From contig JWZX01003181.1 in NCBI GenBank assembly GCA_001275005.1, forward strand, positions 1 through 44,051: DNA of 44,051 nucleotides. The letters run 5' to 3'. Position numbers and translations under genes: made by a program. The first letter of the stretch is position 1; every line of letters begins with the position of its first letter. The notes beneath the pieces are model-generated. The model worked only from the letters and a program-made list of their open reading frames with translations, did not search any database and was not told the DNA's origin. Below, piece after piece: positions 1 through 44,051 of this stretch. Source of the DNA: Chrysochromulina tobinii (taxonomy: Eukaryota).

Positions 1-350
1 TCGACTCCGCCGGTGCGAGCAGCAGCCGCCGCCTTCAAGCGACGTGCCATCATGCGAGAAAGCAGGCTCGCCTGCAGCTGGGCTCGCAAAATCATTGACC
101 CAAGCGCCGAGTCGCCTTCTCCCTCGTCGTCCTTCAAACCGCACATGAACACGATGAATTCCTCCTTATCAATTCCGCCTGAGCCATCGGAATCGATGCT
201 CCTGAACATGGCCTGCGCCTCGTCGGGCGACGCCGTGTTGCCGCATGCGAAGAGGAGATCCTGGAACTCCTCGATGCCCAGGGTGCCTGAACCGCTCTCG
301 TCGAGCTCGTTGAAAGCCTCCTCGAGGCTCGCGATTGTCTGCGCTTCCAT
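1..350 (-). CDS. EF-hand calcium-binding protein, 5' part (runs off window start); inverted paralog of 7718-9419
   Basis: ATG at 350 reads MEAQTIASLEEAFNELDESGSGTLGIEEF...DSDGSGGIDKEEF (two EF-hand loops). Near-identical to reverse complement of 7718-8070. Confidence 0.85.
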   Translation of the reverse strand, partial: MEAQTIASLEEAFNELDESGSGTLGIEEFQDLLFACGNTASPDEAQAMFRSIDSDGSGGIDKEEFIVFMCGLKDDEGEGDSALGSMILRAQLQASLLSRMMARRLKAAAAARTGGV

Positions 351-455
351 ATCGCTTTTAATTTACTTCGCGATTTCGGAACCCAAAGATTTTTAAGTTC
401 GGGCCGGAAACAACTTACCGGTTTTGTCGGTCGTTCGATCAGGCAACTCATCGTC
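1..455. repeat. Inverted duplication, left copy (partner 7597-8070)
   Basis: Bases 1-30 are the exact reverse complement of 8041-8070. Similarity continues through the CDS and into upstream non-coding DNA (AAACAACTTACCGGTTTTGTCGGT shared). Confidence 0.95.
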
Positions 456-753
456 CTCGCGTGGCGCTCGCGTGGCGCTCGATCGATGCGCGATGCGCGC
501 GCGCGCGGGCTTTCAACACATGATCAGTCAGACGATGTGCACAGCCGGCAGGACGAAGATGCACCGGAATTCTCTGAACGACGTACCGGTAATAAGGTGA
601 CCTAGACTCTGTGGTGACCTTTGCAGTAACCACTGAAAAATCGAGATGCCTCTACTCGAAAGACTAAACGCTCTAGTGAACAGATACACTCATATACACT
701 CAGATATACTTCGACATACCAGGATCGACTTTGGCGTCTTCAATACACATGAC

Positions 754-1389
754 TCAGCGTGCAAGACCCTGGGTCTTGCGGCAAGACTGCCAATCGAGCC
801 CACATCGGTACTTTGCCACTGCGTGAGCTGCCGCTACCGCCGTTGAGAAGCTGCCCAGCATGTTTCCGTCTACCGCCGCGTAGTAAGCGAATGGCTTTGC
901 CCATTCACGGAAGGTGACGCCGTCGTACCCTGTGTTCGTGTCCAAGCTGTGCATGAGCGGCAGGCCTCCATGTTCAGCGCGTAACAACTTGGCAAGTGAG
1001 CGCATGCCCTCGGCGCGCAGCAGGTCTGCGGTGAACGCGCTTCGAAGGGTGCACCCCGCCGATTGTGCTCGGAGGATCAGCGCATCTGCGACGACCGAAC
1101 GAGGGTAGCCCAGTTGTGCTTGAAATGATCGGCACGTGGCTTCGATTCTCGCAATATCGAGATGCGTCGGGAGAAGGTACACGATGTGCATGATAATGTC
1201 GCGTGGCAACACGTGCAGGAGCGTCTTCACTGGGAGGGCAAAGAGCCCTCGACGCGGCTGGACTCGTTGTGGCAGGACTCGTGACGGTAGCGCTTCCCAT
1301 GGTTCGTGTATCCGCATCCCAACGGCATCTTCCGTGCCCCACGTGGCGCGTGTGGCCGCAACTTGCTCACGAAGTGTGCGAGGACGCAT
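754..1389 (-). CDS. F-box-like domain protein
   Basis: LLHVLPRDIIMHIVYLLPTHLDIARIEATCRSF matches the F-box pattern (LP..I...I...L....L......CR.F). First in-frame ATG at 1389; the ORF track start at 1425 is GTG. Confidence 0.55.
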   Translation of the reverse strand: MRPRTLREQVAATRATWGTEDAVGMRIHEPWEALPSRVLPQRVQPRRGLFALPVKTLLHVLPRDIIMHIVYLLPTHLDIARIEATCRSFQAQLGYPRSVVADALILRAQSAGCTLRSAFTADLLRAEGMRSLAKLLRAEHGGLPLMHSLDTNTGYDGVTFREWAKPFAYYAAVDGNMLGSFSTAVAAAHAVAKYRCGLDWQSCRKTQGLAR

Positions 1390-1583
1390 CGACGACTGGC
1401 CTGGTTCGCGAGGCGCGGCGTCCACGACGTCGACAAAAACACATCACACAGAGGGGTCCGACGAGTTTGGGCTGAAAACACGAGTCGACGAAACACACAT
1501 CTTTGAATCAAGTTTGGGCTTTCTTGGAGACATGAGCGACGAAACGCACAGTGTTTGTGAAAATTGACGATGCAATCGACTGA

Positions 1584-4500
1584 TCACAGCGTGAGAAGTC
1601 TAGATATCTCGAGCGGGAGCTCATCCCGACCCGCGGCTGTGTGCGACAACCTCGCCGCATCCAGGGCGCTCCTATCCATATCATCCTTCGTTGCAGCAGC
1701 TGCGCCAGCCTCAAGAAGCGCCATCACCGCCGCATCGGCGCCCTGATCAATGGCGTCGCTGCCGGACGCACAACGTCCACAAGGCGCCTGAGCGGACGCG
1801 GCCGCCGCCACGTGCAACGGCGTCTGCCCGAATTGATCGCGTCTGTTCGGGTCGGCCGCAGCCGCGAGCAGTAACTGAACGAGCGGCGCGGCCGCATTGG
1901 GCGGCAGGCGCGCGGCCGAATGCAGCGGCGTCTCAAGGGGCAGCGAAGTGTTCTTGCCGTGCTTGCGCGCCGACATGGGGACGCCGTTGACCGATGCGCC
2001 CGCACTGATGAGCAGCGCCGCCGCCGCGTGCTGCTGGTTCACAACCGCCCAATGGAGCGCCGTGCGATGCCACCGATCGCGCAGCTCGATCGTTGGCTCT
2101 CGTCGATTGGAAGTTCGCTCCTCACGCCCATCGTACTCGACGCCCGCCTCGATCAGCCTTCGCAGCGCACCCAGACAGCCGGCGCGCGCTGCCGAGTGCA
2201 ACGCAGTCTGCCGACGGTCATCTCGCATGGCAATAGGTGCACCTGCATCGAGCAGCAGCTCGAGCGCGCCACGGGATACATCGGACTGGGCGGCCAGATG
2301 CAGCGGCGGCAGGCCCGCTGTCGAGATGAGCGTCACGGGAGCCGACGCCCCCAGCAGTGTGTGCACGAGCGCCGTGTGCCCCGCCTGCACGGCCAAATGC
2401 AGAGGGGGTAGCCCTCGCTCGTTGAGGATAGTGTCGCCACGTAACGCGCGCGATGCCCGTGGTGCGCAGTCCGCACCAAGCGCAAGCGCCGTGCGCGCGA
2501 GCACGTCGTTGCCATAGCGCGCGGCGAGGCTGAGCGAAAGCTGCAAAGTGGGCCGCGTGAGCGTGGGATTCGTCAGCTCGGAGCTCAGGCGCATGATCTC
2601 ATCGATGAGCTCTTCCTCCTCGGCGGCGGCGGCCTCGCACGCGGCCGCCGCTTCAGCTGCGTCGAGGATCGCGGCAGCGGCGGAGTGATCCTGTTCGGGT
2701 GCCTTATGAGCCGGAGCCGCTTTGCCACGCGCCTCGACATCGGCCTCGTGTGCGGCGGGCGCTAGGGCCGCCGTCGGAGACGCAGCCTCGGATGCCGCCG
2801 CCTCGTCGCCGGGCACACACACGCCATGCTCGGCCAAGAAGGCGGCGTACCTGTAGAGCAAGGGCAATTGTAACACCGCTTTGGGAGACCACACACCGCG
2901 CAGCAGTCCGTAGTCGGCGGTGTCGACGTCCTCCTCGTCATTGCGTCGAGAGGAGGGCGCTCGCGGCGCATGTGTGCTGACCAGCGTGAAAGCGAGCTTG
3001 CGCGCCACTTGGAGGGCTCGAATGGAGTCCCCGCCGAGCCGCACAAAGTCTGAGCGCCGACCGAGGCGCTCGAGACCGAGCTTGAGTACGTCGGCCCAGA
3101 CCGCTGCGATCGCTGCCTCTAGTGGATTGAGTGCTGGGGCGGTCAGGGGCTGCGGCGGCGGCGGTGGTGGCGGCGCCCCAGCTCGCGCTACGCCCGGCGC
3201 CGCACCCAGCCGCGCCGTGTCGGGCGCATCAACCAGCCGCGCGTCCTCGGTTTTGTCGATGCGCCTGCCGGTACTCGTCGTGTCGCTGGGGGTGCCCTCT
3301 ATTCCGGCGAGGTGCGCTCGCAACATGGGCGCGAGTGCGATGCGGTCGAGCTTACCAGTAGGCGTGAGAGGCATCTTGATGACGAGCACAATCTCCGACG
3401 GCGTCACAGCCGCTGGCAACTCGCGCAGCGCATGCAATCGGAGCAGCGCCACCGCCGCCGCCTGCAGTAGCGCATCATGGCGGAGGCTGGTGTCACCGCG
3501 GCCAGCGCCGCCGCTGCCGTTCCCGCTGCCGCTGCCATTCCCGCTGCTGCTGCTGCTGCCGCACTTGCCATCAGTGGCAACGTCCTTGTCTGTCCGCCTC
3601 TCGACTGCGGCTACCAGTCGCCCGTCGATGACGAGGGCCGCCGCATGGACGACAAGTGGCTGGCAGCGCGTGAGCACCCCCTCCACCTCGCCCAGCTCCA
3701 GCCGCATGCCGTTGAGCTTCACCTGCTGATCGCGACGACCCAGCAGCCGAAGCGAAGGGGCGCCGTCAGGCGTGCATGCCCATGCCGCCACATCGCCGGT
3801 CAGGTACACACGGTAGCCGAGCGTCGGATGCTCAACGAAGCGCTCGGCCGTCAGGGCGGACTGATTGAGGTAGCCTTGCGCGAGCTGGGGGCCACCGATG
3901 GCGATCTGCCCAGTGCATGCAATCGATCCCGCCGCCTCTCTCGCGTTCGAAGCTTCCACACCCGAACCCATCGCCGGCGGCTCAATCACGCGCAGGGCAT
4001 CGTCCAGCAACAGGAGCGTACACCCGGGCAGAGGTGCACCGAGTAGTGCGCCCTGCCCATCATCAGCCACAATCGGAGCCGTGGCGACGCTCGTCACGGC
4101 GCTCGTGCGGCGCGGGGCCGTTACCTCATAAGAGCTCTGGTAGACAGTGCACTCGGTGACCCCGTAGATGTTGCACAGGCGTCGGCGGCGGCGCGTTGGT
4201 GGTCCGTGAGCCTCGTCGAGCTCCAATGCCATCCGATGAGCTCCGATGAGGTCGTCCGATGAGCTCCGATGAGCTCCGATGAGCTCCGATGAGCTCCGAT
4301 GAGCTCCGATGAGGTCGTCCGATGAGCTCCGATGAGCTCCGATGAGCTCCGATGAGCTCCGATGAGCCTCGTCGAGCTCCGATGCCCATCGAGCGATCAG
4401 CGCAGCGCTCATGCGCTCACCTCCGAGGGTGACCACCTCGAGATGTGGGAACGCGGCGGGAGATCCTCCAACGGTCGTCCAGAGCGCAGGGGTGCTGCAC

Positions 4501-5216
4501 ACGTGCGTCGCTGCTGAGGAGGCGAGAAGGGCGCCCAGGGACTCACGCACGCTCGTGCGTGACGGCAGGCAGAGTGTAGCACCCGCGAGAAGCGCGGTCC
4601 ATGCCTCGCCAATGCACGGATCGAACGACACTGCCGAAGTTAGTAGCACTCGACTCGAGGGGCCGATGGCATGCGCCACTGCGTTGGCCTCGGCATAGGC
4701 CACCAGCGAGCCCTGGCTGACGGCAACACCCTTGGGGCGACCCGTCGAACCGCTCGTGTAACACACGTACATGAGCGTGCCTCGTGCCGAAGGCGCAAGT
4801 AGCGCACGAGCCACGTCTGCACAGCCCGATGGCGACGTCAGTTGCACTGCGGATGATGCACGGCACTGCACGTGTATGATTGGCAAGGATTCCGGCAGAG
4901 CTGGTCCATGCGGAGCCACGAGCAGCATCGCCATAGCCCCAGAGTCGTTCAGCAGGTATCGCACGCGATCCTGCGGCAGCGACGGGTCCACGAGCAGGAA
5001 GGCGCATCCTGCGCGCTGCGCAATCAACTGGCAAAGCATCAACTCGGCACCCTGCTCGGCCATGATCGCGACGACTGGGCACTGCTGCGGCTGCTCAGCA
5101 GCCGCTGCTCCTGCCGCTGCTTGCAGCCGTGGAACGTAATCATCTGCAGCGTGCAGGAGCGCCTCCAGCGTGACGGACAGAGGAGAGCCGGCGGGCTGTG
5201 TGAGGTCGAGCAGCAT
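1584..5216 (-). CDS. NRPS-like protein: adenylation domain - peptidyl carrier protein - ankyrin repeats
   Basis: A-domain motifs YTSGSTGRPKGV (A3), FDP (A4), NIYGVTE (A5), GPQLAQGYL (A6), YLTGD (A7), GRRDQQVKLNGMRLELGEVE (A8), TGKLDR (A10). PCP motif FVRLGGDSI. C-terminal ankyrin repeats (GLPPLHLA x2, TALHSA, TALHWA, TPLHSA, GQTPLHVA). Possible in-frame GC-AG intron 4212-4367. Confidence 0.92.
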   Translation of the reverse strand: MLLDLTQPAGSPLSVTLEALLHAADDYVPRLQAAAGAAAAEQPQQCPVVAIMAEQGAELMLCQLIAQRAGCAFLLVDPSLPQDRVRYLLNDSGAMAMLLVAPHGPALPESLPIIHVQCRASSAVQLTSPSGCADVARALLAPSARGTLMYVCYTSGSTGRPKGVAVSQGSLVAYAEANAVAHAIGPSSRVLLTSAVSFDPCIGEAWTALLAGATLCLPSRTSVRESLGALLASSAATHVCSTPALWTTVGGSPAAFPHLEVVTLGGERMSAALIARWASELDEAHRSSSELIGAHRSSSDDLIGAHRSSSELIGAHRSSSDDLIGAHRMALELDEAHGPPTRRRRRLCNIYGVTECTVYQSSYEVTAPRRTSAVTSVATAPIVADDGQGALLGAPLPGCTLLLLDDALRVIEPPAMGSGVEASNAREAAGSIACTGQIAIGGPQLAQGYLNQSALTAERFVEHPTLGYRVYLTGDVAAWACTPDGAPSLRLLGRRDQQVKLNGMRLELGEVEGVLTRCQPLVVHAAALVIDGRLVAAVERRTDKDVATDGKCGSSSSSGNGSGSGNGSGGAGRGDTSLRHDALLQAAAVALLRLHALRELPAAVTPSEIVLVIKMPLTPTGKLDRIALAPMLRAHLAGIEGTPSDTTSTGRRIDKTEDARLVDAPDTARLGAAPGVARAGAPPPPPPPQPLTAPALNPLEAAIAAVWADVLKLGLERLGRRSDFVRLGGDSIRALQVARKLAFTLVSTHAPRAPSSRRNDEEDVDTADYGLLRGVWSPKAVLQLPLLYRYAAFLAEHGVCVPGDEAAASEAASPTAALAPAAHEADVEARGKAAPAHKAPEQDHSAAAAILDAAEAAAACEAAAAEEEELIDEIMRLSSELTNPTLTRPTLQLSLSLAARYGNDVLARTALALGADCAPRASRALRGDTILNERGLPPLHLAVQAGHTALVHTLLGASAPVTLISTAGLPPLHLAAQSDVSRGALELLLDAGAPIAMRDDRRQTALHSAARAGCLGALRRLIEAGVEYDGREERTSNRREPTIELRDRWHRTALHWAVVNQQHAAAALLISAGASVNGVPMSARKHGKNTSLPLETPLHSAARLPPNAAAPLVQLLLAAAADPNRRDQFGQTPLHVAAAASAQAPCGRCASGSDAIDQGADAAVMALLEAGAAAATKDDMDRSALDAARLSHTAAGRDELPLEISRLLTL
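4207..4380. repeat. 10-bp tandem array (GATGAGCTCC)n bracketed by an 18-bp direct repeat; candidate 156-nt GC-AG intron (minus strand)
   Basis: TGAGCCTCGTCGAGCTCC at 4207-4224 and 4363-4380 (offset 156). Interior is GATGAGCTCC repeats with two GATGAGGTCGTCC variants. Confidence 0.9.
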
Positions 5217-5239
5217 TACACTCTCTAGATTTCAGAAAA

Positions 5240-6968
5240 ATGGTCAGCTCAGAACAGTTCAAGACGCCCGCCGCGCGACTTCGCAATCTCAAGATGTGTC
5301 GCTCAATTTCGACGACTTCGAGTTCGAAAGTGTGGTTTGGGCGAGGTTTCGGTAAGTGCGGTTTGGGCTCACGGTCGTCCTCACTGACCTTGGAGGACGA
5401 CGACACGGCCGCGGACTCGTGGCTCAAGTTCTTGACGAGGAGCTTCACCGCCAATCGCCGACGGCAGGCGCAACCGTGTGACACACAAAGTGAACCCGCC
5501 TCGACACTCGAAGAGCGCCAGGCAGGGTCATCATCCACCCCAGCAGCAAGTTACAAGCGGAGCAGATCCACTCTTGTTGCTAGCCTACCAACACCGCTTG
5601 GTGCCCATGCCGGGCGCGTCGGCCTTGCCAATCTGGGCAACACATGCTTCATGAACTCCGCATTGCAGTGCCTGAGCCACACGCGGCACTTGACATCATA
5701 TTTTCTCAGTGAGGATGCCACTTGGGAGACTGAGCTGAATGTGGACAACCCGCTCGGTTCGGGCGGCGCGCTCGTGCGCGCGTACGTGGACGTCCTCAAG
5801 AGCCTGTGGTATGGCGAATACTCCCATGGGCCTATCTTCACTCCCACCCGATTCAAGCAGACGCTAGCGGACTTCTCACCGATGTTTTCGGGGAATGAGC
5901 AACACGACGCGCAGGAGCTGGCCACCTTTCTGCTCGACGGGCTACACGAGGATCTCAACCGCGTGGTAGGCAAGAAGCCGTACATCGAGGACCTGGGTGA
6001 GCTCAAAGAGGGCCCTCGATTGGTGGAGGTCGCTGATTGCATGCTGATTGCCTCCCTCATCAGGTGAGCTCAAAGAGGGGCAGGACGAGGAGCGCGTGGC
6101 CGCTGAGTCGTGGGGTAACTACCTGAAGCGCGACCGTTCGGTGATTGTCGACCTTTTCCAGGGTCAGCTCAAATCAACGGTCACGTGCACAGAGTGTGGC
6201 TGCCAGAGCAGCAAGTTCGAGGCGTTCATGTACCTCTCGCTGCCTGTGCCGCCGCCAAGCAAGGACGGCAAGTCACTCACGCTGGACGACTGCCTCCGAG
6301 AGTTTACCAAGGAGGAGCAGCTCGACCCCGAGAACATGTGGAGATGCCCCAGGTGCAAAGACTTCCGCCAGGCGAGCAAGCGCTTCGAGTTATGGAAGAT
6401 GCCGCCGCTTTTGTTAGTGCACTTGAAGCGCTTCTGTTCCAATGGGCGCGGCCAGCACGTGAAACGCGCCCAGGCGATCATCACGCCCCTTAATGGGCTC
6501 GACCTGAGCGCGTACACCGGTGGCTCGCTCGGAGTGTCCTCTGCGGCCACTTACTCGCTGTATGCGACGTGCAACCACCATGGCACCATGCACCGAGGCC
6601 ACTACACTGCACACTGCCGCGGCGCTGGGTTTGGTGGCAGCCAAGGGGACGCGGCGGACCGCAGCAAGTGGCACACATTGGACGACGGTAGGTGCCGAGA
6701 GGTGAACGCGAGCAAGGTGATCGATGGCTCAAATTACATCCTCTTCTTCGAGCGCGAGGCCGCCTTCGGGCTTCCGAGGCGGCAGACACTCAGTCGCCCG
6801 GAGCTGTGGCCCTTCCGGCTGTCGGTCATCCCGAAGGATATGCTGCCTTCGAAGGATATGCTGCCTTCCCGGCTGCGCGATAGGCAGCAATCATCCGCAA
6901 GGAGCCACTGGTACTCCTTGTTCAAGGCTTGGAGCTTTGGGGATGCTTTTTCTACTCGTAGCAGATGA
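5240..6968 (+). CDS. Ubiquitin-specific protease (peptidase C19); exons 5240-5996, 6064-6968
   Basis: Cys box GLANLGNTCFMNSALQCL, QHDAQE, zinc-finger CTEC/CPRC, LHLKRF-like VHLKRF, His box NHHGTMHRGHYTA. A 67-nt GT-AG intron joins the two ORFs in frame (1662 nt, 553 aa). Start codon uncertain. Confidence 0.93.
5997..6063 (+). other. Spliceosomal intron (67 nt, GT-AG) with 17-bp direct repeat
   Basis: GTGAGC...CTGATTGCCTCCCTCATCAG; removal restores the frame (DLGELKEGQDEE). GGTGAGCTCAAAGAGGG at 5996-6012 and 6063-6079. Confidence 0.9.
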
Positions 6969-7596
6969 GGAGCTACCTGGCTCTGAAGCACGCAGCATCT
7001 GCCTAGTCAAGAGCTCTCAAGGCGTTTACTTGATCTAGTAACTCTGGCTATTGAGGCCATGAAAACACTAAGTCTATACACGTGTATTTCTCCTCGGCCG
7101 TAAAGAGAAATAGGAATTTGAAATATCGACACCGACCACCGAGAGGTGAGCGGACGGTGTGGTGAGCGCGGGGGGACCGCAACGAAACTGACCGGACTGA
7201 CTGACTGATCGAGTATGAAAACTCAAAACTGATGAGAATCCAACGTGGTACAGTACCGGTGTCTTTAATCCTAAACTTTTCGGCCGCGGCTTCGGTCGTC
7301 GCCAATTGGGGCGGTAAAACCTAAAAGGCGGTAGAGGCGAGCAATTGTGGGCGAGATGAAGGCACGCGCCGCTGACACGTAGCGGCCGGCGGTGCGGCCG
7401 GACCCCAAATGAGCTCGAGACACGAGAGGCGGAGACTGGCGCGTGCGCGCTACGGCCCCGGCGAAGCCCGAACTCGCGTAACTCGCGCGCTGCGCTTGGC
7501 GCCTTGGCGGCGCAACGTCGACTCGTCGAGAGATCATGAATGCCCGCGCTTCGCGCATGGAGCGAGAGCCAAGCGAGCGACACTGACGCTGGGCTA

Positions 7597-8070
7597 ACGA
7601 TGAGGCTGCCTGATCGAACTACCGACAAAACCGGTAAGTTGTTTCGCCCGTAACTTTTTAACTTCCCAAGCCCTGCGAATACTTTTGGGACCGAACGCGA
7701 AATCAACCGTGGTGGATATGGAAGAGCAGGCCCTCGCGAGCCTCGAGGAGGCTTTCAACGAGCTCGACGAGAGCGGTTCAGGCACCCTGGGCATCGAGGA
7801 GTTCCAGGATCTCCTCTTCGCCTGCGGCAACACGGCGTCGCCCGACGAGGCGCAGGCCATGTTCAGGAGCATCGATTCCGATGGCTCAGGCGGAATTGAT
7901 AAGGAGGAATTCATCGCGTTCATGTGCGGTTTGAAGGACGACGAGGGAGAAGAAGTCGACTCGGCGCTTGGGTCAATGATTCTGCGAGCCCAGCTGCAGG
8001 CGAGCCTGCTTTCTCGCATGATGGCACGTCGCTTGAAGGCGGCGGCTGCTGCTCGCACCGGCGGAGTCGA
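7597..8070. repeat. Inverted duplication, right copy (partner 1-455; may extend further, left copy truncated by window)
   Basis: Reverse complement matches 1-455, with a 3-nt indel (DEGEEVDSA vs DEGEGDSA) and a divergent patch just upstream of the ATG. Confidence 0.95.
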
Positions 8071-9419
8071 CGATCGGCAAGAGAACGAGTCACAGTCTAT
8101 CGACATAGAGTTCAAGATTGGCGACCCTAAGGTGCAGGGCGGTTCTCGTGATGGCCGTCCCAAGAAGTCGAGGTTTTTCTTATCGTCGCTGACGTCCTCA
8201 TCGGAACCGGCCACCCCAAACCTCGGCATCAAGGCCCTACTCGAGTTCTTCCCCGGCCGTACTGACGACTGGCCGAGCAAGGTCGAGATCGCATTCACCC
8301 TCCCGCGCCGCGAAGGAGTTCCCAGAGCGAAAATGGAACAGCTCGTGGCTGACTGGCTCCAGATCCTCGAGCAAGCCAAGGAATATAAACCCTTCAAAGA
8401 CGCATTGAAGGCAGCCAATCTAGACATGGGTAAGTGGAAGCACGCGCTTTCGGAGATGGCGCTCACCTTTAGTGTCATCGTCACCGGCAAGGCCGTGGTC
8501 GAATTGCAGAGCTACATCAGAAACCCCATGGAGATTCCTCTCGACGAGGGCCTTCCAGTCAAAAGCTCGATCAGCGTGGAGGCAAACCTGGGCCTCTCAG
8601 TCGACGCACTCACCTCGGAGGACGAGGCGGTGTGGCAGCAGACAGTGCTGTCCCACCTGGACAAGGGCACCTTCTTCAAGGTGCATGCAGATTTGGCTGC
8701 GGGCCTCACCCAGGCCGTGAAAAAGCTCCCGGACAGCATACTTGGAAGAGAATTCGCAGACGGCTGGCTAAAATACTTCTCCCGCCTCGGTCGTTACGCC
8801 AAGCTGGAGCTGGGTTTCCTGCGCACACAAGACGCGCTCCGTCACCTTTTTGAGGAGAGGCAGAACATGCAGATTCCTGATCCGGAAGTGCGGCGGTTTG
8901 TGCAATCCCTCCGAGATCTGAAGGTCGGGCACCTCGCAACCTTTGCACAGCTCGTGCCTCGGGCAATCGGGTACGCTCTCTGGGCTGTGCACACACTCAG
9001 CACGGCGCCCGGTCCCAGCATGCATGTGTCTCACCACGGCGCCCGTACATTTCCCCAGGTACGCTCTCTGGGGTGTGCAGCAGAACGCGTCCCTCATAGA
9101 GCAGCTCGAGATGATGCTCTTCTTCCCGCCAGCCAAGTGGGCCGAGATGCTCAACAACTTGTCGTCTTGCGTGACCGGCCTAGGCGAGCTCAAGGTCTCC
9201 CTCAACCCTGGCGTGGTGGCCACCCTCAGCCTCACAGGCCTCGACATACTCAAGGCGCTTAAGACAGCGCCACTCAAGCCGGAGGATATCAAGCGGGATG
9301 AGATGTTGGAGTCCGATTTTGAGCAACTGTTTCGCAAGCTGTTCAAAGAGGGCAACGCGACGATGGCGACCACAACGAACCCACAAGCGGGGCGAGGGCT
9401 GGCGTACATGGAAGCATGA
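7718..9419 (+). CDS. EF-hand protein with a long uncharacterised C-terminal region; exons 7718-8970, 9059-9419
   Basis: EF loops DESGSGTLGIEE and DSDGSGGIDKEE. ATG position conserved with the paralog. An 88-nt GT-AG intron joins the ORFs in frame (1614 nt, 537 aa). Confidence 0.85.
8971..9058 (+). other. Spliceosomal intron (88 nt, GT-AG) with 22-bp direct repeat
   Basis: GTACGC...ATTTCCCCAG; splicing gives AIGYALWGVQQN. GGTACGCTCTCTGGG(C/G)TGTGCA at 8970-8991 and 9058-9079. Confidence 0.88.
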
Positions 9420-9960
9420 TCTAGACATGTACGCACCCGGTCTTTGGCTACATCTTCAAGCCGAACGCGATGGATGTCAAGAACACAAATTCAACCGCTC
9501 GCAGACCCAGACGATTGCCCCACCCTCGTGCCTCGAGTCTCTCGTGGAGACCCACCTGATGGCGGTCTGAAGAGAGAAGAGCGACCACGGATCACTTGGA
9601 CTTGCGATCGAATCCGATCCGCGATCGGTAGGGGGTTCTCCATACACCATACTGAGCTGAAAGGTGAGCTGTACATGTAAACAACTCTGATCGCGCTCCG
9701 CCACGGGCTGCTGAGACCTCGGACTCCTGAGTCGTGAGTTTGCTGTGCACATTGCAATTTGCATGCATAATTTGTGTTCGCGTATTTTGGTCCATAGAAA
9801 CGAAATAAACAGTACACTGAAGAGTCAGTGCGACGCATATCTTCATACTAGTACATAATCTATAACGGTAGATTTATTCTGCGATATTGAGGCGAGAGAG
9901 TTTGACATCACGCCATTTTTTCACCCGGCTGTTAGGTATGTCACAGAGTTAGGGCTGCCT

Positions 9961-10989
9961 CTACTCCGCTTGCGCTGGCACCGGAGCTTTCTCGTACAGC
10001 CCGAGCTTGGGTATTTCGAAGGCGAGCGCCCTAGCCATCCGAATCTCGACGAGCTCCGCACGCTCCTCCGACTCCTCAATCTGCCGCAGCAGCTTCCGAG
10101 CTGCCTTTTTGGCCGTCGCCGACTCAGCCACCTCGTTGTACTCGTTGACGCGCGCTTTGAGGATGGATTCCAAGTCGGCCGAGGCCTTCTCGACCTCACC
10201 GAGCCGCCAGTTCGCAAGCGCGCGCCGGTACAGCGACTTTGTGTCTCCCGGCTGCAGCTCGAGCACCTTGTCGCATGAGAAGATGCATAGCGTGTAGTCT
10301 CGCGTCTTGAGCGCCGCGCCCGCAGTGTTCTTGCGTATCTGCACGTGTACGTCGTCGAGGAGCGTCTGGTCCTGGTCGTTGGTCGCGCAATACATCTCGA
10401 AACCGACGCATCCCTGCATGTACATGGTGAGTGCCGCGTGGTAGTTCTTCTCCTTGAACTTGTGGTTCCCGTTGATCCTCAGCTGCACACCCGACTGGAT
10501 TATCGGCAGCATCTGCGTTGCGGGAAGCACCTGCCGCTGGCGCGGCGGCATCTTCGCCGCCTCAGCCTCGAGACCACAACGCATGTTGTGGAACCACTCG
10601 CCCTCAATGCGCTTCGCATTCTCGGGGTCGTTGTTCAGCTCATCGCGCACGCGCTCCAGCATGTGCAGCAGCGACTGCTGGCGCACCGCCTGCACAAATG
10701 AGGTGCCATTCTTGCGCGTCTCCTTGAGCGCCGCGAAGAGGATGTGCTGGACCATTTTGAGCCGGAGGATCGGGTAGATGAGCCGCTGAGACTCAGCGTC
10801 GAGGTCCTGCAGAGCCACCGCAAGCTGCTCGCGCTGGCCAGTCAGCTCGTGGAGCGACTCAAACTCATCCATCTTCTTCATGATCTTGATCTCCTTCTCC
10901 TGATCGCCGCGGATGGCCTCCTGCGTCTCGGGCTCCTGCAGGAACTGGCGAAACTTCTCCTCGAAGGCATTATTCGGCTGGAACGACAT
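9961..10989 (-). CDS. Tetratricopeptide repeat protein (3-TPR co-chaperone type)
   Basis: GNHKFKEKNYHAALTMY, NTAGAALKTRDY...CDKVLELQPGDTKSLYRRALA. First ATG at 10989. Confidence 0.85.
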   Translation of the reverse strand: MSFQPNNAFEEKFRQFLQEPETQEAIRGDQEKEIKIMKKMDEFESLHELTGQREQLAVALQDLDAESQRLIYPILRLKMVQHILFAALKETRKNGTSFVQAVRQQSLLHMLERVRDELNNDPENAKRIEGEWFHNMRCGLEAEAAKMPPRQRQVLPATQMLPIIQSGVQLRINGNHKFKEKNYHAALTMYMQGCVGFEMYCATNDQDQTLLDDVHVQIRKNTAGAALKTRDYTLCIFSCDKVLELQPGDTKSLYRRALANWRLGEVEKASADLESILKARVNEYNEVAESATAKKAARKLLRQIEESEERAELVEIRMARALAFEIPKLGLYEKAPVPAQAE

Positions 10990-11211
10990 GCTTCGGTAGA
11001 CCACAGCACCTCCGCTACATGCACAGGTGCTCGTGAAGCGCGGGCGGTTTCATGATAATGAAAAGTTCATCAGTCAAATGTGAAGTTACCCATTCCAAGC
11101 TGTTCCAGACGACCCTTCGCGAGTTGACCGATACGACGCGTACGAGCGCGGCGCCTTCCTTGACGCGAGAAGTGACGTGTGACTCCCTCGTGACGCGCTC
11201 GCGCGCCAATC

Positions 11212-14200
11212 ATGAGCGACTCGGACTCAGACGACGACGCCGTCGTGGACGCCAACGGCCTATCCGCGTACGAGCGCCAGCGGCTCGAGAACATCGAGAA
11301 GAACAAGAAAGTGCTCGAGTCGCTCGGGCTGCTGGACGGAGGTGGCAGAATGGTGCAGCGGGGTGGCGGCCCTTCATTCCAGCGCAAGCAGCAGCCGCGC
11401 GAGCCGCGCGAGCGACCTCAAGTTGAGCGGCGCGTACGCGAACAACGTTCGGTCAAGGCGCCCGAGCGGCTCGACCCGGGCGCAGATCGGGTCCGCAGGA
11501 TGCTAGCCGCCGCCGCTGCCGCCGCCGCCGCTGCTGCTGCCGAAGGAGAGCTGGTGGCGCCGCTCTTGCCAGCGCCAGCGCCAGCGTCGGGGCCCTCGGC
11601 CGCGGCTGGATCGTCATTCTCATTCGTGCCGGTGGCCAAGCGCCCGTTCGAGGGCTCTCTCGAGCGGCGCCTCGAGTTGGGTATCCCTGACGAGATTGTG
11701 TACGCCCACTTCCACAAGGTTCCGAGCGCCTTCCTCGCTAGTATCCCGGGCGCATCGGGCGCATCGGGCGCATCGGGCGCATCGGCCAAGCGGCCCTCGC
11801 CGTATGCAGTCCGTGCGGGCGTATGCGCCGCGTCGGCCAAGCTGCCGTCACAGTCCGCCGCCCAGCGCCGAAGCAAGCTTGAAGCTCTCCAGTTTACACT
11901 CCAAGCGCCCGAGTGCCCCGAGTGTGGTGGCGAGGCAACTGCCATGGAGCGCACCACGGGGCGCCAGCGCTTCCGCTGCATGGTGTGTGCGACAGAGTGG
12001 GCGGCGAACCTGTGCGGGGTGTGCGGGCAGCCTAAAAAGGGCCATGTGTGCCAGGGGCGCGGCGCCTGGGCCGGTGTGAATGCTGGTGAGCAGACTGTTG
12101 AGCAGGAGCAGCTAGGCGAGCAGCTAGGCGAGGAGCACGGAGAGGACGAGGAGGCCGAGGGCGAGGAGGCGGAGGGCGAGGAGGAGGAGGGTGAGGAGGA
12201 TGAGGGCGAGGAAAAGGATTGTGAAGATGAGGATGATGAGGAGGAGGAGGAGCAGGACGAGGGCGAGGAAGAGGACGAGGCGACGCGCGCGCCCCCCAAG
12301 AAAGGCGAGCGCCTGCAGATCTTCTACGAGGGCACCGGCGGTGGCTGGTATTGGGGGAAAGTGCTATCCGCCAATAAGCTCAGAGGCAAGGGAAAGGTGA
12401 CCACTACCGAGAAGCCCGAACGCAAGTCGGCGGGCGGGCGTAAGTCGGACGGCCCAGGAGCGTCTTTCCCCACAGCGTCTTTCCCCGAGGCGCATCGTCT
12501 CAAATGCACGCTGCTCATGGAGGCCACGGAGTGGGATGGCGAGGTTGAGGACGGCCCGTTCGACATGACCTTGGTTAAGTGGAGGCGCACGTTGCCCAGG
12601 GCAGATGCCAAGGCTGCAGCCAAGGCCAAGGGCGAGGCCAAGGCGGCGGCCAAGGCGGCGGCCAAGGCGGCGGCCAAGGTGGTGGCTAAGGCGGCGACCA
12701 AGGCGGCGCGCGCGGCATGCTCCGCGTGTCAGGGTTCGCACAAGGCTCACACGTGTGGCCGCCGGGGCTACCAGCGCCACAGGCAGTGGGCCGCGGGCGA
12801 GGACGAGGACGAGGGCGAGCACGAGGACGAGGACGAGGAGGAGAAGGATGCGACTGCCGGAGTGCCGTCCCCAGTGCGGGCTGGGGGCGACGGCGTGTGG
12901 CGCGATTTGGAGCTTCTCGTTCCAGCGAGCCTACGCGCCGACCGCAAGGTAGCCTTCCTGCATGATGGCGTGCGTTACTCGGCCACGGTCCCTGAAGGTC
13001 TCGAACCCGGTACCGTCTTCCTAGCCAGAGTCGCCATCAAGCCGCAGCTGTCTCTCGAAGCGCCGCCGCCCGCGGTCACGCCAGCTGAGTTTGTGAGCAA
13101 CGCGCGGCGCGCGGCGCGGCTCAAACGCAAGCACACGGAGTTCAAGCGGACGGGCGTTTTCCAACGGCTGCGCGCCGCTGCGCTGGCTGCGGAAGCAGTG
13201 GAGCGCGAGGCGGCCGAGGAGGCCTTTGCGCGTGGGGAACCAGGAGCGCGTGTCATGTGGGCCCACGAGCCCATGGTGATCCCGGTGGGCAGGCAGGTCG
13301 CTGGCGAGGGGGCGCACGCGCGCCGCCTCGGCCGTGCTGCTTGGGCAACGTCGTCGTCGCGGCACGGCCGCCAGTGGGTTGAGCTCGACGGTGAGCAGGG
13401 CGAAGAGGAGGCCGAGGAGGAGGTGCGCGCGGAGCTTGAAGCGGAGGCGGAGGAGCGCCGGCAGGCAGACTTTGCGAGCTGGCTACCCAAGCCAGGCTCG
13501 ATCCGTGCAGCGATCATCGAGGCGCTTCGAGAGGGAATCTGCGACCGAGATGCGATCTGCGACTTTGTGTCTCTCCAGCCGGAGGTGCAGGAGGCGCACC
13601 CGAACAAGTCGACCCTCCGCGCGACGATCGTGACCACGCTCGGCAAGGAGAAGAATAGCAAGGTGCCCCTGTTTGAGCAGGAGGACACGACATATCCACT
13701 CACCCGCGAGGGGCGGCTCGCCCTCGGCCGAGCAGAGGACGACGATCTCGACGATTGGAAGACGGCCGGCCTGGCCAGCTCGCCTGGCGGCAAGCGCGAC
13801 GATTGGAAGACGGCCAGCTCGGCCAGCTCCCCTGGCGGCAAGCGCCGCGGCGGCGCCAATAGCGGCCGCGCACGCGTCGAGGCGCCCGAGACGTCGCCGT
13901 CCGGGGAGGCCAGCAACGCGCCTCTTCTCGTGCCGCCGCCGCCGCCGCCCGCCCACTGGCAGTTTCCAATCAAGGGCGAACGCATTGAAGTCGAGGTAAG
14001 TTTGGGCGATACGACGGCGTGGGTGACGGCCGAGGTACTGACCATCCTCTTCGACGGCACCTTCCAGGCGCGCATTGAGCTGCCCGACCTGTCGGACAGG
14101 TGGGAGGATTGGTTCACGTGGCAGGAGGAGGGCACCGAATGGCGCCGTCGGGAGGAATGGAAGTCGCGCCCGCCACCCAAGAAGTGGAAGTGGCTGAACG

Positions 14201-15804
14201 AGGGCGATAGGGTCGAGGTTGAGATTCGCGTGGGCGAAGGCGACGAGGCAGCTGGTGCGTGGGTGACGGCCGAGGTGCTCACCGTCCTCATCGACGGCAC
14301 CTTCCAGGCGCGCATTGAGCTGCCCGATGGATCGGACCAGTGGGAAGACTGGTTCTCGTGGCAAGAGGAGGGCACCGAATGGCGGCGCGAAAAGACCGAC
14401 AAGAAAAGAAAGACTGAAAAGAAAAGAAAGCCACCGCCCGACGACTGGGTGTGGCTGCTCGAGGGCGAGAAGATAGAGGTCGAGGTGGCGGCGGGGGAGG
14501 ATGCGCCGCCTGCGTGGGTCAAGGCCAAGGTACTGGCCGTTCTCATCGACGGCACCTTCCAGGCGCGCATTGAATTGCCCGATGGATCGGACCAGTGGGA
14601 AGACTGGTTCTCGTGGCAAGAGGAGGGCAAGGACTGGCGCCGACGTACATTGGACGCGTGGCAGCTCCACCTAGAAGCGCGGGAGGCATATCAACGGCCC
14701 GCGAACCCCTCGGAGCTCTTTAGCAGTCTCGCGGCGCGCATTTCCGAGCTGAAGCGCGCTCTCGAGGACGACGCGGATGAGGTCGACGGCTGGTACCTCT
14801 GCTTCAAGCTGCGCAAGAAAACGGCGCAGGGCGCACGCCAGGGCGACATCAACGTCATCGACCCCCTCGACGGCGAATCGTTCCATTCACTCATAGCCAT
14901 CCGGCGCAAGCTTGGACTAGCTGCGGAGGAGGAGGGCGGCGAGGGAGTGCCGAGCCCGAGCAAGCACGACGCGCCTCAGGGCAGCAGCGGCGAGGCCGTT
15001 CGAGTCCTGCACGGCGCTCCGCTGGAGATGCCCCCTGGATGGGTGGGAGTGCGCCATGCCGCACCTTCGGGAACGTATACCACCTACGAGGGCCCAGGGG
15101 GCAAAAAGGCGCGCTCGCTGAGGGAGGCGTGGCGCGAGCACGAGGGCCTACCGCCGCCGGCCAAGCGATCCAGAGAAGAGGCTGATGCGGATAGGGAGAC
15201 GACCGTTGCGCAGAGTGCGCCAGTCGAGGAGCTGCCACCGGCGGTGGCGTCCTCCAACTCGCCAGCCCGCAAGGTTCCCAAGCGCGACAAGTGGCCCAGT
15301 AAGCCTCTGGGGTACCCCTCGCTGCAGCCGGGCGAGGCTCTAGTGCCGGGCGTGATGGCGGAGGCGATCATGCACGAAGAGGGACTCGAGGGCAGCCGCT
15401 TCGTGGTCGACGTCCTCGAGTTGCGCGGCAAGGGCGCCAAACGCGAGGCGTACGTGCAGTACCACGCCCTCTTTGACGAATTCCCTGTGGGTTCGGACGA
15501 AACTGACGAAACCTCTCTTGAAGAGCCGCCCTTGCTGCGCGAGTGGGTGAGCGCCACCGTACTGAGGCCGCCGCCGCCGCCGCCGCCGCCCGGCTGGCAT
15601 CGCAACCTCAAGACTGGCGACGCGGCGGAGGCGCAGCATGAGGGTGGCTGGTGGCAGGTCACTGTCCAGTCTCGCCTTCCAGGCAACGCGCGCCTTCAGG
15701 AGCCCCCCAGATTCGTCATCGAGGCCACCGGGTACGGCGTGCGGCGCACCGTGGAGATGCACACCTTACGACCGCCCTCCGACAAGGTGCAGTCGGTAGA
15801 TTGA
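11212..15804 (+). CDS. Large multidomain chromatin-associated protein (Zn fingers, acidic tracts, three Tudor-like repeats, MBD-like, C-terminal Agenet)
   Basis: 1530-aa open ORF. LSAYERQRLENIEKN motif; CxxC clusters; three GE.IEVEV...W..AEVL...DGTFQARI...WEDWF.WQEEG repeats; PPGW...YEGPGGKKARS (MBD-like); EEGLEGS...LRPPPP...GDAAEAQHEGGWWQVTV (Agenet). Confidence 0.8.
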   Translation: MSDSDSDDDAVVDANGLSAYERQRLENIEKNKKVLESLGLLDGGGRMVQRGGGPSFQRKQQPREPRERPQVERRVREQRSVKAPERLDPGADRVRRMLAAAAAAAAAAAAEGELVAPLLPAPAPASGPSAAAGSSFSFVPVAKRPFEGSLERRLELGIPDEIVYAHFHKVPSAFLASIPGASGASGASGASAKRPSPYAVRAGVCAASAKLPSQSAAQRRSKLEALQFTLQAPECPECGGEATAMERTTGRQRFRCMVCATEWAANLCGVCGQPKKGHVCQGRGAWAGVNAGEQTVEQEQLGEQLGEEHGEDEEAEGEEAEGEEEEGEEDEGEEKDCEDEDDEEEEEQDEGEEEDEATRAPPKKGERLQIFYEGTGGGWYWGKVLSANKLRGKGKVTTTEKPERKSAGGRKSDGPGASFPTASFPEAHRLKCTLLMEATEWDGEVEDGPFDMTLVKWRRTLPRADAKAAAKAKGEAKAAAKAAAKAAAKVVAKAATKAARAACSACQGSHKAHTCGRRGYQRHRQWAAGEDEDEGEHEDEDEEEKDATAGVPSPVRAGGDGVWRDLELLVPASLRADRKVAFLHDGVRYSATVPEGLEPGTVFLARVAIKPQLSLEAPPPAVTPAEFVSNARRAARLKRKHTEFKRTGVFQRLRAAALAAEAVEREAAEEAFARGEPGARVMWAHEPMVIPVGRQVAGEGAHARRLGRAAWATSSSRHGRQWVELDGEQGEEEAEEEVRAELEAEAEERRQADFASWLPKPGSIRAAIIEALREGICDRDAICDFVSLQPEVQEAHPNKSTLRATIVTTLGKEKNSKVPLFEQEDTTYPLTREGRLALGRAEDDDLDDWKTAGLASSPGGKRDDWKTASSASSPGGKRRGGANSGRARVEAPETSPSGEASNAPLLVPPPPPPAHWQFPIKGERIEVEVSLGDTTAWVTAEVLTILFDGTFQARIELPDLSDRWEDWFTWQEEGTEWRRREEWKSRPPPKKWKWLNEGDRVEVEIRVGEGDEAAGAWVTAEVLTVLIDGTFQARIELPDGSDQWEDWFSWQEEGTEWRREKTDKKRKTEKKRKPPPDDWVWLLEGEKIEVEVAAGEDAPPAWVKAKVLAVLIDGTFQARIELPDGSDQWEDWFSWQEEGKDWRRRTLDAWQLHLEAREAYQRPANPSELFSSLAARISELKRALEDDADEVDGWYLCFKLRKKTAQGARQGDINVIDPLDGESFHSLIAIRRKLGLAAEEEGGEGVPSPSKHDAPQGSSGEAVRVLHGAPLEMPPGWVGVRHAAPSGTYTTYEGPGGKKARSLREAWREHEGLPPPAKRSREEADADRETTVAQSAPVEELPPAVASSNSPARKVPKRDKWPSKPLGYPSLQPGEALVPGVMAEAIMHEEGLEGSRFVVDVLELRGKGAKREAYVQYHALFDEFPVGSDETDETSLEEPPLLREWVSATVLRPPPPPPPPGWHRNLKTGDAAEAQHEGGWWQVTVQSRLPGNARLQEPPRFVIEATGYGVRRTVEMHTLRPPSDKVQSVD

Positions 15805-16413
15805 GGTGCGCATGGTCTCCATCGCACCGTCGCAGATCGCGTGGCTCGCGTACGCCGTACTTTAGTGGGCGGTAGGCCAGGGCGGCGGCCGCCGAGGCTC
15901 GAGCCGCGTAGGCGGTTGGGGTGGCGGTTGTGCACATGGCGGGAGAACAATCCATGAACATCTGAGACGAACACGTGTGTCGTGTCTGTGTTGTGTCTGT
16001 GGGTGGGAAACCGGCGATTCGATCGGATTCCGACTGCTTTTCAGCGAACTTCAGACGACTTTCGAGTACGGTACAGTACGCAGGCAATCGTAATGTTTCC
16101 CTCGACGATCAAAACATAGAAATATACACTCTCCGCTATGATCCTATTCGATTCGATTGGGATTTGGGTGCCTCGTTGCTTCTAGGTCTCCGGGCTTCGT
16201 GCCGCGCTAGATAGCGAGAAGCTCTGGTGGAGGGACGGGTCACTCTAACAACACCGCCGGTGCCGTCGCGTGCATGCCCACGCACGTGACCTGAGTGTTG
16301 CCCTTCAAGGCCGAGAAGTAGCGGGGGAGGGTGCCTCTGTCGCGCCGCGCGTACCGATCGCCAACCACTGGGTGCCGATGAGATGTATGGCCTAGGTGCC
16401 CAGCGCGGCGCTC

Positions 16414-17622
16414 TCAGAGTTCCATTTTGGGTCTCGACTGTTGGTTGCGGCTATGGCGCACCATATCGACGAACTCGGTCACCGCGGAGCGCGGGTTGCC
16501 CACGAAGGCGTCCGCGCGCATCGCGATCGCCTGCTCGATCAGGAGCCGTGGACCCTCGTCCGAAAAGACAGTCCTCGGCGTCGCGTCCACATCGTCCGCA
16601 GCCCAGCTCCTGTAGTCATCCGCCGTTGGCGGCGCCAAAGGCGTGTAGCGTACGAGGGTGGGCAGCGCGGCACGCAGCTCGGCGAGCGCGCTCTCGTTGC
16701 GGCAGTTGGTCATCAGGAGCACTGGGCAGTCAGGACACTCCAGTTCCTCATTCAGTGCCTTGCGCACTCGTTTGACGACGCTTTCGAGGGGCGTGAGCAT
16801 GTTGTAGACGGATGGGACATAGTCGCCGTGCCGCCAGTGCACCGCCGCAAACTTGGATGCGCCGCGCGCGAGCAGCATCTCGTGGATGAAGCGTGCGGCC
16901 TCGTGGTCGAGCAGCGCGCTCGGCCTCAGACCTTGGTCGAGCTTGACGAATACTTTCATATCGGACACGATCGTGTGTGCGTGGTGGCCGACGTCGAAGA
17001 CGGCGGCGATAGGGACATCGCCCAGCCATGCAGCCAGCGCCTTCTGCGTTTCAGTCCGGGACAGGGGAAGGGCACCGCAACGGAGCGCGTCGATGCGTAA
17101 GTGGCGGCCATACAACTCACCGACGCCGGCCTGGGCATTGGTTTCTGAATCGAATTCGAATGCGAAGTTGGACTGCAGCCCGGTACGGCCATGCTTGCAG
17201 GGATGAGCTTGTAGATGACCGAGCAGCGCGTCGTCGCTATTCGGCGTGCTCGGCACAGAGGCAGGTAGCTTGGCCATGGCGCCTCCCGTCGCCAGAACGG
17301 CGCGGTCGATGCGATCAATGTTCACGTCGTGGAAGTCATCAGCGTCGACACCGCTCTGCCGGAGACGGTCGATATCGTACAGCTCCGACCAGCGCACGAA
17401 TTGCGGCACGCGACCTTGCGGCGAATTCATGAAGGCATTCGCAAACTGTTGCGCCTGATCGGGGTACCACTCTGGGGGTGGTATGAGGAGAGTGCGTCCG
17501 GTGATGTGCGCGAGCGCGACGGCGGTCGCGAGCGCCCGCCGCTGCACTCCAAAGTAGATGTGGCAGTTGCCCGGGTCGCACGGCGTGACGAGCAGGTAGC
17601 GCTTGGCGCCAACCACGTTCAT
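16414..17622 (-). CDS. GDP-fucose protein O-fucosyltransferase family glycosyltransferase
   Basis: AVALAHITGRTLLIP, AVHWRHGD, LIEQAIAMRADAFVGNPRSAVT are O-FucT (GT-B) family motifs. C-terminus KMEL. Start uncertain (ATG 17622 or 17769, or an upstream exon). Confidence 0.8.
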   Translation of the reverse strand: MNVVGAKRYLLVTPCDPGNCHIYFGVQRRALATAVALAHITGRTLLIPPPEWYPDQAQQFANAFMNSPQGRVPQFVRWSELYDIDRLRQSGVDADDFHDVNIDRIDRAVLATGGAMAKLPASVPSTPNSDDALLGHLQAHPCKHGRTGLQSNFAFEFDSETNAQAGVGELYGRHLRIDALRCGALPLSRTETQKALAAWLGDVPIAAVFDVGHHAHTIVSDMKVFVKLDQGLRPSALLDHEAARFIHEMLLARGASKFAAVHWRHGDYVPSVYNMLTPLESVVKRVRKALNEELECPDCPVLLMTNCRNESALAELRAALPTLVRYTPLAPPTADDYRSWAADDVDATPRTVFSDEGPRLLIEQAIAMRADAFVGNPRSAVTEFVDMVRHSRNQQSRPKMEL

Positions 17623-17845
17623 TTGTGACGGCACAACGCTGTCGCAGACGTTCGCAGAGGTCCCGAACCCCTGTGAAGTGCGAGGTTTGTGCGTGAATGA
17701 TTTGTGTCGTGAGGAATTCTGACGGCCACGTTGCGTTTGAAGCAGACAAACATTCACACACACACACATTCACAGATAATCGAGAAAACCTTTTTCGTGT
17801 TTGCATGTGCTCTCTCTGCCGACTCTGCCGCGGCCGTGACCCCTC

Positions 17846-18355
17846 ATGTTGAGGTTGTTTTTGATCTTACTATCGCTGTCGGGTCACGTCGCTTTGTCGC
17901 CAGCAAGTCCGACCTTCCGCCGTGCGAAAGTGCGTTCTACCTCGAGCCCGCGCTGTGCAGGCTTGAAGTGCTCCTCTGATGACGAATCCACGCCGCTCGT
18001 GATCGCCTCCGCGGCGGGCCTGCTCGCAAACCCCGTAATGTGGGTCTCGCTCTATTCGGTCGCCACGACGGGTGGTGGGCTCCCGGCTGGGCCTTTTGGT
18101 CTCGTGGGTTTGGTGGAGGGCATTTCATACCTTGTCGTTGTGGGCTTCGTTGGTGCAGCACTCTTCAAGAAGATGACGACCGGGTCTGGGCTCCCTGCTG
18201 GTCCGGCTGGGCTTCTCGGCGCAGCCGAAGGCCTCTCATTCCTGTCAATCCTTGCGGGCGTCGGCGTGCTCGCACTATTGGTCGGCCAGCTGAACTGTGT
18301 GCCGAACGCTCTTCCACTGTTGGATTACTCGGACAAGGTGAACGTGTGCGACTGA
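17846..18355 (+). CDS. Conserved plastid-type small membrane protein with duplicated GLPAGP-GLxG-EG motif
   Basis: Signal peptide followed by a Ser/Arg-rich transit-like stretch; internal repeat TGGGLPAGPFGLVGLVEGISYL / TGSGLPAGPAGLLGAAEGLSFL; hydrophobic helices. Confidence 0.8.
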   Translation: MLRLFLILLSLSGHVALSPASPTFRRAKVRSTSSPRCAGLKCSSDDESTPLVIASAAGLLANPVMWVSLYSVATTGGGLPAGPFGLVGLVEGISYLVVVGFVGAALFKKMTTGSGLPAGPAGLLGAAEGLSFLSILAGVGVLALLVGQLNCVPNALPLLDYSDKVNVCD

Positions 18356-18743
18356 TGAGATTCCCGTATACCTGCAGTACCAGTACAGAAATGTTACTGG
18401 GCTTATTAGTGAGGTCTCGATGGGAATGTGTCCTGTAGAGAGCGACACGTCACGGTCGCTTCCGCGAGACTGAGTCTGTTGAGAGGCCAGGGTCGAACCG
18501 TGTGTACCGTGCCGGATACCGTGCATTGATACCGTGGCGCCGACGTCCGGGCGCGCCGCCCGCGCGTCCCGTCCGTCCCGCGTCCGGACTATGTGGACTA
18601 ACAATAATCACTATGTGAATCGTACCAGACCCGACCGCGACGCTCGCGGCTTATCACACACACAGTATGACCCCGTGCACATACGCGTATGAGACCAGCA
18701 CGAAGACTCGGCGAGAGGGTGTCCGAAAGGTCGCGCCGTCCGG

Positions 18744-19472
18744 TCACCCGGCACCACTCAACACCATGTGCTGCTGTGCTCCCGCCGCTTTCATCGGCCC
18801 ACCCTTAGCTCCGAGAAGCATCATCATCTGTTCCATGGTCTGCGGCTGCGCACCACCTGGCTGCATCGGCACGCTGACGCCGCTGTGTTCGCTGACCCCG
18901 CCCATCATGCTCTGCTCGAGTGGTCCTGGAACGCGCGCATTCGGGCAGCGGTTCGCGTAGTGCCCCGTTTGCCAGCACTTGTAGCACGTGATCGCCATCT
19001 CGCGGTCGAAGGCCGTCATCGTACCACGCGGCACGTGAGAGCCGGCCATCGACGGCAGCTCGTACTTTGGGTGCCCGAATTGGCAATTCGGCCCGTCGGG
19101 GCACAGGCCTGCGAGGTATTTGGGGCACGGCTTCTTTTGTGTGTGCCGGTTGCGGCAGCGTGGGCCGTGCTTGCAGAAGCCACGCGCATACCATGGGCAC
19201 TCATCAACCTTCTCGTCGGGCTGCACGTGCTTGAAGAGGCACTCCTTGTTGCCGCACTCGCCGAACTGCGTAAAGTCCCAGCAGTCGGGCATTCGATCGT
19301 GGTCCAGCTTGTGCAGGAAGTCGCAGTCGTCACCCTTTTTGCAAAGGCCGCGCAGCCAGTGCTTGCACACGACCTTGTAGCGCCGTGAGTTGTATGAGGC
19401 GGGCGGCTCACGCGGAGGCTCCGGCTCGACGCCGAGTACCGCGTCGACATCAATGTCGTAAAGGTCGTCCAT
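18744..19472 (-). CDS. CPSF4: Cleavage and polyadenylation specificity factor 30 kDa subunit (CPSF30/Yth1)
   Basis: VVCKHWLRGLCKKGDDCDFLH and CPWYARGFCKHGPRCRNRH; four CCCH fingers plus a CCHC knuckle CYKCWQTGHYANRC. Confidence 0.92.
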   Translation of the reverse strand: MDDLYDIDVDAVLGVEPEPPREPPASYNSRRYKVVCKHWLRGLCKKGDDCDFLHKLDHDRMPDCWDFTQFGECGNKECLFKHVQPDEKVDECPWYARGFCKHGPRCRNRHTQKKPCPKYLAGLCPDGPNCQFGHPKYELPSMAGSHVPRGTMTAFDREMAITCYKCWQTGHYANRCPNARVPGPLEQSMMGGVSEHSGVSVPMQPGGAQPQTMEQMMMLLGAKGGPMKAAGAQQHMVLSGAG

Positions 19473-19720
19473 CGCGATTGGAGGCTAGCGAGGCTGTCGC
19501 GCGCTCTCGCGAGAAGAGGGTTCCGCCCTCCTCGTGTGGCTCCGAAGAGGCCTGTGAATAATGCGCGAGGTTTCGGACTCCTCTTGTTCACGCCCCCACT
19601 CTTATGGTCCCGGCTCCTCCGGAGTCTTTTTACCGGTCGTTCACGACTCCACCTGCGTGCCGCGACAGGCCGTGCGCTATCGAGTGGTAATCGGTACGGC
19701 CGGCAGCGGCGCCCGACCCG

Positions 19721-20248
19721 ATGCGTTACGTCTTCACCACCACCGTGAAGCCTGGCAAAATTGACGGGTACCTGCACTATCACGATAACATCTGGCCCGA
19801 GGTCGCCGCCGGCCTACGGCAGGCGGGCTTGACAGAACTGCACATCTATCGAGTGCCCGGTACCGACCGCCTGATAATGGTCGTCGAGACAGCAGGCGTG
19901 GACCTGAAAGAGGCCACGGGTCCGGGCTCTCTGTACCGCAGCGACCCAGTGTGTGAGCGGTGGGAATCAATGATGGACGCTGACTACCACGGGGGCTGGA
20001 CGGAGGTCGTCCGAGTACACTCATCCGACGTTGAGTGGAACAAGGCCCTCGCACTGCCTCTGGAGAGCCGCTTCTACGAGACGCGTCCGACGGAGCTGAC
20101 CAGCGCAGCCCTTGGCGGTAGCGGCTCTGCGCCAGCTGCCAGCAAGGCTATCGCTAAGGCCGTGAACGAATCGACCCTCGCGTTCGGCGCTGGCGTCTTG
20201 TGCGGCGCGCTACTGCTTGCTCTCGGATCGCGCCTCATGTCAAAGTAG
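19721..20248 (+). CDS. rhaM: L-rhamnose mutarotase-like protein with C-terminal hydrophobic tail
   Basis: VKPGKIDGYLHYHDNIWPEVAAGLRQAGL...IY...DPVCERWESMM matches the RhaM/YiiL pattern. C-terminal LAFGAGVLCGALLLALG. Confidence 0.8.
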   Translation: MRYVFTTTVKPGKIDGYLHYHDNIWPEVAAGLRQAGLTELHIYRVPGTDRLIMVVETAGVDLKEATGPGSLYRSDPVCERWESMMDADYHGGWTEVVRVHSSDVEWNKALALPLESRFYETRPTELTSAALGGSGSAPAASKAIAKAVNESTLAFGAGVLCGALLLALGSRLMSK

Positions 20249-20674
20249 ACGCTGCGGAACCTCTGCCGTGGCCAAGGCTGTGGCATTTACCAACGGTGGC
20301 ATTGAGTCGAAGAGAACACACAGTAAATCATAGATCGCAAGCTCCTTGGGCCAAATCCTCTTTTGATACCGTCAGACTGACGGACTGACTCAGTGCCCAG
20401 AGAGGCGCGCGTGCATGCAGCGATTTCCTTTCGCCGGTCCTCGTACGGTAGTGTCACCAGAGTGATACCAGAGTGCAGACGGTGCGCACAATAAATATTC
20501 TGTGAAAATAAACATTAGGTAGAATTCTGTAAGCACGGTTCATGGGACCCAACGTGTAAGAATGACCTACCCACCAGTTACCCCTTTTTGTGTTCAGACT
20601 TTTTGTTACGAGGCATGACGAGTTTCGTCATGATCTTTCGGGACTTATTTCGGGACTCGTCGTCTTCACGCGTG

Positions 20675-21178
20675 ATGGGCACACTCGTCTTTCGTCGTCT
20701 CTGCGCCTCTGCTACGGACGGGCTCCGACTGTTCCGCGGTGTGCCCGACCCGCGGCAGCAACGTGCTGCGGCCACGATTCGGGAAGCGCTCGCTGCCACC
20801 TTTTCGCGCGGCATGGTCCGGGACCGCCGGCTCGAGAACGGTGCAGCTATCCACGTTGTTGACGTGGAGGTGGCCAAGGGCGGCACCGTCGCGCGCGTGC
20901 TCTGGGAGCCGATGGACGAGCGGCGCATTGGCGATGAAAAGTCCCTAACAACTCTCCAGAGGGCCCTTGAGCAGAGGAGCGGTATTCTGCGCGCATACGT
21001 CAACTCCTACCTGAAACAGAAGAGTGCTGTGGCGCTCGAGTTTGTGCCGCTGCAGCTTGCCAATTCACGAACGAAGCGCGCCAGCGCATTCGCCCGAAGT
21101 CAAAAGGTGGCGCTTCAAGCGATTCGCCAAGAATTAATGCAGCGTAAAGTCAAGGCGGAGGACAGCGATAACGTATAG
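20675..21178 (+). CDS. rbfA: Ribosome-binding factor A-like protein (organellar)
   Basis: RQQRAAATIREAL...IHVVDVEV...ARVLW...ALEQRSGILR...LEFV follows the RbfA pattern. Arg-rich N-terminal presequence. Confidence 0.7.
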   Translation: MGTLVFRRLCASATDGLRLFRGVPDPRQQRAAATIREALAATFSRGMVRDRRLENGAAIHVVDVEVAKGGTVARVLWEPMDERRIGDEKSLTTLQRALEQRSGILRAYVNSYLKQKSAVALEFVPLQLANSRTKRASAFARSQKVALQAIRQELMQRKVKAEDSDNV

Positions 21179-21752
21179 GTCGCAGAAAACACGTACAGTT
21201 CTAGCTTGTTCATGAGCCGTTGTTCTACGACACCACAGTTATCGTAGATGCCATAGATGGCAGTCGACACAGCTGAAAGCTCTTTCCTTTCTTCACTTGG
21301 CATACGGCAAGCATTTTTTTATGAGCGTTTTCACTCCCGCTATCAATCCTGTATCGTGTATGAACTACAATCATAACGTCCAACGTCGATGCATCGTCGT
21401 CGCCGGACTTACGTTAATATAGTAATATAGTTTCGTCATCTCTTTATTAGGCAACCAGGGGGTTTCGTCATTAGGGCTACCGGTCCGGATCTCGCCTACG
21501 ATATAGTACCGATCCGATACTTCGACGCCGGCGAGAACACTCAACACAGAACGCACAGGTCGCGAGATCCAGATCGGGGCGCCAATGCGGGGCGCGGGGG
21601 CCCGTATCTGGATCGTCAATTGAAAATTCGTCATACAACGAGTAGTACACGCCAATTTGCAACCGTTACGTGAAAATTTTATGTGGACAATGTCGCGTGT
21701 GCAATGCGGCTTGTCGGAGATGCACCGCGCCGCCCAGCATCACTTTTAGCTT

Positions 21753-24044
21753 TCACACCTTGTAATCGCATGAGCTTTCGCGTGATGACTTTTTGAACGA
21801 GCCCTTGCTGCCCATCCTCGCCAGGAGCGAGGGACGCGGCGCCTCGTCATCGCGTTCGCATGAGCTTTCGCGTGATGACTTTTTGAACGAGCCCTTGCTG
21901 CCCATCCTCGCCAGGAGCGAGGGACGCGGCGCCTCGTCATCGCGTTCGCGTGAGCTATCGCGGGATGACATTTTGAACGAGCCCTTGCTGCCCATCCTCG
22001 CCAGGAGCGAGGGACGCGGCGCCTTCGCCGGCTTGCCTCCGACGATCTGCACCTCGACCTCGGCGACGGCGTTGGCACCGGCTGCTGCGGCTTCTAATCG
22101 CCTCAGTTCCTCCTCATCCTCGGTCGCGAGAGGCTCCAGTGACCGCAGGCGCCTCAGGTCGGCGAGGCGCGCGGAGCGCGCCGCCTTGTTCTTGGCCGGC
22201 AGCGCCTTCCATTTAGCTGCGGCCTTGATGAGCGTGAAGCCCACGTTCATCTTCTTCAGGGCGTTCTTGATGTCGTCGTCCGAGATGTCTAGAGGCAGAT
22301 GCTCCTGCTGGAGCATGGGCTCGGCGCCGTTGTTTGTGACCCACGCGTCCTGTCGTAGCTCCGCGACCGTCGGCCGTTGCCGAGGGTTCTTGTGGAGCAT
22401 CCTGCCTAATATGGCAATCAGCTCGGCCGACAAGTGCGGCGCGAGCTTTGGCGAGTCCTCCTTGATCTGCCGCCAGATATCTGGCATATTGTCGGACCAG
22501 AACGGCATCTCCCCACTCGTGAGGTACGCGAGCGTCACGCCCGACGCCCATACGTCCGCCGGCCGCCCGTGAAAGGGCTTGCCCACGAGCATCTCCGGCG
22601 CGAAATAGGGCGGCGTGCCCGTTGCCTTGAGGATAGAATCGTCGTGGCGTGGCTTCGCCTTCTGGCCGCCGTTCTTGCCCGCCTCGCTCGCCTCGCTCGC
22701 CACGACGTTGACGCACAGCTGCGACACGCCAAAGTCGAGCAGCTTGGCGAGAGGCACTAGCGGCCGATCGGGGACGCTGGACTCTTTGGAGAACCTCGAG
22801 CGTCGAGGTGTTGAAGGTAAGCGCTGCGCCACCATCGCCGCCGTCACTGGCGCCGCTCCAGCCGCCTCTCGAGGTGTTGAAGGTGAGCGCTGCGCCACCA
22901 TCCCCGCCGTCACTGGCGCCGCTCCAGCCGCCGCTCCAGCTGCCGCTCCCGCCGCTCCCGCCGCCACCGCTGCCAGATCGCGCGGCAACGGGGGGATGCT
23001 GGAGTTGATGCTGGGGGCCGGCTGAGCTCTCTGCCCTGGTGCTGACGGCGGTGTGCTGCTCGATGCCGGGGGCGCTGCCTTGGGCTCGGCATTCGGCTCG
23101 AGCTCGACAGCCGGGGCGACCGCCTCAGCCTTGAGCTCCGCTATCAGTTGACGTCGAAGCAATCGGGCGGCAAAAGCCCTCTGCGCCGACTGGAGCCGTG
23201 TGGCTGCGCCGTCGGCAGGCGGCGCGTCTGCATTCGCAGCCGAGAGGCTCTCCGAGGATGACCGAGCGCGTCTATCACGTCCAGTGAAACTGTCACCGGC
23301 GCTCGTCGTCGCCTCGCTCAGCCCATCGATGGCGGCGCCGAGCGCACTGCTGGTGCTGCTGAACAGCGTGCCCAAAGTGTTGGTCAGCTCCAAAAGGCCA
23401 CCCTTTTCTCGCGCTCGACTCCACATCGGTCGCTCGGAGAAGACGATGTTCTCGGGCTTGATGTCGCGATGCAGGATGCCGTTGGCGTGCAGGTACTCGA
23501 GGCCGTCCAGCAGGTCGCGGAACACGCTCCGCGCGACCGCCTCGTCCAGGTATGTCTGGTCAGGCGGCAGATTGTCCGGCTCCATCACCTGGCCTCCGAG
23601 GAGAAGCTCCATCACGAGAAAGATGCGATCGCCCATCGGGTCATCAATGACCTCGAAGAGGTGGATGCAGTTCGGGTGGCGCACGTGCTTCATCACGGCA
23701 ATCTCTTTGAGCACGGCTTCCGAGACCGAGGTGCACTGCTGCGTCTGCGGCTTTCCAATCTGCTTCGGCTTGCCTAGCCGCTTGGTTTTCTCGCGAAGCC
23801 GGCCCTTGTCCATCAGCTTGATCGCGACCACGTCGCCCCGCAATTCGTCGGATGCTTGGTATACGGCCCCGAAGGCACCCTTGCCGAGCAATCCCTTGAT
23901 CCAGTACTGGTTGACGCGCTTGAGCATGGTCGAGCCCGACTTAGTCTCGATGTTCTCCACCGTTTTTTCGATCACCCCCTCATGCTGCATGCCGCGACTC
24001 ACTTCGCGCCGCTTGATCTGCTTGCAAGAGCAGGCGGCACCCAT
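21753..24044 (-). CDS. CaMKK/GRIK-like Ser/Thr protein kinase with large internal insert
   Basis: VNQY...LGKGAFG, VAIK, EIAVMKHVRHPN...EVIDDP, HRDIKPEN, DFGVS, GTPPYFAPE, ADVWASG. Likely start MGAACSC (acylation motif). Confidence 0.9.
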   Translation of the reverse strand: MGAACSCKQIKRREVSRGMQHEGVIEKTVENIETKSGSTMLKRVNQYWIKGLLGKGAFGAVYQASDELRGDVVAIKLMDKGRLREKTKRLGKPKQIGKPQTQQCTSVSEAVLKEIAVMKHVRHPNCIHLFEVIDDPMGDRIFLVMELLLGGQVMEPDNLPPDQTYLDEAVARSVFRDLLDGLEYLHANGILHRDIKPENIVFSERPMWSRAREKGGLLELTNTLGTLFSSTSSALGAAIDGLSEATTSAGDSFTGRDRRARSSSESLSAANADAPPADGAATRLQSAQRAFAARLLRRQLIAELKAEAVAPAVELEPNAEPKAAPPASSSTPPSAPGQRAQPAPSINSSIPPLPRDLAAVAAGAAGAAAGAAAGAAPVTAGMVAQRSPSTPREAAGAAPVTAAMVAQRLPSTPRRSRFSKESSVPDRPLVPLAKLLDFGVSQLCVNVVASEASEAGKNGGQKAKPRHDDSILKATGTPPYFAPEMLVGKPFHGRPADVWASGVTLAYLTSGEMPFWSDNMPDIWRQIKEDSPKLAPHLSAELIAILGRMLHKNPRQRPTVAELRQDAWVTNNGAEPMLQQEHLPLDISDDDIKNALKKMNVGFTLIKAAAKWKALPAKNKAARSARLADLRRLRSLEPLATEDEEELRRLEAAAAGANAVAEVEVQIVGGKPAKAPRPSLLARMGSKGSFKMSSRDSSRERDDEAPRPSLLARMGSKGSFKKSSRESSCERDDEAPRPSLLARMGSKGSFKKSSRESSCDYKV
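21766..22024. repeat. 90-bp tandem repeat, about 2.9 copies, in kinase C-terminus
   Basis: Encodes APRPSLLARMGSKGSFK(K/M)SSR(E/D)SS x3. Confidence 0.95.
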
Positions 24045-24266
24045 GGTTCCGAGGCACCGGCCTGTGCAGTCGGGGTGCACGGCAACGCGACGGAAAAGTG
24101 CCGACGGAATGGATCGGAAGGGTCTTCCCCAGATGGTCTTCTCGCGAGAATCTTGCGTAAACACGACAGACATGCTTCTGTACCTGCTCAGACTACACAT
24201 ACCACTTGTGCTTGTGCTGCGCCTCGCACCCAGGAGCACACGCGCGCGCGCGCTTTCTCAAACGCT

Positions 24267-24787
24267 ATGCCGCAACGCTCGATGTCGCTGGCCTCAGCCT
24301 TTCCGCCAAGACAGCCTCGCAGTGTCTTCAGTTTCGGCGACGGTGGTTCCCAGAATGCCGAGCCGCCTGCGACCGGCACACTACCCGGCCGGCGCCGCAA
24401 TGTCACTGAGGACACGTGGGGTGGCTCACTGGATGAGGTGCTGTCCTCCATGCCGAGGCAACAGCTGGAGCTACCATCCGAGGCACCAACGTTGCCTCAG
24501 CGCCCGGCGCTTCCAGCACCGAGCCGCAGGCCACGTGCCACGGCCTCCGACTTTGGTGGGGCTCTGGATGAGGTCCTGGCGCAGAGGTCCGCACGCCAAC
24601 AGGTGCCTGCACCACCTGCACAGTCGCATCCACCCCTCCCAACACGTCATCGCCCTCATCGAGCAGCAACTGTGGATGACTGGGGCGGAGGCCTCGATAC
24701 GGTCATGCTGCGCCCACGAAGGAGGATGCATGACTGGCACAGGGACGACGAATGCCTTGAGCCACAGCAGCAGCAGCAGCAGCAGCA

Positions 24788-24820
<33 letters not shown>

Positions 24821-25550
24821 CCGACCTCTGCCTGCTGCACAGCTGCCTCCCCAGCCTCTATCGCAGCTCGTCTCCATGGGCTTCAGCTTGGCCGCAGCCC
24901 GCGCCGCCCTTGAGGTCCACTCCACCGTCGATGCGGCAGTGGAGGCGCTCCTGCCCGCTGCGAGCCAGGGTCGCGAGAGCGTGGGCAGCCACGCAACGCC
25001 GCCCCCACCCCCTTTGGCTGCGGTGGTGGCATCGCGCGGACCCGCTGCGACGGCTGCCGAGTGGGGCGGTGGACTGGGCGACGTGCTGCGTCCGCCGGCG
25101 CCGGCTCGCAGCAGCCTCCTTGCCGAGGCTGCCCGCGCCCGCAACGCGTCGCGCCGGCTGCCGGCTGCGCCACCGGAGCTGCCTCAAGATGAGTACTACG
25201 AGCTCATGCAGATGCACCTGCGCGACAACGTGGAGAGCGCACCCGCTCAGAAGGCGTGGCAGCAGGACTGGCGTTGCGTCCTCAAGCTCTTCAAGACTGT
25301 ACATCCGCCATCGCACGCACGTCGCGTCGTCGTGGGCAGCGGCAGCGAGCTCACTGACGAGGACGAAGTGTGCTCCATCTGCATCGAGCCGCTCCACGCG
25401 GCGGTGACGGGGCTTGGCGGCTCTCCGGTGTGCGCGCTGCCGTGCAAACACATCTTCCATCGCAAGTGCCTCACCGAGTGCGTCAAGCGCGGCCATTGGA
25501 CGTGCCCGAATTGCCGGGATGACCTGCGCCTGCGTCTCGGCACTGAATGA
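24267..25550 (+). CDS. UBA + RING-H2 E3 ubiquitin ligase with polyQ
   Basis: QLVSMGFSLAAARAAL...VDAAVEALL (UBA); CSIC...LPCKHIFHRKC...CPNC (C3H2C3); CAG tract 24765-24818. Likely ATG at 24267. Confidence 0.85.
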
Positions 25551-25858
25551 GTGTGGATGGTTGAAATTTTCTCATAAAAATCATACAAAGTCTCTCCGTA
25601 TTCCGAAAACTTCAGCGCGCGTGTAGGGCCGCACGCAGCCGCTTATCAAGAGTTCTCGCGGCTGCCACCGCTCGCTCTCGTCTAACGGCTCGCGGCTCAA
25701 GAAAGGCACACCAGAAGAGGCGGTCACAGGTTAGGACGTCACAGACAGACAGGCACGCTCGATGCTGGGCGTGCAGCCTGTACACCCCACAGCACAGGAC
25801 ATGGGCAAGCCTTGCCACGGTTCGGGGGCGCTCGCAGATCCATCGCACGCAAAAATAC

Positions 25859-26379
25859 TCAGCCCGGCGACGCACCGCCCTGCAGCCCACCAGCTGCCGC
25901 TGGCCGGCCACCCGCTGCCGCCTGCTGCTCGCTGAGACCGCTGACGACGTGCAGTACCGCAGCGACTGCGAGGATATGCCAGCCGAAGAAGAGCGCGAGC
26001 AGTGCGAGGATAACGATGTGAATGAGCTGAACCCTCCGCGCTGGAAGACGCCAAATTGCCGGGATCTCAACGGACTGGCCACGGATGCCAAGTGCCTCAG
26101 CAACTTGGTCGAGCGGGCCGGGACCAGCACCGCCTGCACCACCCATTCGAGGCATCCCAGCGCCGCCGCCGCCATGTAAATTGCGTATATTGGACTGGCC
26201 TGGCGCCGTCGATGCGGCAGGTTTTGGGTTACGCCGGGCGATGGCGCGGGGGTCGTTGTCGGGCACGATCTCGCCGTTACTGCGAAACGGAGAGCGGATG
26301 GGAGCAGATCGCGGCGCTCAGGTATAGATTCAATTCGGCTTGAACTCGATGTGTGTGTGCCTTACATGATCACCACCAT
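25859..26379 (-). CDS. FAM241/DUF4605-like small membrane protein; exons 26379-26366, 26279-25859
   Basis: Splicing GTAAGG...TTTCGCAG (26365-26280) gives MVVIINGEIVPDNDPR, like the FAM241B N-terminus; C-terminal hydrophobic hairpin; 435 nt in frame. Confidence 0.75.
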
Positions 26380-26563
26380 CCGTTCTCGAGCGGGTCCGCT
26401 CGCGAGCACCTCTCTCGAGCGGATGTGAAGGAAATTTCACCACGACAAACACTCGACACAGCTCCGCGGCCGATGTGCTAGGCGTCGGATGGCGAGCTTT
26501 GAACACTTCCTTCATTGAAAACAATTTACGCTTTCACTAATTATCTCGAGACCAAAATTAATT

Positions 26564-27874
26564 ATGAGAGGTAGAATGAATCGTCGGCCTCGCGGCCACG
26601 CCGCCCGTGGAGAGCCCGACGGCGCGATGGCATCGCTGAAGAGTGATGGCATAGAGATCTATCACCCAGCGTCGACCAGCACGCCCGAGATCGATCTCAC
26701 GCACAGTGCATGCGATGTCATGAGTCGAAAATCTAGCAGGCGCGCTCGATCTTCTTTTGAGGATATCACATCACCGAAGAAGGTGTGGACCGAGACTTCC
26801 CGAGAGGATCGCGTTGCTTCTGAGCTGTTGCTCGACCCGCTGCTCTGCCAAACACTTTTGCCTGTTGGCTCGGCATTGATCAACGTGATATCGAGTGAAG
26901 AACATCGGGGACGCACTCACTTCCACTTTGCTCACGGTTTTGGAGCCAGCAGTCTCTCCTTTGAGCGGTTGATGTCTTACATGTGCTCGGCGACGAACCT
27001 GGATGTCGGCGTCGTCTGCGCTCACGACATTGCAGGCTTTGGACAATCGCAGCCGCCCAACCATCACCACGAGTACACGCTGCAGCATGATGGATGCTGC
27101 GTGACGCCGGCTGCTCTCGAGCACGCCCTGGTTCGTGCAGGTCTTCCGGCTGGCGGCGGTAGGGATGCCGGCATAGTATTCTGCGGACACAGCATGGGAT
27201 GCATCTCAGCAGTCTTCAGCGCCGTCGAGTGGCTAGAGCGTGGGCACCGCACCCCATCAGTCCTCCTGGTCGCGCCAGCCATCGCCGCCTCGGCAGGCGC
27301 AGCTGAGGCGTGCCGTTTCGACCTCGCCACGCAGCTCTGGCTGCGCGCGCTCTTTGCTGCCCTCGCATGGGTTCGTGCGGTCGGCGCGTTGGGTGCGATC
27401 GCCATTCGGACGATGATCTTTGGGCTGGTGAGCTTGCCGCGCTTTTGGAAGGGCGGCCTGCATGTCGCGTTCAGCTTCCATTCGGGACTCCCCACAGCGC
27501 GCACGGCCGCACAGTATGCGAGCGCGGCTCAGCGCAAGAATTGGACAGACGGGCTGCTCGCATTCATCGACGCCAATGTGTGGCGCGCCGGCCGCCAACT
27601 GCCGCTCCCACCCACGCCACAGCACGCGCATGCATCGTCGGTTCCGCAGCTCCTACGGCGATTACAAGCTGCGGGCGCTCGCATTTTGATCGTGCACGAC
27701 GAGGGTGACTTGTTGGTGCCGCTCGCCAACAGCCACCGGCTTCTCGCGGCGTTGCCGCCTGGCAAGGCCAGCTTGGAGACGACGCGTGGCTCAGGCCATA
27801 TGCCGCACGAGACTGACGTCGCTGCGTTCACGGCACTTCTCGTCAAGAGCGGATTACTTCGTGAGCTCTCATGA
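26564..27874 (+). CDS. Alpha/beta fold hydrolase
   Basis: HGFGAS oxyanion motif, DIAGFGQS, GHSMG nucleophile elbow, DLLVP, GHMPHE. Start may be downstream. Confidence 0.88.
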   Translation: MRGRMNRRPRGHAARGEPDGAMASLKSDGIEIYHPASTSTPEIDLTHSACDVMSRKSSRRARSSFEDITSPKKVWTETSREDRVASELLLDPLLCQTLLPVGSALINVISSEEHRGRTHFHFAHGFGASSLSFERLMSYMCSATNLDVGVVCAHDIAGFGQSQPPNHHHEYTLQHDGCCVTPAALEHALVRAGLPAGGGRDAGIVFCGHSMGCISAVFSAVEWLERGHRTPSVLLVAPAIAASAGAAEACRFDLATQLWLRALFAALAWVRAVGALGAIAIRTMIFGLVSLPRFWKGGLHVAFSFHSGLPTARTAAQYASAAQRKNWTDGLLAFIDANVWRAGRQLPLPPTPQHAHASSVPQLLRRLQAAGARILIVHDEGDLLVPLANSHRLLAALPPGKASLETTRGSGHMPHETDVAAFTALLVKSGLLRELS

Positions 27875-28075
27875 GCTCCCGGTTGCTTAGCAGACGATGC
27901 GTGATTGCGGAGAGTAGGCCGAAGGCTCGTGCAGCGCCGCTTAGTTGAAGTACCACCGGGTATACCGCTAGGTGTTGCTCACGTGCCGTATCGGGAGAAC
28001 TCTGGCCGCATGCGCGCGCGATCGAGGATCGTCGATCGACCCCACATCGTTAGCGGTCCGCACGTCGTTATACAC

Positions 28076-28175
28076 GATACACAATCGTTCAGCGTCCATA
28101 CACAATCGTTCAGCGTCCAAGATTAAATTAACTGTACACTCCTCACAGCTCACTGTACACTCCTCACAGCTCACT
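28076..28175. repeat. Two adjacent 21-bp tandem duplications in intergenic DNA
   Basis: ATACACAATCGTTCAGCGTCC x2 followed by ACTGTACACTCCTCACAGCTC x2. Confidence 0.85.
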
Positions 28176-28445
28176 CGTCTCGCGACACCTCGATACCACG
28201 CTCGCCCGGTCCGTTGGATCGATCGCCGTCGTTCGTCAGTCTGAGTCTCGCAGCTCGATTCATTAGTCTCCGGTTGGTATCGCATGTCCTTGCTCGCCAC
28301 GTCAAGACGCTGGGACTGGACTCGCTTATCTGACGATCCGTGACATTATACAATGAGAGCGGCCCGCACTGGCTTGCTCCGACGGCTTCGATCCTCGCCC
28401 CTGCCCACACACACACTCCCACGTGGCCCAATCAGACCGCCGCCA

Positions 28446-29795
28446 TCAGACAATGCTGGAGAGTGCCTCGCTGGCCGCTGCGGCGTTGTCCATGGGTACC
28501 ATGTGCCCTGCGCCATCGATGGCATAGAAGCTCAGCTTAGCCCCGTTCGGTCCGGAAGCCGAGCGCACGCTCCCAGTGATGGCATGCCCAACCTTGAGCG
28601 GCGCGAACGGCGTGTTCGCCCACTTCGTCGAACCTCCCCACACGAGCGACGTGTTCGCCATCTCGAGCGCGCCCACCCAGTTGCATGCAGTGTCTTGCTT
28701 GCCATAATAGAACGTCACGTCGATGCCCTCTTCCAGCGCACGACTCAGCGAACCCGAGTACGAGAAAGTGTCGTGGTCGTCGAAGGTTGGAAGGCCTACG
28801 CAGCCCGCCGCGCAGCCGCCAAAGGCCTCCTGCCCCGCCGTGCCGCACACGTTGAGCGCCTCCTTGACTTCGTCCCGCAAGAACCAGTCGGACCACTCCT
28901 TGTAATTGTACGAGGTGCAGCCGCAGCACTCCTGGTCGACTAGACGGTAGTCATAGAAGTTGGGAGAGTAGCCGAGGGTCTTGGCCATGAGCGTGCGCGC
29001 CGCCCCGTCGCTCGTGGGCGTGGGCACGCCGTCGGGGATGAGCTTCTGCGCCTTGGTGTACTCGCCAAAGCTGCCGCCCTGCACGGTTCCGTTGACGATG
29101 CCGTTGCCGATCAAGAGAGCTTTGAGTGGGATCTGCTCTGCGGTCGGGCGGCCCATGTTGTAGTCAAGCACGGCGTTGGCCCATGCCGGCACGTAGTGCC
29201 CTCCGTACGATTCGCTCGCCAGGATCAACTTGCGGTGCGCGTGCTCCGGGAAGGCCCGGTACCACCCGAGGATGAACTGCACGAGGTCCTTACCGGCTGC
29301 GACCGACGAGGTCACCTTGCGGCCGGTGCCGGTTGAGTAGCCCACATACCGTGGCTGGTCGACGAAGATGGAATGGACTTGATTGTTGAACGCGTACGCG
29401 TTGCGCGAGAGAGTACCGCTGAAACCCGTCTTGGCCGAGGCCTTGGCGTCCCAAAGCCACATCGGACCACCCTCGGTGGTGGCACCCTCCATCGCCGAGC
29501 AGCCAGGCCCGCCGTTGGACCAGATGAGCACCGGCGCGTCCGCCGGCGCCGCGGATGTAGCGCCCGTGAACCAATAGAAGAGGTAGTCCTCCGCAGTCAC
29601 ATTGATGTAGCCGCTTTCCATCACAAAGTCGACCACCGGCTCGAAGCCCACCAAATATTGTGAGGGAAAATTGACGGGAGCTCGGGTGATCGGCTCTTTG
29701 CACGGTAGCTGACTGGGCGTCGCTACTTCCGGCCAGGGCTTAGATGGGTCCTGCAGGCGGCTGAGAACAAAGGCTAAGAACGTGTGCATGGCCAT
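28446..29795 (-). CDS. Serine carboxypeptidase (peptidase S10)
   Basis: LFYWF, WSNGGPGCS, FVDQPRYVGYS, ESYGGHYVP, IGNG, DTAC, AGHMVP. Confidence 0.93.
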   Translation of the reverse strand: MAMHTFLAFVLSRLQDPSKPWPEVATPSQLPCKEPITRAPVNFPSQYLVGFEPVVDFVMESGYINVTAEDYLFYWFTGATSAAPADAPVLIWSNGGPGCSAMEGATTEGGPMWLWDAKASAKTGFSGTLSRNAYAFNNQVHSIFVDQPRYVGYSTGTGRKVTSSVAAGKDLVQFILGWYRAFPEHAHRKLILASESYGGHYVPAWANAVLDYNMGRPTAEQIPLKALLIGNGIVNGTVQGGSFGEYTKAQKLIPDGVPTPTSDGAARTLMAKTLGYSPNFYDYRLVDQECCGCTSYNYKEWSDWFLRDEVKEALNVCGTAGQEAFGGCAAGCVGLPTFDDHDTFSYSGSLSRALEEGIDVTFYYGKQDTACNWVGALEMANTSLVWGGSTKWANTPFAPLKVGHAITGSVRSASGPNGAKLSFYAIDGAGHMVPMDNAAAASEALSSIV

Positions 29796-30008
29796 TTTGA
29801 GGGTCCCGAGCTGCCCGCGGGCTCGCCGACGCTCACAGGGGAGAGGGAGTACACGAGTTCGTTCCCCTCTCGCTTGAAAACCGGTGTGAACATCCCGGTG
29901 TGAAAATATCGGTTCACACATCTACACACGTTAATGCCCCGGCCACACACGTGAAGATCGCGGGTGTTAATCATATGAAGGCCGCGGAAATCGAGAGGAC
30001 GCCATCAC

Positions 30009-30563
30009 ATGTGCCCAGCTGCGGGCAGATGTATGACTTCAGAGCACGATGATGAAGAGGAGGTGCACGATGAACAGGTGGCTCCTCCGGGCGGCCTCAG
30101 CGCGATCGCAGCAGAGATGGCCAGCACGCGCGCGATGGCAGCCAGCTTCTTTGGTGGAGATTTAGAACCCGTAGGAGACGGCGAGGTGCTTGCCGAAGCG
30201 TTGCGAAGTATTCTGAAGGCCATCGATCGAGATGAGATCATCGAGGACTTCGTAGACTCCAACGCCCTTGCGTTCGCAGAACACTCAATCGATGCCGAGC
30301 AACGGCTTGAATGGGCGCCACTCTACAACAAGTATGTCGAGCTTGTCGAGCTGGTGATCAAGGATCGTCTTGATGAGTTGGATTGCTCAGCGGAAGACTT
30401 ATTCAAATACGCTCGACGGTACAGCGATGAGGACCCGGGCGCTCGTCGGCTACTGCGCAAAGTGCACGCCTTGGAAGAGTATCGCGAGTTCTGTGGCATG
30501 ATGCAAGCCGCCCATCGAAGGACACACGCACGATCAGAATGCGTCGTGGTTGGTGATGTGTGA
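30009..30563 (+). CDS. BART (ARL2BP/CFAP36-like) domain protein
   Basis: IEDFVDSNALAF...EQRLEWAPLYNKYVELVE...L....S.EDLF...EYREFCGMM matches the BART pattern. Confidence 0.75.
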   Translation: MCPAAGRCMTSEHDDEEEVHDEQVAPPGGLSAIAAEMASTRAMAASFFGGDLEPVGDGEVLAEALRSILKAIDRDEIIEDFVDSNALAFAEHSIDAEQRLEWAPLYNKYVELVELVIKDRLDELDCSAEDLFKYARRYSDEDPGARRLLRKVHALEEYREFCGMMQAAHRRTHARSECVVVGDV

Positions 30564-31058
30564 AGTGGGGTAAAGCTCTCATGTACGTGTACATGTAAAA
30601 TGAGTGCGTTCACAGTCTGAAGGGTTTATGAATTCACCAAGAGGACCTCCAAGCTCCACAAGGACGACCCCGGCGGTACAGGGACTGCACATTAAGATAG
30701 CGATCGCCCACCGCAGGCGCCAGCTTTTCCCAGGAGTCGATCGAGGACCCCGGGGCCCTCCCACCCCAACCACTCTCAGTAAGACAGCGGGCCGGCGGTA
30801 CAAAGCCAAGGGTTTCCAACTCAAAGCGAGTTTCGCACAGGTTCACGCTCATTCCGTTTTTGCAGGTGAATGTTGCTCCTTGGCTGTGAACGCGCTGACT
30901 CTTTTCGAAAAAGCATCCAGCGCTCTTGCGGCCCCTCGAAAAATGATGATGATGTGTGAAAACATTCACTTGCGTCTGTGCGTTGTTAACCGCATCCGTA
31001 TGTACGCCGGTCCGGTGTCTTGGGTGTCGAATTCTAAACATTGGCTGTGTGAACGGTC

Positions 31059-33545
31059 ATGTCGGCCGCCGCGGCGGTGCGGGCAGCGCGGCCCTTGGTC
31101 GTGTGCACCGTCTTCTTCGGGCCGTTGCCGCCGTGGCTACCAATCACATTGCACTCGATGGCGGCCAACGATCGTGTCGATTTCATCGTCGTTGGCGACG
31201 CTCCACCGCCATCGGTGCTGCCGCCGAACGTTCGCTTTGAGACGATTGCGTACACAGCCATGCAGGCGCGGCTGACGCAGCTCACGGGTCGGTCCGTGGT
31301 GTACACGAATACGTACAAGGCCAACGACATCAAGCCGTTGCTGCCTGCGCTCTATCCTGAGGCCATACGCGGCTACGAGTGGTGGGGATGGGCTGATCTC
31401 GACGTCATCTTCGGCGACTTGCTCAAGTTTGTCGAGCTCGCGCTGGCGCAGCCCGCGTGCTGCCGCGGCCTCGAGTACGGGTGCACCAAGCGTGCGTGGC
31501 GCGATCCGCGCTCCCCGTGCTTCAACTCGTCGCGCGGTCGCGAGCCTGCGGACACCTACGGCGACCGTGACTCGTGCCGGTGCCGCGAGGGCGAGAGGGT
31601 GACGGCGATCTCGCCGCTGTACCCGAACCCGTGGCGCAAAAAGTGCTGGGGCCCCTTCACGCTGTTCCGCGTGTCGGCGGGCGCGCGCCTCTTCGAGGAG
31701 ACTCCCAAGTGGCGCGCCGCCCTTGCGACGGCCGAGTACACGCACTTCGATGAGTGGTGGGGTCCGTTTGTGCAGCAGGGCTTCGAGTCGATGGGCGACG
31801 TGATGACCCGCCTGTCGGACGAGGGGCGGCTGGTCATGTCGCGCGCACGGCTGCCGTTCTCCGAGGCCAAGTCGTGCGTCGACATCGAGTGCACGTTTTG
31901 CCCGTGTGGCGCCACGCGTTTCGTGTTGCGGGGGCGCACCCTCACGGTCAACGATGAGGAGAGCATGATCTTGCACCTTGCTGAGGCTAAGCCCGCATGG
32001 CTCACGCTTGCCGCGAACGCTGCCGCCGGTGCGGGCGGCAGCGCTGGCTGGCGCGTGCCTGCGTACGCGCCCGGCCAGCCGAGCTGCTTCGAGGTGAGTC
32101 ACCTCGGTCTCTATGCCGCCGACGCCGCGCTCCGGGCGGTGGGTAGTGCCATGCTACACGCGGCGACGCGCTACGAACGGCATCGGCCTGTCTCGGACCA
32201 CGCGGCCGCCGCCCTCGTGTACCCTAAGCACAACGCCACCGCCGGCGGCGGACTCGACCCCAAGGCAAGTCAAGTCAAGGCAGTCGGCTCGCCGCGCCTC
32301 TCCGTCCTGCCGTGCACCTTGGACCGCTTGGAGGCCTCGCACGCCGCGGCTGGTCCTGGCGACGGCACGCACAGCAGGGGCAGCGGCAACGGTGGCAGCG
32401 GCAACGGTGGCAGCGGCAACGGTGGCGTGATGGTCGCGGCCGCGGCCGCGACGCCCGGAACGACGCCCGATGCTCACACGCGTCGTACCGGGCACGCGAC
32501 GCCCGGAGCTCTAACGGCTCTAACGGCTCTAACGGCTCTAACGGCTGCTCGCGCCGCGCTGCGTGATCTCCATGCCAGGTACGACGCGTATACGGGCGCC
32601 GAGCGCTTGCGCACCCTCGCGTGGCTGTGTGCCTGGGAGAGACTCTCCACTGACTACAACGAGTCCTTGGAAGGCGTCGACCTGAGCGCGCAGGGCGCGC
32701 GCCGCCTGCCGCTGCTCTTCGGCAACCGGCGTGTTCGCTTCGGCTTGTACGGCGGCGAGCGGGTCGGCTGGTGGCGCCAGACGGTGAACACGAGCGTCGC
32801 CGCTGAGGAGGGACCGGTGCCGGCACTGCGGCCCGATCGGTGCGCCCTCGCGGGCGCTTGTGGCGGCGCGTGCGGGGCACAGCCCATGCCGTGTGCGGTC
32901 CGATCGGCGCCGATGTGCGTGCTCTGCAGCGCCTCGGGTGCGCGCCAGGGCCGCAAGCGTGCTGGACGAGCGCCACTTCGGATACACGGCCGGCGGCTCA
33001 AGGCGCGCCGCGCGACCGTGTACGACTTGAAGGGTCCGCCCATCAAGGGCGTGCCCTGCCTGCCCGAGGTGGTGGAGGACGATCCCCTAGACGGGCGCAC
33101 AGGCAGCGGCGCCCAAGACGGCGCGAGCCCTACCGAGGTGCAATCTCGACTCGCCGAGGTGCAATCTCGTCTCGCCGAGGTGCAAGAGCGAATCTTCGAC
33201 GCGTACCTGCAGCTGCAAAAGGTTCAGCGCGACGAGCGCGCGCGCACCCGCCGCTGGATGTGCTCGTGGCTCTACAAGCTCAAGGCGTGCGACGACGCGG
33301 AGGCTTTGCAGCGCCGTCTTGGGCGCCGGCCTTCCGAGGGGCCTCCCGAGGGCGCCGTCTTGGGCGTCTCCACACGCTTGGTGGCACTGGCCGCGCCCGT
33401 GACGACGCGTCGCTGCCGCCGCATCGCGCCACCCGACCACGCGGTCAGTACGGGCGATCCCGCGCTCGGGTGGGGTGGGCTGCACGTGCCGCAGCTCAAC
33501 TCGACCGCGATGAACGCGCTGCTCTTTCGCTTTCGATGCTGGTGA
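31059..33545 (+). CDS. DUF6625-like (putative glycosyltransferase-related) protein with long C-terminal extension
   Basis: FFGPLPPWL...S...N..VDF, YKANDIKP, YEWWGWADLDVIFGDL (DxD), GPFTLFR, FDEW. Confidence 0.7.
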   Translation: MSAAAAVRAARPLVVCTVFFGPLPPWLPITLHSMAANDRVDFIVVGDAPPPSVLPPNVRFETIAYTAMQARLTQLTGRSVVYTNTYKANDIKPLLPALYPEAIRGYEWWGWADLDVIFGDLLKFVELALAQPACCRGLEYGCTKRAWRDPRSPCFNSSRGREPADTYGDRDSCRCREGERVTAISPLYPNPWRKKCWGPFTLFRVSAGARLFEETPKWRAALATAEYTHFDEWWGPFVQQGFESMGDVMTRLSDEGRLVMSRARLPFSEAKSCVDIECTFCPCGATRFVLRGRTLTVNDEESMILHLAEAKPAWLTLAANAAAGAGGSAGWRVPAYAPGQPSCFEVSHLGLYAADAALRAVGSAMLHAATRYERHRPVSDHAAAALVYPKHNATAGGGLDPKASQVKAVGSPRLSVLPCTLDRLEASHAAAGPGDGTHSRGSGNGGSGNGGSGNGGVMVAAAAATPGTTPDAHTRRTGHATPGALTALTALTALTAARAALRDLHARYDAYTGAERLRTLAWLCAWERLSTDYNESLEGVDLSAQGARRLPLLFGNRRVRFGLYGGERVGWWRQTVNTSVAAEEGPVPALRPDRCALAGACGGACGAQPMPCAVRSAPMCVLCSASGARQGRKRAGRAPLRIHGRRLKARRATVYDLKGPPIKGVPCLPEVVEDDPLDGRTGSGAQDGASPTEVQSRLAEVQSRLAEVQERIFDAYLQLQKVQRDERARTRRWMCSWLYKLKACDDAEALQRRLGRRPSEGPPEGAVLGVSTRLVALAAPVTTRRCRRIAPPDHAVSTGDPALGWGGLHVPQLNSTAMNALLFRFRCW

Positions 33546-33963
33546 AGCTCGTGCACCACACGCGCACCTCGAAGAATGTGCAACGAATATGCGGCGGAAG
33601 CTGTAAGCCCCCCAGCCCCGCGAATACTCGGGGACGGACACGGGACGGGCGCCGCCGCCGGGAACCGGCACTTACCTTCTCCGGACCGCGGGAAAGCGCG
33701 CTCGGCCGTCTGCGCATCGTCGCCACCCCGCACGCCGGCGGAGATGCAGATGGGCGTGGCCCGTCCGTGTGAGCATCAGGCTAAGACAGCTCTCAACTCC
33801 ACATAATTAGATTCTCACAACGACGACGCGTATACGCACACAAGAAAAGACGCCCAACTCCAGGCTACGAAAATCAGAGTAGTCCATTAGACACGAATCG
33901 AAACAAGGCTCAGCACGACAATTGACACCACCGTCCCACCGCAACGGAGTCCTTCAACTGCCT

Positions 33964-34473
33964 TCACACGTCGTAGGATGTCTGCGCAAGGGAAGTGACT
34001 CCATGCGTCCGTGCACCCTTCAAGCAGACGGGCGAACGAACTGGCGGTGCTGCCACTCGTACTTCGGAAATTTGGTCACTGGGCCCTCGGGCGAAGGGAT
34101 TGCATCCTTGTACCATCCATGGTTCTCGTGCGAGTACTGCACAACGCAACACGAGTGCGCCGGGTGTCAGACAAGTAAGGGGCTTGGCAGGTCCGAGGTG
34201 CTCGCGGCTTACCACGCCGTCAGCAGCCCAGCCCGAACGCAAGGGGATGCCGTTTTGCTGCGGAGGGAAGGCAGCGCCAGCATGGGGGTACTTCTTCACG
34301 TTGACGGCGAAGAGGTTGGCAGTGCACGTCCTCTCGAACGGATTGGGTGCGCCCTTATACTGGTTCGGGTCCGCGCTCTTGGGGTCGATTTCTCTGAAGA
34401 CCCACTCCATTGTGTTCCGCGCGATGTGAGAGGCAGAGAGTCGTGTATGAAGCGTTCGATGGAACTTCGACAT
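33964..34473 (-). CDS. Hypothetical protein or degenerate repeat-derived ORF
   Basis: 169-aa ATG-initiated ORF with ordinary composition; no recognisable domain. Confidence 0.25.
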   Translation of the reverse strand: MSKFHRTLHTRLSASHIARNTMEWVFREIDPKSADPNQYKGAPNPFERTCTANLFAVNVKKYPHAGAAFPPQQNGIPLRSGWAADGVVSREHLGPAKPLTCLTPGALVLRCAVLAREPWMVQGCNPFARGPSDQISEVRVAAPPVRSPVCLKGARTHGVTSLAQTSYDV

Positions 34474-34659
34474 GTTTTCTGCGTCACCTTCGGCGTGGCC
34501 GTGGGGGGCATTGGCGGCGTGCCGGGTCGCTAACGACGGCGGTTCCCGCTGCTCTGGTGCTACCTCGCAGCGGCTCTTCAGTCGACGTCGACATTCTCGT
34601 GCGACAAGACATCAATAACGCGCACGCGAGCAAGCTCTTTTTGCAAGAATGTCGAAATT

Positions 34660-34990
34660 TGCCTGTGGGCTACGAGTGCACGAGTGAGCGTGCCGAGCAT
34701 GTCGAGGCGCTCTACTTTGCTATTGGACAGCCTACAGTCGCCCCGCTTCGAGCTCGCGGTGCGACAGAGGCACCCAAGATCCACACACACTGTGGTCGCC
34801 TCATCCCGTCAGCCGTGTAGTGTGATGTGCCTGAGCTGGTGGGCTACAGGTGCATAGAGCGGCGTGCCGAGCACTCCGAGGCGATCTACGTTGCTATCGG
34901 AGAGCCTACACTCACTTCGGCTCGAGCTCGCGGTGCGAAGGATGCACCCGAGATCCACACACCATGTGGTCGCCTCATGTCGTGCGTGTG
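34660..34990. repeat. Diverged tandem duplication, 174-bp period
   Basis: GTGGGCTAC at 34665 and 34839; shared CGTGCCGAGCA, TCGAGCTCGCGGTGCGA, AGATCCACACAC, TGTGGTCGCCTCAT. Confidence 0.85.
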
Positions 34991-35130
34991 CTGGCGTGCT
35001 GGCAACCGCCACTGAGGCTCGCCCAACCTGTAGAGACCCTCTGATGAGAGTATGACGAGTGTCTGTATGCTATTACTACAATGTGAATTACAACAACGAA
35101 GAGAAGAATGCTAGAACACCGGCGACACCT

Positions 35131-36162
35131 TTTATAGAGTGGTCCTTACACCGGCATCGAGCCATGCTATGCGACATGCGGCCTTTGCAGTGTCGAGCAG
35201 CAGCTGCGTGACCTCCTCCTCGGCGTACGGCTGGTTCTTGGCGGCGGCGCGGCCCATCTCGACCGCGAGCACGCCCTCCGCTGCGCCCAGCACCGTTGGC
35301 CCCCGCCAGCGGCTGCGTCTCGCGCCGGCGCGTCTCGAGCTCCACCAGCCAGTGTGGCGAGCCTTTCACGCCTCGATGCCCACTCACGCATGACCTCGTC
35401 ATCATCCTTGATCCAGCCCATCATGGTGCTGTAGGGGACGCGGTGGAGCAGGGTGCCGTCCGCTGTCTTCTTGCGCAGATCGGTCGACGTGATCTTCTTG
35501 GACTGGAGCAGGCGCGCCACCGCCACGACGTCCTCCCAGAAGTAGTCAGTCCCCGCGCCGTACGATGTTGTTGGCACGACGACGAGCGCGGTGCCACGGG
35601 GGGCGAGTCGCATCCGCTTCTTCCCATCGCCCCCCATCGCCGCGGGCGCAGCCGCAGCAGCCGCCTCCGCCTCCACCATAGTGACGGGACGCTTGAGTGA
35701 TCTCACTGCTGCCACAGCGGCGCTGGCAGCAGCCGCTGCCACCCCCCGCATGATGCCGGCTGTCGTCGGGCTGTAGCCGAACGATGCTATCGCAGACTCT
35801 GCCGCCGCGCTCGCAGCTGCTGCGGCCACAGCCTGACTTGGGCTCGCATGTGGCTCTGCTGGAGGGTTGCGTTCTCGCAGCGGCGAAGGTGGATAGGTGC
35901 CTTTGCGCGGCGCCGCCAGTCCAACGACCTTGACCGTGGGCACCTTCTTGAGCGCTGTCGACGCGCGGGAGCCCCCCGACAGCTTTCCGGCTGCGCGGGC
36001 GGTCTCCTTCCCCGTCGGCATCAGTGGACGAGAGGACGAGAGCGCTCGCGGGAGCGTGTCGAAGTTTTCCTCGTGTCGAAGTTCCCTCGAACGCTTCATA
36101 GTGTGCCGTTTCTCTCGGTCCACAAGTTCGTTTTCAACTTTCATGTTTTCATGTTTACACAT
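35131..36162 (-). mobile_element. Degenerate pogo/Tigger-like transposase 5' fragment (psq-type HTH + partial CENP-B-type HTH), frameshifted and truncated
   Basis: YFWEDVVAVARLL...HRVPYSTMMGWIK (psq-like). After two apparent frameshifts, PTVLGAAEGVLAVEMGRAAAKNQPYAEEEVTQLL. No DDE domain or TIR found. Confidence 0.45.
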
Positions 36163-36382
36163 CCCAAAAACGGGAGGTAGGCCGCTGCTCCCGTTGGGTC
36201 CGGAGATACACGGCCCAAGCGAGACGGTGTGGGTCTGTGTAAACGAGTGATTCGATCACTCATACTTGCGTCCTTGAAGCTCCGTCCTTCGCTCCGTCCT
36301 ATGGATTCCGTTCGTCTCACCTAGTACCTGCCTCTCCTTCAACCGTCTGCATTGGTACGAGCATCGCACCGGCGGCTGCTGC

Positions 36383-37174
36383 TCACATGCTCGTCGTGTA
36401 CGTCTTTGTCTCCGAAGAGGTGATCGTCGACGCCACTCTTGCGATCTGCTCGATCGCGGCGAGGTAGTTCTGGTTCTTCTCCTGCGTCGTGGCCAAGTCG
36501 AAAGCCAGCTGCTCGGCCAACTTTCGCGCTTCAGATGCCTCGATGATTCGCTCGTCAATCTCCTCGCGCAGCGCCCTCTTGGCCTCGTCGGCACGCTCTG
36601 CATCCGCGCGTGCCTTCTTGGCTGCCGCTGACTGATCATCCAGCAGTGCGAGCAGACTCCTGGTCTCCGATTTCAGCTGCTGCGCGGCAGCGACGCCCTG
36701 TTCATCTAGCTGGCGAAGGAGTTTTGTGACTTCGATCTCAAGGCTCGATGCAGCCGCCGCGCTCGCTGCCGCGCTCGCTGCCTGCTTTTGCAAGTTCTCC
36801 CGCAAGTGGTCAGCCTCCACGCGCCCGTCTGCCACCTCCTTTTGCATGTTCTCAAGTCGCATCTGCTGGTCATCTAGCACGGCTTTCAAGCTGGCCTTTT
36901 CACTCGCGAGCAAATGCATCTGCTCAGTCGCCACTTTGGCAGCCACCTCCGCCTGCTTGACAACGTCGCGTAGCTTGCTCATTTTCTCCTCCATGTCCGC
37001 GTCATAGATGGCGCACTCTACGTAGATCTTGGGGTCGATGAGCGCTTCCACTGAAGGCGTAGAACGTGCTGTGGGAAATGAAGGCGTACGTGCTCTGGGA
37101 TGGCATCGCGATATTGCAACGCGGAAAGCTGACGCTGACGGAAGAAGGAGAGCCACGAAAGCAAAAGTGCGCAT
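36383..37174 (-). CDS. Coiled-coil protein with signal peptide and plastid transit-like presequence
   Basis: MRTFAFVALLLPSASAFR (ASAF-type cleavage motif); long Ala/Glu/Gln/Lys heptad region. Confidence 0.75.
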   Translation of the reverse strand: MRTFAFVALLLPSASAFRVAISRCHPRARTPSFPTARSTPSVEALIDPKIYVECAIYDADMEEKMSKLRDVVKQAEVAAKVATEQMHLLASEKASLKAVLDDQQMRLENMQKEVADGRVEADHLRENLQKQAASAAASAAAASSLEIEVTKLLRQLDEQGVAAAQQLKSETRSLLALLDDQSAAAKKARADAERADEAKRALREEIDERIIEASEARKLAEQLAFDLATTQEKNQNYLAAIEQIARVASTITSSETKTYTTSM

Positions 37175-37682
37175 GAGGAAAGACCCTCCGTCGCGATCTC
37201 GCGAGAAAAATGACGAAAGCTACGATCACAGTTTGGGTGAAATGCTGGTGTGCGCATGCTTACGGGTATAACTGACACAAGACGATCAGACACCTACGCA
37301 TTGTACATACGACGACACGGTGCGTGTCCAGGTCTGTCCGTCGGTGTGTTGAGATTCATCTATAACTTTCACACGACAGCGGGGACAGGGACAGGCACAT
37401 CACGTCACACCTTTCGCGCCGACATGCACACATAGACACCCTTGCCACACACGCACAACATGAAGTACGTGAGTATGCCACATCTCACCATCACACACCA
37501 CGCCGGCATCACCACACCAAACACTCACGCCAGCATACTAGTAGAGAGTAGAGCACTCACAGCCAAGGCACATAGTAGAGCGGAACGCGCCGCGAATTCG
37601 CCGCGAGTGCACACTACCACTTCACAGAGATGGCGAGGCAGCGGCGCGCATGCACTCGTGACGAGTGCCACACGTACGTTGC

Positions 37683-38590
37683 CTAGTCCACTTGCGCCTT
37701 CAACTCCTCCAGAACGCTCGGTTTGTTGGTCAACTCTGCGAACTCTGCGAAGGTGATGACGTCGTTGCCGTTCTTGTCGATAAGCTGGATGATGCGGTTG
37801 AAGACGGGGTCGGGCATCGACTGCATGTTGAACATGACCAAGATCCTCTTGAACTCGTCTGCCGAGAGGAAGCCATTGCAGTCCTCGTCGAGGAGGCGGA
37901 AGGCACGGCGCACCTCCGTGAAGCGATCCTTCATCTTGGAGACGAGGAGACCGAACCAGTACGCGGTCTCCTTGCTCGAGGCGCGCGGCATCGTCGGCTG
38001 CTCGACCATTGGCGCACTCGCAGGCGCCGCCGCCGGCGCGTCGTCGGCCGAAGGGCGGCGGCTATTCTTGCGCAGGGGCGGAAGCTCACCGAAGCCGCCC
38101 GGCCCGCGCAGCGGCGGTGGCTGCAGCTCGTGGTTCATAAAGGGCTTCCAGTGGATCCTGGTTGGCGCGCCAATGTTGTCCTTGCATGCCGCGTAGTGCG
38201 TGTTCGCCACGACCTCGGGCGGCACCTCTACGTTGGCAATCTTAGCGGCGAGTATCAGCTCCCGTGTGCTGCACATGCCTTCCGGCGCGCGCTTGCTGAG
38301 CACATCCTTCATGATGCGGCGCTGTTTGTTGTGGTCGAGGCGAACTGTGCAGGAGGAGCAGGTCGGGGCGTAGGCGCACTCGTCGCATCAGTGGGATTTG
38401 CAAACTGCATGTGGACTGCCACAAACGGGGTTCAATCCACTCGCGTCGCACGTTGGGCTTCGGCGACCATCTCTTCCTCTGTATAGCCCTCAAGCGACGG
38501 CCGACTGTAGCCGACTGTCGAGGGGCGTGGAGTGCCCCGTGTAGGGGTGCCCCGTGGGGTGCTCCTTGGGGAAAGCGGTGCGAAGGCCAT
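37683..38590 (-). CDS. EF-hand protein; exons 38590-38452, 38344-37683
   Basis: RRAFRLLDEDCNGFLSADEF and DKNGNDVITFAEF. A 107-nt GTGCGA...TGCACAG intron joins the upstream ORF in frame (801 nt, 266 aa). Confidence 0.85.
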
Positions 38591-38910
38591 TATGAGCTGA
38601 CGCGAGCGAGTGGACTCCGACCGCTTGGACGGTCTGTCGGTCACTGGTCAGCAAAAAAAACAGCTCAAAAAAACATGAACGGAAAATGCATTTCAGACAC
38701 GAATTTGGGCCAAGCGCCCGATCGTCACGCTTGGATGCAACTAGAGACCGCGCGGTGATGTGACGTTTTGTTGGTTTTTTCAATGTGGTTTGTTAATGAC
38801 CGAGATTTTGAGTAATGGTGCGGCACACACTCGTTCACGTGCGCACGGCACACTCTTCCGGTTCACATTACTTTACAAGGGTCCGTTGGTGTGAACCGAG
38901 CACAAGATTT

Positions 38911-38942
38911 TTGACTTGACTTGACTTGACTTGACTTGACTT
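38911..38942. repeat. (TTGAC)6 microsatellite
   Basis: TTGAC repeated six times just upstream of the ABCG start. Confidence 0.9.
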
Positions 38943-38987
38943 CGACGAACTTCACACGAGCAATTCGCCGCCGTCGTGAGCCCAGGG

Positions 38988-41024
38988 ATGCACCAGCACC
39001 ACGGGCTGCTCGCCGACCACGTCGATGGCGGCAGCGTGCCCGCCATCAACGATGCCGGCGTCGAGCTCAAGGCCTCGGGTGTTGGCCAGACGGTCAAGGT
39101 GCGAGGCGCCGCCCGCACCATCCTCTCCGACGTGGACGCGACCTTCTCGCCGGGCAATTTGACTGCGCTCATGGGCCCGTCGGGCGCTGGCAAGACGACG
39201 CTCCTCTCCATCCTTCGAGGCGGCCGTTGCAGCATGGGGTCGATGGCGATCGACGGCGCACCGTACACAACGGCCACGCGCAAGCTCATCGTGACCGTTC
39301 CGCAGGACGACGTGCTGCTGGCCGGGCTGTCGCCTCTCGAGATGCTTGTGTATGCGGCGCACCTGAAGCTGCCGCGCGCGCTCGGGCGGGCCGCCAAGCT
39401 CGCGCGCGTGCAGAGGGTGCTCTCGGAGCTCAATTTGGAGGGCGAGGACCAGCGGACGCGCATCGGCTCGGTCGACGCGCGCGGCCTTTCGGGCGGGCAG
39501 CGCAAGCGCGTCTCAATCGGGCTCGAGCTGCTGACCAACCCGGCGGTGCTACTGTGTGACGAGCCCACGAGCGGCCTGGACGCCAAGATGGCCGCCGACG
39601 TCGTCGGCATCCTCCGTGCGCTCTCACAGCAGCAGCGGCGCACCGTGGTCGCCACCATCCACCAGCCCTCGTTTCAGCTGTTTGCGCGCTTCGACTGGCT
39701 GCTGTTGCTGAGCAAGGGGCGCGTCGCGTACTCGGGCGCCGCCCTCAACGCCGCCGCGCACTTTGGCGCCCTCGGCTTCCCCACGCCCCCGCACGAGAAC
39801 CCGGCAGACTACATGATGCGCCTGCTGCAAGACGTGGAGGAAGCACGCGGTCTTGACCTGGTCGCTGCATGGGCGGAAGGCGCGGCGGCCATTTCGCAGC
39901 GCGCCGCGCATCGGCTGCCTTCCTGGAAGCCGGTTGGCGTAACGGTGAGCATGCTCGGCGGCGGCAGCGGCGGCGGCGACAACGGGGGCGACGGCGGCCT
40001 TTTGGAGTTTGCGTACCGTACGTCCGTGCTGTGCCACCGAACGCTGTACGACTCGTTCAAGGACCCCGCAAAGACCCTCAAGACTGTCATCCTCAAGAGC
40101 ATGGTCGGCCTGCTCTGCGGCACCATCTGGTTTGGGCAGGGGCGCTCGGGCTCGTATGGCGACATCTTCTCCATCACGGGTGCGCTCTTTATGTGCGTCA
40201 CCACCTCCACGCTCGAGGTGCTGCTGGACACCGTGCTCGAGTTCCCACTCGCGCGTGCGCTCCTATTGCGCGAGCTTTCCAACGGCCACTATTCGCTGCG
40301 CAGCTACTACGTCGCACGCACCGTGGCCAACTTTTGGCAGGCGTGCGTCAACACGGTACTCGTAGCACTGCCCGTGTACTTCATGGTGGGCCTCTCGCTC
40401 ACCGCGCGGCAGTTTGGCATCTTCGGGGGCTGCCTCGTGCTGCTTGAGCTCATCGGCTCGTGTATCGGCATCATGATCGGATGCACCTCGAACGACATCA
40501 ACGACGCGCGCACGCAGCTCGTGCCCGTGCTCGCACCGCTGCTCATCTTCTCAGGCTACGTGGTGCCGTACAACAACATCCCCGCCTACTTCACATGGGC
40601 CTACTACGCCTCCTTCTTCCAGTACAGCTTTGCACTGCTCATGATCAATGAGTTCGCGGACCGCACCTTTACGCGCGACTGCCCGGCGCAGCTTGCCGAG
40701 CAGCAGGTGCTCGCGGCGCTCGAGGAGCGGCTCGCACCCTACTGGCCGCCGCTGCCACACAATGGCACGTGGCCGGCACACAATGGCACGTGGCCGGCAC
40801 ACAATGGCACGTGGCCGCCGCCCGGCCCCTGGAGGAACTGGACGTGGCCCCCGCAGCTCCAGTTCACGTGCACTGGCCGCGAGTACCTCCAATTGGTGGG
40901 CATGTGGCCGAACAAGTTCGGCGCGATCTCAAACTACTTTGCCATCTTGGCGGGCTACCTCGCGCTCGCGTTTGTGGCCACGTACGTGGTGCTGTACCGC
41001 GTGACGACGATGAAGATGCGCTGA
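38988..41024 (+). CDS. ABCG (White-type) half transporter
   Basis: Walker A GPSGAGKTT, VPQDD, signature LSGGQRKRVSIG, Walker B LLCDEPTSGLD, TIHQP, ENPADY; C-terminal ABC2 membrane domain. Confidence 0.95.
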   Translation: MHQHHGLLADHVDGGSVPAINDAGVELKASGVGQTVKVRGAARTILSDVDATFSPGNLTALMGPSGAGKTTLLSILRGGRCSMGSMAIDGAPYTTATRKLIVTVPQDDVLLAGLSPLEMLVYAAHLKLPRALGRAAKLARVQRVLSELNLEGEDQRTRIGSVDARGLSGGQRKRVSIGLELLTNPAVLLCDEPTSGLDAKMAADVVGILRALSQQQRRTVVATIHQPSFQLFARFDWLLLLSKGRVAYSGAALNAAAHFGALGFPTPPHENPADYMMRLLQDVEEARGLDLVAAWAEGAAAISQRAAHRLPSWKPVGVTVSMLGGGSGGGDNGGDGGLLEFAYRTSVLCHRTLYDSFKDPAKTLKTVILKSMVGLLCGTIWFGQGRSGSYGDIFSITGALFMCVTTSTLEVLLDTVLEFPLARALLLRELSNGHYSLRSYYVARTVANFWQACVNTVLVALPVYFMVGLSLTARQFGIFGGCLVLLELIGSCIGIMIGCTSNDINDARTQLVPVLAPLLIFSGYVVPYNNIPAYFTWAYYASFFQYSFALLMINEFADRTFTRDCPAQLAEQQVLAALEERLAPYWPPLPHNGTWPAHNGTWPAHNGTWPPPGPWRNWTWPPQLQFTCTGREYLQLVGMWPNKFGAISNYFAILAGYLALAFVATYVVLYRVTTMKMR

Positions 41025-41053
41025 CATGAACTCAAGCAGGCAAGCTAGCTTGC

Positions 41054-42278
41054 TTGAACTCAAGCGAGCGTCATCTTCGTGTTTCGAGGACTTTAGTCAC
41101 CTCGGCCGTGGCACTTCTCCCTGCTTCGCTTCCGGAATCTGACTCCGTCTCACTGGCGCCCACGTCACTGGCCAGTGAATTGGTGGGCGGCGATAGAGAC
41201 GAACACGGGTGCATCCCATCTGCGGGCTACTCCTGGTGCCAGCCGCTCGCCCAGTGCATCCGCGCCTGGGAGACGAACTGCACGACGCCAACATCCTCGG
41301 AATTATATGTCGCCAGCGACAACGACGCTGGCTCGCCGGGTGCGGCGGTCGCCGCCTCGCCCTACATGATGAGGCCTATTTAGGAGCGCCGCTCGTCCAG
41401 GCGCGTGTGCTGCTGCTGCCCAGCGGCCGCCGACTGGCTTACGCCATCGAGCACCCGAGCCCCGATCAAACCAATCCGCGGTAGAGCTCACTATCCAGCT
41501 CGGGCGCCGAGACACGATCGGCATCCAGCAAGACGCGACCGCCCTCCTCTTGGGCAACGTCCTCCCGTCGCTCTTCTTTGCCGACCTGCGCACAGTGCAG
41601 CAGCTGGGCCACGTGGTGCAGGCGCAGTTGCTCTCCCATTTTGGGATCCGCGAGCTCGTCTTCCTCGTGCAGGGGACGGCCCAACCGCCGGCCAACGTCT
41701 CCAAGAGCATCCTCACCTTCGTGGTTACAGATGTGGTTACAGATGTGGTTACAGATGTGGTTACAGATGTGGTTACAGATGTGGTTACAGATGTGGTTAC
41801 AGATGTGGTTACAGATGTGGTTACAGAGCATCCTCACCTTCGTCGACTCGATGCCCGAGCTCGTTGACAAGCTGTCCGCCGCCGAGTTGAGCACCTACGT
41901 GGCCTCGACGCGCGCGGGGCTGCTGCAGAAGCCGATCTCGATCGAGGACGCCCAAAAGGGCTTGGGCACCTCCCTGTTCACTCAGATCAGCGAGAACTGC
42001 ACGAGGACCTTCGACGACAACCTCGCGCTCGCGGCGGCGCTGGTCGACATCACGCTCGCCGATGTGCGTGCGCTCGCCGAGGCCACCGTCGACCTGTACA
42101 AGGTCCATACGGCCGGCTCCTTGTACAGGTCTACGGCCGCAAGCAGCAGGCAATGTCCGCAATCCCCGCCTTCCCCCCTGACTACGCGCAGGTCGAACGC
42201 GAGGCTTACTTCCGAGAGGCCATCTATGCTGGGGGTGCCATCCCGTGGAGACACAACGTGGAGGGCGCAGTGTTATAA
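41054..42278 (+). pseudogene. Frameshifted insulysin/pitrilysin (M16) C-terminal fragment preceded by a GGDRDEHGC Cys motif
   Basis: HPSPDQTN/(fs)AVELTIQLG...LFFADLRTVQQLGHVV...LVFLVQG...LLQKPISI...ITLADV...(fs)RLLVQVYG. Needs about three frame changes plus removal of the 41721-41826 array. No HxxEH domain and no in-frame ATG. Could be assembly error. Confidence 0.65.
41704..41843 (+). repeat. 12-bp tandem array (GTGGTTACAGAT) x8.8 bracketed by a 19-bp direct repeat; candidate GT-AG intron 41721-41826
   Basis: AGAGCATCCTCACCTTCGT at 41704-41722 and 41825-41843. Array begins GT and ends CAG. Confidence 0.9.
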
Positions 42279-42729
42279 GCTCTCGACGACGCGCTTTGAT
42301 GGGATGTGCTCGTGCACAGGACGCACGGTTTACACAGTGCATCCGCCTCTGATCGACACTGCGCTGAATGACGGTCCGGATGCCACCCGCAGAGGCGTGT
42401 TTCTTACTTACTTTTACACCTACCGATTACGGGACACTGAGCAAACTATAGCCGGTATAGGAGAAAAAATGTGCGTGAGTCCTGAGACGCCGAGACGTCG
42501 CAGTGCTCGACGTTCGTTCGTGCGTCTGCTCGCGTGAGTGTGACCACAGCTTAAAGCCGCTTCTCGCCGTCGGACGAGGACGAGGGTGGCGGCGCACGGT
42601 TGATCCGCGCGTAATGAGCGCCTTGGCATGCGGCCAACATATGACCCCCGCCCCGCGCCTCCATGAAAAATCACCTCCTCACTCATTAGGGACCACCTAT
42701 GGGGGGCGCGTCCTCGTCGACGTAGTCGT

Positions 42730-44051
42730 CTATGCCATCTGCTTCAGCACGTAGACATTGAGGTCGGTCATGTCGTAAGCGCCCAGCTGGTTTAGCAAGG
42801 TCTTCTTCTCCTGCTCGCTCGCCACGACCTTCTCCACCTTGAACTGCGAGTTGGGCGGGAAGAGCACCTCCTCCTCGCTCGGTTCTGCCGAGAAGTGGCG
42901 GATGTCTTTGCCGGTGATGGAGTCGATGACGAAAATTGACCCCGAGAGCTTGCGCCCGGATGTGTTGACGAAAACGAGCGTCGCCATCTGATTCTTGGTC
43001 GAGGACGAGAACGCCTGCCACGTGATCCGCTTGCCGGGCGCGTAGACATCGGGATTGAGAAGGCCCTTGATGCCCCGAAAAACCTTGCCATGCATTTCAC
43101 TCACATGCGTCGGCAGGCTGCTTAGAGCTCTCTCCATGTGCACTATATAGTCTGCGTAATGCTTGAGCTCGGTGTCGGTCGGTGTGCTCGGGGTGTGAGG
43201 CGTGCGCATCGTGTAGTTGAGCGTCCCGTAAAGTGGGGACTCCTCCGTATAGGCGAAGAGGGCGGCTGCGTGTTTAGGGGCGAGCGGCGTGGGCGACGTG
43301 ACTGCCTTAGCACGACCGGCATCCATGATCTCTCTGACGTGGGGTTCACTGTGCCCAAAGCGAGCGATCGCCTCGGGCACATCCAGCGTCACCTCGAAGC
43401 CTTGTGGCACAAAGTTGCGCGACCCAGCAGCAGGCGCTTCAAGGCCGTCTGCCCATCGCTTCACACGTGCGACTGGATACTCGGAGACGTTGAGGCTCGC
43501 AGCGACTACTGGCGTCACCTTGCGGAATATATTGTTGTGACGATGGTACAGGATGACCAGGGCGAGGACAAGGACGATGATGACGCCGATGATGACGCCG
43601 ATGATGATGCCCGTTGAGCCGCTGGTCTCAACCGCCGATGCACCGGTCGACATGGGTGGAGGTGGCATGAGTGGAGGTGACATGGGCGGAGGCGGCGATG
43701 GTGAAGGCGGTGGTGGCGGTGAGACGTCCGCGATGGTGGGCAGCGTCACGACCGCGAGCACGACGATCGAGACGCCGGTGACGCTCGCGAGCATGGCGGT
43801 CGCGCTGCTCAGGCTGCTCGTCGCGCTGGCCATCGTCGACTGCACCGCGGCCGCCATCGCCACGATTGTCTGGATTCTCACGTCGGCGATGACGCTACCT
43901 GGCGATATGTCAACTCGACCGCCGATGGGTCCACGCCCGCGCGAACCGCTAATGCACTCTGCATCTGGGTCTGCACGCTCGGTGTGAATGAGGAGACGTC
44001 GCCGGCGAGCTCGAGGGTGAATCCGACCATGCTCATCGCCGGCGGCGAGGG
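42730..44051 (-). CDS. Membrane-anchored ADP-ribosyltransferase (ARTC, R-S-E type); 5' end outside window; apparent 1-nt frameshift near 43907
   Basis: ALFAYTEE..LY..LN..MR, VFRG, WQAFSSST, DIRHFS..PSEEEVLF; TM GIIIGVIIGVIIVLVLALVILY; Pro-rich stalk. Upstream frame gives VGFTLELAGDVSSF...GVDPSAVELT/(fs)SPGSVIADVRI. Confidence 0.85.
   Translation of the reverse strand, partial: LAAGDEHGRIHPRARRRRLLIHTERADPDAECISGSRGRGPIGGRVDISPGSVIADVRIQTIVAMAAAVQSTMASATSSLSSATAMLASVTGVSIVVLAVVTLPTIADVSPPPPPSPSPPPPMSPPLMPPPPMSTGASAVETSGSTGIIIGVIIGVIIVLVLALVILYHRHNNIFRKVTPVVAASLNVSEYPVARVKRWADGLEAPAAGSRNFVPQGFEVTLDVPEAIARFGHSEPHVREIMDAGRAKAVTSPTPLAPKHAAALFAYTEESPLYGTLNYTMRTPHTPSTPTDTELKHYADYIVHMERALSSLPTHVSEMHGKVFRGIKGLLNPDVYAPGKRITWQAFSSSTKNQMATLVFVNTSGRKLSGSIFVIDSITGKDIRHFSAEPSEEEVLFPPNSQFKVEKVVASEQEKKTLLNQLGAYDMTDLNVYVLKQMA

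Follow-up and report, generated by a model that had tools for sequence, protein, structure and literature searches.

The origin of new spliceosomal introns is a long-standing question, and introners are their best documented source. A related kind of insertion, the target-primed reverse transcription (TPRT) of non-LTR retrotransposons and SINEs, leaves target duplications of variable length, up to tens of bases; such an insertion has one sequence-specific junction, its other junction being made through microhomology.

Introners are intron-creating transposable elements, some of which bring the 3' splice site and recruit the 5' site (Gozashti et al., PNAS 2022 PMC9860276; PNAS 2025 PMC12130899). 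In the available text of these two surveys the duplications are 2-9 nt and the classified introners come mostly from known transposon types, with ~5% of the classified families being non-LTR-derived (PMC9860276, PMC12130899). The flanking repeats are given as 3-9 bp in the 2022 text (PMC9860276) and as 2-5 nt in the haptophyte rows of 2025 (PMC12130899), and one introner insertion in Aureococcus adds codons (12 nt) (PMC9860276, PMC12130899). The introner-like elements of Symbiodinium and Polarella glacialis (classes 4/5, 6/8/10) are described, in the sections available, as carrying the 3' splice site and obtaining the 5' site from the target-site duplication (bioRxiv 10.1101/2020.10.14.339549). 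The neointrons of Daphnia pulex are attributed, in the accessible part of that report, to the repair of staggered double-strand breaks, with repeats of 4-12 bp and mostly unique fillers (PMC4202315). The assembly studied here, GCA_001275005.1, was scanned in both surveys; the 2025 table gives 0 introner families for it (PMC12130899), and in the available portion of the 2022 supplement C. tobinii appears only among the genomes scanned (PMC9860276).

The window analysed here comes from the haptophyte alga Chrysochromulina tobinii and is one contig of 44,051 bases. A first-pass annotation had described four short inserts bracketed by long direct repeats. All four repeats are present, with identities of 18/18 (site 1, 4207/4363), 17/17 (site 2, 5996/6063), 21/22 (site 3, 8970/9058) and 19/19 (site 4, 41704/41825), and they lie well above chance: when exact direct repeats at 30-300 nt spacing were counted, dinucleotide-preserving shuffles of the window (n = 100) gave a mean of 0.03 repeats of at least 15 nt and 0 of at least 17 nt, against 47 and 42 in the real window, where the majority fall within tandem arrays. 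Two other introns, predicted on the minus strand (GTAAGG...CGCAG, 86 nt, and GTGCGA...CACAG, 107 nt), had been named as repeat-free controls and behave as such, their junction matches being just 6/22 and 3/22. All four sites carry the same type of duplication; sites 1 and 4 are only putative introns. The features are as follows.

4207..4380, minus strand: site 1, in-frame insert of 156 nt in an NRPS-like adenylation domain, with an 18-nt duplication (4207-4224, 4363-4380) around a 10-mer array.
5997..6063, plus strand: site 2, GT-AG intron of 67 nt in a ubiquitin hydrolase (USP) gene, family A, seen as an RNA joint.
5997..6012, plus strand: upstream target copy of site 2, 16 nt (17 if the shared G at 5996 is counted), donor GTGAGC, identical to 6064-6079.
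6033..6063, plus strand: family A cassette end of site 2, with CTGAT motifs, a pyrimidine tract and CAG; exact 31-nt matches in several loci.
6064..6079, plus strand: exon copy of the duplicated target of site 2, by sequence identity with 5997..6012.
8971..9058, plus strand: site 3, GT-AG intron of 88 nt in an EF-hand gene, family B, which RNA contig ends fit.
8971..8991, plus strand: upstream target copy of site 3, 20/21 identical to 9059-9079 by sequence comparison.
9014..9040, plus strand: family B core of site 3, a variant with one extra base; 84 other contexts at <=3 edits.
41704..41843, plus strand: site 4, M16-type peptidase gene, in which a (GTGGTTACAGAT) x 8.9 array is bracketed by a 19-nt duplication (41704-41722, 41825-41843).

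The fillers between the repeats had been called mutually unrelated, two of them micro-tandem arrays. Both statements hold: no similarity between the four was found by blastn-short, and sites 1 and 4 have fillers that consist of 14.7 units of period 10 and 8.9 units of period 12, respectively. Each filler matched only itself within the window among the blastn-short matches listed (motif searches were also run), and Rfam gave no match at E up to 1 on 3900-9400. The idea that the fillers are one-off sequences fails for sites 2 and 3, which are both members of dispersed multi-copy cassettes, and for this reason the two are assigned to an introner-like mobile system and not to separate repair accidents.

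Site 2 is a spliced GT-AG spliceosomal intron. RNA contigs of runs X15 and X16 connect 5995 to 6063, skipping 67 nt with GT..AG ends (17 letters fit on either side), and an X14 RNA contig stops at 6012 and then continues with 13 letters of exon 2. The NCBI model KOO23552.1 is colinear over the junction, where it reads EDLGELKEGQDEERV. DNA contigs break at the cassette end of site 2, with many differing flanks and a bin depth of 3610 vs ~43. The agreement of element ends with splice boundaries is observed by RNA at this site; the other family members were judged from sequence.

The P0125 ORF, identical to the window, runs into intron 2, and in a 94%-identical relative an ORF of 498 aa extends contiguously over site 2 (P0126, a cluster of 45). 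The contigs of the P0126 cluster, 9996 and 5662 nt, have the same sizes as those bearing opposite-strand NRPS ORFs and are therefore taken as genomic. The absence of intron 2 from the relative is read from ORFs and contig sizes, and could also reflect a precise loss there.

At site 3 the ends of RNA contigs fit the GT-AG intron. An X17 exon contig stops at 8984, the first difference between the repeat copies, and contigs of X17 and X15 begin at 9058; the X17 contig that retains the intron has a depth of 12.6 vs 87-126 for the exons. Contigs of X14 and X16 cross site 3 unspliced, and no site 3 splice joint was seen among the RNA contig alignments listed. In DNA run X11 the form without one base at 9029 has a summed depth of 1400 over 8 contigs. 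Intron 3 is common to many strains, including a diverged one, and 11 of the 15 listed ORFs of a 28-member cluster begin inside its cassette; not all four inserts can thus be very recent. An exact look-up of two EF-hand gene ORFs gave no match in the protein collection.

The site 1 insert, bounded by its duplication, is a derived one and is missing in a relative. On the minus strand it can be drawn as a putative GC-AG intron (4367 down to 4212); the ORF 1584..5231 continues through it, and all three filled alleles encountered, with inserts of 23, 52 and 64 aa, keep the frame. The 10-mer unit of the array (TCGGAGCTCA on the minus strand) almost equals TCGGAGCTCGA in the neighbouring exon. Four RNA runs, whose coverage at this site is small, gave no splice joint there. 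These three observations (frame kept in all alleles, a unit derivable from exon, no RNA joint) suggest that site 1 is perhaps no intron: local duplication and slippage are the likely source of the insert, and it may be translated. Among the listed NRPS relatives 14/15 are without the insert and retain one ELDEAH copy, as do the ORFs of the 94%-identical relative, and the insert is also absent from more distant NRPS homologues, including that of Prymnesium parvum. The differences at site 1 and at intron 2 appear to reflect insertion, as opposed to loss from the relative.

Site 4 probably records the type of event seen at sites 2 and 3, with another filler. The coding frames up- and downstream differ by +1, so removal is needed to keep the frame, and a GT-AG intron of 106 nt is predicted at 41721-41826. 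No GT/GC...AG pair takes out exactly 121 nt, which makes scarless canonical removal impossible; splicing at filler-internal sites, predicted from the sequence, would leave five duplicated codons, with SILTF present twice. The codon-adding Aureococcus insertion, as given in the available survey text, is a parallel to this prediction. Exon 1 of the gene matches positions 1-58 of 100 of the PF22456 profile. A protein search returned just the annotated model Ctob_002524, which begins inside the array, and an 86-aa fragment beginning downstream, and an exact look-up of four ORFs around the site gave no match in the protein collection.

The annotation had proposed scarless canonical removal at three sites. 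This stands for site 2 (GT-AG, by RNA), agrees at site 3 with the ends of RNA contigs (GT-AG) and applies to site 1 solely as a putative GC-AG intron on the minus strand. Its wider proposal, intron gain with a long target duplication in which the duplicated exon furnishes the donor, is supported at sites 2 and 3, where the exon copy does supply the donor and whose footprint is seen again across two sequence families; sites 1 and 4 are putative introns.

The two families were followed in related metagenome DNA, in a set of 133 loci (782,915 nt) picked by the family A 19-mer at the end of the site 2 filler, which is present in at least 140 metagenome stretches. Family A is dispersed and has the shared 3' end …CTGATTGCCTCCCTCATCAG; family B reads GCATGCAAGTGCTCACCACGGCGCC…CACAG. 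In these 783 kb there are 181 unique junction contexts of family A and 85-95 of family B at <=3 edits or substitutions; the 23-nt core of family B recurs with <=3 edits in 85 contexts, and the genes in question are unrelated. The loci were selected by the family A motif, and the fixed 3' end of that family is in part circular.

The exon-copy footprint was scored by comparing the first 16 exon bases with sites 25-300 nt upstream, at a threshold of at least 13/16. It is present at 88/181 family A junctions, against 0/181 for the reversed query and 23/181 for a query 60 nt downstream, and at 61/92 family B junctions, against 4/92 and 16/92 for the same two controls. Of the junctions below 13/16 (93/181 in A and 31/92 in B) some are diverged copies by eye, and others are array-internal units or copy-less. 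The median copy length is 23 nt in family A (n = 104) and 25 nt in family B (n = 69), with an overall range of 10 to >80 nt, and the median intron lengths are 76 and 75 nt. The upstream copy begins with GT or GC in 75/104 (A) and 41/69 (B) cases, and it is perfect in 42/104 and 20/69, respectively, and decayed in the others. If a young copy is defined as an exact match of at least 16 nt with no other cassette before it, family A has 31 of them, of 16-82 nt, and family B has 25, of 16-70 nt; a few of these are whole-unit tandem copies with nothing between. A first shifted-position control for the junctions was inflated by tandem arrays.

The left end of the duplication has an AG|GT(G) consensus and the right end is without a strong one; at the family A insertion sites (n = 57) the counts are A 27 at -2, G 45 at -1, G 46 at +1, and T 41 and C 12 at +2. 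An AG|GT consensus is also expected from splicing selection alone, which could fix the left end. The cassettes end in CAG right at the exon copy, the family A 10-mer repeats lie on the 5' side, and no 3' poly(A) or simple-repeat tail was found on cassettes of either family. In family B 14 exon copies abut the cassette start, five of which are whole-unit tandem copies; the other nine overlap it by 0, 1, 2 and 3 nt in 1, 1, 5 and 2 cases, so that 7/9 informative copies show a 5' junction microhomology of 2-3 nt, GC(A). Another cassette precedes 25/82 family A copies.

With regard to the reading frame, an open frame over 240 nt is found in 24/38 family A cases after exact removal vs 6/38 with the intron kept. 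The same test does not discriminate in family B (34/48 removed vs 30/48 kept), and a unique-frame test had 7 and 3 usable cases only. A naive sample-wide test of GY...AG junction repeats (220/4131 vs 198/4131 in the shifted control) gave no separation and is uninformative because the genome is full of minisatellites. Empty sites were sought with 177 joined-flank queries, 91 of them free of cassette motifs; none found an empty site on a different contig, and full-length matches came solely from overlapping loci of the same contigs.

The site 2 and site 3 families are an introner-like system with unusually long target duplications. As in the Symbiodinium and Polarella elements, in the available description of these, a multi-copy element in one orientation ends at the 3' splice site, the upstream target copy acts as donor (theirs begins G-H), and splicing restores the message. 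Unlike those elements, whose duplication is fixed at 4 or 8 nt and many of which have inverted repeats, the duplication here is variable (10 to >80 nt), the cassettes are ~20-50 nt and the 5' junction shows microhomology. In a family from a Chrysochromulina sp. MAG, as given in the available survey rows, the duplication is 4 bp and the 5' site belongs to the element, unlike in the cassettes described here. The variable duplication with one fixed and one free end, and the 5' junction microhomology, are like a TPRT insertion; unlike TPRT elements, the cassettes have no poly(A) or simple-repeat 3' tail, and they are far shorter than known SINEs. We know of no reverse-transcriptase partner for the cassettes. 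No account of the exon-copy footprint in haptophytes was found in a search of open-access literature.

The introns at sites 2 and 3 are best described as a multi-copy cassette that follows a 16-21-base copy of the downstream exon, and in our judgement a copy of the cassette was probably placed at an AG|GY site, the target being duplicated in the process. A cassette made of a branch-point-like motif, a pyrimidine tract and CAG would enter at AG|GY and duplicate the target, and the upstream target copy would then serve as the donor. The AG|GY end would be set first, and microhomology would join the other end at a variable distance, in the manner of a template-switch copy-in or of target-primed reverse transcription; this is the insertion enzymology that we infer. 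After insertion, the 10-mer arrays would grow in place, and units of target copy plus cassette would duplicate in tandem. The footprint is likely the trace of a mobile element that creates new introns in C. tobinii. Reverse splicing of excised introns, which predicts no duplication, was set aside.

Several other origins can be weighed against this copying of a cassette. A purely local one, in which exon segments are duplicated in tandem and expanded by replication slippage and the shared 3' motifs are convergent splicing signals with no mobile element, draws on the abundance of short tandem arrays in the genome sample, on the site 1 10-mer and its near identity with the adjoining exon, on a similar 12-mer array in locus L036 made from its own flanks, on the frequent tandem units of target copy and filler (the 25/82 family A copies) and on array lengths that vary from strain to strain. 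It is nevertheless improbable, given that an exact 19-31-nt cassette end is common to at least 140 stretches, that the 23-nt core of family B in 85 contexts at unrelated genes indicates copying and not convergence, and that the fillers of sites 2, 3 and 4 are underivable from their flanks. A whole intron formed as a copy of the adjoining exon, as in the AGGT tandem-duplication model, is likewise not what sites 2, 3 and 4 present; the site 1 unit does resemble the exon. We regard it as very improbable that these are old introns precisely lost in the relative, with the intron/exon identity held by a splicing-related constraint. Intron 3 is indeed found in many strains, one of them diverged, and the polarity at site 2 is provisional; however, the duplicated segments are locus-specific and range from perfect (42/104 in A, 20/69 in B) to decayed, as expected from neutral ageing, and distant NRPS homologues, including that of Prymnesium parvum, are without the site-1 insert.

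Another competitor, of the Daphnia type, is a repair of staggered double-strand breaks that captures short DNA or cDNA fragments present in abundance; the fill-in of long 5' overhangs would give the duplication, and no dedicated element enzyme would be needed. The variable duplication length, the microhomology at the 5' junction of the cassette, the unrelated fillers of sites 1 and 4 and the attribution of the exon/intron repeats of Daphnia neointrons to staggered breaks (PMC4202315) all fit such a capture. Still, we hold it to be unlikely here: two cassettes with constant ends are reused repeatedly, the duplication has one fixed AG|GT end and one free end, and the Daphnia repeats, in the accessible part of the report, are 4-12 bp (PMC4202315), against medians of 23-25 nt in the two families, with some >50. 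The four sites themselves differ from those neointrons in their repeats of 17-22 nt and in that two of the fillers are dispersed families. That the repeats and fillers are an assembly artefact, absent from the real DNA, is scarcely credible, as contigs of DNA run X11 span 4338-6045, 6041-7763 and 8321-9361 with zero differences, spliced and unspliced forms are both present among the RNA contigs, and ORFs of other assemblies reproduce the site-1 insert as well as introns 2 and 3. DNA contigs do break within the site 1 array (3001-4284, 4338-6045), and the array lengths of sites 1 and 4 are therefore provisional.

If the cassette-copying reading is extended beyond the window, a new class of intron-making element can be tentatively proposed, which we put forward as a possibility somewhat short of an even chance. 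Half-intron cassettes of ~20-50 nt (branch point, pyrimidine tract, AG) would be copied by a target-primed or template-switch process into AG|GY, duplicating 10-80 nt of exon, so that each intron would build its own 5' half and donor; two families and their hybrids may then make up a large share of the introns, and surveys would have missed them since just the 3' third is shared. If the shared element holds no more than the 3' splicing signals and every intron takes its 5' half from the host exon, there would be a simple route from any AG|GY to a working intron, one that would account for protosplice-site patterns with no need of special targeting. Each gain could be dated by an internal clock, the decay of its exon copy, and the long, variable duplication together with the junction microhomology points to a testable mechanism. 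The surveys, in the parts available, report no introner family in C. tobinii, and similar systems may be missed elsewhere by the same blind spot.

An all-against-all BLAST of the loci gave five diverged locus pairs, of which one, L002 and L004, was aligned. The two differ solely in the number of 10-mer units, and the array length varies between the strains by 80 nt of 10-mers.

The four direct repeats of exon sequence that the first-pass annotation had reported around short inserts are all present in the window, at exactly the coordinates claimed.

Direct repeats in the window (positions of the two copies, location, identity, filler)
4207/4363: site 1, NRPS-like gene (minus strand), 18 of 18 letters identical; filler a micro-tandem array (10-mer x 14.7)
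5996/6063: site 2, USP gene, 17 of 17 identical
8970/9058: site 3, EF-hand gene, 21 of 22 identical
41704/41825: site 4, M16-type peptidase gene, 19 of 19 identical; filler a micro-tandem array (12-mer x 8.9)
11137/11265: other pair, 13 nt (de novo scan)
33311/33352: other pair, 15 nt (de novo scan)
22803: 66-bp tandem duplication (de novo scan)

Shuffling the window 100 times with dinucleotides preserved yields on average 0.03 exact direct repeats of at least 15 nt with a spacing of 30–300 nt, and none of at least 17 nt. The de novo scan detected few further non-tandem pairs of this type; the remaining repeats sit inside coding repeat regions.

Site 2 is a real intron. RNA contigs from two runs (X15 and X16) join position 5995 to 6063; the 67 nt skipped are bounded by GT..AG, and 17 letters at the joint can be assigned to either side. 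A contig from a third RNA run stops at 6012 and continues with 13 letters of exon 2, and the annotated USP protein encoded in the window (KOO23552.1) reads EDLGELKEGQDEERV across the junction. Splicing therefore takes out one repeat copy together with the filler, and the first bases of the upstream copy serve as the donor, GTGAGC; scarless removal is thus confirmed at this site by the joint in two runs. The ENA ORF P0125, which is identical to the window, enters the intron and then stops, and in a 94%-identical relative a contiguous 498-aa ORF (P0126, 45-member cluster) spans the junction. Since members of the USP and NRPS clusters of this relative agree in the lengths of their longest contigs (9996 and 5662 nt), the two genes are divergently oriented, and the organism's ENA contigs among the collected loci are metagenome genome assemblies, the relative's ORFs are taken as genomic and probably devoid of intron 2. 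The difference may also reflect a precise loss of the intron in the relative.

Sites 2 and 3 have multi-copy fillers. In DNA run X11 contigs break within the site 2 filler, with many different flanks; the summed bin depth is 3610 at this filler vs ~43 elsewhere, and 1400 for a one-base variant of the site 3 filler. Metagenome contigs (mixed-culture assemblies and lake metagenomes) were scanned for the last 19 nt of the site 2 filler; at least 140 stretches matched, and the matches listed gave 133 loci comprising 782,915 nt. Family A, to which site 2 belongs, consists of a copy of the first bases of the downstream exon, degenerate 10-mers (CTGATGACCT / CTGATTGCAT type), CTGATTGCCTCCCTCATCAG and the exon. 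In family B, which includes site 3, the exon copy is followed by GCATGCAAGTGCTCACCACGGCGCC, a pyrimidine-rich stretch and CACAG, and 85 unique contexts with at most 3 edits are found in the same 782,915 nt. The two introns named as controls in the first-pass annotation contain no family A or B matches. Hybrids with A-type 10-mers ahead of the B core were also found. Those at metagenome loci L009 (minus strand, ~7519–7712), L030, L037, L056, L063 and L070 start with gtacgttgattgccactgatgacctgcctt, followed by the B core; different genes carry this near-identical 5' part, and the hybrids look like a composite third family. The terminal 20-mer of family A, CTGATTGCCTCCCTCATCAG (6044–6063 in the window), has CTGAT at its start and the reverse complement, ATCAG, at its end. 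The antisense 10-mer unit (AGGTCATCAG type) contains AG|GT and CAG, so splicing of the arrays might be possible in either orientation.

The exon copy recurs throughout both families. The first 16 exon bases past each cassette were compared with every position 25–300 nt upstream. At least 13 of 16 bases match in 88 of 181 family A junctions and 61 of 92 family B junctions, vs 0/181 and 4/92 for the reversed query and 23/181 and 16/92 for a query taken 60 nt downstream, a control inflated by tandem arrays. Exact copies of at least 12 nt occur at 55 of 181 family A junctions vs 111 of 2000 random CAG sites. The extended copies have a median length of 23 nt in family A (interquartile 18–38, n = 104) and 25 nt in family B (16–37, n = 69), with median intron lengths of 76 and 75 nt, respectively. 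Perfect copies account for 42/104 (A) and 20/69 (B), the remainder being decayed, and GT or GC stands at the start of the upstream copy in 75/104 and 41/69. At clean family A sites the frame is open over 240 nt in 24 of 38 cases after exact removal vs 6 of 38 when the intron is retained; the same test does not discriminate in family B (34/48 vs 30/48).

The two ends of the duplicated segment differ. Among 57 family A sites, the exon before the upstream copy has A at -2 in 27 and G at -1 in 45, and the copy itself starts with G (46), followed by T (41) or C (12) and then G (30), while its far end shows no strong consensus. Family B insertion sites resemble these. The exon copy abuts the GCATGC start of the B cassette in 14 copies, five of them whole-unit tandem copies; in the other nine the exon and cassette overlap by 0, 1, 2 and 3 nt in 1, 1, 5 and 2 cases, respectively, which points to microhomology over 2–3 nt or to a preference for GC at this junction. 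Whole units (target copy plus cassette) follow a preceding cassette in tandem in 25/82 (A) and 7/53 (B). In two near-identical lake strains (L002:2300-2480 and L004:1250-1350), one family A intron has identical flanks and differs by 80 nt of 10-mers, so that the arrays appear to expand and contract in place.

At site 3 the exon contig of the deep poly(A) run (X17) ends at 8984, the first difference between the repeat copies, and contigs of X17 and X15 begin at 9058. The X17 contig bearing the intron has a depth of 12.6 vs 87–126 for the exons; in two further RNA runs contigs pass unbroken through the intron. The contig ends and depths fit the scarless splicing proposed here, with removal of 8971–9058, but no joint is among the listed contigs. 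An ORF starting within the site 3 cassette belongs to a 28-member cluster, and 11 of the 15 members listed, including a diverged version, start inside it. The intron is common to many strains and older, in agreement with its one repeat mismatch. The 5' part of the EF-hand gene has an inverted paralogue (window 1–396 vs 7604–8000) with a nearly identical translation; the part of this paralogue that would correspond to site 3 falls outside the contig.

The first-pass annotation had explained the inserts by intron gain with a long target duplication, through a TPRT-like or repair-based mechanism, and the data support this in part. A conserved cassette is accompanied by a locus-specific exon duplication of variable length, with one end fixed at AG|GY and the other free, and by microhomology at the junction. 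A mobile cassette that makes introns with a long target duplication is the probable source. Copying-in would begin at the AG|GY end and the other end would then be joined at a variable distance, much as in target-primed reverse transcription or in a template switch guided by microhomology; a TPRT-like route is proposed only tentatively. Plain break repair is disfavoured by the repeated use of two cassettes, each with constant ends. The duplication length, which is not fixed, speaks against a cut-and-paste DNA transposon, and the absence of a 3' tail and of a known partner element against a classical non-LTR element.

The system works in the manner of an introner. In Symbiodinium and Polarella, introner-like elements also carry the 3' splice site, but there the donor is supplied by a duplication of 4 or 8 nt (GHNN or GHN6; bioRxiv 10.1101/2020.10.14.339549), whereas here the duplication is variable, with a median of 23–25 nt. 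The exon/intron repeats of Daphnia neointrons are also shorter (4–12-bp; PMC4202315) than the family medians of 23 (A) and 25 (B) nt. In a 2022 survey the flanking repeats measure 3–9 bp, and one family, from a Chrysochromulina sp. MAG, has a 4 bp repeat and brings its own 5' site (PMC9860276); C. tobinii is among the genomes scanned, with no other mention in the part of the supplement examined. The supplementary table of a 2025 survey has 0 introner families for C. tobinii, and its haptophyte rows comprise only E. huxleyi and a Pavlovales species; the duplications measure 2–5 nt in those rows for which the automated call returned a value (PMC12130899). In the portions of this literature considered, we found no precedent for the long variable duplication, the very short 'half-intron' cassette or the microhomology.

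Site 1 lies in a gene with an adenylation domain, a carrier domain and ankyrin repeats (Pfam), whose ORF continues uninterrupted through the insert. Of the canonical splice pairs, only GC-AG (4367 down to 4212) would take the insert out exactly; no joint was seen in the RNA contigs of four runs, which cover little of the site. The frame is preserved in all three filled alleles, with inserts of 23 aa (one member of the relative's cluster), 52 aa (window) and 64 aa (C. parva model). In the other 14 of the 15 members listed for this NRPS cluster the stretch is IAQWAS-ELDEAH-GPPTL, with a single repeat copy and no insert, and the insert is absent from more distant homologues, Prymnesium parvum included. 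The 10-mer unit almost equals the adjoining exon sequence and, on the plus strand, is also similar to A-type 10-mers. A locally derived, possibly translated minisatellite is somewhat more likely than an intron.

The coding frame shifts by +1 from one side of site 4 to the other, and so the 121-nt offset must be resolved. No canonical splice pair takes out exactly 121 nt; GT41721...AG41826 (106 nt) would preserve the frame, and this predicted intron would leave SILTF twice. Codon-adding introners are described for Aureococcus (PMC9860276). The deposited model Ctob_002524 (41731–42075), matched at 100% identity in a protein search, has its start ATG inside the 12-mer array (MWLQMWLQSILTFVD...), and the annotation thus appears to split the peptidase gene here. 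An array at metagenome locus L036 (minus strand, ~9634–9713; (GCCGTTACAGAT) x 6) has GTTACAGAT in common with the site 4 unit, although it is built from its own flanking sequence.

The C. tobinii genome (59 Mb, 16,777 genes) has ~1 intron per gene (PMC4580454). Coding minisatellites are frequent in it; the window contains a 90-bp x 2.9 tandem repeat at 21766–22024 and a 21-bp x 3 repeat at 40756–40817, where an ABC-transporter ORF encodes HNGTWPA x 3 close to its end. The copies of the 66-bp duplication (22803–22936) are 95% identical, each with a donor-like AAG|GTAAGC or AAG|GTGAGC, and may represent intron formation by tandem duplication; this area is covered by RNA contigs.

Follow-up and report, generated by a model that had tools for sequence, protein, structure and literature searches.

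An adenylation-carrier-ankyrin protein conserved in haptophytes and dinoflagellates, tentatively read as a self-loading aminoacyl donor

A single gene for three domains

The window, a stretch of 44,051 nucleotides of Chrysochromulina tobinii, almost certainly carries a real, single gene at positions 1584-5216 of the reverse strand, whose product joins an NRPS-type adenylation (A) domain, a carrier (PCP) domain and an array of ankyrin repeats. We tentatively read this protein as a self-loading aminoacyl donor, which would dock a transferase or a target protein on its ankyrin repeats and hand the aminoacyl group over to it. The gene is a single uninterrupted ORF of 1210 codons, the longest in the region, with an in-frame TGA 6 codons 5' of its ATG. 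Its parts are the following:

1584..5216, reverse strand: whole coding sequence, 1210 codons and a stop at 1584-1586, a single exon as far as visible
3327..5114, reverse strand: NRPS-type adenylation domain, core and C-terminal subdomain, aa 35-630 (Pfam, TIGR01733, PDB, Foldseek)
3135..3326, reverse strand: disordered A-PCP linker, aa 631-694 (pLDDT < 50 at model residues 631-683)
3153-3173, reverse strand: run of seven prolines within the A-PCP linker (sequence position)
2826..3134, reverse strand: carrier (PCP) domain, aa 695-797 (Pfam PP-binding, LGGDSI, model helices)
2688..2825, reverse strand: disordered Ala- and acid-rich PCP-ankyrin linker, aa 798-843 (pLDDT < 50 at model residues 796-841)
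2580..2687, reverse strand: single long helix leading into the ankyrin array, aa 844-879 (model residues 834-869)
1587..2567, reverse strand: ankyrin array, aa 884-1210, six canonical repeats between an N-terminal cap and a degenerate C-terminal repeat

Searched against Pfam at E <= 1, the 1210-residue protein matches seven families, namely AMP-binding, PP-binding and five ankyrin families, and none of the condensation, thioesterase, reductase or PQQ families; in alignments it is colinear with its homologues from end to end. The initial annotation, which had described a single A-PCP-ankyrin gene with complete adenylation motifs, an intact GGDS site and six or more ankyrin repeats, and lacking condensation, thioesterase and reductase domains, is upheld on all these points: a pattern search finds motifs A3, A4, A5, A7, A8 and A10, the carrier site reads LGGDSI at 727-732 with its predicted phosphopantetheine serine, Ser731, encoded at 3024-3026, and six canonical (P/A)LH motifs (aa 938, 971, 1005, 1053, 1097 and 1133) are accompanied by degenerate repeats. 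The same layout is conserved in haptophytes and dinoflagellates.

Long ORFs are frequent in a GC-rich genome, at 60-68% GC, and the linker between the PCP and the ankyrin array is both disordered and unconserved: an A-PCP gene and an adjacent ankyrin gene could have been read through as one. Such an artefact is highly improbable, since the two parts follow each other in the same order and in one frame in 10 of the homologues listed, which represent four or more named genera and include a transcriptome assembly, and since loci L001-L005 keep the domain order wherever a locus contains both parts. It is also opposed by an RNA-library contig, X11 (2289-3014), that begins 3 residues past the PCP serine and crosses the linker to reach the ankyrin repeats. 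A second contig that overlaps it, X12 (2908-3181), covers the PCP; both are of low depth, and RNA libraries can contain DNA. No credible splice joint is found in the RNA-library contigs. Six RNA runs contain 40-59% of the sampled words, and the RNA depth drops in the intergenic bins at 1501-1667 (0.4, 0, 0, 0) and 5175-5341 (1.0-1.3).

The PCP-ankyrin linker was also the place where a cryptic catalytic domain, named in the initial annotation as speaking against its reading, might have been hidden. The linker contains no folded domain, according to both Pfam and the disorder of the AlphaFold2 model: it consists of a disordered stretch and one long helix.

A family already on record

AMP-binding and ankyrin domains occur together in 10 of the 120 best matches listed, among them the Chrysochromulina model 'Chrpa1', Prymnesium parvum AB1Y20_022085, Polarella glacialis and P0113, a TRINITY transcript of Polykrikos kofoidii. 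When compared with 188 bacterial A domains, the family A domains all fall (11/11) on one side of a branch with SH-like support 100, and they have in common the specificity code DPGC-x-G-x-VYK: positions 235, 236, 239, 278, 301, 330, 331 and 517 are D, P, G, C, G, V, Y and K in 11 of 11 sequences. The closest code among the bacterial domains agrees at 6 of 10 positions, and we know of no specificity code that matches it. The window protein has all the hallmarks of the family: the domain order, the clade, the code, and the blocks RDRWHRTALHW and KH.K.T.LP.E.PLH.

The initial annotation went too far in calling this system undescribed. A JGI gene model, P0002, exists for the window gene; the ESM Atlas holds a 66-member cluster and a 60-member AMP-binding+Ank cluster; and in Symbiodiniaceae, according to Beedessee et al. 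2019 (PMC6361889), monofunctional NRPS/PKS domains frequently carry a fused stretch of HEAT, ankyrin or PPR repeats. The family has no curated name, the label of the larger Atlas cluster, 'Ligase/ankyrin repeat fused protein family', being automatic. The dinoflagellate proteins are fusions of the same kind in an ecologically related group, to which the family members of Polarella and Polykrikos can be added. The text of PMC6361889 devotes one sentence to them, without function, whereas here the family is delimited, includes haptophytes, and is marked by an integrated PCP and by the conservation of its code. The architecture itself is thus already on record, and only its function lacks study: we found no functional study of the algal family in the literature.

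The domains of Symbiodiniaceae, qualified as 'monofunctional, probably trans-acting' (PMC6361889), suggest one possible function. The protein would be a trans-acting loading module of a PKS/NRPS pathway, its ankyrin array being the scaffold by which the A-PCP part docks on a megasynthase and supplies it with an amino acid, as starter or extender. Dinoflagellate FabD-like acyltransferases carry ankyrin repeats (PMC8283056), a hybrid PKS/NRPS is present in the Chrysochromulina tobin genome (PMC4580454), and the closest non-family A domains are those of bacterial NRPS modules. We nevertheless hold this role to be rather unlikely: there is no PKS/NRPS gene in the 44-kb window, nor adjoining the loci of the relatives, and, within the searched protein lengths, this specific ankyrin domain was seen with A-PCP alone and never with KS, AT or C domains. 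A code that is invariant in haptophytes and dinoflagellates is also a better fit to housekeeping than to lineage-specific toxins. The neighbouring genes, whether of the window or of loci L003-L005, are unrelated and non-syntenic and offer no functional hint.

The bacterial stand-alone A-PCP loader PA1221 (PDB 4dg9) has the same didomain fold (Foldseek E 2.2e-24), and bacterial didomain loaders charge an amino acid for trans-acting enzymes, as we propose here. They belong, however, to biosynthetic gene clusters and have no ankyrin repeats, whereas no cluster surrounds the window gene.

The adenylation domain

The Pfam AMP-binding match (E 1.5e-39) scores 136.4 bits for a cut-off of 29.9. The best NCBIfam match, TIGR01733, misses its cut-off of 317.4 with 251.7 bits, its alignment being interrupted by two low-complexity inserts. 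Sequence matches in the PDB include LgrA (9e-81) and GrsA PheA (1amu, 1.2e-31), and the top Foldseek matches of the model are LgrA, EntF, Thr1, CytC1, GrsA PheA and DltA, with E from 1e-24 to 7e-30, all on the two-subdomain A fold; the leading ones, LgrA and EntF among them, lie at about 1e-28 to 1e-30. The pattern search places the motifs as follows:

aa 153: A3 motif, YTSGSTGRPKG
aa 198: A4 motif, FDPCIGE
aa 263: TLGGE motif
aa 349: A5 motif, NIYGVTE
aa 471: A7 motif, YLTGD
aa 493: A8 motif, GRRDQQVKLNGMRLELGEVE
aa 616: A10 motif, PLTPTGKLDR, which includes the A10 lysine

These core motifs are retained in the homologues, barring truncated sequences and pattern misses. With the equivalents of Asp235 and Lys517 kept, the domain would adenylate an acid that bears an amino group; the side chain of this substrate is probably neutral, because no charged residue lines the pocket (P, G, C, T, G, I, V, Y).

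The forms FDP..GE, LGGE and NIYG.TE were said in the initial annotation to resemble AASDH, and the animal protein AASDH/ACSF4-U26 is likewise a single NRPS-type module in which the carrier precedes non-catalytic repeats, without condensation, thioesterase or reductase domains. Its acceptor is not known, and post-translational modification has been suggested as its role (PMC10531068). Given this common logic, the window protein could be the algal counterpart of AASDH/ACSF4-U26, activating beta-alanine and having exchanged the beta-propeller for ankyrin repeats. This is decidedly unlikely: the repeats of AASDH form a PQQ-like beta-propeller, as opposed to the ankyrin solenoid seen here in the model and at Pfam E <= 1; no PQQ repeat is detected in the protein by Pfam; none of the 120 best matches listed has a PQQ-type family, while AASDH-sized proteins were within the searched lengths; and bacterial C-A-T modules lead the matches from outside the family.

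Two in-frame low-complexity inserts, unmentioned in the initial annotation, lie within the A domain:

4206..4361, reverse strand: 52-residue in-frame insert, aa 286-337, between TLGGE and NIYGVTE (tandem repeat finder)
3486..3572, reverse strand: Gly/Ser-rich low-complexity loop, aa 549-577, in the C-terminal A subdomain (hexamer repeat at 3506-3562)

The first is made by a 10-nucleotide tandem repeat, whose array in the DNA covers 4218-4394, and it is missing from homologue P0003 and from every more distant one. Its alleles of +26, +42, +52 and +64 amino acids are all in frame, and the coding strand contains no GT within 4190-4400. The insert is most likely translated, and its predicted structure is that of a disordered surface loop, pLDDT being below 50 at residues 271-332 of the AlphaFold2 model. 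The Gly/Ser-rich loop, with pLDDT below 50 at model residues 534-564, sits where the alignment of the family varies in loop length. Both inserts might impair this particular copy of the gene.

The carrier domain and the missing release domain

The Pfam PP-binding match spans residues 702-741 and passes its cut-off (28.3 bits against 20.8), and the serine of GG(D/H/G)S is retained in 11 of 11 aligned sequences. AlphaFold2 builds the PCP from four helices (688-700, 721-734, 768-773 and 777-786 in model numbering), with a disordered insert of about 20-30 amino acids between helices 2 and 3 (model residues 742-760).

Ebony on the one hand, and Lys2, carboxylic acid reductase and ATRR on the other, are also eukaryotic stand-alone single-module NRPS-like enzymes that combine an A domain with an integrated carrier. 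They differ from the window protein in that a catalytic domain for release closes the chain: the C-terminal, AANAT-like, amine-selecting condensation domain of Ebony is missing here (Pfam; disordered linker), and so is the NAD(P)H thioester reductase domain of the others, the Lys2 model TIGR03443 reaching 82.1 bits for a cut-off of 1030.1.

The algae that host the family are rich in unusual osmolytes and betaine lipids, which would suit an Ebony- or DltA-like ligase that transfers the amino acid to a small amine, an alcohol or a lipid head group, spontaneously or through an unlinked enzyme, with ankyrin repeats that merely localise or regulate it. DltA-type models appear among the NCBIfam matches (112 and 108 bits), and single-module A-T enzymes often form small conjugates, such as the beta-alanyl-amines made by Ebony (PMC10531068). 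A small-molecule ligase of this kind seems improbable, for three reasons: the protein has no catalytic acceptor domain (Pfam, AlphaFold2); the methyltransferase fused to a relative, described below, belongs to a protein-modifying family; and the center of the ankyrin array is, from the identity across 9 homologues, the best-conserved part outside the A domain, which argues for a specific macromolecular partner.

The ankyrin array and its possible partner

The five Pfam ankyrin families are all above their cut-offs, including Ank_2 (1.4e-24) and Ank (4.4e-20), and the model has paired helices at residues 874-1199 with pLDDT of about 85-94. A degenerate repeat motif lies at 1184, the degenerate repeats numbering one or two in total. 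We found no close relatives of this ankyrin domain outside the A-PCP-ankyrin family. Its conservation is concentrated in one stretch:

1887..2234, reverse strand: most conserved ankyrin stretch, aa 995-1110 (per-residue identity, 9 homologues)

This stretch contains MRDDRRQTALHSAARAG, ELRDRWHRTALHWAV and KH.K.TSLPLETPLHSAARL, and its blocks were also chosen as family patterns. It is the candidate for a binding surface.

In the self-loading donor that we propose, the activated acid would be thioesterified on Ser731, once this serine is phosphopantetheinylated. The central, most conserved repeats would grip a protein, either a trans-acting transferase or the acceptor itself, and the aminoacyl group would then leave the phosphopantetheine arm at the protein thus held. 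The ankyrin repeats could also serve for localisation or regulation alone.

A role directed at proteins is favoured because, in one related lineage, represented by P0261 and P0378, the PCP-ankyrin ORF extends into a Methyltransf_16 domain, of the METTL21-like protein-lysine methyltransferases. These two sequences are 64% identical to the ankyrin region of the window, and P0378 belongs to the 90% cluster of P0261, so that the fusion is seen in two sequences of that one cluster. The Methyltransf_16 match of P0261 has E 2.4e-13; a stretch of 244 amino acids of P0378 matches METTL21B at 5.9e-06, as well as METTL21D, METTL21C, CaM-KMT and eEF2-KMT, and GAG and DVVY motifs align between this stretch and its matches. 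Fused forms of greater length were looked for and not found, which is weak evidence, and neither the window nor any of 11 related loci has a methyltransferase domain 3' of the ankyrin array. The fusion lends circumstantial support to the suggestion, made in the initial annotation, that the array recruits a protein acceptor or a trans-acting enzyme.

A more specific version of this role can be imagined, although we consider it quite doubtful: a non-ribosomal protein-aminoacylation system that would charge itself with one amino acid and move it onto a lysine of the ankyrin-held target, perhaps a chaperone or a translation factor of the kind that METTL21-type enzymes take as substrates. In one lineage, the same polypeptide would also carry the lysine methyltransferase for that target.

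An analogy, rather than a homology, may be drawn with ACBD6, whose ankyrin repeats are far fewer than those of the algal protein. By binding NMT, the ankyrin domain of ACBD6 gives an active complex (PMC9775454): the repeats that dock N-myristoyltransferase, the user of the acyl thioester, are coupled to the module holding that donor. ACBD6 has an ACBP domain, which Pfam does not find here, whereas the algal protein would make its donor itself and keep it covalently tethered to the PCP. The ESM Atlas also contains Ank+Methyltransf_16 clusters (58 and 66 members) and arthropod ACBP+Ank+Methyltransf_16 clusters (61 members), with similarities of 0.89-0.92 that concern part of the protein and are uncalibrated for such a case. 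As leads only, the arthropod clusters parallel the PCP-Ank-Methyltransf_16 relatives.

Domain content and predicted fold

The gene under study and the two low-complexity inserts that it contains are the following:

1584-5216, minus strand: A-PCP-ankyrin gene, a single uninterrupted open reading frame of 1210 codons
4218-4394, gene on the minus strand: 10-nt tandem repeat, adding 52 residues between TLGGE and NIYGVTE
3506-3562, gene on the minus strand: hexamer repeat, giving a Gly/Ser-rich loop, the second insert

The frame is closed upstream by an in-frame TGA six codons 5' of the ATG, and the GC content of the window ranges from 56 to 69%. At E <= 1, the Pfam families of the protein are of three kinds only: AMP-binding (E 1.5e-39); PP-binding, which covers residues 702-741 and scores 28.3 bits, above its cut-off of 20.8; and ankyrin, with five overlapping families. 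This inventory agrees with the initial annotation, which had claimed the absence of condensation, thioesterase and reductase domains. Its other statements on the architecture also hold: the adenylation core motifs, said to be complete, are all located by pattern search; the phosphopantetheine site GGDS, said to be intact, is found within LGGDSI, with Ser731 as the carrier serine; and the ankyrin repeats, announced as at least six, comprise six with the canonical (P/A)LH motif and a degenerate seventh.

The top NCBIfam model is TIGR01733, for amino-acid adenylation, at 251.7 bits; this is under its cut-off of 317.4 because the inserts interrupt the match. The Lys2 model reaches only 82 bits. 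By sequence, the nearest solved structures are NRPS modules, LgrA (9e-81) and GrsA PheA (1.2e-31), and Foldseek, applied to the AlphaFold2 model, agrees in returning NRPS modules.

The AlphaFold2 model was computed on residues 11-1210 with a 12-row alignment, and has a mean pLDDT of 69.8 and a pTM of 0.47. In this model, the A core and its C-terminal subdomain are folded; the PCP has four helices, the second and third separated by a disordered insert; and the ankyrin solenoid is confident at model residues 874-1199, with pLDDT of about 85-94. The linker between the PCP and the ankyrin array was a possible place for a cryptic domain: the model has only disorder there (model residues 796-841) and one long helix (834-869), with no hidden catalytic domain.

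One gene or two

The A, PCP and ankyrin parts belong to one gene, and not to separate ones as might have been feared, according to four lines of evidence: the domain order of homologues, their colinearity, metagenome loci and RNA contigs. AMP-binding followed by ankyrin is found in 10 of the 120 homologue matches listed, including the JGI Chrysochromulina model 'Chrpa1' (98-99% identical), a hypothetical protein of Prymnesium parvum, a protein of Polarella glacialis, and P0113, a TRINITY transcript of Polykrikos kofoidii. Two other listed matches, P0009 and P0011, are A or A-PCP fragments, and all the remaining 108 have a condensation domain, those with a name being bacterial NRPS. The homologues align colinearly with the window protein over its full length, and the domain order is kept in the DNA of five related metagenome loci, L001-L005, wherever a locus includes both parts. 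In one of these, at L003:6928-10475, the gene is split between two overlapping frames, one with the A core and the other with the remainder (A subdomain, PCP and ankyrin), which implies an intron or else a frameshift; the protein P0122 corresponds to this remainder, and is therefore not an ankyrin-only protein.

Between 40 and 59% of the sampled words of the locus are present in six RNA-library runs, whose contigs together cover the gene in pieces. Among them, 2289-3014 begins three residues past the PCP serine, crosses the linker and enters the ankyrin repeats; another, 2908-3181, from a different run, spans the PCP itself. The depth is lower in both intergenic bins flanking the gene, and at the 5' end of the gene the contigs reach up to 5215-5221, a mere 0-5 nt before the ATG. 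The gene is probably transcribed; we say only probably because the contigs are of low depth and come from libraries that may contain DNA. The one splice joint reported, from 3175 to 3544, was discarded as an artefact: its shorter side is 20 nt long, its ends are CC..CG, and it lies between low-complexity stretches.

The JGI model (P0002) excises residues of about 516-598, window 3423-3671 on the minus strand, as an intron. This block belongs to the C-terminal subdomain of the A domain. Since it is kept by all nine other aligned homologues, and since two RNA-library contigs cross the 5' edge of the putative intron unspliced, we judge the intron of the JGI model to be wrong at this block.

The 52-residue insert is missing from P0003, a relative that is 92% identical, and from others of its type; of 17 close sequences compared, 14 are without it. 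It is also missing from all distant aligned homologues. Where an insert is present, four alleles are known: 26 residues (P0391), 42 (L001), 52 (the window and L002) and 64 (P0002). All four are in frame despite a repeat unit of 10 nt, and L001 was retrieved through ankyrin patterns, so that the frame at the repeat had no influence on its selection. The coding strand of 4190-4400 contains no GT, and a canonical intron therefore cannot excise the insert; formally, a GC-AG intron is possible, with its cut at AG|GC within the duplicated ELDEAH flank. Most likely, the insert, whose pLDDT is below 50 in the AlphaFold2 model, is translated and forms a disordered loop at the protein surface.

A family with its own specificity code

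In a FastTree phylogeny of 199 A domains, excised by motif patterns and restricted to the domains that these patterns matched, the 11 domains of the A-PCP-ankyrin family are separated from the other 188, all bacterial, by a branch with SH-like support of 100; the branch to the sister group of the family has a support of only 54. P0002, a model from the same species lacking one block, and P0007, lacking A3, were excluded.

The ten specificity-code positions of the window A domain, assigned by GrsA numbering, read DPGCTGIVYK. Eight of them (D, P, G, C, G, V, Y, K) are common to all 11 members, and the closest code among the 188 bacterial domains matches 6 of the 10 positions. The same alignment columns yield DFWNIGMVHK in 11 bacterial domains and DILQLGLIWK in 4, which are the textbook codes for Thr and Gly: the numbering is checked by this return of canonical-looking codes. 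Since the equivalents of Asp235 and Lys517 are present, the substrate would carry an amino group and a carboxylate, and since the pocket has no charged residues, its side chain would be neutral.

This pocket is near-invariant across the haptophyte and dinoflagellate members examined, two groups that are dominant marine primary producers. An enzyme kept in major marine algae with such a pocket points to a conserved, still-unexplained piece of algal biochemistry.

The ankyrin array and a methyltransferase fusion

A search with the ankyrin region finds 413 proteins at E <= 0.001, in which the family members are followed by generic multi-ankyrin proteins (NOMPC, ANKRD52 etc.). A representative search finds 576 proteins at E <= 1e-30; most are giant ankyrin proteins, and about 20 are single-stretch members of the family, or fragments. 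Neither search returned close relatives of the ankyrin domain outside the family. In conservation, the three repeats at the centre of the array rank next after the A domain. The ankyrin domain might also serve purely for localisation, in a protein that would be a small-molecule ligase, but we consider this unlikely.

Pfam applied to 15 of the roughly 20 single-stretch matches found no extra domain except in P0261. This protein of 523 aa, a representative match 64% identical to the window's ankyrin repeats, continues in the same ORF from ankyrin into Methyltransf_16 (E 2.4e-13). Its cluster mate P0378 (744 aa), from a different source and contig, begins within the PCP, and goes on through the linker and the ankyrin array to a C-terminal region only a few residues different from that of P0261. 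The nearest solved relatives of the fused domain are protein-lysine methyltransferases: METTL21B (5.9e-06), METTL21D, METTL21C, calmodulin-KMT and eEF2-KMT; its GxG and DxxY-type motifs align with those of solved methyltransferases. These two protein sequences of one 90% cluster, thin evidence as they are, suggest that (A)-PCP-ankyrin and a METTL21-like domain are joined in one polypeptide in one lineage. A dedicated search brought up no protein of greater length with the A-PCP-ankyrin-methyltransferase order, which is weak evidence, and there is no methyltransferase domain 3' of the ankyrin array in the window or in 11 loci.

Looking up the fused part in the ESM Atlas returns eukaryotic Ank+Methyltransf_16 clusters of 58 and 66 members, in which the commonest phylum is Apicomplexa, and an arthropod 'ACBD6' cluster of 61 members with ACBP+Ank+Methyltransf_16. 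Their scores are only 0.89-0.92, and these clusters are therefore leads only. The fusion in one lineage gives a concrete starting point in the hunt for an acceptor protein.

Comparison with known enzymes and a possible mechanism

Having an A domain, a PCP and ankyrin repeats, the window protein is akin to single-module NRPS-like enzymes, but it differs from each of the known ones at its end: it lacks the C-terminal PQQ-like propeller of AASDH, the AANAT-like domain of Ebony, and the reductase of Lys2/CAR. That it could nevertheless be an AASDH-like beta-alanine enzyme seems quite improbable to us. What animal AASDH and the window protein share is an NRPS-type loader without a visible unloading route.

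One such route can be sketched by analogy. According to a study on ACBD6 (PMC9775454), the ankyrin domain of this protein binds N-myristoyltransferase, forming an active complex that uses the acyl-CoA held on the ACBP domain. In the same manner, the A domain of the window protein would adenylate an amino acid and transfer it to its own holo-PCP; the ankyrin array would then dock a trans-acting transferase or an acceptor protein, where the aminoacyl group would be released. The domains, their motifs and their conservation are observed; we offer this scheme, from loading to docking and transfer, as a tentative conjecture that has a reasonable chance of being right. The dinoflagellate literature (PMC6361889, PMC8283056) suggests another role, that of a trans-acting loader of PKS/NRPS megasynthases, which appears rather unlikely to us; the 16 ORFs scanned in the window contain no biosynthetic cluster.

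If the acceptor is a protein, the result would be a new type of post-translational modification, built by NRPS chemistry. Identifying the partner could account for both the AASDH and the A-PCP-ankyrin families.

The initial annotation had spoken of an undescribed system. For the layout, this does not stand: databases catalogue it, the ESM Atlas having two eukaryotic clusters, one of 66 members auto-named 'Ligase/ankyrin repeat fused protein family' and one of 60 with AMP-binding+Ank, and the literature mentions it in passing for dinoflagellates. For the function, it does: literature searches yielded no work on what an A-PCP-ankyrin enzyme does. The supplements of dinoflagellate papers might list such proteins. 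The Chrysochromulina tobin genome paper (PMC4580454) reports finding no stand-alone NRPS pathway in that genome. The algal family is orphan but widespread, and the window copy is ordinary among its members.

Genomic neighbourhood

The ORFs scanned in the window include a UCH/USP hydrolase, an EF-hand protein, a kinase, a serine carboxypeptidase, an ABC transporter and an ART domain. The 13 ORFs scanned in L003-L005 reveal no shared neighbour genes: synteny is not conserved, and the neighbourhood offers no clue to the role of the gene. Other features of the window are the following:

5204-6965, plus strand: divergent UCH/USP gene, the upstream neighbour of the A-PCP-ankyrin gene
11194-15801, plus strand: open frame of 1536 codons, with no Pfam family at E <= 1e-4
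31053-33542, plus strand: open frame of 830 codons, with an N-terminal DUF6625
42733-44049, minus strand: ORF with a NAD:arginine ADP-ribosyltransferase (ART) domain (1.5e-19), running off the window end or close to it
1-353 and 7715-8070: arms of an inverted repeat

In the UCH/USP gene, the Pfam domain changes frame near 6048-6064, suggestive of an intron. A mere 23 nt separate the first ATG of its ORF (5240) from that of the A-PCP-ankyrin gene (5216); the RNA-library contigs of the UCH/USP gene begin only at about 5376-5399, and its real start is thus probably further in. The arms of the inverted repeat are 95-97% complementary and 7.4-7.8 kb apart; the left one runs off the window start, and may therefore be longer. 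Together they flank the A-PCP-ankyrin and UCH/USP genes, and the repeat duplicates the 5' part of the EF-hand gene.
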